64,000 bases of DNA. Source: an uncultured delta proteobacterium. GTDB taxonomy: Bacteria > Desulfobacterota > BSN033 > UBA1163. The stretch is taken from NCBI GenBank assembly GCA_963827685.1, contig CAWHBU010000001.1:128001-192000 (forward strand), given 5' to 3'. A program made the translations under genes and the position numbers. The first letter of the stretch is position 1; the number at the start of each line of letters is the position of its first letter. Positions 1-64,000 of this stretch are shown here, in pieces. The notes under the pieces were generated by a model, which saw nothing but the letters and a program-made list of their open reading frames with translations, ran no database searches and was not told where the DNA came from.

Positions 1-8
1 CTGCGATA

Positions 9-851
9 TTATAGGATCTCGATTTGCTCTAAGATTCGTTCTTTTGTTTTAAGCGGGGTATGATTCCGTTTGGCCTTTTCCACAATTTCCTTTCCCAACA
101 AGGCAGCGCCAAGGGCTCCGGTGATCAAAGGCTCTTCGGGTACCAGAATCTCGCGGCCCAATTGTTCGGAAAGAGCTTTAAGCAAACCTCTATTTTTAGC
201 CCCTCCACCTGTTACGACCACCGCCTCCTCCACCTTTAGACGGTTGACCATTCTACATATCCTGTCGGCAAGGGAATGATGAACCCCTGCAAGGAGGTCT
301 GAAATGGGTATACCTTGTGCCAAACTGGCTGCCACCTCTTGCTGGGCCCATATGGTACAGATGTTGCTTATCTGTGCACGATTCTTGCCTTGCAGAGAAA
401 GGTCACCGACTTTATCCAAAGGGACCCCGAGGGTATCGGCAATCACTTCTATGAATCGACCACTACCTGCCGCGCACTTGTCATTCATAACAAAATCAGT
501 CGTCTTGCCCGTAGTGTCTATTTTGATTGCCTTGATATCCTGACCCCCGATATCGATGATAGTCTTGGCATTAGGAAAAAGACTGATGATACCCTTGCCG
601 TGGCAGGTGATTTCCGTAAACTGTCTATCGGCAAAAGGGACATTAATTCTCCCGTAGCCCGTAGAGACAATGTAGGTGATCGCTTGGAAGGAAAGTGCAG
701 CCCGACTGAGCGCCTCTTCCATGACCTTATTGGCTAACCGACGCTGCTCTGGGCCTGTAGACCCAATAATCGAAGCGATGATCCCTTCATTTAGGATCAC
801 CGCCTTTGTCATCGTGGAACCAACGTCAATGCCTGCAAAATATGAGGTCAA
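9..851 (-). CDS. ASKHA ATPase/activator subunit of class I benzoyl-CoA reductase or 2-hydroxyacyl-CoA dehydratase (BzdQ/BcrA/HgdC-like)
   Basis: GIDVGSTMTK, EITCHGKG, DIGGQDIK, MNDKCAAGSG and VTGGGAKN motifs; TTG start after GGAAG. Confidence 0.9.
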   Translation of the reverse strand: MTSYFAGIDVGSTMTKAVILNEGIIASIIGSTGPEQRRLANKVMEEALSRAALSFQAITYIVSTGYGRINVPFADRQFTEITCHGKGIISLFPNAKTIIDIGGQDIKAIKIDTTGKTTDFVMNDKCAAGSGRFIEVIADTLGVPLDKVGDLSLQGKNRAQISNICTIWAQQEVAASLAQGIPISDLLAGVHHSLADRICRMVNRLKVEEAVVVTGGGAKNRGLLKALSEQLGREILVPEEPLITGALGAALLGKEIVEKAKRNHTPLKTKERILEQIEIL

Positions 852-864
852 TGCAATCTTCCAT

Positions 865-937
865 AGGTTGAGGCTTAGGTTAAGGCTAAGGGGAAAAAAT
901 TCATTTTAACCCTCAACCTAAACCTTAACCTCAACCT
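865..937. repeat. Inverted-repeat element with 6-nt periodic arms (AGGYTR)n...(YAACCT)n
   Basis: AGGTTG AGGCTT AGGTTA AGGCTA AGG ... CCTCAACCTAAACCTTAACCTCAACCT; CTTCC at 858-862 and 936-940. Confidence 0.85.
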
Positions 938-946
938 TCCTGACAA

Positions 947-2350
947 TTAGGCCGCCTTATTTAATCGATTGGATTCCAGGGTGGCGATGAAGGCGTCGAT
1001 CTTATTTCTTGTATCCACTTCCGAATACGATGTGATATCGATGATATCACTTTCAAGAATCAGGGAAGGAAGCTCTCTGTAAACCTTTTCCTTCTTTCCG
1101 GCTTTCCCTATCATATAGACTGGGATCGGTTTATATATTTCGGCCAGTTGGTGCAACTGCCAGATCAGGCCTACGTGCCAGGTTCGACACGAAAAGGCTT
1201 CATGCATAACAATTCCATCAATCTTGTACTCTTCGATCCAGTTGATTAAGCGTTCCACATCGGGCTCTGATCCCGGCCTTTTCTTGGCTTTGTCATACCA
1301 GAAGGTCCAATATCCGAGCCATCTCCATGCCAGATGCTCGATGGGATCTTTGGTTTCCGGGATATCCATCTCATTGAGAGGAGCGACCATTCGATAGGTT
1401 GTCTCCACAGGGAACGAGGCCCCCTTGCTGTTAAAGTAATTGAAATCGGTCAAGGCAAACCAGGCAGGTAATCCACCTCCCCACATAAGTCTATATTTTT
1501 CGTTTTCAACCTCTCCCTCACCCTTGGCGATCTTCTCCTCCAATTCTTTTTTCAGGCCCATGAAGAAATCATAAGCCTCCTGGGTGGCCATCATGTAGTT
1601 TAATGGTACCATGGTATTCATTGCATCACCGGTTCCCATGGGACAAGGCACAGCCTTTCGAAGGCTATAGGTTTCATCGATCAGGTTCCAGGTTCGATCG
1701 CTTAAACCAACCAGTTCTCTCAAACGATCGTAATCCATCTTCTTTTTGGTCTGCTCTTCAAGAAAGGCCACCAGTCCGCGCAATTGTTTGACGATATATG
1801 TGTGGTAGTAGCCCCAGACTTCTCTGTGATCCTGATTCCTCTGAAACAGGGGATAGGGAAGGTCTATATTGTAGATCGGGACATCCTGCATAAATTGCTG
1901 GGAGGCCTGATACCATTTCGACCTTGGATCACAGAGGATCTGTCCGCTGGATATCATCATATCAGGCCTTGCCTGTCCGCCCCAGGGGGCATCGGGTGGC
2001 ATTTGGCCCAATTCTTCTCTCCACTGATCAAACCCGATCCCGCAAAGGGCATAGGTGCACAGGGAGCGCGAAAGACCCAATGACTCTGCCCTCTGAAGAA
2101 ATCTTTCCGCATCCCTCTTTGCTCCGCATACACCAGCATATTGCTCTGTCCATATAGGGAGCACATCCATGGCCCGGAAGATCTCTTCATGATGGCAGAC
2201 GATAAAGGTATAGGCTATTTTTTGTTTTCCCTCTGCCCGTGCCTGGAGGGTTCTAGTAATAAATTCCCTTGCAATTCGGCTAATAGATGCAGCCGCCTGG
2301 GTTGCCGTCACCCTCTTTTTCGGTTTTGCCTCTCTTTGTTCCTCAGCCAT
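947..2350 (-). CDS. HGD-D family Fe-S subunit (BzdO/BcrB-like)
   Basis: LSRSLCTY, LCDPRSKWYQ, YKIDGIVMHEAFSCR, LESD...IDAFI motifs of the 2-hydroxyglutaryl-CoA dehydratase D family. Confidence 0.85.
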   Translation of the reverse strand: MAEEQREAKPKKRVTATQAAASISRIAREFITRTLQARAEGKQKIAYTFIVCHHEEIFRAMDVLPIWTEQYAGVCGAKRDAERFLQRAESLGLSRSLCTYALCGIGFDQWREELGQMPPDAPWGGQARPDMMISSGQILCDPRSKWYQASQQFMQDVPIYNIDLPYPLFQRNQDHREVWGYYHTYIVKQLRGLVAFLEEQTKKKMDYDRLRELVGLSDRTWNLIDETYSLRKAVPCPMGTGDAMNTMVPLNYMMATQEAYDFFMGLKKELEEKIAKGEGEVENEKYRLMWGGGLPAWFALTDFNYFNSKGASFPVETTYRMVAPLNEMDIPETKDPIEHLAWRWLGYWTFWYDKAKKRPGSEPDVERLINWIEEYKIDGIVMHEAFSCRTWHVGLIWQLHQLAEIYKPIPVYMIGKAGKKEKVYRELPSLILESDIIDITSYSEVDTRNKIDAFIATLESNRLNKAA

Positions 2351-2380
2351 ACTCTAAACCCTCCTTGTTCAGAATCCATG

Positions 2381-3541
2381 CTAGCTGATCATCTCCAGAA
2401 AGGCCTGGATTCTGGTTCTGAGCTGACCAATTGTACCCGCAGAATAAATATCCTCCAGATGAAGAAGTGGAACATTAATAGACTTGTAGTAGGCTTTTCT
2501 TGCAGGGACTTCAAAGCCAAAGGGATCACAGTATTTGTAGACATAAAGAATGGCGCCATCCACCTTGAATTCCCTGGCATAGGCCCCGATATCACCAAAT
2601 CGAGAGGCGATATCCCCTTCAAAGGTACCCGCCTTGTTTTCCCTGTACGTCTTGGGGCAATTGATTTTATCGAGATACCGATGGGCCAGTGCATTGATTG
2701 GATCTCCTCCTTCATCGGTCCGTGGAAAATAATCCCTCGCTCCGTTGCAGATGGTATCGGCCACCACATTGCCCCCGAGTTCTTCTACGAGCTTGATGAG
2801 TTCAATATTATCGAGACAGGCACCGTCGATAAATATTCGAGGGCCTTCCTTAAGTGGAGATTTCTTTCTTTTCCCAATCTCCGCCAAAACCTGATCAACC
2901 AGAGTATTAGATTCGCCAATGGGTAAACCTGATCCGGCTGTTAACACCATCGTTAATTCTGTTCCAGAGATAAGTGGCGGATCTGCCTTTCTGAATTCAT
3001 AAAGGGCTCTCACCTTATCCCTGTTTTCATTATAGGTTCGAATGGTCTTACCCAGATCACCATCGGTGATTGCCTTTCCAGCAAACTTCTCCAGACTTTT
3101 CCTGAAGGTGTTTAGCTCCGCATGAAAGAATTCAGAGGACGATTCGTCGCAGACAGTAGGAATATTGATAAAGTGAAAATAGGAATAGGGAAGAGAATAA
3201 CTCCAGGCACTATAGCTTCGCACCATGCTATCACAGCCATGGGGAATGACCATACCAGAGAGAAAGTCATATTTTTGTTTCACCGAGAGGTCGAAGCAGC
3301 TACGGTAATAGGGGCATACAATGGTTTCAAGGAGTGTGTCTCCTTTCGTAATGGGCTCATGGATATTTCCTCTCACCCGAAAAGGGATACATCCGGCTGC
3401 TGTGATGATTTCCAAAGGGACAAAGGAACAGATATAGCCGATTATCTTTTTCCCTTTCTTTTTCAGCTCCTTCGCCCTCAGCCCGTAATCCTCATAATAT
3501 TTTTCTACCGTGTTTAAAGTGCTGCTCCGTCTTCCATTCAT
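2381..3541 (-). CDS. HGD-D family Fe-S subunit (BzdN/BcrC-like)
   Basis: IGYICSFVPLEII, VCPYYRS, PHGCDS, VADTICNG, KYCDPFGFE, GQLRTRIQAFLEM. Confidence 0.88.
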   Translation of the reverse strand: MNGRRSSTLNTVEKYYEDYGLRAKELKKKGKKIIGYICSFVPLEIITAAGCIPFRVRGNIHEPITKGDTLLETIVCPYYRSCFDLSVKQKYDFLSGMVIPHGCDSMVRSYSAWSYSLPYSYFHFINIPTVCDESSSEFFHAELNTFRKSLEKFAGKAITDGDLGKTIRTYNENRDKVRALYEFRKADPPLISGTELTMVLTAGSGLPIGESNTLVDQVLAEIGKRKKSPLKEGPRIFIDGACLDNIELIKLVEELGGNVVADTICNGARDYFPRTDEGGDPINALAHRYLDKINCPKTYRENKAGTFEGDIASRFGDIGAYAREFKVDGAILYVYKYCDPFGFEVPARKAYYKSINVPLLHLEDIYSAGTIGQLRTRIQAFLEMIS

Positions 3542-3648
3542 CGACTTTCTCCTTTAAACTCTAACGTCCTTTCTAATGTAATATATACATGATAGAGATT
3601 TATGTTTCAATCTCATTGTCCTTAATTGTAATTCAGATATTTGACCAT

Positions 3649-3787
3649 AGACTTCAGACGTCAGACTGAATTTTTTATCGCAAAACAGCAGTTGCGAGGT
3701 ATAGGCTGTAACTCCTAACGACTTATGACTTGCGCTCTCGCGAAATAGAAAAGCCTGGCGTCTAAAGTCTGAAGTCAGGCGTCTGAA
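3649..3787. repeat. Inverted-repeat element with 7-nt periodic arms (TCAGACN)n...(GTCTGAA)n
   Basis: AGACTTCAGACGTCAGACTGA ... GTCTAAAGTCTGAAGTCAGGCGTCTGAA, just after the stop of the 3795 gene. Confidence 0.75.
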
Positions 3788-3794
3788 TCACAGA

Positions 3795-4571
3795 TTATCC
3801 TAAGCTTTCCATAGCGATAATCGCCGCACCTAACGCAGCCGTCATATGGGGATTTTGTGGTACAAGGATATCATGACCTCTGATTTCCTTTAAAGCCCGC
3901 ACAAGACCTACATCTCTTGCACCGCCACCCACCATGGCCACATCCTGTTCCACACCCATTCTCTCCGCCAAACTGTTGATCTGGGCGGCAAGAGCTCTGT
4001 GTATGCCTGCCAGAAGATCTTCCTTTGTGACTTCTTGAGAGAGTCGGGAGATCGCCTCTGACTCCGAAAAAACTGCACATCCGGTGTTAAACTCCACTCT
4101 CTTTTCAGATTTCAAAGACAACTCACCAATCTCTTCCACCTTGACCTGGAGAACCTTGGCAATGACTTGCAGGATTCTGCCGCTTCCTCCAGCGCATTTG
4201 CCGCTCAATAAAAAATTGGTCACACTTCCATTACCATCGATGCGGAGGACCTTCGTATAAAGATCTCCCACGTCAATGACGGTTTTCACAGAAGGGAGAA
4301 GAGAGGAAACGCCTTTTGCATGGCAGACGATATCCGGCTTGACTTCGTCTGCGAAGGCCACCAGTTTTGATCCATATCCGGTAGCGACAGCCCGGGAGAT
4401 ATCACCTGGTGATCTCCCTGTCTGGGAAAGTAATTCCTCTCTTATCCTCTCGGCCGTAAGCTTGAAATCACCCCCAGAAGGACACTCAAAAGAACCCAAG
4501 GGTCCTTGATTACCGAGGACGATCCCTTTTGATAAGGCTGACCCGATATCAATACCCAATACAAAAACCAT
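3795..4571 (-). CDS. Second, divergent ASKHA ATPase/activator subunit (BzdP/BcrD-like)
   Basis: GIDIGS, ATGYG, CHAKG, KCAGGSG, GCAVFSESE; degenerate DVGDLYTK where the paralog has DIGGQD. Start moved to MVFVLG. Confidence 0.85.
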   Translation of the reverse strand: MVFVLGIDIGSALSKGIVLGNQGPLGSFECPSGGDFKLTAERIREELLSQTGRSPGDISRAVATGYGSKLVAFADEVKPDIVCHAKGVSSLLPSVKTVIDVGDLYTKVLRIDGNGSVTNFLLSGKCAGGSGRILQVIAKVLQVKVEEIGELSLKSEKRVEFNTGCAVFSESEAISRLSQEVTKEDLLAGIHRALAAQINSLAERMGVEQDVAMVGGGARDVGLVRALKEIRGHDILVPQNPHMTAALGAAIIAMESLG

Positions 4572-4668
4572 CTTCCCTCTAACATTCGTTAAATTCGTTA
4601 TTGTTCGCGCCATTCGTTTACATAAATAACACAAATCCCAAACCCCCTCAAACTACCCTCAAAAAATC

Positions 4669-4714
4669 TGTCATTGCAAGGAGTCCCGCATGAACGGGAC
4701 GGCGAATCAATCTC
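4669..4714. repeat. GTCATTGC...CAATCTC type palindromic repeat
   Basis: TGTCATTGCAAGGA-GTCCCG catgaa CGGGAC-GGCGAATCAATCTC; related opposite-orientation copy at 26497-26577. Confidence 0.55.
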
Positions 4715-4845
4715 AGGAAATGAATTGAGGAGGCGACTCAGTCGCGCTGACCTCTTGAATCATTGTTTGACATGTTCTACCAAAAAGTATAAATCTTCAT
4801 ATTAGCCATAACATTTCCGCAGATGGTTGTACTAATACAAACGCA

Positions 4846-5373
4846 TTAAGTAATGTTACATAGCCTACGAATCTTTTGACAAGACCATGAGCGAGTTGTT
4901 TTACAAACGACAGACCAAAGATTATCAAGGTTTTCAAACCAACGGTTGGTGGTGGATTCATAGCGAACACTGCGCCAAATCCGTTCTTGCACGTTTAATC
5001 CCGGTTGATACGGGGGTAAATATTCGATATGGAGCCTCGGATGTTTTTTAAGAAATTGTTCGATGGGATCGCCTCTGTGCCAGCGGGCCCTGTCGACATA
5101 AAGCCAAATGGTATATTCTTTAAACCTTCCATAGAGGTGGCGCAAAAGTTTGAGAAACCCTTCTCTATCCCCCCGTTTTGTCTGAATCATGCCATAGCGT
5201 CCAAGCAAAGGATTGACCCACCCAGAGATATTCAAACGGATACGATGCTGGCTGGTCGTGGGAATCTTAAGACGCTTTCCTTTTTTCGCCCAGCCCCGGC
5301 TAAGCCTGGGGTGCATCGTAAAGCCTGTCTCATCCTGGAATACAATTGTCTCTTTTGGCCCCAGGGACTCAAG
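4846..5373 (-). CDS. IS630 transposase DDE catalytic part (orfB, reached by frameshift)
   Basis: Frame is open upstream of the tracked ATG: LESLGPKETIVFQDETGF..., then YVDRARWH and LPPYQPGLNVQERIW (D,D,E). Confidence 0.88.
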   Translation of the reverse strand, partial: LESLGPKETIVFQDETGFTMHPRLSRGWAKKGKRLKIPTTSQHRIRLNISGWVNPLLGRYGMIQTKRGDREGFLKLLRHLYGRFKEYTIWLYVDRARWHRGDPIEQFLKKHPRLHIEYLPPYQPGLNVQERIWRSVRYESTTNRWFENLDNLWSVVCKTTRSWSCQKIRRLCNIT

Positions 5374-5890
5374 TTTTTTTTAAAGCCCGCTGGAACTTTC
5401 GGGCTTCTTGGCTTTGTGCTTGAAGATAAGAATAACTCGCTCTCTTTAACCGATAACCCAAATGATGCATCCAGCGTTGGGCTTGCCGCACCTTCAGGTT
5501 TATCCCGAAAGACCGTTTCAGATGAATCGCAACCGTTGGCCCATCCCATTGAGTCCGGTTTAAACCAAATTCCCGCGGAGACTTCTCTAAGTGTCCCTCC
5601 AGCACCCTTTGAATCTTTGTCTCTAACCGTGGAGGCCTTCCCGATCTTGGCTTGGATTTTAAGAACTCTAAGCCGTCTTTGTTCACCCCGTGAATCCATC
5701 GGCTTAAACTCATCCGGGTCAACCCTAACACCTCGGTTATCCATCCCGGACGTTGCCCTTCAAGCACCAGGAGTAAGGCGGCTATCTTTATGCCTATCCA
5801 AGCCCCTGATATTTGTTCGGCTAATGCTAATAAACGCTCTTTATTGGCCTCTTTATGCTCTAAGATTAATGTGGGATTTTTCATGCCCAC
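5369..5890 (-). CDS. IS630 transposase N-terminal HTH part (orfA)
   Basis: SRWIHGVNKDGLEFL-KPRSGRPPRL, SPREFG..WDG, WMHHLGY; ends ALKKT at an A8 run. Confidence 0.9.
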   Translation of the reverse strand: MGMKNPTLILEHKEANKERLLALAEQISGAWIGIKIAALLLVLEGQRPGWITEVLGLTRMSLSRWIHGVNKDGLEFLKSKPRSGRPPRLETKIQRVLEGHLEKSPREFGLNRTQWDGPTVAIHLKRSFGINLKVRQAQRWMHHLGYRLKRASYSYLQAQSQEARKFQRALKKT

Positions 5891-5964
5891 ATATTAACAT
5901 AAATAAACTGTTATGTCACTTTATTTAGGACGTTTGTATTAATATAAGAAACAATGTTAAACGC

Positions 5965-6537
5965 ATGGATGTGATTGAGAGATCATCGACATCTTTCCTC
6001 CTTCGGCAAAGTCCTTTTGGACGATTTGCTGTACTTTGGTCACTCCATGGAGGGCAACCTGAGATTTACCGAGTTTTACTTTCGAGGCCTGGCTTGTCGG
6101 CTGAACAAGCAGTCAGGGAAACACTTCCAAGGTTAAAATCATCGACTTGCATTGAAATCAACGAGGTCGCTGACCAGATTGAGTCTTTCCTGCACGGAGA
6201 GGACATCCGCTTTTCTCTGAAAAAGATCCGACTCGATCTTTGCTCGACATTCCAAAGGGAGGCATTACAAGCCGAACATGGAATACCGCGTGGATGGATA
6301 AGTACTTACCAACGAATTGCCGGGTATTTAGGCAGAGCATCAAGTGCCCGTGCAGTTGGTATGGCTTTGGCCCGGAATCCATTTCCCATCATAATCCCAT
6401 GTCACCGGGCCATACGTACTGACGGAACGCTTGGTGGGTATCAAGGCGGACTCGCGATGAAGCGGAAACTACTTGAAATGGAAGGCATCCGCATCGAGGA
6501 TTCCGGATACGTCATTACTCGGAATTACTTCTATTGA
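5965..6537 (+). CDS. ogt: Methylated-DNA-[protein]-cysteine S-methyltransferase
   Basis: ARAVGMALARNPFPIIIPCHRAI and LGGYQGG. Confidence 0.92.
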   Translation: MDVIERSSTSFLLRQSPFGRFAVLWSLHGGQPEIYRVLLSRPGLSAEQAVRETLPRLKSSTCIEINEVADQIESFLHGEDIRFSLKKIRLDLCSTFQREALQAEHGIPRGWISTYQRIAGYLGRASSARAVGMALARNPFPIIIPCHRAIRTDGTLGGYQGGLAMKRKLLEMEGIRIEDSGYVITRNYFY

Positions 6538-6546
6538 AGGATATAG

Positions 6547-6572
6547 GCGTTTAAGAGGCTGCAGCCGGCGGT
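6547..6572 (+). other. Truncated attC-like remnant after ogt
   Basis: GCGTTTAAG matches 8/9 the reverse complement of GTTAAACGC (5956-5964, a GTTRRRY site just before the ogt ATG); followed by AGGCTGCAGCCGGCG, which resembles an attC left arm. Confidence 0.5.
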
Positions 6573-6981
6573 GAGAGATATGGGAGACATTGAGGAGAAG
6601 GCGAAAATGGAGATCATCATAGGAAATCATTTGAAGATGCATCTGCCGTATCATCTCCGTGATCGGGCGTTGCGGTTTTACACTGAGATATTAGGTTGCA
6701 GGAAGCTCACTGTTCTACCCTATCCGAATGTAGACCTTTATGAGTTCCAAGGAGGATTCGTTCTGGGGCTGTTCTTTTGTGATGAGGTGGATACGCTATC
6801 TGAAAAGGAACAATTAAAGGCAACCTGGATGGAGATCAAGGCCGATAACCCGGACGCTCTCAAGCAACGCTTGATTGACTTTGGCGTCAAGGAAGTGGAA
6901 TTTGAAGACAAGTCGCGATTCTATTTTCAGGCCCCGGGAGGCCAGGTGTTCCGTGTGGCTCCAATGGAGGGGGGCCTGTAA
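6571..6981 (+). CDS. VOC/glyoxalase-like protein
   Basis: HLKM..ALRFYTEILG, FYFQAPGGQVFRV; start uncertain (6580 or 6607 also possible). Confidence 0.75.
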   Translation: MRDMGDIEEKAKMEIIIGNHLKMHLPYHLRDRALRFYTEILGCRKLTVLPYPNVDLYEFQGGFVLGLFFCDEVDTLSEKEQLKATWMEIKADNPDALKQRLIDFGVKEVEFEDKSRFYFQAPGGQVFRVAPMEGGL

Positions 6982-7093
6982 GTTCTTACCAATTCGTTGA
7001 ATAAGGATGTTTCTCAGCTAATGGGTCAACACAGTTTTCTTGTCTTATTAGGGCCATCTTCGAAATTCGTTTTGCGAATTGGCGAGGTTTTTG

Positions 7094-7161
7094 GTATAAA
7101 AAAACCGAAGCTGACGGCTAACAGCATCGCTGGCTGCCCACAACTTGGCTCGGCGTAAGGT
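7094..7161 (+). other. Degenerate attC-like site
   Basis: GAAGCTGACGG ... inner hairpin CAGC-ATC-GCTG ... CCCACAACTTGGCTCGGCGTAAGGT, resembling AAGCTGACGG...CCGCAGCTTAGC..GGCGTTAGG; RBS AAAGGAGG and the next start follow directly. Confidence 0.55.
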
Positions 7162-7178
7162 GACAAAGGAGGTCTACT

Positions 7179-7814
7179 TTGGCAAATGTCCATGATAGCT
7201 TAATCATCGCCTTTCCATGCCCACCAGAATCGGGGTGTACCTATTCCTTTACACTTTCCTCTCGCTTGGGGCAAATGCTTGAGATGGCCGAACACAGATT
7301 CGGCCCTCGTGATAGATCATACACGATTCTTGGGTTTGAGTTTCGGGCAGGGTTACCACAGATTTGTTTCCCTGAAAATGGGATGAATGTGATTGTGCAA
7401 CTTGATTCTTCAACCATGAATGATCCGAATCTGCCTTTGTTTCAAATGGCCCACGAATGTGTGCATCTTTTGACCCCTGTATTACCTGCCACTGTAAGTG
7501 TTTTGGAAGAGGGACTCGCAACTTATTTTTCAAAAGAGTATATGACATCGCATGTCGGTGGTGTATGGTTCACTGGTGATCAAAAGTACGGCCATGCCGA
7601 GGTCTTAGCTCGGAAATTGTTGTTGTTGAATGCAGATGCCATTAAAGCTCTCCGTGGACTTGTTCCTGTCATCTCACGCGCCACTGCACAGGATATTCTC
7701 AAAATATGCCCAAACTTGCCATCACATTTATCAGAACAGCTCGTTGTACGCTTTCAATCTTGGGATGGGAACATTAGGTCCGTCGGAGCCAAACCGACCA
7801 AACTCCACTTGTAA
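7179..7814 (+). CDS. Hypothetical protein with HExxH zincin motif
   Basis: FQMAHECVHLL ... VLEEGLATYF; TTG start after AAAGGAGG. Confidence 0.7.
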   Translation: MANVHDSLIIAFPCPPESGCTYSFTLSSRLGQMLEMAEHRFGPRDRSYTILGFEFRAGLPQICFPENGMNVIVQLDSSTMNDPNLPLFQMAHECVHLLTPVLPATVSVLEEGLATYFSKEYMTSHVGGVWFTGDQKYGHAEVLARKLLLLNADAIKALRGLVPVISRATAQDILKICPNLPSHLSEQLVVRFQSWDGNIRSVGAKPTKLHL

Positions 7815-7898
7815 ATCGGTAAAGTTGCTGGTATAGAAAATTGATTACTTATCCTGACTGGGCATAACATTTTTACAAATTGTTGCAGTCACATAGCG

Positions 7899-8714
7899 AT
7901 GCCTTTCGTTGCGGTTCGTGACCTCCAGGTGTATTACGAGATTCGCGGGGCAGGCCCGCGCTTACTCACTATCAGTGGTACAGGCGGTGATTTACGCTCT
8001 TCACCCAATATCTTCGAGATGCCCATTGCCCGGCATTTCGAGATCCTCGCCTATGATCAGCGCGGTCTGGGTCAGACTTCGCGCCCGGATATCCCCTATG
8101 CCATGGCCGACTATGCCGACGATGCCAATGCGTTACTCGACGCCGTGAGGTGGAAGCGCTGCTTGGTGATGGGCATCTCTTTCGGAGGGATGGTCGCGCA
8201 AGAGTCCGCTCTGCGCTATCCGCACCGAGTAGAACGTCTGGTTTTGGCTTGCACCAGCAGTGGCGGTGCAGGCGGAGCTTCGTATCCCTTGCACGAGGTC
8301 GCTGACCTCCCTGTTGAGGACTACGTGCGCCGTGTCCTCCAACTCAGCGACACCCGCTGGGATGCAATCTGGCAGGCAGCCAATCCAGCTCAATTCCAGA
8401 CATTGATTGACCAGATCCTGAAGGGTCTGCAGGTGGGAGCAGACGAACCCGGACGCCATATCGGTTTCCGCCGGCAGTTGGAGGCCCGCGCCCATCACAA
8501 TACATACGAGCGGCTTCCTACCCTGCGGATGCCCGTGTACCTTTGCGGGGGCCAGTACGACGGCATCGCAACGCCCGCCAATCTCGAAGCGATACAGAAA
8601 CAGATTCCGGGGGCACGGTTGGAACTGTTTGAAGGCGGGCACCTATTTTTCATCCAAGACCCCCGAGCATTCGATCGCATTGTGGCGTTTCTCCGAGGGG
8701 ATCTCGACGATTAA
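7899..8714 (+). CDS. Alpha/beta-fold hydrolase
   Basis: YDQRGLGQT, GISFGG nucleophile elbow, GQYD, GGHLFF. Confidence 0.92.
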   Translation: MPFVAVRDLQVYYEIRGAGPRLLTISGTGGDLRSSPNIFEMPIARHFEILAYDQRGLGQTSRPDIPYAMADYADDANALLDAVRWKRCLVMGISFGGMVAQESALRYPHRVERLVLACTSSGGAGGASYPLHEVADLPVEDYVRRVLQLSDTRWDAIWQAANPAQFQTLIDQILKGLQVGADEPGRHIGFRRQLEARAHHNTYERLPTLRMPVYLCGGQYDGIATPANLEAIQKQIPGARLELFEGGHLFFIQDPRAFDRIVAFLRGDLDD

Positions 8715-8810
8715 CCCTGGCAAGGACATGGCGTTATCCAAGGGCCTCGCTTAGCAAGAAGAAAAAAGGTTGCAGTTAAGCCTTCAGAATTCATTTTGTG
8801 AATTTTTCGC

Positions 8811-8835
8811 TAAGAGACCCTATCTCCTTTCCTAG
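8811..8835 (+). repeat. 25-bp direct repeat, copy 1 (copy 2 at 13137-13161)
   Basis: TAAGAGACCCTATCTCCTTTCCTAG versus TAAGAGTCTCTATCTCCTTTCCTGG, 22/25 identical. Confidence 0.7.
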
Positions 8836-8874
8836 TCTTATCTCTCCGTCCAGCCTTTCCTCCATCCTTGTTAA

Positions 8875-8903
8875 TTGACAAAGGGAGAACGCTGTGGCAT
8901 AAG
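8875..8903 (+). promoter_or_regulatory. Candidate sigma70 promoter for the SDR operon
   Basis: TTGACA, 17 nt, CATAAG with upstream TG. Confidence 0.45.
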
Positions 8904-8999
8904 ACAGTGGTGAGTAAAAAGCTGCGATTTTCACATTGACATGCCAACCAAAATTTCTGCCCTCGTTTGAATAGAAAAAAGGAAAAAGGAGGATAAGAG

Positions 9000-9749
9000 A
9001 TGAGGCTCAAGGACAAGGTAGCGATTGTGACGGGAGCCGGACGGGGAATCGGTGAAGGGATTGGTCTGCGCTTTGCAGAAGAAGGAGCAAAATTGATCGT
9101 CAATGATGTGAGCGAAGCGGATGCCAGCGGCACGGCGGAAACAATTAAAAGCAAAGGCGGCCAAGCAGTGGTCGTGATCGGCAGCGTCGCCTCACGGCAA
9201 GTGGCCCAGAAAATGGTCGATACAGCCGTTAAAGAATTCGGGACCGTGGATATCCTGGTGAACAACGCCGGTATTATCCGCGACGCCATGCTCCACAAGA
9301 TGACCGATGAGCAGTGGGATCAGGTCATCGAAGTCAATTTGAAGGGCGTTTTCCTCTGCACTCAGTGTGCGGCCAATGTGATGCGGGAGAAAGGGTATGG
9401 GAAGATCATCAACGTTTCTTCCAGTAGCTGGCGGGGTAATCCTGGGCAGATCAACTATTCCGCAACCAAAGCCGGGGTGATCGGGATGACCAAGACCGCC
9501 GCTAAGGAGCTGGCACCCAAGGGGATTAATGTCAACGTCATTGCCCCCGCGATGGTCTTCACAGACATGATCAAGTCCATGCCGCCCGAGAAGGTCGACC
9601 GGCTGGAAAAAATGCTGGCTCTTATTGTTCCCCTGAACCGGTGGGGAGCACCGAGGGATATCGCCAATCTGGCCCTCTTCCTGGCTTCCGACGAAAGCTC
9701 GTTCATTACCGGTCAGTTGATTCATTGTGACGGCGGGATGATTATGTAA
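9000..9749 (+). CDS. SDR oxidoreductase (FabG/3-oxoacyl reductase-like)
   Basis: TGAGRGIG, NNAG, YSATK. Confidence 0.92.
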   Translation: MRLKDKVAIVTGAGRGIGEGIGLRFAEEGAKLIVNDVSEADASGTAETIKSKGGQAVVVIGSVASRQVAQKMVDTAVKEFGTVDILVNNAGIIRDAMLHKMTDEQWDQVIEVNLKGVFLCTQCAANVMREKGYGKIINVSSSSWRGNPGQINYSATKAGVIGMTKTAAKELAPKGINVNVIAPAMVFTDMIKSMPPEKVDRLEKMLALIVPLNRWGAPRDIANLALFLASDESSFITGQLIHCDGGMIM

Positions 9750-9755
9750 AAAGAG

Positions 9756-9871
9756 AGGGTTCAAGGGGCTTGGGGCCAAGGGTTCAAGAGATTTACTGGT
9801 CAAAGAATAAATCTTGGTCTTTTCACTCGAACCCTGGAACCCCTGCCTGCCGGCAGGCAGGCTTGAACCCT
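9756..9871. repeat. Inverted-repeat element with 8-nt periodic arms containing a CCTGCC palindrome
   Basis: AGGGTTCAAG...CTTGAACCCT perfect outer IR; CCTGCCTGCCGGCAGGCAGG at 9842-9861 interrupts the right arm. Confidence 0.85.
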
Positions 9872-9959
9872 GGGCAAAGGGTTTTCGATAACTTAGAAGA
9901 AGGTCTTTACTCTTTCATTGCCGGAATCACCAGCACGAAGTGCAGTAAAGGATTGAGCC

Positions 9960-10871
9960 GTGTTCGATTTCGCCAAGGGGACAATTCAATTTATTCGGGG
10001 AGGCAAGTATCCCTTTTGCCACTCGGTGCTGATCGATGACCGAGACCGGGCGGTCATTGACGCCTCCAGTGACAGGGACAAATTACAGCAGTTTAAGGAC
10101 CAGGGACCCGTAGACTATCTGATCACCTCTCACGCCCATGAGGACCATCTCATTTTCAACTACCTTTTCCCTCAGTCCAAATTTTGCGTCCATCCCTTCG
10201 ATGCCCCCCACTTTGAAAACGTCGAATCCCTGATTGACTCCTATGGGGATGCAGCCAAAGAGGAAAAGGAAAAGTGGCGGGCTTTCCTGGAGAACGACTG
10301 TCACTATCGGCCCCGCCGAGTCGATCTGCTCTTAAATGACGGGATGGTGATGGACTTAGGGGGGGTTAGAATGGAGGTGATCCACACTCCAGGGCACACG
10401 CGGGGACACTGCGCCTTTTATTTTATCAATGAAAGGATTATGTTTACCGCTGACCTGGATCTGACCAAGGCTGGCCCTTATTACGGGGACCGTGGCTCCG
10501 ACATAGGTGAAACCATTCGCTCCCTCGAGCGTCTTAAAACGTTTGAGGTAAAAACCTACCTGACCGCTCACGGAAAAGGAATTTTGGAAGGCGACCCAGG
10601 ACACATTGACCGCTACTTGGAAGTTATTTTTCAAAGAGAAGAAAAACTGATTGACCTTCTAAGCAAGGGCCCGAAGACCCTTGATCAAGTGGTTCAGAAA
10701 GGGATCATCTATGGGAACAAATCCCCCATAGGGCCTTGGGATCTGACACTTTCTGAAAGAGCGATGATCTTGAAGCACTTGTCTCGCTTGGTAGGCATGA
10801 ATCGGGTGGAACAAGAAGGAGATTTCTACGTCCTTCGAAATCAATTGGGCCAAGATTTCTGCCCTCGTTAA
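9960..10871 (+). CDS. Metallo-beta-lactamase-fold hydrolase
   Basis: SHAHEDH, HTPGHT, TAD, TAHG. Confidence 0.9.
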   Translation: MFDFAKGTIQFIRGGKYPFCHSVLIDDRDRAVIDASSDRDKLQQFKDQGPVDYLITSHAHEDHLIFNYLFPQSKFCVHPFDAPHFENVESLIDSYGDAAKEEKEKWRAFLENDCHYRPRRVDLLLNDGMVMDLGGVRMEVIHTPGHTRGHCAFYFINERIMFTADLDLTKAGPYYGDRGSDIGETIRSLERLKTFEVKTYLTAHGKGILEGDPGHIDRYLEVIFQREEKLIDLLSKGPKTLDQVVQKGIIYGNKSPIGPWDLTLSERAMILKHLSRLVGMNRVEQEGDFYVLRNQLGQDFCPR

Positions 10872-10906
10872 TCATCACTCATTAATTTATTTGGAGGCGG
10901 GGTGCC

Positions 10907-11695
10907 ATGTATAATCTCGACGGACAGGTCGCTATTGTCACTGGTGCAGGAAGCGGATTGGGGCGAGCCATTGCCTTGCGCCTTTCCCAAGAGGGAGCCA
11001 CCATCGTGGCCACGGATTTAAACGGGGAGGCTGCGGGAAAACTGATTGAGGAAATGAAGAACCAGAGAAGGCCCGGTCTTTCCATTGAGATGGATGTCTC
11101 CATCGAAAGAGATGTGGAGCGAACGGTCAAACAAACAATAGAGAATTTCGGCCAGATCGACATCCTGGTCAATAACGCCGCCACAGGAAGTCCCGGGCTG
11201 ATCATAAACTGTTCCGAGGAAGACTGGGAGAGAACCATGCGGGTAAATCTCAAGGGTACTTTCTTATGTTCACGGGCTGTGGCCAAAGAGATGATTCCCC
11301 GCAAACGGGGACGGATCGTAAATATTTCCTCCATATCCGGAAAATCCGGAGAGGAATTCATCGGCGTTTATTGTGCTTCCAAATTCGGGGTGATCGGCCT
11401 GACCCAGGTCCTGGCCAAGGAACTGGGCCGCTTTGTGATCACGGTGAATGCTGTTTGCCCGGGACACATCTGGACGCCCGGTTGGGAAACCCTTGGGCGG
11501 TGGTTCAAAGAGAATTTTCCGGCGCTGGCGCAGTTGAGCCCACAAGAAATTTTTGAGAAATCGGTGAAATCCGTCTTGCGCCGGCCGCAAGAGCCGGAGG
11601 ACATCGCCAGCCTGGTGGCTTTCTTGGTTTCCGAAGAGGCCAGAAATATTACGGGTCAGGCCATCAACGTGGATGGCGGGGCGCTGATGCATTAA
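10907..11695 (+). CDS. SDR oxidoreductase
   Basis: TGAGSGLG, NNA, YCASK, ITGQAINVDGG. Confidence 0.92.
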   Translation: MYNLDGQVAIVTGAGSGLGRAIALRLSQEGATIVATDLNGEAAGKLIEEMKNQRRPGLSIEMDVSIERDVERTVKQTIENFGQIDILVNNAATGSPGLIINCSEEDWERTMRVNLKGTFLCSRAVAKEMIPRKRGRIVNISSISGKSGEEFIGVYCASKFGVIGLTQVLAKELGRFVITVNAVCPGHIWTPGWETLGRWFKENFPALAQLSPQEIFEKSVKSVLRRPQEPEDIASLVAFLVSEEARNITGQAINVDGGALMH

Positions 11696-11765
11696 GGCAG
11701 TTCGGAGAAAAGACAAGGTTCAAGGGTTTTAGGGACCCAAGGGAACGAGCTGAGGCCCAATTTGA

Positions 11766-12923
11766 TCAAAAGAGAATGCTTTTGCCTGTCAGGACCCCCC
11801 GACCGCTGACAATGCGGTTGATCTGATTCGTGCCCTCGAAGATCTGGGTCAATTTAGCATCGCGCATCAGCTTTTCCACCACGGCACCCTTCATATAGCC
11901 GCTTCCAGCCAGGATCTGGACCGCGTCGGTGGTCACCTTCATCGCTGCGTCCGAGGCGAAGCATTTGGCAGCCGCGGCCTCGACGGAACACTTCACGTTT
12001 CGGTCCAACATCCAACCCACCTGCAAGTACATGCCTCTCGATGCCATGATCAACGCGTACATGTCGGCAAGCATGAAATGCACCCCCTGAAAGTACCCGA
12101 CGGGTTGCCCGAACTGTTCACGCTCCTTCGCCCACTTCGTCGCTTCATCGAGGGCTTTCTGAGCAATTCCTGTACAGATTGCGGTAATGTTCGCCCGTCC
12201 TCTATCGAGGGCCATCATCGCTAGCTTGAACCCCTGACCTTCCTCACCGATCAAATTCTCTTTCGTTAGCTTCACGTCTTCGAAGAAAAGCTCGGCCACG
12301 ACCATGGCTCGGTGGCCCATTTTGTCCTCGACTCGGCCCGTTCTGATACCTGGCGTATCTCGAGGAACGGCAAAGCAGGATATTCCCTTGGTTCCAAGAG
12401 TTTTATCCATTGTGGCAAAAACGCACAGCAAATCAGCATGCTGACCGTTCGTGATGTAGCACTTGGATCCATTTAGGACGTACTGGTCGCCCTTTTTCTC
12501 TGCCAATGTGTTCATTCCACCCGCATCGGACCCGGCCCCAGGCTCCGTCAAGCAGAAACAGGCACTTCGATAACTCTCCGTCATACGTCCCAAGAATTTC
12601 TTCTTTTGCTTCTCAGTCCCCCCAAGAAGAATGGCACCCGTTGACAGGTGAGATATACCAATCATCTGCCCGATGGCACAGCAGTCGTAGTTCAAGGCTT
12701 CGGTAACAAGATAATGGGTCACATAGTCCATGCCAGAGCCGCCGTACGCACTCGGGATGTTTGTGTACATCAGCCCCAGTTCACGGGCCTTCTTCAAAAT
12801 GGACTCGGGATAAGTGCCATCACGATCATACTGGAGGGCCATCGGTCGAATTTCCTTCGACGAGAATTCCCTGGCCAGATCCAGGAATCGCTTCTGTTCG
12901 TCCGAAAGGCTGAAGTCGATCAT
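11766..12923 (-). CDS. Acyl-CoA dehydrogenase
   Basis: CLTEPGAGSD, LNGSKCYITNG, EKLMRDAKLTQIFEGTNQI. Confidence 0.95.
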   Translation of the reverse strand: MIDFSLSDEQKRFLDLAREFSSKEIRPMALQYDRDGTYPESILKKARELGLMYTNIPSAYGGSGMDYVTHYLVTEALNYDCCAIGQMIGISHLSTGAILLGGTEKQKKKFLGRMTESYRSACFCLTEPGAGSDAGGMNTLAEKKGDQYVLNGSKCYITNGQHADLLCVFATMDKTLGTKGISCFAVPRDTPGIRTGRVEDKMGHRAMVVAELFFEDVKLTKENLIGEEGQGFKLAMMALDRGRANITAICTGIAQKALDEATKWAKEREQFGQPVGYFQGVHFMLADMYALIMASRGMYLQVGWMLDRNVKCSVEAAAAKCFASDAAMKVTTDAVQILAGSGYMKGAVVEKLMRDAKLTQIFEGTNQINRIVSGRGVLTGKSILF

Positions 12924-12982
12924 TTTTGGTTTTCCTTTCTTGGTAGTATGGCTATACCGAAACCGAAGTTTATTAAAACGGG

Positions 12983-13005
12983 ATGACTGACTGGCTGTGA
13001 GTCAT
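12983..13005. promoter_or_regulatory. Possible operator palindrome upstream of the acyl-CoA dehydrogenase
   Basis: ATGACT-N11-AGTCAT in the divergent intergenic region. Confidence 0.3.
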
Positions 13006-13136
13006 TTAGTATCATCCAAGTGGGACCCTGTCAAGAAAAAAACCACCGGCAAGCTTGAAGGAACGCTGTTTTCTATTTTGCAACTACGAGAAACCCCTGG
13101 TGCCAGAAGCTGAAAATTCCCTTACAAATCTTTTCC

Positions 13137-13161
13137 TAAGAGTCTCTATCTCCTTTCCTGG
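13137..13161 (+). repeat. 25-bp direct repeat, copy 2
   Basis: See 8811-8835. Confidence 0.7.
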
Positions 13162-13292
13162 TTACGTTACCCGAAAATACTTGCGTCAAATGGCGCCGCG
13201 CTAACACCCTTATTCCTGTTGACCCCGTTTGGACAATTCAGTGAACTCCAATTATAATTTGGGTTGTTCCTCAACGTCTTTTCACTTTAAGG

Positions 13293-14699
13293 ATGGCTCT
13301 TAAGATGCGTCGTTACCTCATATTCGTTGCTGGTGCATTAGGCCTTCTCATGTACTCGATTGACAGTACGGTGGTAGCAGTAGCCTTCCCCAACCTTATA
13401 AAAGACTTTGGCACTAATGTCCTCTGGGCAGCATGGACTATTTCAATTTATTTAATTGCCGTAACCAGTGTCATGCCATTGATGGGAAACCTGAGCGATA
13501 GCTTCGGTCGCAAAAAGGTCTTTCTGATTTCTCTCATCCTTTTTACAGTCAGTTCCCTGGCCTGTGGCCTTGCCGTCAATATCTACAGCTTGGTGGCATG
13601 TAGGTTTCTTCAAGGCATCGGAGGAGCGAGTTTTCTCCCGACGGCGGCAGGTATTGTGAGCGATCAATTTCCTGAGAACCGGGAGAGGGCCATTGGCCTG
13701 TTTACAAGCATCTTTCCCATAGGAGGTATTATTGGCCCGAACTTAGGGGGCTGGATCGTAAGTCGATATTCTTGGCGATATATTTTCTATATCAATTTAC
13801 CTATCGGCATTTGTCTGATAGTTTTGATTGTGATTTTACTTGAAGACACTGAAGTTATTTCTCGGCCTCATATAGACTTTGTGGGAGCTTCTCTTTTCTT
13901 TGGAGCAATACTTTTCCTCATGCTTGGCTTAAATCTTATTGCTGAGAACTTCTCTATCTCGTCCCTTCTTCTAACAACTATCTTTTTAGTCGTCAGTTTT
14001 TTGTTCCTTTATCTATTTTTTCGTCAAGAGAAAAGGGATTCCAACCCAATCCTGGATATAACCTTCTTAAGATCAAAGCCTTTTCTGGCAGCAAACCTAT
14101 ATAACATGATTGTAGGTGCCGGAGTCTTCGGGATCTTTGCCTTTATCCCACTCTACGCCACCTCAGTGCATAAGTTATCGACCTTGGTTAGCGGTATGAT
14201 ATTAACTCCTCGCTCTCTCGGAGTCATCTTCGCCTCAGCTGTAACCAGCTTTCTGCTCAAGCGGTGGGGTTACCGATGGCCCATGGTGTTGGGTTTGAGC
14301 ATCATCTCGCTCTCAACCATCCTTCTGGGTGGCCAAGGACTCCAGTTATTGAGGATGATCGGTACCCATTTGGGAGTCGCTGAAATCTTGGCAATCCTGA
14401 TCATGGTGACCGGAATCGGCATCGGAATTGCTCTCCCTGCCTCCAATAACGCCTGTATCGAGTTGATGCCGGAAAAGGTAGCCACCATTACAGGACTTCG
14501 AGGAATGTTTAGATCTGTTGGAGGAGCTTTCGGAATTTCATTAATTACAATTATCCTTCATTCGAGTTCTTCCCCTGCGAATGGCTTTAAAACCACCTTC
14601 ATCTCTTTTGGTCTGGGGCTTCTATTTACTATTCCTCTTGTCTTTCTTATGCCTACTGGAAAGAAAGGAGGGGGAAACAAGAAGACATTAAGTGCCTGA
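13293..14699 (+). CDS. MFS drug efflux transporter (DHA2/EmrB-like)
   Basis: GNLSDSFGRKK motif A, GPNLGG motif C, WRYIFYINLPIG; many hydrophobic helices. Confidence 0.9.
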   Translation: MALKMRRYLIFVAGALGLLMYSIDSTVVAVAFPNLIKDFGTNVLWAAWTISIYLIAVTSVMPLMGNLSDSFGRKKVFLISLILFTVSSLACGLAVNIYSLVACRFLQGIGGASFLPTAAGIVSDQFPENRERAIGLFTSIFPIGGIIGPNLGGWIVSRYSWRYIFYINLPIGICLIVLIVILLEDTEVISRPHIDFVGASLFFGAILFLMLGLNLIAENFSISSLLLTTIFLVVSFLFLYLFFRQEKRDSNPILDITFLRSKPFLAANLYNMIVGAGVFGIFAFIPLYATSVHKLSTLVSGMILTPRSLGVIFASAVTSFLLKRWGYRWPMVLGLSIISLSTILLGGQGLQLLRMIGTHLGVAEILAILIMVTGIGIGIALPASNNACIELMPEKVATITGLRGMFRSVGGAFGISLITIILHSSSSPANGFKTTFISFGLGLLFTIPLVFLMPTGKKGGGNKKTLSA

Positions 14700-14799
14700 T
14701 TTTCTCTTTTCCAAGTCCAGATGACTCTCGCAAACATGAGTCTTAAATCTTGCCCTATAACAACGTTTCAAAGGGGAAAAAATGACGAGGAGGTGAAGT

Positions 14800-15639
14800 A
14801 TGGGAATCCTGAACCATTTCAAACCGGTTTCGACTTGGCCGGCTGAAAAGGTCCGTCTTTTTCTCAAGGAAAAGAACCCACAGGATTATAACCTTATCGA
14901 TGTCAGAACACCCAAGGAGTATGAACAGGGCCACCTCCCTGGCGCACGATTAATTCCAGTGGGGGAACTGGCCGATCGTCTCTCCGAAATTGATCCCCAA
15001 AAGCCTACGGTCGTTTATTGAGCTGCAGGGGTGCGCAGCCGGGCCGCTGCCGCTACTTTATCGAGTGCAGGATTCAAAGAGGCCTATAGCATGCAAGGGG
15101 GGATCAATGCCTGGAAAGGTCTTGTGGCAGAGGGGGCTCCAGAATCAGGCATGGCCTATTTTTCTCCAGCCACAAAGCCAGAAGAGCTGATTGCGCTGGC
15201 CTGGTTACTCGAGGATGGATCGCGTAAATTCTATTTGGACTTGGCTGCGGTCTTGAAAGATCAAGAGGCAAAGAATCTCTTTAAGGATCTCTTCGCAGCA
15301 GAGGAGCGTCATCAGGCCTTCCTTCTCAAGCTTTACAAAGAACTCTCCGGTTTGACCTCCACCTCAGGATTCCCTGGGTCGGTCATTTCGCTGAAAGAAG
15401 AAGGCGATGTGATGGAAGGGGGAATGCGCCTCAGCGAGGTATTACCCTGGGCCAAAGGGAAAAGTGTGACAGAAATCCTTGAATTTTCTGTTTCTTCGGA
15501 GGCGAATGCCTATGATCTTTATGTCAAAATGGAACGCCAGATGAAAGATCAACGATCCGCACAGATCTTTCATGTCTTATCAGGTGAGGAAAAGCAACAC
15601 CTTGAGCGATTAAGCTCATTGCTTGAAGGAAAAATATAG
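14800..15639 (+). CDS. Rhodanese-ferritin-like (rubrerythrin-type) fusion, probable selenoprotein with Sec at codon 74
   Basis: The two tracked ORFs are in one frame separated only by TGA 15019-15021: VVY-U-AAGVRS matches the rhodanese YCxxGxRS loop. LIDVR..EY..GHLPGA precedes it; two E...EExH motifs follow. Confidence 0.85.
15031..15056 (+). promoter_or_regulatory. Candidate bacterial SECIS hairpin
   Basis: GTGC-GCAGC-cgggcc-GCTGC-c-GC-t-AC stem-loop with a G-rich loop about 19-24 nt after the UGA. Confidence 0.6.
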
Positions 15640-15646
15640 AGGGAGA

Positions 15647-17230
15647 TTATTTTATCTTAAAGGATTCTTCCATCCCGATATATTTCTTTCTCAGTTTTGG
15701 TTTTTCAATCTTTCCTGTTGGGTTACGCGGCACCTCACCGAAGAAAATTTTTCGAGGTCTTTTATACTTCGGCAATTTCTCACAATACTTTAGGACATCT
15801 TCTTCTGTGAGAACTTTACCAGGCACAACATCAATGACAACGGTTACCACTTCACCTAAACGTTCATCCGGGTAGCCAATGGCTGCCACATCCTTGACAC
15901 TCGGATGAGCATGGAGGAAGTCTTCAACTTCTACGGGGAAAACATTCTCACCACCCGAGATGATGAGGTCTTTTTTACGATCGACCAAGAAAATAAAACC
16001 ATCTTCGTCCTGTTTTGCCATATCCCCTGTGTATAACCATCTGTCCCTGATCGCTTTGGATGTAGCCTCGGGATTTTTATAATATTCCCTCATCACACCA
16101 TCGCCTCGAACCACCAGTTCCCCTACCTCTCCCCTCTTTACTGGATTTCCTTCTTCATCCACAATTCGAGTTTCCCAGTTGAACCCTGGAAGTCCGATCG
16201 CCCCAACTTTATGTTCATTCTCTATTCCGAGGTGGACACAGCCAGGGCCTGTCGATTCGCTCAGACCATAGGTGGTATCGTAGGCCATATTGGGGAAGTA
16301 CTCCTTCCAGTGTTTGACCAGTGAAGGAGGGACAGGCTGCGCACCAATGTGCATGAGTCTCCATTGCCGGAGATCATATTCCTTTAATTTAATCTCTCCA
16401 CTGTCCAGTTTTAAAAGGATGTCTTGGGCCCATGGGACAAGAAGCCAGACGATCGTCCCTCTCTCTTCGCTCACCGCCTCAAGAATCCATTCCGGCAAAA
16501 TCCCCTTCAAGATGACAGCAGGCCCACCAACAATGAAGCTTCCAAACCAATGCATCTTTGCCCCGGTGTGATAAAGCGGAGGGATAAGGATAAAGTTATC
16601 TTTCTTGGTCTGATAATGATGGATATTTTCTGTAATACAGGCGCTCACCATGTTCTTATGGGTCAACAGGATGGGTTTGGGTGTACCCGTGGTGCCAGAG
16701 GTAAAATAGAGGCCACATGGATCATGAAGGGTAATTTCAATGTTGGGAGGATTTGAAGAAGACTTTTCAAGTAGTTTTTTAAAGGCTTCTGCATAGCCTG
16801 GAGTTTCTTTTCCAACAAATATGTAGTCTTTTACGGTCGGGAGATCATCCTTGATTCCGCTGACCCTGTCGATAAACTCCTCACCAAAGACGATGCATGC
16901 AGGTTCTGCTACATCACAACAGTACTTGATATCATTTCCCGAAAAACGAAAATTGAGAGGAACGGCCCATGCCCCAGTTCGGACGATGCCGAAATAGGCA
17001 ATGAGCCAATCAATCGAGTTCATCATGAGATGGATGACTTTATCTCCCTTCTTAATCCCCTTTTTGATCAGAACATTTGCAAATCGGTTAGCCCCGTCAT
17101 CAAATTGCTTCCATGTGACCTCGCTTCTCTTCTTTTCGCCAGGTATTCTTTCAATCAGGGCCACGTCGTTTGGATACAACCTCGCATTTCTTGCTAAAAT
17201 CTCCCCAATGTGGATGTCTAAATTTCCCAT
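15647..17230 (-). CDS. Acyl-CoA synthetase (class I adenylate-forming)
   Basis: YFTSGTTGTPK, YGLSE, YTGD, DRKKDLIISGGENV, PRNPTGK. Confidence 0.93.
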   Translation of the reverse strand: MGNLDIHIGEILARNARLYPNDVALIERIPGEKKRSEVTWKQFDDGANRFANVLIKKGIKKGDKVIHLMMNSIDWLIAYFGIVRTGAWAVPLNFRFSGNDIKYCCDVAEPACIVFGEEFIDRVSGIKDDLPTVKDYIFVGKETPGYAEAFKKLLEKSSSNPPNIEITLHDPCGLYFTSGTTGTPKPILLTHKNMVSACITENIHHYQTKKDNFILIPPLYHTGAKMHWFGSFIVGGPAVILKGILPEWILEAVSEERGTIVWLLVPWAQDILLKLDSGEIKLKEYDLRQWRLMHIGAQPVPPSLVKHWKEYFPNMAYDTTYGLSESTGPGCVHLGIENEHKVGAIGLPGFNWETRIVDEEGNPVKRGEVGELVVRGDGVMREYYKNPEATSKAIRDRWLYTGDMAKQDEDGFIFLVDRKKDLIISGGENVFPVEVEDFLHAHPSVKDVAAIGYPDERLGEVVTVVIDVVPGKVLTEEDVLKYCEKLPKYKRPRKIFFGEVPRNPTGKIEKPKLRKKYIGMEESFKIK

Positions 17231-17487
17231 ATGAATCTCTGTTCATGCAAAGCGCATGGAGCAAGACGCATAGCGTCTTCAATTTTCTCAACAGAATATT
17301 TCACAAAAAAAATAAAAACATAGGCTTGTTTACCATGCAAACACCACTTTCAACCGTTAGGACGGTCGCCCATAACCTTAAAATAATCGCAATTCTAAAG
17401 CTCCCGAAGCTGGCTCTCTCTCCCCTGGCCGCCATTACGACACAGTCTCGCGGGCAGAGGGACGGGATGAGGGGATCACCTTTTCAT

Positions 17488-18759
17488 CTATTTCCAAGTT
17501 CGCCGGTCGATTATCAGTCCTTCCTTCTCGGACAGAGTTCCTTTTTCAATGAACTCAAGCTTGTCAATTTTAACCACGCATGTTTCTCTAAAAACATTTT
17601 CAAACTCCCGCTCAAGTTTGGCCCGATCAGGTCCTTCTTTCTCTACCTCAACTCTCACGGTCAAGATATCCTTAAAGCCTTCCCTGTCTACAAGGGCCTG
17701 AAGTCTCGGTTCACCAAATCGAGATGACACAGCTTTCAATTGACTGGGCGCGATAAACATCCCTCTTACTTTGGTGGCTTCGCCCACCCTCCCGGATATC
17801 CCAGCAAGGCGCAACGAACTCCTGCCGCAGGAGCAAGGTTCCTTGATCACCTTGGAGAGGTCCCCTGTTCCAAACCTGAAAAGGAAAAATAGATTATTCA
17901 GTCTTGTCACCACCACCTCCCCCCATTCTCCCGGGTTAACTTGTTTTCCCGTCGCGGGATCCACCATTTCAACGATGACCTCCTCACAGATATGCCAGCC
18001 CTTTTTGGCTTGGCATTCATAGGCAACATCACCTACTTCTGTGGCTCCGTACATCTGATAGGTGTCGATACCATATTCTTTCTCAAATTTCTCCCGCAAA
18101 GAAGGTTGAAGCGGCTCAGCGACGAAGCTGGCCCGTCTTACTTTAAAATCGCTTTTAAAGTTGTAACCCATCTCCTCAGCCTTCTTAATGATCGCCATCA
18201 AAAAGCTGGGGGTGCCCGTGTAACCTGTTGCACCCAGGTCTCGAATCAATTGAACTTGATTTTCTGTGCTGGAAGTGCCTGAAGGAATGACCGTTGCCCC
18301 CACACGTCTCAGACCACTGTGGAAAGTCAAACCTGCGGCGACCATATGATAAGAAAAGGCATTCAACACAACGTCCCCTTTTCTAAAACCCGCTGCATAA
18401 TAGCCTCTGCCCCATATCGGGTCTTTTTCTGTAAGATGAGGCTCGTAGACTGGCCCGGGGGAAGTAAAGATTCTGTCGGTCATCACATTTTGGGCAGAGA
18501 ATCCTCCGTAGGGAGGCTCTTCCTTCTCGAGTCTGGCCAGTTGTTCTCGCGAGATGACAGGCAGCTTTTCCAAGTCCTTGACGGATTTTATTTTCAGAGG
18601 ATCGATGTTTCGTCCGTCAAAAATCTTCTTCACGCTGCTTGCTTTTCTATATCCCAGACGAACCATTTTAACCAGACTCTGATTATAATAACTCTGCCTC
18701 CTCGACAGAGACATTTTTTCTTTAGCATCATAATAACGGGATTCTTTTTTAGCTACCAT
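17488..18759 (-). CDS. Phenylacetate-CoA ligase family protein (PaaK-like)
   Basis: IFTSPGP, YTGTPSFL, YGATEVG, RFGTGDLS. Confidence 0.85.
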   Translation of the reverse strand: MVAKKESRYYDAKEKMSLSRRQSYYNQSLVKMVRLGYRKASSVKKIFDGRNIDPLKIKSVKDLEKLPVISREQLARLEKEEPPYGGFSAQNVMTDRIFTSPGPVYEPHLTEKDPIWGRGYYAAGFRKGDVVLNAFSYHMVAAGLTFHSGLRRVGATVIPSGTSSTENQVQLIRDLGATGYTGTPSFLMAIIKKAEEMGYNFKSDFKVRRASFVAEPLQPSLREKFEKEYGIDTYQMYGATEVGDVAYECQAKKGWHICEEVIVEMVDPATGKQVNPGEWGEVVVTRLNNLFFLFRFGTGDLSKVIKEPCSCGRSSLRLAGISGRVGEATKVRGMFIAPSQLKAVSSRFGEPRLQALVDREGFKDILTVRVEVEKEGPDRAKLEREFENVFRETCVVKIDKLEFIEKGTLSEKEGLIIDRRTWK

Positions 18760-18790
18760 GTCTCCCTCCTGTAAATCTCAAATCACTATT

Positions 18791-18886
18791 CTCGTGTCCG
18801 TGTCGCGTGTTACGTGCCTGCACGCCGTAGGCCGTTTCGGCACGTAGGCGTGTCCGGACACGGAAGACGGTCACGGATACGGGTCC
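18791..18886. repeat. Periodic inverted-repeat element (CGTGTC)n...(GACACG)n with nested CCTGC-type hairpin
   Basis: CGTGTCCGTGTCGCGTGTTACGTG...CGGACACGGAAGACGGTCACGGATACGG; CCAT at 18756-18759 and 18886-18889. Confidence 0.8.
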
Positions 18887-18888
18887 CA

Positions 18889-19692
18889 TTAGAGCCAGCG
18901 TTTACGCCGCTTATAAGACTTCACATCTTTATACGACTTGAGCGCACCTGAGGATGCCGTGCCAAGATAAAATTCCTTCACATCTGGATTTTCCCTCAAA
19001 TTGACAGCAGCCTCTTCCATCACGATTTTACCGTTTTCCATCACATACCCATAGTGGGCGATCAGGAGGGCCATGTTGGCATTCTGTTCAACCAGCATGA
19101 TGGTGGTCTTCTGTTCTTCGTTGATCCTTTTGACAATTTCAAAAATTTCTCTGACCAGAAAAGGTGCCAAACCCAATGAGGGCTCATCCAATAATAATAG
19201 TTGGGGGTGGGCCATCAAGGCTCGACCCATAACGAGCATCTGCAATTCGCCACCACTGCAGTATCCGGCCAATCTGTTTTTCCTGGCTACCAAGGGTTGA
19301 AAGTAACGGTAGACCAACTCAAGATCTTTCTTATAGGGTTTCCCCCATCGGGTCGCTGTCCCTACTCTGAGATTTTCTTCAACGGTCAGATATTTAAAGG
19401 GTTGACGACCTTCCAGGACCTGAATGATTCCAAGGCGGGTAATGGTCTCCGGAGATGAATTATGAATCCCCTTGTTTTCATATTCAATGGAGCCTTCCGT
19501 TACCTTACCGTTCTCCGGTTTGAGCAATCCAGAGATGGCCTTTAAGGTGGTTGTTTTCCCTGCGCCGTTACTACCAAGTAATGAAACAATTTGTCCTTTT
19601 CTAATAACCAGGGAAACCCCTTTTAACACCTGGATGACATCCGAGTAAACGACGCTGATATTATTGACTTGAAGTAGGATATTATCTTCCAT
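18889..19692 (-). CDS. ABC transporter ATP-binding protein (LivF-like)
   Basis: GSNGAGKTT, SGGELQM, LLLDEPSLGLAP. Confidence 0.93.
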   Translation of the reverse strand: MEDNILLQVNNISVVYSDVIQVLKGVSLVIRKGQIVSLLGSNGAGKTTTLKAISGLLKPENGKVTEGSIEYENKGIHNSSPETITRLGIIQVLEGRQPFKYLTVEENLRVGTATRWGKPYKKDLELVYRYFQPLVARKNRLAGYCSGGELQMLVMGRALMAHPQLLLLDEPSLGLAPFLVREIFEIVKRINEEQKTTIMLVEQNANMALLIAHYGYVMENGKIVMEEAAVNLRENPDVKEFYLGTASSGALKSYKDVKSYKRRKRWL

Positions 19693-19785
19693 ATCTGCCC
19701 CGTAAGGTAGTAGGGATCGTTCCCCGAGCGAATCGGTTTTTCAGGCTATCTGTGTAATCTTTTTTTTCAATCTGTGTAATCATTT

Positions 19786-20856
19786 TTAGTATGAAAATGG
19801 CCAGAGTCTAAAGCCGGATCGGATGATGCGCCATACCTCAGCTAATCCTTTGGGTTCGAAAATAATGAATAGTACAATGGCCAACCCAAACACAAATTCC
19901 CGAAGGGGTGCGATAGTCAGCGCGATCTTGGTGAGCCCTTCAATATTCATAAAGAACTGTGTGGCTTGGCTCAGTATTTCATTTAAGGCGGTGATGAAAA
20001 TGGCACCCAACACAGCGCCGGGAATACTTCCCAGACCTCCGATGATGATCATCGCTATGTATTCGACAGAGAGGGACAACGTATAGGGCTCAGGGGTGAT
20101 GCTGCCTATATAATAAGCCGCCAGTCCTCCGGCAAACCCTGCATAGAAAGAACTGATTGCGAAGGAGAGGAGTTTATATTTGAAGATGGGAATGCCCATG
20201 CCCTCCGCAGCCCTGTCATTATCACGGATGGCAATAAAGGCACGGCCGTATCGGGTCCGTATGAGGTTGACCGCAATCCATGTCAAGACGACAAAGCAGC
20301 CAAAGATGACATAATAGAAGGCGCGATCCCCTTTTACATCGAGCCCAAAGAGAGAGGCCCGAGGCAACATAATACCCTCTGGCCCCTTGGTGAGGCTTTC
20401 CCATGAAACGAAGAGGTATTGAAGAATAAACTGACCTGCCAGAGTGGCAATGGTTAGGTAGAGGTGTTTGAGGCGGACAGATGGAATCCCAAAAACCACG
20501 CCCACGAGGGCAGTGATGACGCCTGCAGAGATAACGGAAAGCCAGAATGGAAAACCCACAGCGGTTGCAAGAATGGCCGCTGCATAGGCTCCCACACCAA
20601 AAAAAGCACCATGGCCAAGAGAGATCTGACCCGTATATCCGATGAGGATATTGAGGCCTATGGCAGCAATGGCGGCCATTCCGATGTGATTGACCACATA
20701 CAGAGTATAATGACTGCTGATGAGTGGAACGATTACAAAAAGGAGGAAAAGTCCAATCCATAACCACAGCCTACCAAAATCTGTCCCAAAGATGGTGAGC
20801 TCTTCTCCATACTGTTCATTAAATTTTCCACAAGGATGTAATTTCAGCTTTCGCAT
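19786..20856 (-). CDS. Branched-chain-type ABC permease (LivM-like)
   Basis: GLNILIGYTGQISLGHGAFFGVGAY, GRAFIAIRDN; start moved to MRKLK after GGAGGG. Confidence 0.9.
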   Translation of the reverse strand: MRKLKLHPCGKFNEQYGEELTIFGTDFGRLWLWIGLFLLFVIVPLISSHYTLYVVNHIGMAAIAAIGLNILIGYTGQISLGHGAFFGVGAYAAAILATAVGFPFWLSVISAGVITALVGVVFGIPSVRLKHLYLTIATLAGQFILQYLFVSWESLTKGPEGIMLPRASLFGLDVKGDRAFYYVIFGCFVVLTWIAVNLIRTRYGRAFIAIRDNDRAAEGMGIPIFKYKLLSFAISSFYAGFAGGLAAYYIGSITPEPYTLSLSVEYIAMIIIGGLGSIPGAVLGAIFITALNEILSQATQFFMNIEGLTKIALTIAPLREFVFGLAIVLFIIFEPKGLAEVWRIIRSGFRLWPFSY

Positions 20857-20875
20857 TCTCCCTCCAAACCCTTTA

Positions 20876-21054
20876 CGCCCCCAATAAATGACGGCGCTAC
20901 AAATCTCGTGTCCATGACTCTGTAATTTGCACAATGAACAATGAACGATGGACTATGAACTTATTGTTTATTGTTCATCGTTCTTTCATCTCCCTATCTC
21001 CCGATCACCCCCTCCTCCCCTCCCCCTTTGAAAGGGGGAGGGAAAGGGTGGGGG
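20876..21054. repeat. Repeat cluster: GTAG-REP, 7-nt periodic IR (ATGAACA)n and C/G-rich hairpin
   Basis: CGCCCCCAATAAATGACGGCGCTAC; AATGAACAATGAACGATGGACTATGAAC / TTGTTTATTGTTCATCGTTC; CTCCCCTTTGAAAGGGGGAG. Confidence 0.8.
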
Positions 21055-21933
21055 TTACACTCTCTCAATTTCTACCAGCCCAAAGAGCCCATAGGGCTTC
21101 ACCAGTAAAATGAAAACGAGAACCACATAAGGAATGACCTCCATGAGCGAGGTGGAAACGTATCCGCCTGTGAAGGTTTCGAGGATTCCTATAATAAGCC
21201 CTCCGATGATGGCTCCCCCAATACTTTCCAGTCCTCCCAAGATGACGACTGGGAAGACCTTGAGTCCCAAGACACTGATATCATGGACATTGATCCCGTT
21301 CATGATCCCCAGAATGATCCCACTGATGGCACAGACCAGGGCAGCAATGGCCCAAGACATCGCAAAAACTCTTCTCACATGAACCCCCAAGGAGAGAGCG
21401 GCAGGTTGATTATCGGCCACCGACCTCATATAAATTCCTTGAGAGGAATATTTAAAAAAGAATCCGAAGATCGATAGGAAAATGACACCGATGATAAAGG
21501 ACGCCACATAGACAGGAGGGATATTAATGGCTCCCCATTTAATGGTAAGGCCCGCTGGAAGGAAGTCCGGATAATTAAATAAATTACCTCCGAAGATGAC
21601 CAGCAATAAACCTTTGAACATGGCCGCCAGTCCGACGGTCAGCATAATTACTTCAATGAGGGCCTCGCCGATCAAGGGACGGAGAAATAGGCGTTCGATG
21701 ACAAATCCCATAGCGAACGTTCCCACCAGCGTCAGTAAAAAGGAGAGGTAGATGGGTAAATTCCACTTTACGGAAAAGGCCAGAAAAATGAAGGCCCCTA
21801 TTGCCAGCAATTCTCCGTGGGCGAAATTGAGCACGCTCGAGGACTTAAAAATCATGACAAAGCCCAGGGCCGCGAGGGCGTATAAAAAGCCAATAGATAA
21901 CCCCTGAACTAAAAGTTGAAGAAAGAATTCCAT
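21055..21933 (-). CDS. Branched-chain-type ABC permease (LivH-like)
   Basis: YALAALGFVMIFKSSSVLNFAHGE, VILGGLESIGG, KPYGLFG. Confidence 0.92.
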   Translation of the reverse strand: MEFFLQLLVQGLSIGFLYALAALGFVMIFKSSSVLNFAHGELLAIGAFIFLAFSVKWNLPIYLSFLLTLVGTFAMGFVIERLFLRPLIGEALIEVIMLTVGLAAMFKGLLLVIFGGNLFNYPDFLPAGLTIKWGAINIPPVYVASFIIGVIFLSIFGFFFKYSSQGIYMRSVADNQPAALSLGVHVRRVFAMSWAIAALVCAISGIILGIMNGINVHDISVLGLKVFPVVILGGLESIGGAIIGGLIIGILETFTGGYVSTSLMEVIPYVVLVFILLVKPYGLFGLVEIERV

Positions 21934-22007
21934 AAAAAGGAAACCCCCCTTCTAAAAATCATTGAAAGTTGCAAAATAGAAACTTGGCAATGGGTCATGA
22001 CGGGTTC

Positions 22008-22200
22008 GTCACCCTCGAATCCCGCTTAGGCGGGAAAAATCCCCCTCAATCCCCCTTTTGCCTGTCTTTGACAGGAAAAAGATTACAAAGGGGGAGCTTA
22101 CTCCTCCCTTTCGTAAAGGGAGGCGCCGCCGTCCAGAGCCTCGATACTCACGCAAGCGAGGTAGTGGGACTCTGGCGCCGGACGGTGGGGAGGGATTTGA
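22008..22200. repeat. Composite C/G-rich hairpin repeats
   Basis: TCCCGCTTAGGCGGGA, AATCCCCCTCAATCCCCCTTT...AAAGGGGGAG, CTCCCTTTCGTAAAGGGAG, nested GGCGCC..GTCCAGAG..CTCTGGCGCC. Confidence 0.7.
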
Positions 22201-22251
22201 GAAAGCTATTTTCTGAGCAATTTAGATTTTACATTTTGCATTGATACTTTC

Positions 22252-24198
22252 TTACTCGACCCTTAGGATCTTGACCTTGGTTTCAATCGTTCCCACCTGC
22301 CCGTCCCGGTACCTCACTTTGCCCGTCACCTCTAATTCATTCTGGTCGCTATACATCGCCTCGATCAATTTGATGTACTGTTCATAAACGAACTTTCTAC
22401 GTACCTTTCCAGTTCTTGTCAGCTCCTCGTCATCAGCGTCGAGGAGCTTATAGAGCAAAATAATTCTCTTAAGCCTCATTGGCTTTGGCAGTTGAGTATT
22501 CACATGGCGGATTTCGCCAAGAATCAGCTCTCCAACAGGAGGTTGCTGAGAGAGATCAGTATAGGTCGTATAGGGAATCATTCGGTCCTCTGCCCAACTA
22601 CCCACATTCCCAAAATCAATGTTGATGAAACCTGTGATGTAGTCACGACCTTCACCCCAGACGACAGCTTCTTTGATATAGGGACTGAATTTTAGCCTCG
22701 TTTCAATAAAGTCCGAGGAAATAGCTTCGCCCCCTTTGGTGCGCATGATCTCTTCTTTCCGCCCGATAATCAATAGGTGACCATCATCATCGATATAGCC
22801 TGCGTCACCGGTATGAAGCCAACCATCGCGAAGCGCTTTATTCGTCGCCTCCGGATCTTGGTAATAACCGACAAAGCAGGAGGGTGTTCTGACAAGTACC
22901 TCCTGATCTTCTGCTATCTTGACCTCTGTCCTGGGTAAGGGTTTGCCAACGGACTCTGGTTTGACCTCTTTATCCGGTTGAACCTGAAAGACCCCTCCCC
23001 CTTCGGTGAGACCGTAAGCATGCTTTAGATTTAATCCCTTTGCACGAAAGAATCGTATGACATCTGGGCTAATGGGATGCCCTCCTGTAATCGCAGCACG
23101 AATTTGTGAGCAGCCCACTCGATCCAACAGGGGACGATAGACGACCCTTGCGAATATTTTATGAAGTACTTGTACGGGGGTAGGGACGGGTTCTTTTTTA
23201 GACTCGTGATCGACCAGAGCCCCTCCAATCTTTTCACCCAAGACAAAAAGTTTACGTTTCACCCAACCCGCATCGGCGATCTTCACTCTAATTTTAGAGG
23301 CGAGGTCTTCCCAGAACCGCGAGGAGGTGATGATGACGACCGGTCCAATTTCTCGAAAATCTTCCGTTATGGTCTCTAACGTTTCAGGGAAATTCATGGT
23401 CATCCCTGTGAGGGGTGATACGCCTACTCCCCACATCTGGTCTACGATCCACGCGGTTGGGGTGATGGAAATCCAATTGTCTCCCGGACCAATCGGAGCG
23501 GTCTCAACCCATTTCCTTGCGATTTCGGTGAAACTCCGATGGGAAATCATCGCTAATTTGGGAATGCCCGTGGTTCCGGAGGTCATGATCATTAAAGCGA
23601 CTTCATCCGGTTTTCCTTTCCACAATTCTTCTTCAAAAAGATTGGGCTGTTCTTGGTCCAACTTCGCACCGAGATCTAAGAGCTCCTTGAAGCTTATCAG
23701 CCAGGGATTATTGGTATAAGTTCTCATGCCTGTTTGATCAACATAAATAACCCTCCGAACATGAGGCAGTTGTTCTTTCATCTCTAATAATTTATCTACC
23801 TGCTCTTGGTCTTGAGCGACCACAAAGACAGCTTGAATGCGATTCAACATGACTGTCAGTTCTTTTGCAGTCGAAGAGGTAAACAGATTGACTGTAATAG
23901 CACCCAATGCCTGAGCACCTATCTCGGCAAAAAGCCACTCCGGATGGTTGTCTGTGATGATCCCAATGTTTTCACCCCGTTTGAGACCAAGAGCCTTGAG
24001 CCCCAAAGCCACATTCTTCGTATAACGAAAGTAATCCAGCCAATTATAGGAGAGCCAAATCCCATACATCTTTTCGCGAATGGCGATTTTCTTCGTCCCC
24101 ATCTCTTTTGCCTGTTTCAACAGTATCTGGGGCAACGTATATTGGCACAGTTGGGATATGGCTTCTTGGTCGAGACGTTCTACTTTTCTGACCCCCAT
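22252..24198 (-). CDS. Long-chain fatty acid-CoA ligase
   Basis: MTSGTTGIPK, YGLTEG, WLHTGDAG, ELTRTGKVRR. Confidence 0.92.
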   Translation of the reverse strand: MGVRKVERLDQEAISQLCQYTLPQILLKQAKEMGTKKIAIREKMYGIWLSYNWLDYFRYTKNVALGLKALGLKRGENIGIITDNHPEWLFAEIGAQALGAITVNLFTSSTAKELTVMLNRIQAVFVVAQDQEQVDKLLEMKEQLPHVRRVIYVDQTGMRTYTNNPWLISFKELLDLGAKLDQEQPNLFEEELWKGKPDEVALMIMTSGTTGIPKLAMISHRSFTEIARKWVETAPIGPGDNWISITPTAWIVDQMWGVGVSPLTGMTMNFPETLETITEDFREIGPVVIITSSRFWEDLASKIRVKIADAGWVKRKLFVLGEKIGGALVDHESKKEPVPTPVQVLHKIFARVVYRPLLDRVGCSQIRAAITGGHPISPDVIRFFRAKGLNLKHAYGLTEGGGVFQVQPDKEVKPESVGKPLPRTEVKIAEDQEVLVRTPSCFVGYYQDPEATNKALRDGWLHTGDAGYIDDDGHLLIIGRKEEIMRTKGGEAISSDFIETRLKFSPYIKEAVVWGEGRDYITGFINIDFGNVGSWAEDRMIPYTTYTDLSQQPPVGELILGEIRHVNTQLPKPMRLKRIILLYKLLDADDEELTRTGKVRRKFVYEQYIKLIEAMYSDQNELEVTGKVRYRDGQVGTIETKVKILRVE

Positions 24199-24209
24199 AG
24201 ACGCTTCTC

Positions 24210-24294
24210 TCCGCGATTGGAATAGTGGAATGTTGGAACATTAGGTCAATGGGTTTTGACCATGATTCCATCATTCCATCATTCCGCCATTCCG
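24210..24294. repeat. Inverted-repeat element with 8-nt periodic arms (TGGAATRN)n...(CATTCCAT)n
   Basis: TTGGAATAGTGGAATGTTGGAAC ... ATTCCATCATTCCATCATTCCGCCATTCCG; TCCG at both ends. Confidence 0.85.
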
Positions 24295-25137
24295 TCAAAA
24301 TCTTGTGGCATCACCCAGATAGGCCTTGATGACCTCGGGGTGATTTTGGATGACTTCCGGGGTACCCTCTGCGATCTTTTCCCCGAAATTCAAAACCATA
24401 ATTCGTTGTGAAACACTCATGACAACGGACATATCATGTTCCACCAGGATGATGGTCTGACCCCATGCCGAGTTTAACTCCAGCAAAAAACGAACCATAT
24501 CTTCCTTTTCCTCAAGGGTCATTCCGGCAAAGGGTTCATCAAGCACTAAAAGTTTTGGTTCCAAGGCTAAAGCCCGGCCCAGCTCAACCCTCTTTCTCAT
24601 CCCATACGGCAAGGAGCCCACCGGTTTTTTTCGGATCGACTGCATTTCCAGAAAGTCGATCAATTCTTCCAAAACCTGACGGTGTCGAACTTCTTCCTTT
24701 CGAACGGATGAGGAAAAGATGGAGGCTTTTCCAATTCCATAATTGCAATAAAGATGACGAGCCAAAAGCATATTCGCCAATACGGTGATCCCCGGAAAGA
24801 GCTCAATATTCTGGAATGTCCTTCCAATCCCTTTCTTCGTGATCTCATGGGGGTGATGACCTGTAATCTCTTCACCGTTGAAAAGGATCTGTCCTTTTTG
24901 TGGATGGTAATAACCTGTAATACAGTTCATGAGGCTTGTCTTTCCAGCACCATTCGGCCCGATGACGCTGACCAATTCCCCCGTGTGAACGTTGAGATCC
25001 ACATCATGGAGTGCCATCACACCCCCGAAATTCAAAAACACTCTTTTCACCTCCAACTCAGCCTGTCGTTTCTCAGGCTGAGTGGAGGCATAGATACTGG
25101 GTTGACCTCGAAATGCCTTCATCGATTTTCCCTTCAA
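24295..25137 (-). CDS. ABC transporter ATP-binding protein (LivG-like)
   Basis: GPNGAGKTS, RTFQNIELF, LPYG, LDEP. Confidence 0.92.
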   Translation of the reverse strand: MKGKSMKAFRGQPSIYASTQPEKRQAELEVKRVFLNFGGVMALHDVDLNVHTGELVSVIGPNGAGKTSLMNCITGYYHPQKGQILFNGEEITGHHPHEITKKGIGRTFQNIELFPGITVLANMLLARHLYCNYGIGKASIFSSSVRKEEVRHRQVLEELIDFLEMQSIRKKPVGSLPYGMRKRVELGRALALEPKLLVLDEPFAGMTLEEKEDMVRFLLELNSAWGQTIILVEHDMSVVMSVSQRIMVLNFGEKIAEGTPEVIQNHPEVIKAYLGDATRF

Positions 25138-25147
25138 CGTTTAATCG

Positions 25148-26356
25148 TTACATTTTAGGAGCCATCAACACCTGAACTTTCTCTTTTCCGGGAACATAGA
25201 AATTTGTCATTGGAGCATAGGTCGCATCCTCGTTAATTTTTACGATCCTTCCTTTAAAAGAACCCTCATGGTTATCCTTCGTGTAGGTCACATAAGGGAC
25301 AAGACCTCCAAAATCCTCATTTTTAAAGGTCTCCATGGCTTTATTGATATTCTCCGCATTGATGGTTTTGTATAAACCGGCAGCCCGGTGAGCGGCTCTC
25401 TCCTCGATCATGGCCACGACCACCCCTTCCCAGTAAGAGGTTTCGAACTTATCCACGGTCTTGTACCTCGTCCACAACTTCTGAAGGATCTCAATCCCAA
25501 ATGTCTTATCCTGTGGGAGCACTCCACAGAACTGCATAAAGACTCGATTCCGTATCAATCCTTTTCCGAGCTTAAAAAAGTCGGGGTCGGTGGAGGTCCA
25601 GGTTCCAAAGAAAGGAACTTTGTAATCAACCTTGTCGGCTGCTTTGAGGGCCGTGATAATCGCAGCAGGAAGGATTTGCATAAAAACATACTCTGCCCCC
25701 TTAGACTTTAGACGGAGCATTTCTGTGGTCAGATCGACCGTTGCGGGTGGGAATTCTTCAATGGTGACGATATTGATATTATTTTTCGCGGCATATTCCT
25801 TGCTCGGATCATGAATGGACCTTCCATAAACATTGTTATAAGTGAGAAGTCCTACCTTAGGAGCATTCTTCCCTTTATGGATGGATTTTATGTACTCGAG
25901 GACGGCATAGGAATCCAGTACGTAACTCCCGAAGGGGAGATACATATAATCGATCGGAGGTTTGAGAATGCCTTGATAAGTAGAGTAGTTTATGGTGGGT
26001 ATTTTATACTCTTGGATGATAGGTTTGATCTGGATTCCTGTACCGGCGTCCCATGTAGCGATCATATCTTTCTTTTCCTCGCAGAACTTTTTTACGAATT
26101 TAACACCCTCAGGGACTTTGTAGGCATGATCGACAATTTCTAACTCGATCTTTCTCCCCACAATTCCGCCTTTTACATCATTCACATAGTTGACATAATC
26201 CCGATGGCCTTTGGCATGGAACTGACCCCACGTCGAGGCCGGACCGGTGAGATTGATGACCGCTCCCACTCTTATGGGTTGAGCCACACCATTCACCGCC
26301 AAACCAATACAAATCATTCCTAAAATAATGGTTACTATGGATATGTAGCGTATCAT
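25148..26356 (-). CDS. ABC transporter substrate-binding protein (LivK/PBP1 type)
   Basis: Signal peptide, NLTGPAS, GGIVGRKIELEIVDHAYK; first gene of the operon. Confidence 0.9.
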   Translation of the reverse strand: MIRYISIVTIILGMICIGLAVNGVAQPIRVGAVINLTGPASTWGQFHAKGHRDYVNYVNDVKGGIVGRKIELEIVDHAYKVPEGVKFVKKFCEEKKDMIATWDAGTGIQIKPIIQEYKIPTINYSTYQGILKPPIDYMYLPFGSYVLDSYAVLEYIKSIHKGKNAPKVGLLTYNNVYGRSIHDPSKEYAAKNNINIVTIEEFPPATVDLTTEMLRLKSKGAEYVFMQILPAAIITALKAADKVDYKVPFFGTWTSTDPDFFKLGKGLIRNRVFMQFCGVLPQDKTFGIEILQKLWTRYKTVDKFETSYWEGVVVAMIEERAAHRAAGLYKTINAENINKAMETFKNEDFGGLVPYVTYTKDNHEGSFKGRIVKINEDATYAPMTNFYVPGKEKVQVLMAPKM

Positions 26357-26496
26357 TTTTTTCTCCTTTTTAAGTTTTGGGTTTTACACCCGTTCTTCTA
26401 AAAAATCTTCTTGGTTAATGTCCCTCCCACCGCTGATCATCTCGTCATCGCCCTCCTCACCCCACCTCCTTTCCCTAAAGTGTTACTACCAGCAAC

Positions 26497-26577
26497 GAGA
26501 TCGCCACGCTTGCGCGCCCTGCCTTCGTCCCGCAAGGCGGGGCTTCGCGCAGGCACGCTCTTCAGGCTCACAATGAC
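26497..26577. repeat. GAGAT..CCACG...CAATGAC repeat with nested CCTGCC-type hairpin
   Basis: GAGATCGCCACG...CCTGCCTTCGTCCCGCAAGGCGGGGCTTCGCGCAGGC...GCTCACAATGAC. Confidence 0.6.
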
Positions 26578-26683
26578 CATCTATTAAGAAAGAAAAGATT
26601 ATTTATATTTAAACGGGAACAATAGGAGTGAAACCCTAATGCAAGGATTAGTCTATACTTATAGAAATTTTTTGCAAGCAAAA

Positions 26684-26717
26684 AATTTTTCGCCCAGTAA
26701 TCCCTCAGTGATGGGCG
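26684..26717 (-). terminator. Hairpin downstream of the probable 6S RNA
   Basis: CGCCCAGTAAT-ccctc-AGTGATGGGCG stem flanked by an A/T run. Confidence 0.45.
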
Positions 26718-26724
26718 GAGATCC

Positions 26725-26900
26725 TATGCCCAGGATCGGGATGGTCTCTCCGGAGAAAACTTGAAGCGCCACATTTGAGCGATGAGCCAAGGTGCAGATA
26801 CCCTTAAAACGCCCCCTTCGGCACCACCCGCCGATTCCCCTCTCTCTAATGATCCGCCTTTAAAGGTTTCGGAGGGGAGACCACCCCGATCTAACCACAC
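26725..26900 (-). ncRNA. ssrS: Probable 6S RNA
   Basis: About 160-175 nt rod closed by GATCGGGGTGGTCTC/GAGACCATCCCGATC, with internal ATCATT...TGCCGA...CTTGGCTC...TGTGGCGCTTC segments that I recall from 6S-type RNAs; no credible ORF. Confidence 0.6.
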
Positions 26901-26970
26901 CCGAGACGGAGGGGTTACTTCACCTATGCTTTCTCTCCCCATTCAAGGGAGGGAGCGAAAGGGAGGCGGG

Positions 26971-29900
26971 CTAATTCAACCGGACCGAGACGACCTTCGA
27001 TACCCCGGGGGTCTCCATCGTAATCCCGTAGAGAGTATGAGCGGCCTCCATTGTATTCTTGTTGTGGGTGATCATGATAAACTGAGAGGTTTTTGAGAAT
27101 TCTTTGACCAATTCGATAAATCGATTGATGTTCGCATCATCCAGAGGTGCATCGACCTCATCAAGCAAACAGAAGGGCGTGGGTTTGATCATGAAGAGGC
27201 CGAAGAGCAAGGCTGTGGCCACTAAAGCTTTCTCTCCTCCAGAGAGGAGGTCGATATTCTGAAGCTTCTTTCCAGCGGGTTGGGCGATGATATCGATCCC
27301 TGTTGTGGCGGGGTCTTGTTCATCCAACATGATAAGGCTGGCCTGTCCCCCTTTAAACAGCCTCGTAAAAACCTCTTTAAATTTTTCATTGACCAAATGG
27401 AAGGCCTCCAAAAACCGCTTCGTCGTCGTCCGATTGATCCGGAGGATCGCCTTTTTTAAGGAATCGAGGGCTTGATGAAGGTCGGCCTGTTGTTCTGACA
27501 GGAAATCGTGCCGTTGTTTCAACTCCTGATATTCCTCAATGGCCATCAGGTTGACTTCTCCAAATCCTTCCAGGGAACTTTTTAACTCTCCCAACCGTCT
27601 TGACATCTCCTCCTTTGGGGATTCCTCAAGGGAAGCTCCTATCGAGGTGGAAAGGGTAGCCCCGTATCGTTCCTTCATCGACTCCTGAAGGTGAGAGAGT
27701 TTCAATTGAACCTCTGAGGCCAGAATCTCTTCCTCATGAATCTTCTGCCTTACCTCCTCCAACTCCCGACGCAGATATTTGGAGGAGGCTTCCACTTCTT
27801 TCCACTCGCTAAAGAGAGTTTCGACCTTCTCTTTTTGAGTGGCGAGTAATTCTTCTTTATGACGATGTTGTTGAAGGCCGCTTTCTAACTCCCCTTCCCA
27901 TTGTTGGATTTTTTCACGAAGGGAAATGGCTTCTCCCCGGCATTCCCTGATCCCCTTCACTTTTTTGAAGATCTGTTCTCTTAAAGTCCTTTGAGTTTCT
28001 GAGAGATTTTGGATTCGACCTTCGAGCCCTTTCTGCTTCTCCTCGATAGACGCCAGAATGACCTTTTTCTCAGTGATTTTTCCTCCCAATTCTTCTGTCC
28101 CTTCTCTAACTTCCTCCACCTTCTTCTTCCATGACTGGACTTGTTCCTCTCTCTCCTTTTTCGCAGCTTCCTCTGTCTCCGTTTGAGCAGAAACCTCCTC
28201 TTTCTCTTTCTCTAAATCTTGATTCTCCTCTTCGAGTTGCTTCTGTTCAAATTGGATGACCTCCATCTTCTGATGGAATTGGGAGATCTCCTTTTTCAAC
28301 CCTTCCAAATCTCTATCTTGATGGAGAAGCTCGATCTCCTTCTCCTGAATCTCCTTTCTTCTCCCCTCCAGCTGGTCTTCCCTCTCGCTGATCTCCTTTT
28401 GGAGGCGTTCTTCTTCCTCGTAGGCTTTTCGACATTCTTCCTCTAATTCTTTGACTCTCTGTTCTAAACCTCTTATCTCCCTTCGCCTCTCTAAAAGGCC
28501 GAGCCCTTGATCCCGGCTTCCTCCGGAGATCACTCCGGAGCTCTGCAGGATATCCCCTTCCAGGGTGACGAGGGTTCCAAACCCTCCGCCATTCTTCATC
28601 CAATGGAGTGCCTCCTCCCAGCGTTCGACGACCCCAACATCTCCGATCAGGAATTGTGCAATCGGGTCAAAGCCTTCTTTTACCTTGACGAAGCGAGAAA
28701 GAGGATAGGGCTTTCCTTCCTCTTGAGAGACTCGATTTTCTGTCCCGATCCCTTGAACCCCCCTGGGAATAAAACTCCCCCGCCCGAGTGACTCCCTCTT
28801 AAGAAAGGCCATTGCCTCCATGCCTTCCTTCTCTCCTTCCACAATCAAATACTGCAATCGCTGTCCCAAAACAGCTTCGAGAGGAATCTCATATTTCGGT
28901 TCTGGTTCCAGGATGTCCGCCACGGCTCCTAACATCCCCTTCCACGTCTCCTGCTCCTCTTTCTTTCGCAGGAGAAGTGACCTTACCCCTTTCTCATATC
29001 CCTCATAATTCTCTTGAAGCTCTTTGAGGGAGTGGTAGCGAGAACGGTCCTGTCTCAAGGTCTCCTCCAAGACAGAACGCTCTGCTTGCCTTAGACGCAA
29101 AACTTCTTTTAACCCCTCGATCTCTCCTTCCCATCGAACCTTTTCTTCCTGATAGATCGATTGGACGGAAAGGACGTGTTCTCTCTCCTTTATTTTTTCT
29201 GAGGTAGCCTCTTCCAATTGTTTGAGCTTCCGGTTCACTTCTTCAGATTCTTCATCATTGGAGCGAATTCGTTTCTGAAGATCTTCTTTCCTCTCCTCAA
29301 GGTGGGCGAGGCGGTTTTTGAGAGAGGTCAGTTGTGTGAGCGTGTCGATCAACTTCCCCTTCTCCGCTTCCAATTCATCTGAGAGCTCTTGGTGCGTTGC
29401 CCTAAAATCGCCAAAAACGATTTCCAGTTCTTTCAAAATTTCTTCGTTCTCATGGCGTTCTTCTTCCAGATCCCTCTGAACCTGTTCCATTCTTTTTCGT
29501 TCTTTTCTCGTGTCCCTCCAGGCCCTGAGGGATTCTCTGACCTCCTCAACAAATTGACTCTCTTGTTTTTGAAAGCCTCCTTCTTCTCTTCTGAAAAATT
29601 CTATTTCGCTTTCCGTCTTTTGAATTTTTCTACCCAGTTCAAAAATTTCCTGCTGGAGGTTCCGGAGCCTTTCCTCTTCCTCCATTCCCTTCAGCCTCTT
29701 GGTTTCGACGAAGGCCTCCTTCTGAGCGTTTTGGGTAGAAATCTCCATCTCTCGGTCTCGAAGGGCTTTAAGATAACCTCTTGCCGCCTCCCCCTTCTCC
29801 GAAAGCTCGGCGTATTCTTGGAGGGCAAAACGGATTTCGATTTCCTTGACCTCTTTCCGGATGGCCTTATACTCCTCTGCCCGCTTCACCTGCCGTTCCA

Positions 29901-30522
29901 GAGTGACGATCTGTCGCTTCACCTCGGCAATGATATCCTGAATTCGGAGAAGGTTCTGTTGCGTGGCCTCCATCTTCATCAAGGCGAGTCTTTTCCTTTC
30001 CTTGTATTTGGCAATGCCCGCCGCCTCTTCGATCAAGAAACGCCGATCCTGGGGATTGGCATTGATGAGATGTTCTACCCTTCCCTGTTCCACAATCGAA
30101 TAACCGTTCACTCCGATACCAGTGTCCAAGAAAAGATCGGTGATGTCTCGCAATCGGCAAGGCACTTTATTAATCAAGTATTCACTTTCTCCCGATCGAT
30201 AAAGCCTCCGGGTGACCGTAATCTCACTGTACTGCCCATATTCTTCGGGGGCCAATCCATCTTCATTGGCGAAAGTCAAATTTACCTCTGCCATCCCCAA
30301 AGGTTTTCTGCCGTCCGTCCCATTGAAGATGACATCCTCCATTAACCTTCCCCGTAAATGTTTGGCGCTCCGTTCCCCAATGGCCCAGAGCACCGCATCG
30401 ACGACGTTCGACTTCCCACAACCGTTGGGACCCACAATCGTCGTGATCCCCCCCGGAAAACTAAGGTGGAGACGATCCACAAAGGATTTGAATCCAATCA
30501 CTTCAAGTGATTTCAGCTTCAT
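26971..30522 (-). CDS. smc: Chromosome segregation protein SMC
   Basis: GFKSF, GPNGCGKSN, coiled coils, hinge, LSGGE, LLDEVDAPLD. Confidence 0.97.
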   Translation of the reverse strand: MKLKSLEVIGFKSFVDRLHLSFPGGITTIVGPNGCGKSNVVDAVLWAIGERSAKHLRGRLMEDVIFNGTDGRKPLGMAEVNLTFANEDGLAPEEYGQYSEITVTRRLYRSGESEYLINKVPCRLRDITDLFLDTGIGVNGYSIVEQGRVEHLINANPQDRRFLIEEAAGIAKYKERKRLALMKMEATQQNLLRIQDIIAEVKRQIVTLERQVKRAEEYKAIRKEVKEIEIRFALQEYAELSEKGEAARGYLKALRDREMEISTQNAQKEAFVETKRLKGMEEEERLRNLQQEIFELGRKIQKTESEIEFFRREEGGFQKQESQFVEEVRESLRAWRDTRKERKRMEQVQRDLEEERHENEEILKELEIVFGDFRATHQELSDELEAEKGKLIDTLTQLTSLKNRLAHLEERKEDLQKRIRSNDEESEEVNRKLKQLEEATSEKIKEREHVLSVQSIYQEEKVRWEGEIEGLKEVLRLRQAERSVLEETLRQDRSRYHSLKELQENYEGYEKGVRSLLLRKKEEQETWKGMLGAVADILEPEPKYEIPLEAVLGQRLQYLIVEGEKEGMEAMAFLKRESLGRGSFIPRGVQGIGTENRVSQEEGKPYPLSRFVKVKEGFDPIAQFLIGDVGVVERWEEALHWMKNGGGFGTLVTLEGDILQSSGVISGGSRDQGLGLLERRREIRGLEQRVKELEEECRKAYEEEERLQKEISEREDQLEGRRKEIQEKEIELLHQDRDLEGLKKEISQFHQKMEVIQFEQKQLEEENQDLEKEKEEVSAQTETEEAAKKEREEQVQSWKKKVEEVREGTEELGGKITEKKVILASIEEKQKGLEGRIQNLSETQRTLREQIFKKVKGIRECRGEAISLREKIQQWEGELESGLQQHRHKEELLATQKEKVETLFSEWKEVEASSKYLRRELEEVRQKIHEEEILASEVQLKLSHLQESMKERYGATLSTSIGASLEESPKEEMSRRLGELKSSLEGFGEVNLMAIEEYQELKQRHDFLSEQQADLHQALDSLKKAILRINRTTTKRFLEAFHLVNEKFKEVFTRLFKGGQASLIMLDEQDPATTGIDIIAQPAGKKLQNIDLLSGGEKALVATALLFGLFMIKPTPFCLLDEVDAPLDDANINRFIELVKEFSKTSQFIMITHNKNTMEAAHTLYGITMETPGVSKVVSVRLN

Positions 30523-30544
30523 GCGCTCATCTCCGATGACAAGA

Positions 30545-30715
30545 TCCAATCACCCAATTCGAATCCCGCCAAGGCGGGACCAAATAAATTCCAGTTACCC
30601 AATGTCCAAACAACCCACACACCTTTCGCGTCTTTTTTTCCAAAAATTCGGCCATTCCTGCCTGCCGGCAGGCAGGGGAATCTTGGTCATGAGTTGATGA
30701 CGGGTGTTTGGAAAT
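30545..30715. repeat. Degenerate 7-nt periodic IR element with nested palindromes
   Basis: CCAATCACCCAAT..CAAATAAATTCCAGTTACCCAATGTCCAAAC; TCCCGCCAAGGCGGGA; CCTGCCTGCCGGCAGGCAGG at 30657-30676. Confidence 0.7.
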
Positions 30716-30733
30716 GGCTTATTTAAATTCAAA

Positions 30734-32272
30734 TCAATTCGATTTTTCAATATATTCAATCGCTCTTTGGAGCCGTTTGATCACCGCTGTTCTACCCAGA
30801 ACCTCCATCACCTCGTCAATGGGAGGGCTAACGGTTCTCCCGGTGAGGGCCACCCGAATGGGCTGGGCAATCTTCACTAAAGGCTCTCCTCGCGTTTCAG
30901 CCAATTGTTGGATCAGTCGATGAGCATTCTCTTTTCCCAAAACCGATTCCTTCGCGGTCGGGTACGACCCGTCATCGAAAAACTTATCCGGATCTATTTT
31001 CTCAGCGATTTGGTCTGGTGTCAGACCGCTCTCGGATAACTTCTTAATCTCTTCTGTCAAACCCCTTATTGGGTTAACTCCAATCGATAGAGAAGCAATG
31101 ACCTGGTTGAATATCGGGATCGTCTCTCGGCTCAGAAATTTTCCGGCCGCTTTTTCATCATAAGTGATCTCTTCACAGAAGTAAAATTCTGAAAGCTCTG
31201 CCATCTCCACCAGGGTCTTGACTCTCTCTCTGAAAGAGAGAATGGCCTTTCTCAAAAGATCAGGATCGATGTTCGAATAGCCCTTGGCTTCGATAAAAGG
31301 CCGAACTCTCTGAACCAGTTCGTCCAATTCTATTTTCTTGATATACTGCGAGTTGAGCCAATCCAACTTCCCAGGATTGATCGCCGCTGCAGATCTCCCC
31401 ACTGCCTCCAGGCTGAATTTCTCGATCAGCTCCTCACGGGCGAATTCTTCCTGATCGCCGTAGGACCATCCCAGGCGGACCAAGTAATTGACAACAGCTT
31501 GAGGAAGATAGCCCAGCTTCTTATACTCCATGACCGATTGTGCCCCATGTCGTTTAGAAAGTTTTTTCTTATCCGGACCGAGGATCATCGGGACATGACC
31601 GAATTGGGGGATAGGGTAACCCAAGGCTTGATAAATCTGAAGCTGACGGGGGGTGTTGTTCAGATGGTCGTTTCCTCGTATGACATGCGTGACCCCCATG
31701 GTGGCATCGTCCACCACCACCGAAAAATTGTAAGTAGGGAGCCCGTCACTTCTCAGGATGATGAGGTCATCCAGTTCGGTATTGTCAAATTCCACCCGCC
31801 CTTGAATAAGATCCTCCACCACTGTCTTTCCTCCATCTGGAGAGAGGAAGCGGATGGCAGAAGGTTTTCCAGGAGGAAAGGATTTTCGATGAAGACATGT
31901 TCGATCGTATTTAGGCTTGATGCCGGCCTTCAGGGCGGCTTCCCGCTTTGTCTCCAACTCTTCTGGTGTACAGTAACAACGGTAAGCTTTCCCCTCTTTC
32001 AAGAGTTTCTCTGCGGCCTCCTGATAGAACGAAATCCGTTGAGTCTGAAAAAACGGACCTTCATCCCAATCCATTCCCAGCCAGGCCATAGCATCCAAGA
32101 TCACTTGGATCGATTCCTGAGTGGATCGGGCCACATCCGTGTCTTCAATGCGAAGGATGAAGACCCCCTGGGCATGCCGGGCCAGTAGCCAATTGAATAG
32201 AGCGGTCCGTGCCCCTCCGATATGGAGATCGCCCGTCGGGCTGGGTGCAAATCTTGTCCTCACCTGTGTCAC
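30734..32272 (-). CDS. gltX: Glutamate-tRNA ligase with about 44-aa insertion in the anticodon-binding domain
   Basis: RFAPSPTGDLHIGG, LRIEDTD, KLSKR, PIRVALTG; GTG start approximate. Confidence 0.95.
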   Translation of the reverse strand: MTQVRTRFAPSPTGDLHIGGARTALFNWLLARHAQGVFILRIEDTDVARSTQESIQVILDAMAWLGMDWDEGPFFQTQRISFYQEAAEKLLKEGKAYRCYCTPEELETKREAALKAGIKPKYDRTCLHRKSFPPGKPSAIRFLSPDGGKTVVEDLIQGRVEFDNTELDDLIILRSDGLPTYNFSVVVDDATMGVTHVIRGNDHLNNTPRQLQIYQALGYPIPQFGHVPMILGPDKKKLSKRHGAQSVMEYKKLGYLPQAVVNYLVRLGWSYGDQEEFAREELIEKFSLEAVGRSAAAINPGKLDWLNSQYIKKIELDELVQRVRPFIEAKGYSNIDPDLLRKAILSFRERVKTLVEMAELSEFYFCEEITYDEKAAGKFLSRETIPIFNQVIASLSIGVNPIRGLTEEIKKLSESGLTPDQIAEKIDPDKFFDDGSYPTAKESVLGKENAHRLIQQLAETRGEPLVKIAQPIRVALTGRTVSPPIDEVMEVLGRTAVIKRLQRAIEYIEKSN

Positions 32273-32310
32273 CACTCTTCTAAACCTCGTTGACAAAACA
32301 CTACATACCC

Positions 32311-32411
32311 GTCCCCTCTATCCCCTCCCGCCTGGGGAGGGGATAGTTATTCTGGAACGAATAATAAAAAAATCCCCCTCGCCCCCCTTCATGAGGTGGG
32401 GTGGGGGGATT
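32311..32411. repeat. C/G-rich hairpin repeats between alaS and gltX
   Basis: TCCCCTCCC-gcctg-GGGAGGGGA and AATCCCCC...GGGGGATT. Confidence 0.65.
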
Positions 32412-32430
32412 AGATTTCCCATTGAAGGAT

Positions 32431-35055
32431 TTAAATGAGATCGTCAATGGCCTTAAGCGCCTCGTCCAATTTCTTAGAATCGGTCCCTCCTGCCTGCGCA
32501 AAATCAGGACGACCCCCCCCAGTCCCTCCAATATGAAGGGCAATCTTTTTAATCAACTCGTTGGCACTGAAACGTTGGGTGAGGTCTGAAGTCACCCCCA
32601 TGATCAAGGAGACTTTATTTTGGTTCTGCCCTCCGAGAAGGATGATGCCTGATCCAATCTTTCCTTTCAACTGATCAACGAACTCTCTCATTCTGTTTAC
32701 ATCCTTCCCATCCACCTTGGCCGAAATGACTTTCACGCCTTTTATCTCTCTAACAAGAGAAAGAAGTCTCGAGAGCTCTTGATGGGATAGCTTGTCCTGA
32801 AAGGATGAGACCTCTCTTTCTAACTCCCTCTCCCTTTCAAGCAGCCGATCCACCTTTGAAGAAAGTTCTCCGGGAACGGATTTGAGAGAAGAGGCAATTT
32901 CCCAAAGTTCCCTCTCCTCTTCTTTAATAAATCGGTAGGCCCCTTCCCCGGTCACGGCCTCGATCCTTCTCACCCCTGCCGCGACTCCCGACTCACTGAC
33001 TATTTTAAAAAAACCGATATCGCCTGTTCTCGAGGTGTGGGTTCCTCCACAGAGTTCAATGCTGAAGTCCGAAACCATCACCACCCTGACCTTCTCACCG
33101 TACTTTTCACCAAAGAGAGCCATGGCTCCCGTCCGGAGGGCTTCCTCCACCTCCATAATCTTTGTTTCTACTCTTAAGTTCTCTCGAATTTTCTGATTGA
33201 CCAAAGCCTCCACACGCTCCTGTTCTTCCCCTTCCATCGAAGCAAAATGGGTGAAGTCAAACCTTAACCGCTCTGGTGAAACGAGAGAGCCTGCTTGATG
33301 GACATGATCTCCTAAGACTTCTCTCAAAACAGCCTGAAGAAGGTGGGTACCGGTATGGTTCAGGGTAATGGCTTTCCGGCGGTCCCCATCCACGCGGAGA
33401 ACTGCCGACATCCCTTCTTTCACCCTTCCTCTTTTTACTTTCGCCTGATGAACGATCAACTCCTCTATCGGTTTGATGGTGTTCTCCACTTCCAAAGAGA
33501 ATTCCTCATGGAAGATCACTCCTCGATCCCCTACCTGGCCACCTGCTTCTCCATAAAAGGGAGTCTTCTCTGTAACGACTTCGATCTCATCCCCTTCCAC
33601 CGCAAAAGGAACCATCTCATCGCCTTTGATCAATTTCAGAATCCTTGATTCGGATTGAATCTCTTCATATCCCAAAAAGGCCGTCTTCATCCCTTCATTC
33701 GCCAGCCGTCGATAGACCCCCCTTGCTCTTCCCTCACCGATTCCCAGCCCTGCCTGCTTACTCTTATGCTTCTGATCCTCCATCTGTGCTCTGAAACCCG
33801 CTTCATCAAAACTCATCCCTTTCTCTTGAAGAATCTCCGCTGTCAGGTCGAGGGGGAATCCATACGTATCATAAAGCCTGAAGGCTACCTCTCCGGGAAG
33901 AATCGCCTTTCCTCCCTTCTGAAGTTTTTCCAACTCCTCTCGCAGAATTTTTAGCCCTGAATCGAGGGTCTCAGAGAAACGCTCCTCCTCATTTTGGATA
34001 ACCTTTGAAACAATGGCTTCCGTCTCCCTCAGTTCTGGATAGGCTTGTTTCATCAGATCTACGACTTTGGAAGCAGTTCGATAGAGAAAAGGACCATCGA
34101 TTCCAAGCATCTTTCCATGGCGCATCGCCCTTCTCATGATTCGACGAAGCACGTATCCCCTGCCCTCGTTGGAGGGAAGAACTCCGTCGCTGATCAGAAA
34201 GGTTGCCGCTCGGCTATGGTCAGCGATCACTTTAAGGGAGGTGTCGGCCCGATGGTCTTGTCCATAGGAAATATGGCTGATCATTTCGATTTCTTTGAAA
34301 ATGGGTTTGAAGAGATCGGTCTCGTAGTTACTCTTAACCCCATGAAGGATGGCAGAAATCCTTTCCAGCCCCATCCCCGTATCAATACAAGGTTTGGCCA
34401 GAGGTTGAAGTTTACCCTTTGAATCACGATTGAATTGCATGAAGACGAGATTCCAGAGTTCCAAAAATCGGTCGCAATCGCATCCCACACGACAGTCGGG
34501 GCGCCCGCAACCCACTCCCTCGCCTTGGTCAATCACGATCTCCGAACAAGGACCACACGGCCCTGTCTCACCCATGGCCCAGAAGTTGTCTTTCTCCCCT
34601 AACCGGACAATTCGGTCTCCCGGGACCCCAACTCTCTTCCAGAGGGGAAAAGCCTCTTCATCATCCAAATAGATGGTGATCCACATCTTCTCCACGGGCA
34701 ATCCCCATTGGCGGATAAGGAAGTCCCATCCCATTTCAATGGCCTCTTTCTTGAAATAGTCCCCGAAGGAGAAGTTCCCTAACATCTCGAAGAAGGTATG
34801 GTGGCGAGCGGTCTTTCCCACAATTTCCAGATCATTATGTTTTCCGCCGGCACGAACACACTTTTGGGAGGTGGCGGCCCGTTTGTAGTCCCGGGTCTCT
34901 TCGGCTAAAAAAACCCCTTTGAATTGAACCATTCCGGCATTGGTGAAAAGCAGGGTGGGATCGTTTTTGGGAACCAATGAGGAGCTTCGAACAATCCGGT
35001 GTCCCCTCTCCTCAAAGAAATTGAGAAAGGCCCTTCGAATCTCGTCAGAGGTCAT
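32431..35055 (-). CDS. alaS: Alanine-tRNA ligase
   Basis: LLFTNAGMVQFK, HHTFFEMLGNFSFGDYFK, HTGTHLL, ELCGGTH, GGGRPDFAQAGG. Confidence 0.98.
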   Translation of the reverse strand: MTSDEIRRAFLNFFEERGHRIVRSSSLVPKNDPTLLFTNAGMVQFKGVFLAEETRDYKRAATSQKCVRAGGKHNDLEIVGKTARHHTFFEMLGNFSFGDYFKKEAIEMGWDFLIRQWGLPVEKMWITIYLDDEEAFPLWKRVGVPGDRIVRLGEKDNFWAMGETGPCGPCSEIVIDQGEGVGCGRPDCRVGCDCDRFLELWNLVFMQFNRDSKGKLQPLAKPCIDTGMGLERISAILHGVKSNYETDLFKPIFKEIEMISHISYGQDHRADTSLKVIADHSRAATFLISDGVLPSNEGRGYVLRRIMRRAMRHGKMLGIDGPFLYRTASKVVDLMKQAYPELRETEAIVSKVIQNEEERFSETLDSGLKILREELEKLQKGGKAILPGEVAFRLYDTYGFPLDLTAEILQEKGMSFDEAGFRAQMEDQKHKSKQAGLGIGEGRARGVYRRLANEGMKTAFLGYEEIQSESRILKLIKGDEMVPFAVEGDEIEVVTEKTPFYGEAGGQVGDRGVIFHEEFSLEVENTIKPIEELIVHQAKVKRGRVKEGMSAVLRVDGDRRKAITLNHTGTHLLQAVLREVLGDHVHQAGSLVSPERLRFDFTHFASMEGEEQERVEALVNQKIRENLRVETKIMEVEEALRTGAMALFGEKYGEKVRVVMVSDFSIELCGGTHTSRTGDIGFFKIVSESGVAAGVRRIEAVTGEGAYRFIKEEERELWEIASSLKSVPGELSSKVDRLLERERELEREVSSFQDKLSHQELSRLLSLVREIKGVKVISAKVDGKDVNRMREFVDQLKGKIGSGIILLGGQNQNKVSLIMGVTSDLTQRFSANELIKKIALHIGGTGGGRPDFAQAGGTDSKKLDEALKAIDDLI

Positions 35056-36269
35056 TGTTTAAAACCTGTCCCCCTTCGGCCATCCATTTTTGGATCCAAG
35101 GGCTTTGCGACCTTCAACTTCTTCTCTTCTGCTGTCCCCTTCTCTTTCTCTTTTTCTTTCTCTAACATCTCAAAATCCTCCCAACCGGCGTCGCTCGCAG
35201 CGAGAATTCCCTTCACCCTCAGAGCAAAGTCGTCCGGATTGGTGCAGTGTTTGAGGGCCTCATCATAAGTAACCAACCCCTCCTTCATTAAAAACATCAG
35301 TGACTGATCGAAGGATTGCATCCCGTAACTGGTGACTCCTCGGGCGATGGCGTCATTAATCTCATTGGTCTTATCCTTTTCGACAATGCACTCCCTCACC
35401 CTTGCCGTGGAGACCAGGACTTCCACCGCAGGGACTCTTCCCATTCCATCTACCCTGGGCACCAATCTTTGGGAGATGACACCTTTCAGAATACCCGAGA
35501 GCTGAAGCCTAACTTGTTTTTGATGATAGGGGGGGAAGACGGAGATAATTCGGGTGATCGTCTCCGTGGCATTTAATGTATGGAGCGTGGACATGACCAG
35601 ATGTCCTGTCTCGGCAGCGGTCAGGGCTGTCTCGATCGTCTCAAAATCCCGCATCTCACCGACTAAGATCACATCTGGATCCTGCCGGAGGGCCACTCGC
35701 AAGGCGCTGGAAAAGGTGCTCGTATCTGAACCGACCTCCCTTTGATCCACGATCGATTTCTTATCTTCGTGGACAAATTCGATAGGGTCCTCGATAGTGA
35801 TGATATGGCAATTCCGTTCTTCGTTGATGATATTAATCATCGAGGCCAAAGTCGTGGACTTTCCGCTTCCGGTCGTTCCTGTAACAAGAACGAGACCTCT
35901 CTGCTCTAAAGAAATGCTTCTGAGCACAGGAGGGAGATGAAGGTCCTCCAGTCCCTTAATCTGGTAAGGCACGATTCGGAGGGCAATCCTGAGCTTTCCT
36001 CTCTGCTGAAAGACGTTGACTCGAAACCGCCCCATACCGTAGACCTCGTAACCCATGTCTACCTCTCGATTCTTGATAAACCGCTCCTTCTGCCAATCGT
36101 TCATCAGACCGAAGGCCATCTTCGACAAATCATTATGATCGAAGGGCTTCGATTGATTCCAGGGTCTCAAGGTGCCATTGACTCTGAAGATCGGGGGAGC
36201 CCCCTCCTTGATATGAACGTCAGAGGCTTCCTGGGAAAGGGCTTCCAAAAGGATCTGATTTAAATCCAT
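35052..36269 (-). CDS. pilT: PilT/PilU family retraction ATPase
   Basis: ASDVHI, GTTGSGKSTT, TIEDPIE, LRQDPDVILVGEMRD, GMQSFD. Confidence 0.92.
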   Translation of the reverse strand: MDLNQILLEALSQEASDVHIKEGAPPIFRVNGTLRPWNQSKPFDHNDLSKMAFGLMNDWQKERFIKNREVDMGYEVYGMGRFRVNVFQQRGKLRIALRIVPYQIKGLEDLHLPPVLRSISLEQRGLVLVTGTTGSGKSTTLASMINIINEERNCHIITIEDPIEFVHEDKKSIVDQREVGSDTSTFSSALRVALRQDPDVILVGEMRDFETIETALTAAETGHLVMSTLHTLNATETITRIISVFPPYHQKQVRLQLSGILKGVISQRLVPRVDGMGRVPAVEVLVSTARVRECIVEKDKTNEINDAIARGVTSYGMQSFDQSLMFLMKEGLVTYDEALKHCTNPDDFALRVKGILAASDAGWEDFEMLEKEKEKEKGTAEEKKLKVAKPLDPKMDGRRGTGFKQ

Positions 36270-36288
36270 CTTCTTCTCCTTCCTTGTC

Positions 36289-37329
36289 TCATCCCATCGA
36301 TCCCGCTCTGGCGATGCGAAAGTTCTCAAGGATCTCTTTCTCCATCTGCTCCAGGACCTTGGGATTCTCTTTCAAAAACTGCTTTGCGTTCTCCCTTCCC
36401 TGACCGATGCGTTGGCCACCATAGGCATACCAGGTCCCGCTCTTCTCAACGATATTCTTTTCCGCAGCCAAGTCGAGGACATCTCCCTCTCTTGAAATAC
36501 CCTCTCCGTGAATGAGGTCGAACTCTACCTCTTTGAACGGAGGGGCCACTTTGTTCTTCACCACGCGAACCTTTGTCCGGCTGCCGATCACCTCCTGGCC
36601 CTGTTTGATGGAAGCGATTCGCCGAATATCGAGCCGAACAGACGAGTAAAATTTGAGGGCATTGCCTCCGGTGGTCGTCTCCGGATTTCCGAACATGATC
36701 CCGATTTTCATCCGAATCTGGTTGACAAAGACCACGATCGTATTCGACTTGCTGATGGTGGCAGTCAATTTTCTCAGGGCTTGAGACATCAGTCTGGCCT
36801 GAAGCCCCATATGGGCATCGCCCATGTCCCCTTCAATCTCCGCTTTGGGGACAAGGGCAGCCACAGAGTCGACGACGATCACATCCACGGCGCCACTGCG
36901 AACCAGGATCTCTGTAATCTCCAATGCCTGTTCCCCCGTGTCAGGCTGGGAGATGAGAAGGTCGTCGATTTTTACGCCCAACTTATTTGCGTATTTAACA
37001 TCTAAGGCATGTTCTGCATCAATGAAAGCAGCAATGCCTCCCTTCTTCTGTGCTTCCGCAACGACATGGAGGGCTAATGTCGTTTTGCCTGAAGCCTCTG
37101 GGCCGAAAATCTCCACCACCCGTCCTTTCGGCAATCCTCCAACCCCCAGGGCAAGATCTAAGGAGAGGGATCCTGTGGAGATGATGGGAATTTCTCCGAG
37201 CATTGCATCCGCACCCAATTTCATAATGGCGCCTTTCCCGTACTGCCTTTCGATCTGGGTGACGGCTAATTCCACTGCCTTACCTTTACTCGAATCTACT
37301 TTTTGATCTACTTTTGAATCTACTTTCAT
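36289..37329 (-). CDS. recA: Recombinase A
   Basis: [37 protein letters not shown]; start at MKVDS after AGGAGG. Confidence 0.98.
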
Positions 37330-37360
37330 CAACCCTCCTTTCCCCCGACAAGTCGGCGGA

Positions 37361-37530
37361 AATTCCAAGCTCCAAATTACAAATCCCAAATAAATTCCAA
37401 ATTTCAATATCAAATGACCAAAATGGCTTTATTGGGAATTTTGAATTTTGGTCATTGGGAATTATTTGTCATTTGGCCTGCCTGCGCGAAGCCGCTTCGG
37501 CGAAGGCAGGCGCTTGGGATTTGATGCTTA
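37361..37530. repeat. 7-nt periodic IR element (NNCAAAT)n...(ATTTGNN)n with nested CCTGCC variant
   Basis: AAATTCCAAGCTCCAAATTACAAATCCCAAATAAATTCCAAA...TTTGGTCATTGGGAATTATTTGTCATTTGG; insert at 37477-37510. Confidence 0.85.
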
Positions 37531-37534
37531 TTCT

Positions 37535-38101
37535 TTATCTCCCTCCTAATTTCACATCTCCTAATAGTGTATAAATCGGACCCGAAGGTTTCAAATCGCT
37601 TTTAAATAAGACCACCCGCTCCACTTGAAAATCTCCAAACTCCTCCTCTTTATGTTTCTCCATCCTCCCCACCAACTCCTCTTTCCCTCGGCTCGATTTC
37701 ATCCTTCCCAGGGTCAGGTGAGGATGGAAGGGGCGATCTTCAGGTTGAAATCCAATTCTTTCTAATTGAGTCTCTATCTGTTTCTGAAGCGAAGTGAGGA
37801 CTTCCCTCCCGTTTACAAATCCCATCCAGATCACCCTTGGGTTTTTCAAATGGGGGAAGGCCCCTATCCCTTGAACCTTGATAGAAAATGGTAAAGTGTT
37901 CTGAATGGGTTCTTCAATTGATTTGAAGATGGAATCAATCCTCGACTCTTCAATGTTTCCAAAGAATTTTAGAGTGAGGTGGATCCTTTCGGGACTCACC
38001 CACCGCACATCTGCGTGAGTTGACCTTAAGTCTCCCTGAACCTCCTCGATCTTTCCAAGGATCGGTTTCGGAAGCTCAATTGCCAGAAAGGATCGGATCA
38101 A
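37535..38101 (-). CDS. thpR: RNA 2',3'-cyclic phosphodiesterase (2H family)
   Basis: Two HLTL motifs (IHLTLKF, HPHLTLGR), PRVIW; position before recA. Confidence 0.93.
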   Translation of the reverse strand: MIRSFLAIELPKPILGKIEEVQGDLRSTHADVRWVSPERIHLTLKFFGNIEESRIDSIFKSIEEPIQNTLPFSIKVQGIGAFPHLKNPRVIWMGFVNGREVLTSLQKQIETQLERIGFQPEDRPFHPHLTLGRMKSSRGKEELVGRMEKHKEEEFGDFQVERVVLFKSDLKPSGPIYTLLGDVKLGGR

Positions 38102-38182
38102 TCAAAAACCCCTTCAATATTGAGATGATGTTAACATAACTATAAAAAAAGTCAATGAGAAAAACCCCTTGGAAGTACTAAC

Positions 38183-38217
38183 AAAAAGGCCTGTCACACT
38201 TGTTCCGGTGACAGGCC
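38183..38217 (-). terminator. Intrinsic terminator after dapA
   Basis: GGCCTGTCAC/GTGACAGGCC 10-bp stem followed by TTTTT on the minus strand. Confidence 0.8.
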
Positions 38218-38249
38218 CTTCTTACCATTTGTCTCATACCATCAATCGA

Positions 38250-39275
38250 TTATTTCCAATAACGATCGTTGGAGAGACGCTCCTCGATATTGATTTTATA
38301 AAATTCTTGAAGAGGCCTGAATACTTCTTTATCCTTTCCATAAACCTCTTTAAGGGCATTTCTAACAACCTCCATCCCTTTTAACGTCATCTTTCCAAGA
38401 GGTGGACGGCACGGCCCGGCTGGTAATCCAAGGCCTTTCATCATCGTCTTGATTGCTAAAGGGTTTCTAAATTTACATGGGACATCAAATCCCTCATAAG
38501 ATTCGACGGTATTGACCGTCACCACTTTGAAAAGAGGATCCAGAATATCTTTCAGCCGATTGGCCCTCTCCATATTTCCATTCTGTATGGCCTTGACCAT
38601 CTCCCCGATGGGGCCTGGAACGATATTTGACGTTACCGAGACCACTCCAGAGGCACGAATGTCATTTCGGGTCATCATCGCAAAGGTTATATCATCATCT
38701 CCCGAAAGAATATCAAAGTCCTCTCCACATAAGGTTCTCGTTTTGGCCATCCGCTCGAGATCTCCGGTGGCCTCTTTCACCGACCTCACATTCTTGAACT
38801 TGCGATGAAGGATGGCCAGGTCCTCCACCTCCAATTTCGTTCCTGTCCTTCCGGGGACGACGTAGGGCATGATGAAGGCCCTGCGGAACGCCTTTGCAAT
38901 CACTTCATAGTACTGGGTCCTCAATTCAAGAGAGGATGGCCCATTATAATAGCAATCTACAAGTAGGACCCCGTGGGCTCCGACCTCCATGGCATGTTTT
39001 GTTCCTCGAAGCGACTCTCTCGTGGAATTGGAACCCGTCCCTGCCATGACAAAGGCTTTAGCTTTTGCCACCTTAGCTGTCTTCGTAATCACCCGATCGT
39101 GTTCTTTCCAGTCCAAAGTCGGAGATTCGCCTGTCGTCCCAGTGGGGATGAGGTTTGCTCCGTTTTCTATCTGGAACTGAATGTTCTTTTCGAGACCTTC
39201 AAAATCGACCTCCCCTTTCCGATTAAACGGTGTCACCATCGCTGTCCAACAACCCTCAAACCTCTCGAGTTTCAT
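38250..39275 (-). CDS. dapA: 4-hydroxy-tetrahydrodipicolinate synthase family protein
   Basis: TAMVTPF, GTTGESPTL, AGTGSNST, YVVPGRTG, VKEATGD, LSGDD. Confidence 0.88.
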   Translation of the reverse strand: MKLERFEGCWTAMVTPFNRKGEVDFEGLEKNIQFQIENGANLIPTGTTGESPTLDWKEHDRVITKTAKVAKAKAFVMAGTGSNSTRESLRGTKHAMEVGAHGVLLVDCYYNGPSSLELRTQYYEVIAKAFRRAFIMPYVVPGRTGTKLEVEDLAILHRKFKNVRSVKEATGDLERMAKTRTLCGEDFDILSGDDDITFAMMTRNDIRASGVVSVTSNIVPGPIGEMVKAIQNGNMERANRLKDILDPLFKVVTVNTVESYEGFDVPCKFRNPLAIKTMMKGLGLPAGPCRPPLGKMTLKGMEVVRNALKEVYGKDKEVFRPLQEFYKINIEERLSNDRYWK

Positions 39276-39292
39276 CTCTGCCTCCTCCTCTC

Positions 39293-39388
39293 GTAGCGCC
39301 CCCATTTATTGCCTGCCTGCGGTAGGCAGGGGGGCGACTTAATCGTCAGCAGTACCTGCCTGCCGGTAGGTAGGAATGCCGCCGCTAC
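39293..39388. repeat. GTAG-type REP doublet, both loops invaded by CCTGCC palindromes
   Basis: GTAGCGCCCCCATTTATTG[insert]GGGGCG ... CGTCAGCAGTA[insert]AATGCCGCCGCTAC; uninterrupted version at 44594-44650. Confidence 0.85.
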
Positions 39389-39438
39389 ATTCTTCTTCTA
39401 TTATGAAGCAATAGAAAAAAATTTCAAGAAAAAATTAT

Positions 39439-39955
39439 TTACATGGAAAAACTGACCTTCCCAATTCGAGACCGTCTAGAACGAATTAATATTTTATAAA
39501 AAAAACCCAGGCTTCTTTCAGTAGCTTCCCTCTTGATCTCTCTGCGGGTCCCCTTTAGGTCTAATTTCTCCACCCATGTTCCTTTTCCCTTAGCAATGCC
39601 GATAAAAACTCTTCCAACAGGAGATCTTTTTGTTCCACCTGTTGGTCCTGCCACACCTGTGGTGGATAATCCGAATGTCGTATTAAAGGCTTTCCGAACT
39701 CCCTGAGCCATCTTCTTCGCCACCTGGGGACTCACAGCTCCGTATTTCTTTATATCATTCAAAGGAATCCCTAAATGCCTGGCCTTCGATTCGTTGCTGT
39801 AAGTTAACCATTCCTCCCATAAAGTAGTCCGAGCTGCCTGACACATTGGTGATACGATCGCTAATCAATCCTCCAGTACAAGATTCTGCAATCGATAGGG
39901 TCCATCTTCTTTCCCTCAAACGACCTCCAATGGTTTTTTCTAAGGAATTGCGCAT
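39439..39955 (-). pseudogene. CinA C-terminal/PncC (NMN deamidase) family gene with 1-nt frameshift
   Basis: AESCTGG...SGSSDYFMGGMV in one frame, TYSNESK...GAVS...TGVAGP in the next; extra base at about 39805. Confidence 0.85.
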
Positions 39956-40014
39956 TATTTTCACCCCCACCCTCACCCTCCCCCATCAAGGGGGAGGGGA
40001 TTTTTAAAGTGAAG

Positions 40015-40464
40015 TTATATGAAGAGATAGATAAGATGGAGAATGATATTGGCATAAACTCCCGCCAACACATCATCCAAGACAACTCCCCATCCTCCCT
40101 TTAATCTCATCTCCAGACTGCGGATGGGAAAGGGTTTGAGAATATCAAAAAACCGGAAGAGAAAAAAACCCATTATGATAAAGGGGAGCGTTTTGGGAAC
40201 CCAGAGCATGGTGATCAGAAAACCGATTATCTCATCGATGACGATCCTCTGATCATCTTTTTTCCCAAAGAATATTTCGGCATTTTCTGAAATCCAAACG
40301 GAGAGAAAGAAAAAACCAATGAGAGTAATTTCATAGAGTGGTGAAGGGATCTCGGAAAGGAAGTAGTAGATAGGGATTGCGACGAGGGTTCCCAGAGTCC
40401 CTGGGGCAACGGGAGAGTACCCGACTCCAAATCCGGTGGCGAGGAAGAGGAAGAAATGATTCAT
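40015..40464 (-). CDS. pgpA: Phosphatidylglycerophosphatase A
   Basis: APGTLGT, IVIDEIIG, FRFFDILKPFPI, GVVLDDVLAG. Confidence 0.95.
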   Translation of the reverse strand: MNHFFLFLATGFGVGYSPVAPGTLGTLVAIPIYYFLSEIPSPLYEITLIGFFFLSVWISENAEIFFGKKDDQRIVIDEIIGFLITMLWVPKTLPFIIMGFFLFRFFDILKPFPIRSLEMRLKGGWGVVLDDVLAGVYANIILHLIYLFI

Positions 40465-40465
40465 C

Positions 40466-40567
40466 TTCGTATTGCGGATTTCGGAATTTTTAAACCAAGG
40501 AAAGAAATCATAGGCTAATATTAAAAAGATTCCGCATTCTGCAATCCGCATTCCGCATTTGCTCATC
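40466..40567. repeat. 7-nt periodic IR element (TGCGGAW)n/(TTCCGCA)n, 102 bp, in frame with pgpA
   Basis: ATTGCGGATTTCGGAAT ... ATTCCGCATTCTGCAATCCGCATTCCGCAT; TCATC at 40461-40465 and 40563-40567. Confidence 0.85.
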
Positions 40568-41321
40568 AGAGTCTGACTATGACTCCCTTTTCCTTCAAGT
40601 ATGTTTTGACCTGACCAATGGTGAATTCTCGATAATGGAAGATAGAAGCCGCGAGCACGGCGTCGGCCTTTCCGAGAACGAGACCTTCATAAAGATGTTG
40701 GAGATTGCCAACGCCCCCTGAGGCAATGACAGGAATACTCCCCTGCTCTGAAATGGTTCGCGTCAATTCAATGTCGTAGCCATCTTTTGTTCCATCCCGA
40801 TCCATGCTCGTCAGTAAGATCTCACCCGCTCCCATCTCCTCCATCTTCTTTGCCCAATGGATCGCATCAATTCCTGTTGGGACCCTTCCTCCGTGGGTAT
40901 AAACTTCCCAGCTCTCCCCTTTTCTTTTTGCATCAATGGCGATCACGATACATTGGCTTCCAAAACGTTTCGAGGCTCTTTCTACAAAATGTGGATCCTT
41001 CACAGCAGCGGTATTGATCGATACCTTATCCGCTCCAGCCTTAAGAAGCTTACGAATATCCTCCAAACGTCTGACCCCGCCTCCCACCGTGAGGGGAATA
41101 AAGATTTCCTCCGCCGTCCTGCGAACAACATCAATGAGAATGTTCCTCTCCTCATACGAGGCCGTGATATCTAAAAAAGCGATTTCATCCGCACCTTGTT
41201 CATCATAGACTTTAGCATTCTCCACCGGGTCGCCGGCATCCTTCAGGTCTGCAAACTGAGTTCCCTTCACCACCCTTCCGCTTTTTACATCCAGACAGGG
41301 GATAATTCTTTTTGCCAGCAT
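40566..41321 (-). CDS. hisF: Imidazole glycerol phosphate synthase cyclase subunit
   Basis: [33 protein letters not shown]. Confidence 0.97.
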
Positions 41322-41333
41322 CTTAGGTTCCTT

Positions 41334-41412
41334 AATTCAGAATTAAGGAGCCAGAATTCAGAATGGACTATGTTTTTCCTATTCTGGCTTCTGGCTTCTG
41401 CCTTCTGCCTTC
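41334..41412. repeat. 7-nt periodic IR element (CAGAATT)n...(TTCTGGC)n overlapping the hisA 3' end
   Basis: AATTCAGAATTAAGGAGCCAGAATTCAGAAT ... ATTCTGGCTTCTGGCTTCTGCCTTCTGCCTTCT. Confidence 0.8.
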
Positions 41413-42131
41413 TTAACTAATCGTATGGCTTCTTCCAAATCGAGGCCCCCTGTATAGAGGGCGCGACCTACAATCACTCCGATGACTCCATCCGGTTCTA
41501 ACTCCAGGAGATGTTCAATGTCCTCAATTCGCGAAACTCCACCTGAAGCAATCACTGGGATCGAAGTGGATCGAGCTAAGCTCTTGGTTGACTGAACGTT
41601 TAAACCTGTGCCCATCCCGTCTCTCTCGATATCTGTGAAGATAATCGCTGAAAGGCCCATCCCTTCAAACTGATGTGTCAGATCGATCGCTTCCAAAGAA
41701 ACCACCTCATTCCAGCTCTGGATAGCAACCTTTCCTCCTTTGGCGTCGATTCCGAGGATCACCTTTTCGGGAAACCGATGGCACGCCTCCTCAATCAAGG
41801 AACGATTTTGGAAAGCCGCCGTTCCTAAGATGACCCATCTCACTCCGGATGAAAGATAATCCTCGATGGTGGCCAGATCACGAATGCCTCCGCCCACTTC
41901 GATCGGAATTTGGACGGATTGGCTGATCTCCTTGATCAGAGATTGATGAATAGGCCTCCCCGCCACGGCTCCGTTAAGATCAACCACATGAAGCCTCTCT
42001 GCTCCCTTTGACTCCCATTGCTTGGCCATTTCAACAGGATGTTCTGAATAAACTGATTCCTGATCCATCCTGCCCTGAGAGAGTCTGACACATCTCCCAT
42101 CTTTCAGGTCTACAGCAGGGATAACGATCAA
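41379..42131 (-). CDS. hisA: ProFAR isomerase
   Basis: IPAVDLKDGRCVRL, HVVDLNGA, VGGGIR, TDIERDG, ASGGV. Confidence 0.96.
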   Translation of the reverse strand: MIVIPAVDLKDGRCVRLSQGRMDQESVYSEHPVEMAKQWESKGAERLHVVDLNGAVAGRPIHQSLIKEISQSVQIPIEVGGGIRDLATIEDYLSSGVRWVILGTAAFQNRSLIEEACHRFPEKVILGIDAKGGKVAIQSWNEVVSLEAIDLTHQFEGMGLSAIIFTDIERDGMGTGLNVQSTKSLARSTSIPVIASGGVSRIEDIEHLLELEPDGVIGVIVGRALYTGGLDLEEAIRLVKKAEGRSQKPE

Positions 42132-42784
42132 GGCGTTTCCTCCAACTCCTTGGGTCCGGGGAAACGTTTCAACATCTCATCCATTCCCACGCTTGAGAGT
42201 TCTTCTGCCGTCAGCCAAGAGGCTTTTCTTCTAAAGAAAGACCCTATTTTGAGAAGGTTCTCGCTAAGGGGCTTTTGCGTCTCATCAAATTTTCCTATCC
42301 ACACCATCTTCTCGTCCCTCAACCGGATGAGATGGACATCGAAGCCCACCGAGGCGGGTTTCTCCGCACCGATATGAGATCCAATCCTTTCCTCAAAACG
42401 GAAGACATATCCAATAAAAATAAAATCCATGTTCAATGTTTTTCCTAACTGGATGGATGAACGCATGGGTTTTATTTCGAACTGCCTCCTGTCGCTTTGG
42501 GAAAGAGCTTCTTCCACTTTTTCCCGAGGAAGAATCTTGAATGTATCCATGGCCTCCATCTTCTCTTGGAGAAGCCGGGTCAGAGTATTTTGTGATCCGG
42601 CTGAAATATCTCCTTTCCGGTAGACCCCTTTACAAATAGGACAAACCGCCCCCCTTCCTGGATCTTCAACTCTCTCGATAAAAAACGGAAAGATGGCTAA
42701 GTTGGGTTTCGTCTCTGCCATCAATTGAACGCTCCATGCGAGGGTCATCCCCAACACGAAAACCAGTAACAGAAACTTTTTCAT
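42128..42784 (-). CDS. Hypothetical exported protein with CxxC
   Basis: Signal peptide MKKFLLLVFVLG, VCPIC, FDETQKPLSENL; stop overlaps the hisA start. Confidence 0.75.
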   Translation of the reverse strand: MKKFLLLVFVLGMTLAWSVQLMAETKPNLAIFPFFIERVEDPGRGAVCPICKGVYRKGDISAGSQNTLTRLLQEKMEAMDTFKILPREKVEEALSQSDRRQFEIKPMRSSIQLGKTLNMDFIFIGYVFRFEERIGSHIGAEKPASVGFDVHLIRLRDEKMVWIGKFDETQKPLSENLLKIGSFFRRKASWLTAEELSSVGMDEMLKRFPGPKELEETP

Positions 42785-42818
42785 CTGTCCCCTCCTTTGG
42801 ACACTTTTCATCTTTTCT

Positions 42819-43472
42819 TCACTTCTTAGCTCCAATCTTCTTGGCGTCCTCCAAAAATTGTGCAATCCCTTTATCGGTCAGTGGATGTTTCACCATCTGC
42901 TCGATGATGGCGGGAGGGATTGTCACAATTTCTGCCCCCAACATTCCAGCCTCCATGACATGAATGGGATTCCGGACACTGGCGACAATAATCTGTGTTT
43001 CTATGTTTGGATAGTTCCCGTAGATTCCCTTGATCTGCCGAATCAGCTCAAGTCCGTTGAAACTGATATCGTCGAGCCTTCCTAAAAAAGGACAAACATA
43101 AGTGGCGCCAGCCTTTGCAGCCAAAATAGCCTGGCTGGCTGAAAAGAGGAGGGTAACGTTTGTATGAATCCTTTCTGAGGAAAGGATCTTGACTGTTTTT
43201 AAACCTTCTGGAGTGATGGGAATTTTGATGACAATCTCTTCTCCCCAGGTAGCCATGACCTTTGCTTCCTTCACCATCTCCCCACTGGTCGTTCCTGTCA
43301 CTTCCACGTTGACCGGTCCCTTCACTTCCTCTGAAATCTTTCGGATCAGCGACTCTGTCTCCTCTCCTTCTTTTGCAAGAAGTGTAGGATTGGTCGTCAC
43401 TCCATCGACCAAGCCAAGCGCCTTCGCCTTCCTGATCTCGTTGAGATTCGCCGTATCGATGAAGATCTTCAC
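42819..43472 (-). CDS. Transaldolase/fructose-6-phosphate aldolase (short type)
   Basis: IFIDTAN, GVTTNPTL, VIKIP, PFLGRLDD, ASVR. Confidence 0.93.
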   Translation of the reverse strand: MKIFIDTANLNEIRKAKALGLVDGVTTNPTLLAKEGEETESLIRKISEEVKGPVNVEVTGTTSGEMVKEAKVMATWGEEIVIKIPITPEGLKTVKILSSERIHTNVTLLFSASQAILAAKAGATYVCPFLGRLDDISFNGLELIRQIKGIYGNYPNIETQIIVASVRNPIHVMEAGMLGAEIVTIPPAIIEQMVKHPLTDKGIAQFLEDAKKIGAKK

Positions 43473-43500
43473 GTTTCAACCTCCTCTCTTATTAAAAAAT

Positions 43501-43707
43501 CGCAAAGGGCATAGAGTCAAGCGCATAGCGCCTAAAATCCCAAATCACAAAATCCAAATTACAAATAAGCTCCAAATTCCAATTTCAAATGACCAAAACG
43601 ATTTTGTTTGAGATTTCGAATTTGGACCGTTGGAATTTGTTTGTTATTTGGTGCTTATGATTTGGTGCTTCCATGTATGCTATGCTCCAGGCGCTTTGCG
43701 CTATGCT
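43501..43707. repeat. Nested periodic IR elements: (GCATAGC)n arms enclosing (CAAAT)n arms
   Basis: Outer CGCAAAGGGCATAGAG..GCGCATAGCG / TGCTATGCTCC..CGCTTTGCGCTATGC; inner AAATCCCAAATCACAAA... / ...TTTGGTGCTTATGATTTGGTGCTT. Confidence 0.88.
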
Positions 43708-43716
43708 GTTTATTGA

Positions 43717-44550
43717 TTAAACAATCCCCCATTCTCTCACCATATCGTGAATGGCTTTTGTCTGCTTGAGAAGATTTTCCATTTCGTTGAGTGGAATCAT
43801 GCTCGAGGCGTCACAGAGGGCTTGACTCGGTCTTGGATGAGTCTCCAGGAAAAGACCATTGCAACCAACCGCCGCCGCTGCTCTCGAGAGATGGGGAACA
43901 TATTGGGGACTGCCTCCCCCCGGATCCTCACTCGGGATACCATAATTTCTGATGACGTGGGTGGCATCGAAGATCACCGGGCAGCCGATTTCCTGCATGA
44001 TAGGAATAGAACAAAAGTCTGAAATCAATTTATTATAGCCGAAACAAGTTCCTCTCTCGGTCAAAAGGACCTGTCGATTCCCGGTGCTGTAAATCTTCTT
44101 CACGGCTCCTGCCATGCTTTCAGGTGCAACGAATTGCCCCTTCTTGATATTGACCACTTTGCCTGCCGCCCCCACTTTAAGAAGAAGGCTCGTCTGCTGG
44201 CAGAGAAACGCGGGGATTTGGAGAATATCAAGGACCTCTTTTGCCGAATCCACATCTTCCATCCGATGGATGTCAGAGAGGACAGGAACACCCACTTTCT
44301 CTTTCACTTTGGACAAGATCTTCAAACCCTTTTCAAGACCCGGGCCTTTATAAGATCTTTCTGAACCCCGATTGTCTTTCTCATAAGAGGCCTTAAAGAT
44401 ATAGGAAATCTTCAGATTTGAACAGATCTTCTTCATCTCCTTAGCCACCTCGAGGGCATTTGCTTCACTCTCGATCACACAGGGTCCTGCAATGAGAACC
44501 AGAGGGTTCCCTTTTCCGATTTGAATCTCTCCCACCTTAACCTCATTCAT
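43717..44550 (-). CDS. kdsA: 3-deoxy-8-phosphooctulonate (KDO8P) synthase
   Basis: LIAGPCVIE, FKASYEKDNR, QIPAFLCQQT, VNIKKGQF, FDATH, ETHP. Confidence 0.9.
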   Translation of the reverse strand: MNEVKVGEIQIGKGNPLVLIAGPCVIESEANALEVAKEMKKICSNLKISYIFKASYEKDNRGSERSYKGPGLEKGLKILSKVKEKVGVPVLSDIHRMEDVDSAKEVLDILQIPAFLCQQTSLLLKVGAAGKVVNIKKGQFVAPESMAGAVKKIYSTGNRQVLLTERGTCFGYNKLISDFCSIPIMQEIGCPVIFDATHVIRNYGIPSEDPGGGSPQYVPHLSRAAAAVGCNGLFLETHPRPSQALCDASSMIPLNEMENLLKQTKAIHDMVREWGIV

Positions 44551-44593
44551 GGATTACTCCTCCGCTTTATTGTTAAATGCTCCGTAGTAAAAC

Positions 44594-44650
44594 GTAGCGT
44601 CGGCATTTATTGCCGACGCTCTCTTCACCCCCAATAAATGAGGGCGCTAC
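44594..44650. repeat. GTAG-type REP doublet
   Basis: GTAGCGTCGGCATTTATTGCCGACG ... CACCCCAATAAATGAGGGCGCTAC. Confidence 0.85.
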
Positions 44651-44676
44651 AGAGCCTTGGGCGTTCCCGTCTATAG

Positions 44677-45294
44677 TCAAATCGATTTTACAAAATTTTC
44701 CAATATTCTCAATCCTTTTTGTTGACTCTTCTCCGGATGGAATTGGGTGGCAAAGACGTTCTCCTTCCAGATGCTGGAGACGAAAGGTCTGCTATAGGTA
44801 GTGAAAGTGGAGATCCACTGTGTCTCTTCTGGAATGACATAATAGGAGTGGACAAAATAGAAAAAATCCCCACTCACTATGCCCTGGAGCATGGGAACCT
44901 CGCTCTCCTTCTCAATTGTATTCCAACCCATATGGGGAACCTTATGCTCCGGATCGGGCTTGAATTTCACCACTTTTCCTCTGATCAGATCTAATCCCTT
45001 GTGGGCTCCAAACTCTTCGCTTTCAGAGAAAAGAATTTGGAGCCCAAGGCAGATGCCTAAATAGGGCTTTCCTTTCTCAATGGATCGAAGCAGAGGTTCG
45101 ACGAGTCCGTGCCTTTCCAGATTTTCCATGCAATCTTTAAACGCCCCTACCCCCGGAAGTACAATGGCAGAAGCCCCTCCAATCTCCTTTTTGTTTCGGG
45201 TCAATTTTGCTTCAAAACCAATCTTCTCAAAACCCTTCTGCACATTTCTAAGATTTCCCATTCCGTAATCAATGATGACAATCCTTGGAGTCAT
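44677..45294 (-). CDS. hisH: Imidazole glycerol phosphate synthase glutaminase subunit
   Basis: IDYGMGNL, LPGVGAF, GICLGLQ, PHMGWN, QFHPEKS. Confidence 0.97.
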   Translation of the reverse strand: MTPRIVIIDYGMGNLRNVQKGFEKIGFEAKLTRNKKEIGGASAIVLPGVGAFKDCMENLERHGLVEPLLRSIEKGKPYLGICLGLQILFSESEEFGAHKGLDLIRGKVVKFKPDPEHKVPHMGWNTIEKESEVPMLQGIVSGDFFYFVHSYYVIPEETQWISTFTTYSRPFVSSIWKENVFATQFHPEKSQQKGLRILENFVKSI

Positions 45295-45312
45295 GGTTCT
45301 CTCACTGAACAC

Positions 45313-45410
45313 CAGGGTTCGAGGGTTCAAGGATTCGTGGGTTCAAGTTTAAGTAATTTAAAGAAACCATTTTACTTGACCGCTGGAACCCTGGACCCCT
45401 AGAACCCTCA
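45313..45410. repeat. 8-nt periodic IR element (GGGTTCRA)n...(TGGAACCC)n
   Basis: GGGTTCGAGGGTTCAAGGATTCGTGGGTTCAAG ... CTTGACCGCTGGAACCCTGGACCCCTAGAACCCT; same family as 9756-9871. Confidence 0.85.
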
Positions 45411-45414
45411 TCAT

Positions 45415-46008
45415 TTATAGAATTCCTTTGGTTGATGGAATTTGAGAGGCCCGCTCATCAAAAGAGACCGCCTCTCTCAGCGCCCTTCCAAATCCTTTGA
45501 ACACAGCTTCTACCATATGATGGCTATTTCTCCCATAAAGGAGGTTGATGTGAAGGGTGATCCTCGCATGATTGCTAAGAGCCTTGAAGAACTCCTCCAC
45601 TAACTCGGGGTCAAAGGTCCCGATTCTCGATCTTCTTAGTTTCATCTGAAAGACAAGGCAAGGCCTCATTGAAAGATCCAATGCAACGGAGACTAACGTT
45701 TCATCCATTGGAATCATGGCCATCCCGTATCTTTGGATACCTTTCGCCTCTCCAATGGCCTTTCTGATCCCATCCCCAAGACAGATGCCCACGTCCTCCA
45801 CGGTGTGGTGTGCATCTACCCCGATATCGCCCTTTGCTTTGAGGGAGAGGTCCATGCGGCTGTGATAGGCCAACAGGCTGAGCATGTGATCGAAGAAAGG
45901 AATTCCAGTCTTGATCGAATGTTTTCCGTTTCCATCCAGATTTAGTTTTAAGACAACCGCTGTCTCCTTTGTCTTCCGCTTCACCTCTGCCTTGCGATTC
46001 CGTTTCAT
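45415..46008 (-). CDS. hisB: Imidazoleglycerol-phosphate dehydratase
   Basis: TGIPFFDHML, DAHHTVEDVG, PMDE, NSHHMVEAVFK. Confidence 0.97.
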   Translation of the reverse strand: MKRNRKAEVKRKTKETAVVLKLNLDGNGKHSIKTGIPFFDHMLSLLAYHSRMDLSLKAKGDIGVDAHHTVEDVGICLGDGIRKAIGEAKGIQRYGMAMIPMDETLVSVALDLSMRPCLVFQMKLRRSRIGTFDPELVEEFFKALSNHARITLHINLLYGRNSHHMVEAVFKGFGRALREAVSFDERASQIPSTKGIL

Positions 46009-47333
46009 CTTTTCTCCCTGCCCTGAATGCTACGTCGTTCAGGGTCCGTCCTCTTCTGAATCGATTGATAGTGTCCTTCCAATCCTTCCCACTCGGCAAA
46101 TCTCTTGACATCTTTCTCAAACCGCTCCAATGCACCTCGTGTAAAACTCAGCAGATTGGTCCTCTTGATAAAATCCTCCACCCCCAAGGGTGAAGAGAAC
46201 CGAGCTGTGCCGGCTGTGGGAAGAATATGGTTGGGCCCTGCCATATAATCTCCAATAGCCTCAGGCGCATAGGGGCCAAGAAAGACGGCACCTGCGTGTC
46301 GCACACTTTTTATTAGCGAGAGAGGTCTCGAAACAGCAAGCTCCAAATGCTCCGGAGCAATCCGGTTCACCCACTGCATTGCCTGCTCGAGATTTTTGAC
46401 AATCAGAATCGCACCTCTTCGATCCAGGCTTTCAGAGGCCACTTTCCTCCTTTTTAGAGAGGAAAGTTGTCTCTCCACTTCTTTCTTTACTTCCCTTCCG
46501 AATGCTTCAGAGCTGGTAATCAGAATGGCAAGCGCCATTTCATCATGCTCAGCCTGGGAGATGAGATCTGCTGCGACAAAGGAAGAAGGCGTGCTCTCAT
46601 CGGAGACGATCACAATCTCACTTGGCCCAGCCACCATATCGATATCTACCTCGCCGTAGACCAATCTCTTGGCCGCTGCCACATATTGATTTCCCGGTCC
46701 CACAATCTTGTCCACCTTGGAAATCGATTTCGTCCCATAGGCCAGAGCGGCAACAGCCTGAACGCCTCCTACCCGATAGATTCGATCCACCCCTGCCAAA
46801 TCCGCTGCGACCAGGACAGCAGGACTGATCCCCTCTTTCCGGGGGGGAGTCACCATGAGAATTTCCTGAACCCCCGCCACCTTCGCAGGGATGGCCGCCA
46901 TGAGAACGGTCGAAGGATAAGAGGCTTTTCCACCGGGAACATAGATGCCTACCCTCTCTAAGGGCCTCATCACCTGCTCAAGCCGAATCCCTCTCTCTCC
47001 TGCCTTCAATGATGGGATTAATCTCTTGCTCATAAGGTGATGAAACTTTTGAATCCGCTGGGTTGCCTTCTTGAGTGTTCCTAAAAAATCCCGAGGGACC
47101 CCTCTGTAAGCCTCTTTCACCTCGCTTCTCTTCACTTGGAGTTGATGGATCGGAATTCGTAAGCCGTCGAAGACTTGAGTGTAATGAACGAGAGCTTCAT
47201 CTCCTCGTTTTCTCACATCCTCCAATATGGAACGGACTTTCTTTTCGAACCGAAGGCTATTCCGAGCCATTCTTCCTTCCACCTCGGAGAGGTATCTCTC
47301 AAATCCTTTTTCTCCAGCTCGAAAAACTCTCAC
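46005..47333 (-). CDS. hisD: Histidinol dehydrogenase
   Basis: [43 protein letters not shown]. Confidence 0.97.
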
Positions 47334-48592
47334 TCTTCTCCCTCTTTCACCCTTTTAATATTCGCTCCGAGGTTGGCCAATTTTTTGTCCAGTCCCTCAT
47401 ACCCTCGGTCTAAGTGATAGACTCTGGAGACCTCCGTCACACCCTCTGAAGCCAATCCGGCCAGAACGAGGGAGGCACTGGCTCTTAAATCACTCGCCAT
47501 CACCGGTGCTCCACTTAAGCTTTCCACACCCTGAATGATGGCTGAATCGCCTTGGATGCGAATATCGGCTCCCATTCTTCTCAGTTCGCTCACATGGATA
47601 AATCGATTTTCGAAGATGGTTTCGGAAATGACACTCAACCCTTTTGCCATGGACATCAAGACCATGAACTGGGCCTGCATATCCGTTGGGAATCCAGGAT
47701 AAGGTTGCGTCTTGACATCCACGCTCCGAATTCTTTTCGTACCCACCGCCCTGACCCCGTCTCCCTCGGACTCAATCTCCATGCCCGATTCTCTTAATTT
47801 GTGGACAACCATTTCCATTTCAGAAAGAGGACAATGGAGAATCTTTATATTTCCGCGCGTCAGTCCAGCTGCCACCATCAACGTCCCGGCCTCGATCCGA
47901 TCCGGAGTGATCGTATGCTCAACGGCATGAAGCGATTTCACCCCTTCGATCTCGATCACATTCGTCCCTGCACCACTGATCTTTGCCCCCATTTTATTCA
48001 GGACATTTGCTAAGTCAACCACCTCGGGCTCCATGGCAGCATTCTGCAAAGTGGTCTTTCCTTTAGCAAGCGTCGCGGCGATCATCAGATTCTCTGTCCC
48101 AGTAACGGTGACGGTGTCAAAGGAGATATTCGCTCCCCTCAACACGTCGGCCTTTGCCTCGATGTATCCATGACGGAGTTCGATCTTCGCTCCCATGGCC
48201 TCAAGACCCATGAGGTGGAGATTGATCGGCCGTGCGCCAATGGCACATCCTCCTGGAAGAGAAACGGTAGCTCTCTTCATACGAGCCACCAAAGGGCCTA
48301 AGACGAGAATAGATGCCCTCATGGTCTTCACCAAATCATAGGGGGCCTCATCACTGGAGACCTCTGTGGCATTGATCTGATAAACCCCTCCATCCTCCGA
48401 TACTTTTACTCCGAGATTTTTAAGGACCTTGATGATGGTCTGGACGTCCCGCAGGTTCGGAACATTATGGAATCGATTGTCTCCTTCGCTCAGGAGACAG
48501 GAGGCGAAGATCGGAAGGGTGGCGTTCTTTGAGCCGCTCACCCCCACTTCGCCAATTAACCTTTCCCCTCCTCGTATGACGATTTTATCCAT
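47330..48592 (-). CDS. murA: UDP-N-acetylglucosamine 1-carboxyvinyltransferase
   Basis: [36 protein letters not shown]. Confidence 0.98.
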
Positions 48593-49622
48593 TCTTCGCT
48601 CCGTTAAATCCCCCCTTCCCCCCTTTACTAAAGGGGGGAGATGCGGGGATTTTCTGTGCCTTCACGACTCTTTCTGTGCCAGATAAGTCTGGCAGAATTT
48701 GTGGCCTTAGAAAAGCTCCACTGCTCTCGATTTGTTTCGCGACCATTTCGGCCTGGCCCTGACCCACTTCCATCAGGAGCCATCCTCCTCCTCGCAGAGA
48801 GGAAGGAGCTTGAGAGATGAGGCGCCTGTAAAATTCTAATCCGTCCTCTCCTCCATCCAAAGCGATGACGGGTTCATAATCCCTCACCTCTTTAGCCAAA
48901 GACCCGATCTCGGACCGTATAATATAGGGAGGATTAGAAAGAATAAGATCGAAACCCTCTCTCTCTTTTGAAGAGTGAAAGGGATCCAAGAGATCGCCAT
49001 TCACAAATTCTATCTGATGCTGGACGCCCGCCGATTCAGCATTCTCCTTTGCCAAGACAAGAGCGTCTCTTGAGATATCGGTAGCTACCAGAAATATATT
49101 TTTCACCTCTTTCGCCAAGGCGATAGCAATCGCACCGCTTCCCGTCCCTATTTCGAGAACAGATGGGACTCCGCCCAAAGAATTTTCTGAGAGGATCAAC
49201 TCTTCGGCTCTCGCCGCCTTGCAGGCTGCAGTTTGCTCAGAGTTGATACTGAGTGGTACTATTGACCCCGCCTTTACGGGCGGAGTTTGGTACTGTCGAA
49301 GTATCAAGAGGCTTTGTTCAACCAGAAGCTCTGTTTCCGGTCTTGGAATGAGGACCCGAGGGTCCACCTTAAAACCGATCGACCAAAACTCCTGATGTTT
49401 TAAAATGTATTGAAGAGGTTCTCCCGAAATTCTTCTTTGGATCATCTTCTCCAGGGTCTCTCTCTCCCTTTCCTTGAGTGAGCTATGGAAATTCCTATAG
49501 AGCCCTTCTCTGCTGAGATTCAAAGAACGGGCCAGAAGAAGTTCTGCATCCAGCCGAGGACTTTGAATCTGATGATCCTTCAAACGATTCGTCGACCAAT
49601 TGAGGAGTTCTAAAACCGTCAT
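48585..49622 (-). CDS. prmC: Release factor glutamine methyltransferase with a 36-aa repeat-derived insertion
   Basis: [37 protein letters not shown]; follows prfA. Confidence 0.95.
49195..49307. mobile_element. 108-bp composite palindromic element inserted in frame in prmC
   Basis: ATCAA direct repeats at 49195-49199 and 49303-49307; coding strand TTGATACTTCGACAG..CTCAGTATCAACTCTGAGC..GCCGAAGAGTTGAT with two nested hairpins. Confidence 0.8.
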
Positions 49623-49625
49623 TCT

Positions 49626-49803
49626 TAAACCATTCTTCCAAGTGTCAAAGTTCGCACCAAGTGATGAACCGAAGGTGAATCAAGCCCCAATAAAACCCAG
49701 AGTCCCAATGCCAAAAATTGGGTTCCGAATAAATGCATTTTTGAAATCTAAAGTTTGAACTTTGAGCTTCATTTGGCATTTGAGCTTTGAAATTTGGAAT
49801 TCT
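49626..49803. repeat. 7-nt periodic IR element at the prfA/prmC junction
   Basis: CCAAGTGTCAAAG..CCCAATGCCAAA ... TTTGAACTTTGAGCTTCATTTGGCATTTGAGCTTTGAAATTTGGAAT; supplies the prfA C-terminal [10 protein letters not shown]. Confidence 0.75.
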
Positions 49804-50869
49804 CCAATTCTCCTTTCAATATATCTGCTTGATAATGTGTGGTCAATGCATCGATGATCTCCTCGATTTCTCCCTCAAGGATAGATTCCAGTCGATAAAG
49901 GGTCAATCCGATCCGGTGATCAGTCACTCTCCCTTGGGGAAAGTTATAGGTCCGGATGCGTTCGCTTCGTTCTCCTGTCCCCACCTGGTTTCTTCTCTTT
50001 TCCGAAATCTCCGTCTGTTTCTCTTGCTGGGCTTTATCCATTAGCCTCGCCCGAAGGATTTTAAGGGCTTTGGCCTTATTTTTGTGCTGCGACTTTTCAT
50101 CCTGACAGGACACCACGATTCCCGTGGGGAGATGGGTAATCCGCACAGCGGAGTCTGTGGTGTTGACGCTCTGACCTCCCGGTCCCGATGATCTGAAGAT
50201 ATCAATTCGCACATCATTGGCATCGATCTGAACATCCACCTCTTCTGCCTCTGGAAGGATAGCCACGGTCACCGTGGAGGTATGAATACGGCCTTGAGAT
50301 TCTGTGACGGGAACTCTTTGAACCCGGTGGACGCCACTCTCAAATTTCAGTCGACTGTAGACCCCTTTCCCCTCAATCAGGGCGATCATCTCTTTGAACC
50401 CTCCCACACCCGTATAGTGGCGACTCAATATCTCCATGCGCCAGCCTCGTTTTTCAGCAAACTTGGAATACATCCTGAAGAGATCTCCTGCGAAAAGCCC
50501 TGCTTCCTCTCCTCCAGTTCCTGCACGGATTTCAAGCAAGATGTTTTTTTCGTCATAAGGATCTTTGGGGAGAAGCGCCATTTTTAACTCCTCCTCGACC
50601 TTTTCCTTCTGCTGGTTCAACCGATTGACTTCCTCTTTGGCCAACCGTTTCATTTCTTCATCTTCTTCGTTATCAAGGAGGTGCTGGCTTCCTTTGATCT
50701 CCTCTTCCAATTTTTTAAGCCTTCGGTAAAGGTCGACCACCTTTCCCAGTTCGGCATACTCTTTGGCAGCCTTCTGAAATTCATCCTGTTTCGTGATCAA
50801 CTCGGGTTGGCCGAGGAGGTAGGAGAGTGTCTCGTACCGATGCTCGACCTCTTCTAATTTCTCAAACAT
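49769..50869 (-). CDS. prfA: Peptide chain release factor 1
   Basis: PVT tripeptide (VQRVPVTE), GGQ (SGPGGQSVN); start MFEKL. Confidence 0.97.
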
Positions 50870-50881
50870 CTCTTTCCCCTT

Positions 50882-50990
50882 CAAACAATGACAAATGTCA
50901 AAATCCAAAGTTCAAATGAATGTCCAATGGCCTTAATGTCAAAATTTCTTTTTTGGTAAATTTTGTTATTTGAGCTTTGAAATTTGACAT
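50882..50990. repeat. 7-nt periodic IR element (TGTCAAA)n...(TTTGACA)n upstream of prfA
   Basis: ATGACAAATGTCAAAATCCAAAGTTCAAATGAATGTCCAA ... TTTTGTTATTTGAGCTTTGAAATTTGACAT. Confidence 0.85.
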
Positions 50991-51003
50991 TATCCCTTAT
51001 CTT

Positions 51004-51957
51004 TTATCGATGTCCCTCTAACTCCAGTACTTCATGAAGGGCACGGAGTGCGACCTCAATCTGATCTTCAGAAGGCTCGCGGGTAGTCATCCGTTGGAGC
51101 CAGAGGCCGGGCTTGATGAAATATTGCATGCCTTTGCTCTCTCGCTTTTGATCGGCGAATCGGATGATCTCATAAGCAAGCCCTGCGATAAGAGGGATGA
51201 AAACCACCCGAGAGGCCACTTTATATCCGAACGAAAGATGGTGAGGGATGAGGGCAAAGACCAAAATGCTCACCACCATGACCATAAGAAGGAAGCTTGT
51301 TCCACATCTGGGATGAAGATAGCTAAAGCCCTTTACCCGGTCGGCCATCAACGCCTCACCGGACTCGAAGGCGAAGATCGATTTGTGTTCGGCACCATGA
51401 TATTCAAAGATTCTTCGAATCTCTTTGAAAAAGGAGATGGCCCACAGGTAAGCCAGAAAGATCATCAATCGGATGATCCCATCCACCAGATTGAAGAGGA
51501 TCCCGCTTGTGGAAACCGTGGGGATAAAAAACCGCAACCACTTCGTTAAAAAAAGAGGGATGAGAAAGAAGAGGAAGATGCCGAAACAGAGGGCGAAGGT
51601 AAACGTAAGACCCATGGTCCAGGAGCTGACTTCTTGCTCTTCCTCAAGGGACTGATTGGCCGAAAAATTGAGAGCCTTCATCCCCAAAACCAGGGCGGAG
51701 AGCAAGTTGATCACCCCCCGGATCAAAGGAACTTTGGAGAAAAATTTTTTTTCAGAAAAGAAGTCCAACCTCTCCCGTTTTACCACAATCTCGCCATTGG
51801 GCCTCCGGACCGCAACGGCCATGGAATTGGGAGATCTCATCATCACCCCTTCGATCACAGCCTGTCCGCCGACTCGAATGCGATCCTCCCTTTTTTTGGA
51901 GATAGATGGATTGGATCGAGGATATCCCTGCCCAGCATCCCTTCTCCCAAAGAGCAT
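51004..51957 (-). CDS. DUF1385 family membrane protein
   Basis: VGGQAVIEGVMM, YHGAEHK, HPRCGTSF; usual rpmE-DUF1385-prfA position. Confidence 0.92.
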   Translation of the reverse strand: MLFGRRDAGQGYPRSNPSISKKREDRIRVGGQAVIEGVMMRSPNSMAVAVRRPNGEIVVKRERLDFFSEKKFFSKVPLIRGVINLLSALVLGMKALNFSANQSLEEEQEVSSWTMGLTFTFALCFGIFLFFLIPLFLTKWLRFFIPTVSTSGILFNLVDGIIRLMIFLAYLWAISFFKEIRRIFEYHGAEHKSIFAFESGEALMADRVKGFSYLHPRCGTSFLLMVMVVSILVFALIPHHLSFGYKVASRVVFIPLIAGLAYEIIRFADQKRESKGMQYFIKPGLWLQRMTTREPSEDQIEVALRALHEVLELEGHR

Positions 51958-52230
51958 TTAAACCCTCCCAATGAACCCTGTTGTTAAACAACTGGCCAAA
52001 TGACCCCTTTTTGATTAGCACAAATAATAAATACTTCTTAGAGATGGACTAAAACACCCATTCTCTTCAAAAAAACATTTTTATATAACAGGATGAACTA
52101 ATGCTGAATGCCTGTTAAAAAAATGACAGACAGAAAGAAAGGAGCATAGGATGAACCTTGGGGCGCATAGAAAGAGATTGGCCCAACGGTAATGGATCGG
52201 GATGAGTCATGATGAATCGGGAAGTCTGAA

Positions 52231-52446
52231 TCATTCCTTCTGTTTTTCTTTTTTCCCATATTTTTTCTGAAACCGTTCAATTCTCCCAGCGGTATCTAAA
52301 AACTTTTGTTTGCCAGTGAAGAAAGGATGACAGTTGGAGCAGATCTCTACATGGATTTCCTTTTCCGTACTCTTCGTCTCAAAGGTAGCTCCACAGGCAC
52401 ATTTAATCACCGAATCAAAAATCTTTGGATGAATATCTTTTTTCAT
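52231..52446 (-). CDS. rpmE: 50S ribosomal protein L31 (Zn-binding type)
   Basis: [30 protein letters not shown]. Confidence 0.97.
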
Positions 52447-52543
52447 CTAAATGGCCTCCGAAACATAATATTACTGAATTTTCACAAATTTTCAACCATT
52501 TTTAGAAACATAAACCCCTTCCTCATCACTACCGCCAACACCT

Positions 52544-53797
52544 CTATTGATTCATGGAGTCGAGGAATTCTCGATTGTTCTTGGTGGCTTGCATCTTCTC
52601 CAAAAGAAATTCCATGCTCTCTACCGTATTCATCGGCTGAAGCACTTTCCTTAGGAGCCAGATGCGGTTGAGATCGTTACGCTCGAGGAGTAACTCCTCT
52701 TTTCGAGTGCCGGAGCGCTGAATATCGATAGACGGAAAGACTCTCCGATCCACCAACCGTCTGTCCAAATTGATTTCCATGTTTCCTGTTCCTTTGAATT
52801 CTTCGAAGATCACCTCATCCATACGGCTTCCTGTGTCGACCAGGGCTGTCCCGATAATGGTCAGGCTTCCGCCCTCTTCAATATTTCTGGCGGCGCCAAA
52901 AAAACGCTTCGGCCGTTGAAGGGCATTGGCGTCTATTCCTCCGGAGAGAACCTTTCCGCTGGGTGGCACGACCGTATTGTAGGCCCTGGCAAGCCGGGTG
53001 ATGCTATCGAGAAGGATCACCACATCCTTTTGATGTTCCACCAACCGCTTTGCCTTCTCGATCACCATCTCCGCTACTTGAACATGACGCGAAGCAGGCT
53101 CGTCAAAAGTGGAACTGATGACCTCTGCATCGACAGACCGCTCCATATCGGTCACTTCCTCGGGGCGTTCATCGATGAGGAGGACGATTAAGGTGATCTC
53201 TTTATGGTTGGAGGTAATGCTGTGGGCGATGGCCTGGAGAAGCATTGTTTTTCCAGTTCTCGGTGCAGCGACGATCAGCCCTCGCTGTCCCTTTCCAATG
53301 GGCGTGAGAAGGTTCATCACCCGGGCAGAGTAATTTTTTGAATCGTTCCCCACCTCTAATTGGATTTTCTCCTGAGGATAAAGGGGGGTCAAGTTGTCGA
53401 AGAGGATTTTATCCCTGGCCACCTCCGGGTCTTCATAGTTGACCAATTCGACTTTCAACATGGCGAAGTACCGCTCGGTATCCTTGGGGGGTCGAATCTG
53501 ACCTGAGACCGTGTCACCGGTTCGAAGGTTGAATCGCCGGATCTGGGACGGGGAGATATAAATGTCATCCGGCCCGGGCAGATAATTGTAATCGGGGGCT
53601 CTCAGAAAACCAAACCCATCGGGCAGGATTTCCAACACCCCTTCCCCAAAGATCAGGCCATTCTTCTCCGTCTGGGCTTGAAGAATAGCAAAGATCAATT
53701 CCTGCTTCCTCATTCCGCTCGCCCCTTCGACATTGAGCTCCTTGGCGATCTTGTATAGCTCGTTAATCTTAAGCTTTTTCAAATCTTTGATGTTCAT
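52544..53797 (-). CDS. rho: Transcription termination factor Rho
   Basis: [42 protein letters not shown]. Confidence 0.98.
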
Positions 53798-53838
53798 AGT
53801 TTTCCCTTTATCCTCCTGATATTCTGTCAGTTACCACA

Positions 53839-54486
53839 CTACGTCCGCCTGCGGCAGGAACGCGTCGTGGCCTTTCTTTTCTGAACCACAACCTTTTTTA
53901 ATTCTTTAAAAACTTTTCTGGCCCTTTTCTTGGTCTCCTCAAAAGATCCCTCATTTCGAATGACGAAGTCTGCAATTTTTGCCTTCTCCTCGACGGGCAT
54001 CTGAGAGGAAAAAATTCCCAAAGCCTCCTCGGGGCTTCTCCCATCCCGTTCTTTCAGCCTTTCAATTTGCTGTGCCTGGGTTGAAGTGACTACAATCAGT
54101 TTATCCACTCTACGGTGCGCTCCAAGCTCAACAAGGAGCGGCGCATCGATCACCACGATGGCTTCGGGATCTCTTTGCCCGATCTCTCTTGCCCTTCGAT
54201 CCATCTCCTGTTTGATCTCAGGATGAAGAATCTGGTTCAGAAGTTTCCTCTGCTTCAGATCTGCAAAGACCTTCTCAGCCAATTTCTTTCGATGAATGGT
54301 CCCATCCTCTTGAAGGATTTCCTTGCCGAATGCCCTGACTAACTCATTCCAGGCGGGTTTGTGGGGTTGAACCAGCTCCCTGGCAATCTGGTCTGCATCG
54401 ATGATATAAGCGCCCTCTTCCTCTAAGACTCGGGAGACAGCCGTCTTTCCGCTCGCCACCCCCCCCGTCAATCCGACGATGAGCAT
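53839..54486 (-). CDS. coaE: Dephospho-CoA kinase
   Basis: VGLTGGVASGKT, IDAD, ILHP, DAPLLVE. Confidence 0.95.
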   Translation of the reverse strand: MLIVGLTGGVASGKTAVSRVLEEEGAYIIDADQIARELVQPHKPAWNELVRAFGKEILQEDGTIHRKKLAEKVFADLKQRKLLNQILHPEIKQEMDRRAREIGQRDPEAIVVIDAPLLVELGAHRRVDKLIVVTSTQAQQIERLKERDGRSPEEALGIFSSQMPVEEKAKIADFVIRNEGSFEETKKRARKVFKELKKVVVQKRKATTRSCRRRT

Positions 54487-54501
54487 TCTTGTTGGAGTCT
54501 C

Positions 54502-56904
<2,403 letters not shown>

Positions 56905-56929
56905 TCAAAGATTCATTCCTACGACGTAT

Positions 56930-58066
56930 TTAAAGCCTCATGGGCATGACGATGCAAAACTGATTGGAGAGCCCCGGGGAGGAAGAGGAAGGTCTGAGAA
57001 TCCCGGGACTTCCTTCATCTTTCAACTCCATGAGAACTTCTTCCGTATCGATCACATTGAACGCCTCGATTAAATATCTGGCGTTAAATCCCACTTGAAA
57101 AGGAGGCCCATCGTAAACCATCTCGACCTCTTCTTTGGCATCTCCAAAGTCCTGATGGGTGGAGGACATCTCCACAGAATTTGTTTTAAGGGAAAACTTT
57201 ACTCCCTCCATCCTCTCGCTGGCCATGGTTGAAACACGCTTTAGACCGCTGACCACCCGCTCTTTAGCCATCACTAGTTTTTTATCATTCCCCTTTGGAA
57301 TCACTTGTTCGTATTCTGGAAATTCACCGTCGATCAGTCGGATCACGGTGAGAGATTTTCCGAGTTTAAAAAATCCATGGGTGGCATCGAAATAGATTCC
57401 CATCTCCTCTTCCCCGTCTCTGTCTCCGATGACTTTTTTAACCTCCAACACTCCTTTTTTGGGAATGATCATCCCTTTTTCCTCAATACCACGAATTTTT
57501 TGATTCTCCCGATCAACCAGAGAAAGGCGATGTCCGTCCGTAGCGACCATTCTTAGCGTCTCCTTCCCCCCTTGTTTAATCTGTGTAAAAAGAATTCCAT
57601 TAAGGTGATACCGAGATTCTTCATTGGAGGCAGCAAAAACCGTTTTTTCGATCATCGCTCGAATGAGTCGGATCTGAATTGTCGAAAAATTTTCTTCTTG
57701 GTAGGTGGGAAGAGAAGGAAATTCTTCTGGATCTAACCCGGCAAGATTAAAAACGGATTTTCCGCATTGAAGAGTAATCCATTGATTATCTTTCTTTTCT
57801 ATACGGATGCTCTCTTCTGGCAATTCCCTTACAATTTCATATAATTTTTTTGCAGAAACAGAGGCCTTTCCTTTTTGATGAATTTTTGCCATTAATTCCT
57901 CGCGGATTCCTGTTTCTAAATCTGTTCCGGTAAGATAGAGAGAGTTTTCCTCCCACTCTAATAACATGTGGGATAGAATGGGAAGGGTTGTTTTTCTTCC
58001 TGCTACACTCTGCATTAAACCTAATCCTCTTAGGAACTCCCTTTTGTCAATTTCAAAATTCATCAT
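56930..58066 (-). CDS. dnaN: DNA polymerase III beta clamp
   Basis: TDLE, VATDGHRL, RLIDGEFPEY, GFNARY, VMPMRL. Confidence 0.97.
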   Translation of the reverse strand: MMNFEIDKREFLRGLGLMQSVAGRKTTLPILSHMLLEWEENSLYLTGTDLETGIREELMAKIHQKGKASVSAKKLYEIVRELPEESIRIEKKDNQWITLQCGKSVFNLAGLDPEEFPSLPTYQEENFSTIQIRLIRAMIEKTVFAASNEESRYHLNGILFTQIKQGGKETLRMVATDGHRLSLVDRENQKIRGIEEKGMIIPKKGVLEVKKVIGDRDGEEEMGIYFDATHGFFKLGKSLTVIRLIDGEFPEYEQVIPKGNDKKLVMAKERVVSGLKRVSTMASERMEGVKFSLKTNSVEMSSTHQDFGDAKEEVEMVYDGPPFQVGFNARYLIEAFNVIDTEEVLMELKDEGSPGILRPSSSSPGLSNQFCIVMPMRL

Positions 58067-58267
58067 GTTTGCCTCCTAATATTATTCTTTATATCTTGTT
58101 ATTACGTCATCACCGTCTATGTCTGTGGAAATGAAGAAAAAAGTCCTAACTTAAAAAAAAGAAATAGTATTTACATGTTGAATATTCGCTCAAGGGGTTT
58201 GGGAAATCTATTTCATTTTAAAAAATGGACTCTCTTTCCTCATTCATTCACAACATTTCCACCTTAT
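58067..58267. other. dnaA-dnaN intergenic, AT-rich, probable oriC part with unwinding element
   Basis: Degenerate DnaA boxes (TGTGGAAAT near 58124, TCATTCACA and ATTTCCACC near 58244-58263) and an AT-rich tract toward dnaN. Confidence 0.6.
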
Positions 58268-59605
58268 TTATGATTTAATTCGACCTTGCAAAGTTTCTAT
58301 CATTTCTTTAAAGGATGTCTCTTGGGACATCTTTTCTTCCACTTTTTTGATGGAATGAAGAACGGTCGAATGATCTTTTCCTCCAAATTTATCCCCAATT
58401 TCAAGTAATGAGGCATTGGTTAATTTTCGGGAAAGATACATAGAGATCTGTCGAGGGAGCACATACCCTTTATTTTTTCTTTTTACCTTTAAATCAGAAA
58501 TTTTAATATTGAAAAAGTTAGAAACGATTTTTTGAACCAGGTCGATGGAGACGAACTCCTCTTTCGGTTTAATAATATTCTTCAAAACTTCTTTGGCCAA
58601 GAGGACGTCAATGGGAGTTTTGGTGAGGGAAGCAAAGGCACCGATACGAATGAGAGACCCTTCTAAAACTCTAATATTGGAATCAATTTGAGAAGCAAGA
58701 AAGAAAGCAACGTCATTAGGGAGAGCGATATTTTCGGTTTCGGCTTTCTTTCTCAAGATGGCAACCTTGGTCTCGATGTCTGGTGGTTGAATATCGGCGA
58801 TCAAACCCCATTCAAAACGAGATCGGAGTCGTTCTTCGAAGTTAGGAATATCCTTTGGAAACTTGTCACTGGTGACGACAATTTGCTTCCTCGCTTCATA
58901 GAGGGAGTTGAAGGTATGGAAGAATTCGGCTTGCGTTCTCTCTTTCCCAGCAATGAATTGGATGTCGTCGATTAAGAGGATATCCATCCTTCTAAATTTA
59001 TTTCGAAACTCATCCATTTTCTCGTAGCGGAGCGAGTTGATTAATTCGTTGGTGAACTCTTCCGAAGAGATGTAGCAGATTTTCCTCACGTCGGGAAGGA
59101 TACGATGTTGTACAATATGGTTTCCAATGGCGTGAAGGAGATGCGTCTTTCCCAATCCGACCCCGCCATAAATAAAGAGAGGATTGTAATTCTTAGCCGG
59201 TAAATCAGCCACGGCCAAACAGGCCGCATGAGCGAACTGGTTGCTCGCCCCCACCACAAAATGGTCGAACGTATATTTGGGATTGAAGATCGGTTGGAAA
59301 GAATGAAGGGCCTGCTGTTCATAGCTTGGCAGGGCCTGGGAGATCGCGTCCTTTCCATTGATCTTTTCGTTTCTGATTTGGAATTGGAGTTGACAAGGCA
59401 TATGGGTAAAGAGAGAAATTACATCTTTAAGATGAAGGGAATAGTGTTCGTTGATCCACTCTTTGAAGAATCGGTTCGGGACCTCTAACTCGACCTTTTC
59501 TCCTTCCTTGGAGATGAAGTGGATCGGTTTAATCCAAATGTCGAAATTCTGTTGACCGACTCTTTCCTTTAAAGCATCGATCACCTTAGGCCATAAATCT
59601 TCCAT
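58268..59605 (-). CDS. dnaA: Chromosomal replication initiator
   Basis: YTFDHFVVG, NPLFIYGGVGLGKTHL, LLIDDIQF, FGGKDHSTV; start MEDLW. Confidence 0.98.
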   Translation of the reverse strand: MEDLWPKVIDALKERVGQQNFDIWIKPIHFISKEGEKVELEVPNRFFKEWINEHYSLHLKDVISLFTHMPCQLQFQIRNEKINGKDAISQALPSYEQQALHSFQPIFNPKYTFDHFVVGASNQFAHAACLAVADLPAKNYNPLFIYGGVGLGKTHLLHAIGNHIVQHRILPDVRKICYISSEEFTNELINSLRYEKMDEFRNKFRRMDILLIDDIQFIAGKERTQAEFFHTFNSLYEARKQIVVTSDKFPKDIPNFEERLRSRFEWGLIADIQPPDIETKVAILRKKAETENIALPNDVAFFLASQIDSNIRVLEGSLIRIGAFASLTKTPIDVLLAKEVLKNIIKPKEEFVSIDLVQKIVSNFFNIKISDLKVKRKNKGYVLPRQISMYLSRKLTNASLLEIGDKFGGKDHSTVLHSIKKVEEKMSQETSFKEMIETLQGRIKS

Positions 59606-59679
59606 GGAGTCGACCTTGACGGATTGGACTGTTGGATGAGGGGTGTCTGATGGAATGGGCAGGACAGGCCCCAAAAAGA

Positions 59680-59853
59680 AAACATCTTCATTTTCAATTA
59701 GTTATATGTCTCTTTGCACAACGTTTCCACAACTGTGGATAAAAGAAATTAAAGACAAAGAGGGGAAAAATTTTGAGGATTAAAATTCTTGAAAATTTAC
59801 GTAACCAATATTAAATCCGTTATTTAAAAAAATCAAGCTTTTTTTGATGGAAT
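59680..59853. other. DnaA-box cluster upstream of dnaA (oriC part / dnaA autoregulation)
   Basis: Perfect TGTGGATAA at 59734-59742, plus GTTTCCACA (59723) and CTTTGCACA (59712) in an AT-rich setting. Confidence 0.7.
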
Positions 59854-62280
59854 CTATTCTTTCTCTGCCAACCTCGCGACAGCGACCACCCTTTCCCCCT
59901 CCTCGAGAGTGATCAGCCTCACCCCTTGGGTGCTCCTTCCTTGAACAGGGATATCCACGGCTCGCAAACGGATAATTTTCCCCTTGTTGGAGATGACCAT
60001 CAATTCATCCTCATCCACGACGGTCTTAATACCTATCACATCTCCAGTTTTTTGGGTTCTCTTCACTGTAAAAATCCCGGAGCCTCCCCTATTCTGAATC
60101 CGATATTCAGAGGCCTGGGTCCGTTTTCCATAGCCATGCGCTGTGACCGTCAAAATCTGAGTGTGAGGAGCGACCGCTTCCATCCCCACCACTTCGTCTG
60201 CTTTTGAAATCTTAATCCCTCTGATCCCACGAGCCGTGCGGCCCATATCTCTGATCTGGGTTTCAGGGAAATGAATGGCCTTCCCCACTTTGGTGCCGAT
60301 AAAAAGATGCAGTTTTCCATCGGTCAGTTTGGTAGAGATCAGCTCATCCCCCTCATCGAGGTGAATGGCGATGATGCCACCTGACCGGGGATTACTGTAG
60401 GCTTCAAGCGTTGTCTTCTTAATCGTCCCTCTTTTGGTCATAAAGGTAATGAACTTGTCTTTTGCAAAGTCTTTGAGGGAGAGAATGGCGGTCACTTTCT
60501 CCTGGGGGTTGAGATTGAGAAGATTGATAATGGCCTTCCCCCGTGTGATGCGACCAGCTTGTGGAAGTTCGTGAACCTTCATCCAGTGGATCTTGCCGGC
60601 ATCCGTGAAGAATAAGATGTAATCATGGGTTGAGGCGATGAAGAGGTCCTCTACAAAATCTTCCTCTTTGACATTAATCCCCACCTTTCCTTTCCCTCCG
60701 CGATGCTGACTACGGTAGAGGCTGATGGGATTCCTCTTGATATATCCCGTATGGGTGATCGTTACCACCATATCCTCTTCGGCGATGAGGTCTTCGACCC
60801 GGATTTCTGGGGCGGCCTCCACAATTTCCGTTTTTCTTTCGTCTCCAAAGGCATCTCGGATGGAGAGGAGTTCTTCCTTAATTAAATTGAGAATCAATCG
60901 ATCACTCGCCAAGAGGGCCTTCAACCGATTGATCAACTTGATAGTCTGCTCATACTCTTCCACAATCTTGCGTTGCTCAAGGTTGGTGAGCCGTTGGAGC
61001 CTCATCTCCAAGATCGCCTGGGCCTGCTCATCGGAAAAGGCGAATTTTTCCATCAAGCGGTCTTTCGCCTCCTTCGGGGTTTTGGAGGCCTTAATCGCAG
61101 CGATGATGGCATCGATATGGTCAATCGCCTTTTTCAAGCCTTCCAGGATATGGGCTCTGGCCTCTGCCTTGTTAAGCTCAAAGCGGGATCTCCGGATGAC
61201 TACCTCTTGGCGATATTGAACAAAGAAATGGAGCATCTCTTTGAGGGAGAGGAGCTTTGGCTGATTCTGGTGGATGGCCAGGAGAATGATCCCGAAGGAG
61301 GTTTGCATCTGGGTGTGTTTATAGAGCTGATTGAGGGTGACCTCAGCCACCTCATTCCGTTTCAGCTCGACGACTACCCTCATCCCTTCCCTATCCGATT
61401 CGTCACGGATATTGGAAATCCCTTCAATCGCTTTCTCCTGGACCAATTCAGCGATTCTTTCGATGAGCTTGGCCTTATTGGTTTGATAGGGAAGCTCGGT
61501 GATGACAATATTTTCACGTTCTCCTTTTCGATCCCTCTCGATGAGCGCTCTGGCTCGAAGTTGGATCACACCCTTTCCAGTTTCATAAGCCTGGCGGATT
61601 CCCTCTCTGCCGTTAATGAAACCTCCCGTTGGAAAGTCAGGTCCGGGGAGGTGATCCATCAATTCCACCACGGAGATCTCAGGGGTTTCGATCAAGGCAA
61701 TGATGGCATTAATGGTTTCGGTGAGGTTATGAGGAGGAATATTGGTTGCCATTCCCACAGCAATTCCGGAAGAACCATTGACGATAAGGTTCGGGAGTTT
61801 AGAAGGGAGCACCGAGGGTTCAACTAAAGATTCATCGTAATTCGGAACGAAGTCGATAGTTTCCTTATCAATATCAGCCAGTAATTCGGCCGTGACCTTG
61901 GACATCCGGATCTCTGTATATCTCATGGCCGCTGGTGGATCGCCATCTATGGAGCCAAAGTTCCCTTGGCCATCGATCAGCGGATAACGGAGAGAGAAAT
62001 CCTGTGCCATTCTGACAATGGCATCGTAAACAGCCATGTCGCCGTGGGGATGATACTTGCCGATCACATCGCCAACAATTCTCGCTGACTTTTTATAGGG
62101 TTTATCCCAATCGTTATTTAACTCATTCATCGCATAAAGAATGCGGCGATGAACGGGCTTCAGACCGTCCCTTACATCGGGCAGGGCTCGACCGATGATG
62201 ACGCTCATCGCGTAGTCCATGTAGGACTTTTTCATCTCATCTTCGATATTGACGGGAATGTGCTCGAGAGCAATATTCAT
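59854..62280 (-). CDS. gyrA: DNA gyrase subunit A
   Basis: [23 protein letters not shown], GyrA-box QHRGGKG. Confidence 0.97.
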
Positions 62281-62419
62281 GGAAACTCCTGAAGTAATAG
62301 AGGTCTGGAGAGAGCCCTTTAAGTCATTTTTACACTTAAATTAAGAGACAAAATGATTGGTGATTTGTCGTCTCCGGGAATGCCTGCGCTTCTGGGCGAA
62401 GGGCTTAAGATTCATTACA

Positions 62420-62500
62420 AAACTTAATATAAAAACCCCTCTTCTGTCAACAAAATTAGGAGCAAATCTTGACAATAGGTCATAAATATGGTTTAAATAA
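62420..62500. promoter_or_regulatory. Back-to-back sigma70 -35 boxes for gyrA and rpmH
   Basis: TTGACA on minus (62445-62450) and plus (62469-62474), each followed by AT-rich -10 candidates. Confidence 0.5.
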
Positions 62501-62549
62501 AAAGTTTAATTATTTCAAAAAATAAGCCACTCTAACGAAGAGGGATTGA

Positions 62550-62684
62550 ATGAAAAGGACATATCAGCCCAGTAATCTCAGACGGAAGAGGACTCATGGT
62601 TTCTTGGAGAGGATGAGTACTAAGAGCGGTCGAAATGTTTTAAAGCGGAGGCGAATGAAAGGGAGAAAAAGGTTGACCGTTTGA
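62550..62684 (+). CDS. rpmH: 50S ribosomal protein L34 (below the ORF-track cutoff)
   Basis: Hand translation [44 protein letters not shown]. Confidence 0.98.
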
Positions 62685-62729
62685 ATTCTGAATTCCTGAA
62701 GCCGGTATGGGAGTCCATTTCATAGATGG

Positions 62730-63086
62730 GTGACGACGAGGATCGCCGTGAAAGGATCCCTCAGGTTTACAAAAAAGGAGCGAATCACTCAACCGCAGGA
62801 TTTCAGAAGGGTGTTGAAAGCAGGGAGGAGGAATTCCTCTCGAAGCTTTATCCTTTTTGTCCGCCAGAATGAGAACAGATTTCACCGATTAGGGATTGTG
62901 GTAAAGAAAGAAATTGGCCCGGCGGCTTTACGGAATCGAATGAAACGCTACATCCGAGAATTTTTTCGCCTCCATAAGCATCAGATCAAAGGTTCTTACG
63001 ATATTATTTTGATGATCAAAAAGGGATGTTCATTCAATCGATATCAGGAAGCGGAGGAAGAACTAAGGGGGCTCTTCATTTTATGA
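62730..63086 (+). CDS. rnpA: Ribonuclease P protein component
   Basis: [28 protein letters not shown]. Confidence 0.95.
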
Positions 63087-63337
63087 AAAAGAGAACGACC
63101 GACGAGTTGATTAAAGAAGGACTTATCATTCTGATTCATGTCTATCAGCATCCGTTTTCAACCCTCCTTGGGCCTTGCTGTCGTTTCACTCCTTCCTGTT
63201 CCTCTTATGCTTTGCTATCGATTCAACGCTTCGGAATCATCGGGGGGGCCTGGCTCATTTTCAAGAGACTGATCAAGTGCCATCCTTTCCACCCAGGCGG
63301 ATACGATCCAGTTCCCGAAATAATCGAAAAATATTAG
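63083..63337 (+). CDS. yidD: Membrane protein insertion efficiency factor
   Basis: [24 protein letters not shown]. Confidence 0.95.
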
Positions 63338-63362
63338 GAAGGAGATTTAGGGCAAGGAAGAT

Positions 63363-64000
63363 ATGGAAAAAAGAGCTATCTACGCAATATTATTGACATT
63401 TTTTATTATTATATTCTGGACTTTCATCCAGTCCAAGTTCTTTCCCCAGGCACCCAGTAAACCGCAACCTCAGGAAGTAAAAAGAGAACAAGAAACTCTG
63501 ACAGAAAAGGCAGCGGATAAAAAGGCAGAGATAAAAGAATCAAAACCCTTAAGAGTGGGGAAATCCCGTGAAAAGCAGAAGGTAGTTCCGAAAAAGGAGG
63601 TCTCTATTGAGACCCAGAATTATTGGGCTGTCTTCACGTCCGAGGACGCGAGGTTAAAGCATTTCAAACTTAAGAAATATGAAGACAGGGTGAAACAGAC
63701 TAAGCTCACAATAGAGTTGACACAGCTCATTGAGGAGATTCTCGGTAAGAAAGTGGAAAATCCGAAAAAACCAGAACCTCTCGATCTCGTCAATACAAGG
63801 GAGGCAAAGGATCTTCCATTGGGGCTGACGTTAAACGGCTCTAATCTACCCCTTGATGAGAATTGGGAAGTGGATAAAGATCAACTCCGTTTGCTCGAGA
63901 GCGGTCAAGAGGGTGAAATCATTTTCTCAAAGAGCACGGATGACGGGTTGAAGGTTTTGAAGCGCTTCAAATTCAACGCTGATCTATACACCATCAATCT
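63363..64000 (+). CDS. yidC: Membrane protein insertase (partial, runs off the window)
   Basis: MEKRAIYAILLTFFIIIFW N-terminal TM; position after yidD. Confidence 0.9.
   Translation, partial: MEKRAIYAILLTFFIIIFWTFIQSKFFPQAPSKPQPQEVKREQETLTEKAADKKAEIKESKPLRVGKSREKQKVVPKKEVSIETQNYWAVFTSEDARLKHFKLKKYEDRVKQTKLTIELTQLIEEILGKKVENPKKPEPLDLVNTREAKDLPLGLTLNGSNLPLDENWEVDKDQLRLLESGQEGEIIFSKSTDDGLKVLKRFKFNADLYTIN

Follow-up and report, generated by a model that had tools for sequence, protein, structure and literature searches.

The question raised by this window, the whole stretch of 64,000 nt that was analyzed, is what the short inverted-repeat elements in its operon spacers are and how they came to lie there. 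A sequence-only reading had listed 14 of them as hairpins with tandemly repetitive arms and had taken them for empty scars of mobile cassettes. Approximately 11 of these are solid, consisting of 6–9-nt units in inverted arrays (Table 1); the other three (40461–40563, 49626–49805, and 30540–30725) are weak, the last being composite and barely periodic. An inverted-repeat search of the window placed 9 of 13 inverted pairs at the listed elements, and TRF detected arrays of 6–8 nt within the hairpin arms. The folds were tested as RNA in the gene sense, the ten shortest elements against dinucleotide shuffles (z from -9.25 to -0.35) and the four longest against mononucleotide shuffles. By its z score, the fold at 40461 is therefore not significant, and the hairpin at 49626 is likewise unsupported. 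Thirteen of the 35 window spacers of at least 40 nt hold an element, and all of these elements lie between co-oriented genes (++ or --), as the reading had stated. Its remark that the window is without a cargo gene was also correct. No ORF lies inside any window element, and the window gave no Rfam match at the gathering score and no rRNA.

Table 1. Repeat elements of the window, with their folding scores and the gene-bearing cassettes that they resemble. Values of z refer to dinucleotide shuffles or, where marked (m), to mononucleotide shuffles.
Positions	Strand	Element	z	Related cassette
863..938	-	hairpin, AGGTTR 6-nt unit; gene-less; MFE -43.6 kcal/mol	-9.25	own genome, C4:128670 (score 19)
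3645..3790	-	hairpin, TCAGAC-type arms; loop ~90 nt	-3.33	own genome, C2:735734 (score 14.5)
9754..9876	+	hairpin, GGGTTCRA 8-nt unit	-2.31	only in congeners G004 and G011
18790..18886	-	hairpin, CGTGTCC unit; nested GC-rich palindrome	-2.53	same unit as cassette Y of congeners
19738..19786	.	22-nt tandem repeat (TRF); absent from the sequence-only list
20931..20983	-	hairpin, ATGAACA 7-nt unit	-3.75	none found among the cassettes examined
24210..24297	-	hairpin, TGGAATNN 8-nt unit	-4.31	own genome, C2:768311, flanked by the same unit (by eye)
30540..30725	-	composite AT-rich element; nested GC palindromes; weakly periodic	-3.2 (m)
37355..37525	-	copy of CAAAT-type dispersed repeat, with GC palindrome	-5.5 (m)
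40461..40563	-	TGCGGAA 7-nt array; good 5′ array, partner 3′ arm decayed	-0.35	own genome, C4:715292 (score 21) and C3:738009 (score 17)
41330..41415	-	hairpin, GAAGGCAG/CAGAA unit	-4.45	own genome, C3:653410 (score 18)
43480..43716	-	hairpin, GCATAGC unit	-5.3 (m)	own genome, C2:785167 (outer arm; score 13.5)
45300..45412	-	hairpin, GGGTTCRA 8-nt unit; between hisB-like and hisH-like genes	-3.27
49626..49805	-	CAAA-type array, weak partner	-0.5 (m)
50875..50995	-	hairpin, AT-rich 7-nt unit; arms 24 nt, 88% complementary	-1.77

The hairpin at 863 occupies the spacer from the stop at 947 to the next gene, and the array at 40461 sits at the junction of hisF with the next gene, within the same minus-strand operon. 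The 5′ arm of the hairpin at 41330 doubles as the final codons of a hisA-like gene; metagenome contigs of a relative have 16 nt where this hairpin stands here. A GC palindrome (~9843–9862) is nested inside the hairpin at 9754, and a 136-nt element of the CAAAT family (43536–43671) is nested in the loop of the hairpin at 43480. This nested element is absent from the GCATAGC hairpin of three congeners (L013, L017, and L018). The hairpin at 45300 has orthologous copies in L013 and L015, its 3′ arm alone is left in L016, and other congeners carry different units at this site. The motif of the 22-nt tandem repeat also adjoins the single GxxExxY gene of the genome (downstream flank of C1:21551) and is similar to the CACAGA-type arms found at GxxExxY genes.

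A detector applied to the whole genome returned 176 such elements, of which 138 are gene-less. Periodic arrays numbered 158 on contigs C1 and C5 and 11 after block shuffling, and a reverse-complement partner within 1.5 kb (score of at least 12) was found for 237 of 969 arrays, compared with 29 in a reversed-only control. The arms contain a median of 3.9 units, and 27 of 276 exceed five. The inter-arm gap is bimodal, with 138 elements at 200 nt or less and 10 at 400–500 nt, and 11 elements with gaps of 401–634 nt enclose an intact four-helix gene. Nearly all gene-less elements (136 of 138) are intergenic, and only 4 are in divergent spacers, a class that accounts for 499 of the 4231 spacers. 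The median distance is 6 nt from the upstream stop to the beginning of the element and 24 nt from its end to the next start codon; 97 elements are nearer to the stop and 20 nearer to the start. The genes were called with a crude home-made caller, so the distances to start codons are approximate. Folding in the gene sense was no better than in antisense (62 versus 53, Wilcoxon p = 0.14). Many unit families coexist in the genome, and several abundant ones (GGGTTCRA, AATTCCTC 8-mers, CAAAT type, and CGTGTCC) are without a cognate among its 18 four-helix genes, in a genome bin that is 94.5% complete.

Which gene belongs between the arms is seen elsewhere in the genome. All 18 of its PF05635/TIGR02436 genes lie between such arms (inverted arms scoring at least 12 at 18 of 18 PF05635 matches versus 2 of 18 in the control). 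The link to four-helix-bundle genes that the sequence-only reading had drawn is borne out. The full cassette consists of a promoterless gene for a four-helix-bundle protein of ~120 aa (PF05635, E up to 4.9e-37 in the profile search; TIGR02436 was also matched) between two inverted arms, each with 3–5 tandem copies of a 6–9-nt unit. Several cassettes are laid out as arm-gene-arm-loop-arm′, tandem short repeats stand beside the PF05635 ORF in the cassettes examined, and the gene is co-oriented with its upstream neighbor at 18 of 18 loci. Cassettes and gene-less hairpins alike occupy transcribed operon spacers, directly after the stop codon and in the orientation of the operon. Several own-genome cassettes have arm units identical to those of window hairpins: the elements at 863, 3645, 40461, 41330, and 43480 have arms in common with own-genome cassettes, and the units at 9754/45300 and 18790 belong to gene-bearing cassettes in congeners. 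A second cassette lineage carries a GxxExxY PD-(D/E)XK protein as its cargo, and this association, drawn in the same reading, was confirmed as well, with arms at 27 of the 29 GxxExxY (PF13366) genes in a sample of the phylum versus 4 of 29 in the control. To our knowledge, no function has been assigned to PF05635/TIGR02436 or PF13366, two large families represented in many phyla, and we know of no DNA-moving enzyme for PF05635.

The arms also accompany the gene outside this phylum. Inverted arms were present at 68 of 79 homologue loci from many phyla, compared with 6 of 79 in the control, and the part that a locus from another phylum (L044) has in common with this genome is the cassette with its arms only. 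The heptamer GCAG[ATG][AG][AG] occurs at least twice upstream at 20 of 22 loci with protein identity of at least 62% and at 5 of 57 loci below this value, and loci with more similar proteins also have more similar arms (Mantel r = 0.49, a value that none of 999 permutations reached). Of the 27 PF05635 loci in the congeners, 25 are flanked by arms, whose unit goes with the protein type. By these sequence comparisons, gene and arms move together between phyla, each protein lineage keeping its own unit; the link of unit and protein is partly simple co-inheritance of linked DNA. A given junction can hold unlike cassettes or an empty hairpin in different congeners, and a given cassette can be found at different junctions. 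In one such series, the content of the junction varies by species: cassette X or Y, a Y that is disrupted or half deleted, either of two other empty hairpins, or a plain palindrome. Cassette Y is present at a second junction, too.

These features recall the intervening sequences (IVSs) of rRNA. Passages of a 2016 paper on the Coxiella IVS (PMC4990558) report that tandem heptamers precede the S23p ORF, that excision is by RNase III, and that rRNA IVSs are regarded as selfish and horizontally moved. The 23S rRNA IVS with an S23p ORF (Coxiella, Leptospira, and others) has the same cargo family, PF05635/TIGR02436. As here, inverted arms forming a long stem enclose the gene, and tandem heptamers of variable copy number adjoin the ORF. 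Long inverted arms are found in 11 of 14 window elements and 18 of 18 own-genome cassettes, and a PF05635 ORF between them is absent from the window and present at 18 loci elsewhere in the genome. The IVS lies inside a 23S rRNA helix, whereas the elements here are all in spacers between protein-coding genes; moreover, most copies here are gene-less, and their arms are whole arrays of a unit specific to the protein lineage.

MITEs are gene-less derivatives with the termini of a few gene-bearing copies. Similarly, gene-less hairpins are the majority state here, and they have termini in common with gene-bearing copies (five window elements with own-genome cassettes and three more with those of congeners). 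In contrast to MITEs, no target-site duplication accompanies them, no transposase is known, and the internal sequence is unconserved except in the 136-nt family. A distant relative of the cargo is the DGR protein Avd (NF033474, E = 3.5e-11, with a score of 43.3 against a family cut-off of 80), which forms a pentameric four-helix-bundle ring; no reverse transcriptase was found beside the cassettes, and the single RVT_1 match of the genome is elsewhere. We consider that the window elements are probably the gene-less form of an IVS-like family of small hairpin cassettes residing in operon spacers.

Another explanation would be that the hairpins are REP/REPIN- or MITE-like and owe their movement to a single-strand transposase of the host (Y1/RAYT), or that they are RNA stem-loops evolved by the host, and that small genes merely prefer to insert there. 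REP/BIME and REPIN-RAYT elements are short intergenic hairpins, many per genome and between co-oriented genes, without target duplication, and the "cognate" gene that they flank has the same repeats; the present elements resemble them in each of these points. Y1_Tnp matches number 25 in the genome, including four that are weak and RAYT-like; target duplications are absent as in Y1 elements, and nested insertions in hairpin loops are observed. The 136-nt CAAAT family acts as a classical dispersed repeat, with more than 100 matches across the genus, dispersed over all congeners, and an orientation bias of 34 versus 7. However, the cargo here is PF05635 or PF13366 and not a Y1 transposase, and the arms are short-unit tandem arrays of many families with loops unconserved within a family. 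The gene keeps arms of the same unit in other phyla, amid unrelated flanking sequence, and unit type goes with protein lineage. In a congener, the flanks of a single RAYT-like gene were read; they consist of its own GC-rich REPs instead of periodic arms. A T-run immediately follows the 3′ arm about as often as in the background (13 of 119 versus 355 of 3439), which rules out intrinsic terminators; of 15 elements in convergent spacers, each with two chances, 9 show such a run on one or both sides. On balance, an origin of this kind is unlikely.

A little less credible is that each gene-less hairpin is a scar in place, where a full cassette once stood and its gene was deleted. One recombination between direct arm copies in the arm-gene-arm-loop-arm′ layout would excise the gene cleanly. 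Congeners contain partial PF05635 matches, and a half-deleted cassette in L127 and a disrupted one in L125 stand where other congeners hold the full cassette. To this extent the notion of scars stood, but a remnant scan of gene-less loops of 45–200 nt found none: its matches were the 11 intact cassettes of the 58 elements scanned, and the single window element that entered it had no PF05635 match. Furthermore, no inter-arm gap of 200–400 nt occurs among the 176 elements, the family with the AACTCCG consensus has 19 empties against a single cassette with the same unit (C3:1226884), and loops are unrelated within a unit family, whose termini are conserved. With neither remnants nor related loops, it is therefore by the shared arms alone that we infer descent from gene-bearing copies.

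Entry of cassettes at the RBS or start, with the host initiation signal borrowed and a copy restored downstream so that the hairpins are bracketed scars, is very improbable: all eight short flanking repeats are literally there, the arm abuts the downstream ATG at some junctions, and in several cases the upstream copy overlaps the stop codon (TAATG- or TGATG-like contexts), but flank repeats over 136 gene-less elements are at the level of mismatched flank pairs (5 nt or longer in 24, 17.6% versus 15.0 ± 2.9%; 4 nt or longer in 49.3% versus 49.0% expected), the elements are anchored to the upstream stop, and at the one readable junction (hisH to the next gene) the congeners conserve the downstream RBS and ATG outside the variable element. 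The RBS/ATG duplication is a chance pattern, and the mechanism built on it is largely refuted.

For the preferred reading, IVS-like hairpin cassettes with a gene-less majority, we propose the following mechanism. The closest solved structures (2RLD and 2GSC) have five chains each. TRAP-type ring proteins are bound by tandem RNA triplets; the likeness is in working only, a homo-oligomeric ring with tandem short units that do not exceed the subunits in number, and the fold is unrelated. By analogy, a homopentameric ring of the cassette protein may bind its own arm repeats, one unit per subunit, and the transcribed stem may be cut by RNase III, as for rRNA IVSs. The gene would enter or leave resident hairpins through recombination between arm arrays, which would account for the arm-gene-arm-loop-arm′ layout and for the lack of target duplications and of intermediates. 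A wider proposal is tentative and rather doubtful: S23p proteins and, in parallel, GxxExxY nucleases might be sequence-specific readers of tandem repeats with a lineage-specific code of 6–9 nt. Protein and arms might then make up a selfish system without a transposase, which would colonise transcribed hairpins in different bacterial phyla, in mRNA spacers as well as in rRNA helices. Its gene-less copies might be protein-addressable stem-loops, spread genome-wide, that can split or retune operon transcripts.

Our literature searches found no paper describing such an architecture outside rRNA. The data connect both protein families, the rRNA IVS, and the gene-less operon hairpins, each hairpin being built as inverted arrays whose short unit is specific to its lineage. 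This provides a simple genomic signature for annotating such elements and a hypothesis open to bench testing, namely, that a protein ring reads its own repeats. The elements are a visible share of intergenic DNA, as the count of window spacers illustrates, and can change gene ends, as in the hisA-like tail read from an arm; they probably also break assemblies, with word depth peaking in the bins where they occur. According to passages of the Coxiella paper (PMC4990558), rRNA IVSs had been first described more than 25 years before it appeared in 2016, and they have gone unexplained ever since that description. If the model of a repeat-reading protein is true, the rRNA intervening sequences would finally be explained.

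The hairpins of the window are best read as gene-less members of a family of cassettes that resemble the intervening sequences (IVSs) of 23S rRNA and that occupy operon spacers. In the cassettes, a PF05635/TIGR02436 four-helix-bundle gene lies between inverted arms, each a tandem array of a 6–9-nt unit; the gene-less elements are hairpins of such arms. A sequence-only reading had listed 14 hairpins of short tandem units lying between co-oriented genes. All were present (11 solid and three weak). By a crude home-made gene caller, which also supplied the genome-wide start positions used below, the window has 35 spacers of at least 40 nt; 13 contain a listed element, and all 13 separate co-oriented genes. 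A repeat search returned 13 inverted pairs of at least 18 nt spaced within 300 nt in the window, nine of them inside listed elements, and TRF resolved 6–8-nt arrays in the arms. When folded as RNA in the gene sense, the ten shortest elements showed z scores from −9.25 to −0.35 against dinucleotide shuffles, and the four longest −3.2, −5.5, −5.3, and −0.5 against mononucleotide shuffles. No Rfam family matched the window at gathering score.

Features of the window, by window position
Position	Feature	Observation
863–938	Gene-less element	Lowest z of the ten shortest; arms match cassettes of this genome (scored)
3645	Gene-less element	Arms match cassettes of this genome (scored)
9754 and 45300	Gene-less elements	Gene-bearing congener cassettes exist for the unit
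about 9843–9862	GC-rich palindrome, CCTGCC...GGCAGG type	Nested in loop of periodic hairpin
18790	Gene-less element	Gene-bearing congener cassettes exist for the unit
19738–19786	22-nt tandem repeat	2.2 copies
20931	Gene-less element	No cognate gene found among cassettes examined
21008–21052	Hairpin of a separate C-rich/G-rich family	CCCCTCCCC...GGGGAGGGG
24210	Gene-less element	Matches arms of cassettes of this genome by eye
30540	Gene-less element	Weak
about 30661–30680	GC-rich palindrome, same type	Nested in loop of periodic hairpin
about 37372–37405	GC-rich palindrome, same type	Nested in loop of periodic hairpin
40408–40611	Peak of metagenome word depth	
40461–40563	Gene-less element	Weak; highest z of the ten shortest; arms match cassettes of this genome (scored)
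41224–41427	Peak of metagenome word depth	
41330–41421	Gene-less element, 90-nt hairpin	Arms match cassettes of this genome (scored)
41379–41415	End of hisA-like gene	Gene terminates within 5' arm
43468–43671	Peak of metagenome word depth	
43480	Gene-less element	Arms match cassettes of this genome (scored)
44594–44650	Palindromic hairpin	No periodicity
49626	Gene-less element	Weak

The architecture exceeds chance expectation across the genome. Our own detector found 969 periodic arrays of period 5–9 in the 5.2-Mb genome; on contigs C1 and C5, there were 158 compared with 11 after block shuffling. A reverse-complement partner within 1.5 kb (score at least 12) accompanied 237 arrays versus 29 in a reversed-only control, and merging yielded 176 elements, with unit families defined by exact consensus (single-linkage clustering chained all heptamers together). 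The inter-arm distance of these 176 elements was bimodal, at most 200 nt in 138 and 400–500 nt in 10, and none fell between 200 and 400 nt. In two of four metagenome runs (X3 and X5), the word depth over bins holding hairpins was ~4–9 times that of a typical bin (roughly 100); therefore, the repeats are multi-copy across these communities.

The genome contains 18 PF05635 (23S_rRNA_IVP) matches and one PF13366 (GxxExxY) match. Inverted periodic arms (score at least 12) were visible in the flanks of all 18 PF05635 genes versus 2 of 18 in the control, which bears out the tie between arms and four-helix-bundle genes that the sequence-only reading drew from other anaerobes. The cargo is a TIGR02436 four helix bundle protein (E 3.1e-30), and its match to the Avd protein of DGRs was below the family threshold. 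Within a unit family, the gene-less loops are unrelated and the termini are conserved, and no gene remnant was found in the loops scanned. Several abundant unit families have no cognate gene in this genome, which counts against the IVS-like cassette reading, and none was found for CAAAT-type elements among the cassettes examined. A near-identical pair of elements (C3:83564–84033 and C4:127360–127830) has CGTGATT-type arms around ~404 nt, in which no convincing ORF or PF05635 match was found; this cargo could be an RNA. Among the Y1_Tnp matches of the genome, 18 agree in score, in E-value, and in ORF length (163 aa) and resemble a single IS200/IS605-type insertion sequence with recent activity; of the other seven, four are weak and RAYT-like.

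Arms accompany the cargo genes in other genomes as well. A single cassette protein (C3:653410) used as the query gave 79 loci in public genomes, with inverted arms (score at least 12) at 68 of them versus 6 of 79 in the control. Two or more upstream copies of the heptamer GCAG[ATG][AG][AG] were present in 20 of the 22 loci with at least 62% protein identity and in only 5 of the 57 below this value, where 8-nt units dominate. By record title, the high-identity loci range over bins labelled Thermodesulfobacteriota, Thermodesulfovibrionales, Pseudomonadota, Chloroflexota-type, Acidobacteriota-type, and Bacteroidota-type. Three congener loci (L041–L043) are 82–89% identical along the whole 2 kb, and L044 has only the cassette and arms in common with this genome. 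Protein identity correlated with arm 5-mer similarity (Mantel r 0.49, matched in 0 of 999 permutations), due in part to plain linkage; retention of the consensus unit at 65–80% protein identity suggests that the unit itself may be constrained. Five congeners have 6–17 PF05635 matches each; arms were found at 25 of the 27 congener loci examined, and the unit type tracks the protein type. The other cargo named in that reading, GxxExxY, was likewise borne out: 27 of 29 PF13366 loci have inverted arms versus 4 of 29 in the control. These arms consist of CACAGA-like units, and the phylum sample comprised 121 genomes, of which 38 contain PF13366. The motif of the 22-nt tandem repeat in the window recurs in the downstream flank of the only GxxExxY gene of this genome (C1:21551) and resembles these arms, so the repeat may be a remnant arm of a GxxExxY cassette.

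Orthologous junctions show turnover of content. In the his operon of ten congeners, the same junctions are variously empty or occupied by other units, by one arm alone, or by GC-rich hairpins, and a GCATAGC hairpin was found both with and without a nested 136-nt element. The junction upstream of a recN-like gene differs between species: some have cassette X, and others have cassette Y, either whole, interrupted by insertions, or lacking half of its gene; the remaining occupants are two different empty hairpins and a simple palindrome. At a second junction, cassettes Z and Y each occur, as do Y arms that enclose a RAYT/REP insertion. In metagenome DNA contigs of a relative, 16 nt replace the 90-nt hairpin. 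As to other occupants, the cassette at locus L135 (G012:C192:550–1700) has lost its four-helix gene, and between its arms lies an inserted gene for a RAYT-like transposase, which is flanked by GC-rich REPs of its own. CCTGCC...GGCAGG-type palindromes are nested likewise in congener cassette arms (L125 and L133). The C-rich/G-rich hairpin family occurs in congeners (L013, L019, and L020) at orthologous junctions where the window has other elements, and a small palindrome similar to the window hairpin without periodicity fills the recN-like junction of congeners G021 and G007. Arm arrays can be read as protein: the hisA-like product is ~10 residues longer than in congeners, and a cassette protein (C2:294228) has an NKPNEPN-type C-terminal tail encoded by its own 9-nt-unit 3' arm.

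Almost all gene-less elements (136 of 138) are intergenic, with 117 in co-oriented, 15 in convergent, and 4 in divergent spacers against a background of 3258, 474, and 499, respectively. Their median distances are 6 nt from the upstream stop and 24 nt to the next start; 97 are nearer the stop and 20 nearer the start (start positions are approximate). Orientation was assessed with the cargo genes, all 18 of which point the same way as the upstream gene and 17 the same way as both neighbors, and with the asymmetric 136-nt family (34 versus 7, gene and replication directions taken together). The G-rich arm comes first in 93 elements versus 21, but this is only the chirality of the hairpins and was rejected as an orientation bias because an inverted repeat is identical on both strands. 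The elements had been proposed to duplicate the ribosome-binding site (RBS) or ATG of the host gene. All eight listed flank repeats exist; over 136 elements, however, such repeats are at chance level, and at the hisH-to-next-gene junction, congeners share a conserved RBS and ATG that lie outside the segment that varies. An intrinsic terminator reading was rejected, since T-runs follow the 3' arm at the background rate. In convergent spacers, 9 of 15 gene-less hairpins are bordered by a T-run on one or both sides, and hairpins may double as terminators there. Gene-sense RNA folding was not significantly better than antisense in a G:U-type selection test (62 versus 53, p 0.14), which counts against the IVS-like cassette reading.

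In the literature searched, supplementary files aside, we found no published description of the periodic inverted-arm architecture outside rRNA. Tandem heptamers precede the S23p ORF of the Coxiella IVS, which RNase III cuts out (PMC4990558), and PF05635 genes are noted within cas operons (PMC3936711) as well as within rRNA insertions of CPR bacteria (bioRxiv 2024.02.27.582315). The closest solved relatives of the cargo, 2RLD and 2GSC, have five chains apiece, and the 2GSC protein is described in the Coxiella paper (PMC4990558) as a homopentameric toroid. Arms have 3–5 units, with more than five in only 27 of 276, which fits a pentameric ring that would read the arm with one unit per subunit. 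The arm-gene-arm-loop-arm' layouts and the absence of target duplications and intermediates suggest that the cassette gene would enter and leave by recombination between the arm arrays.
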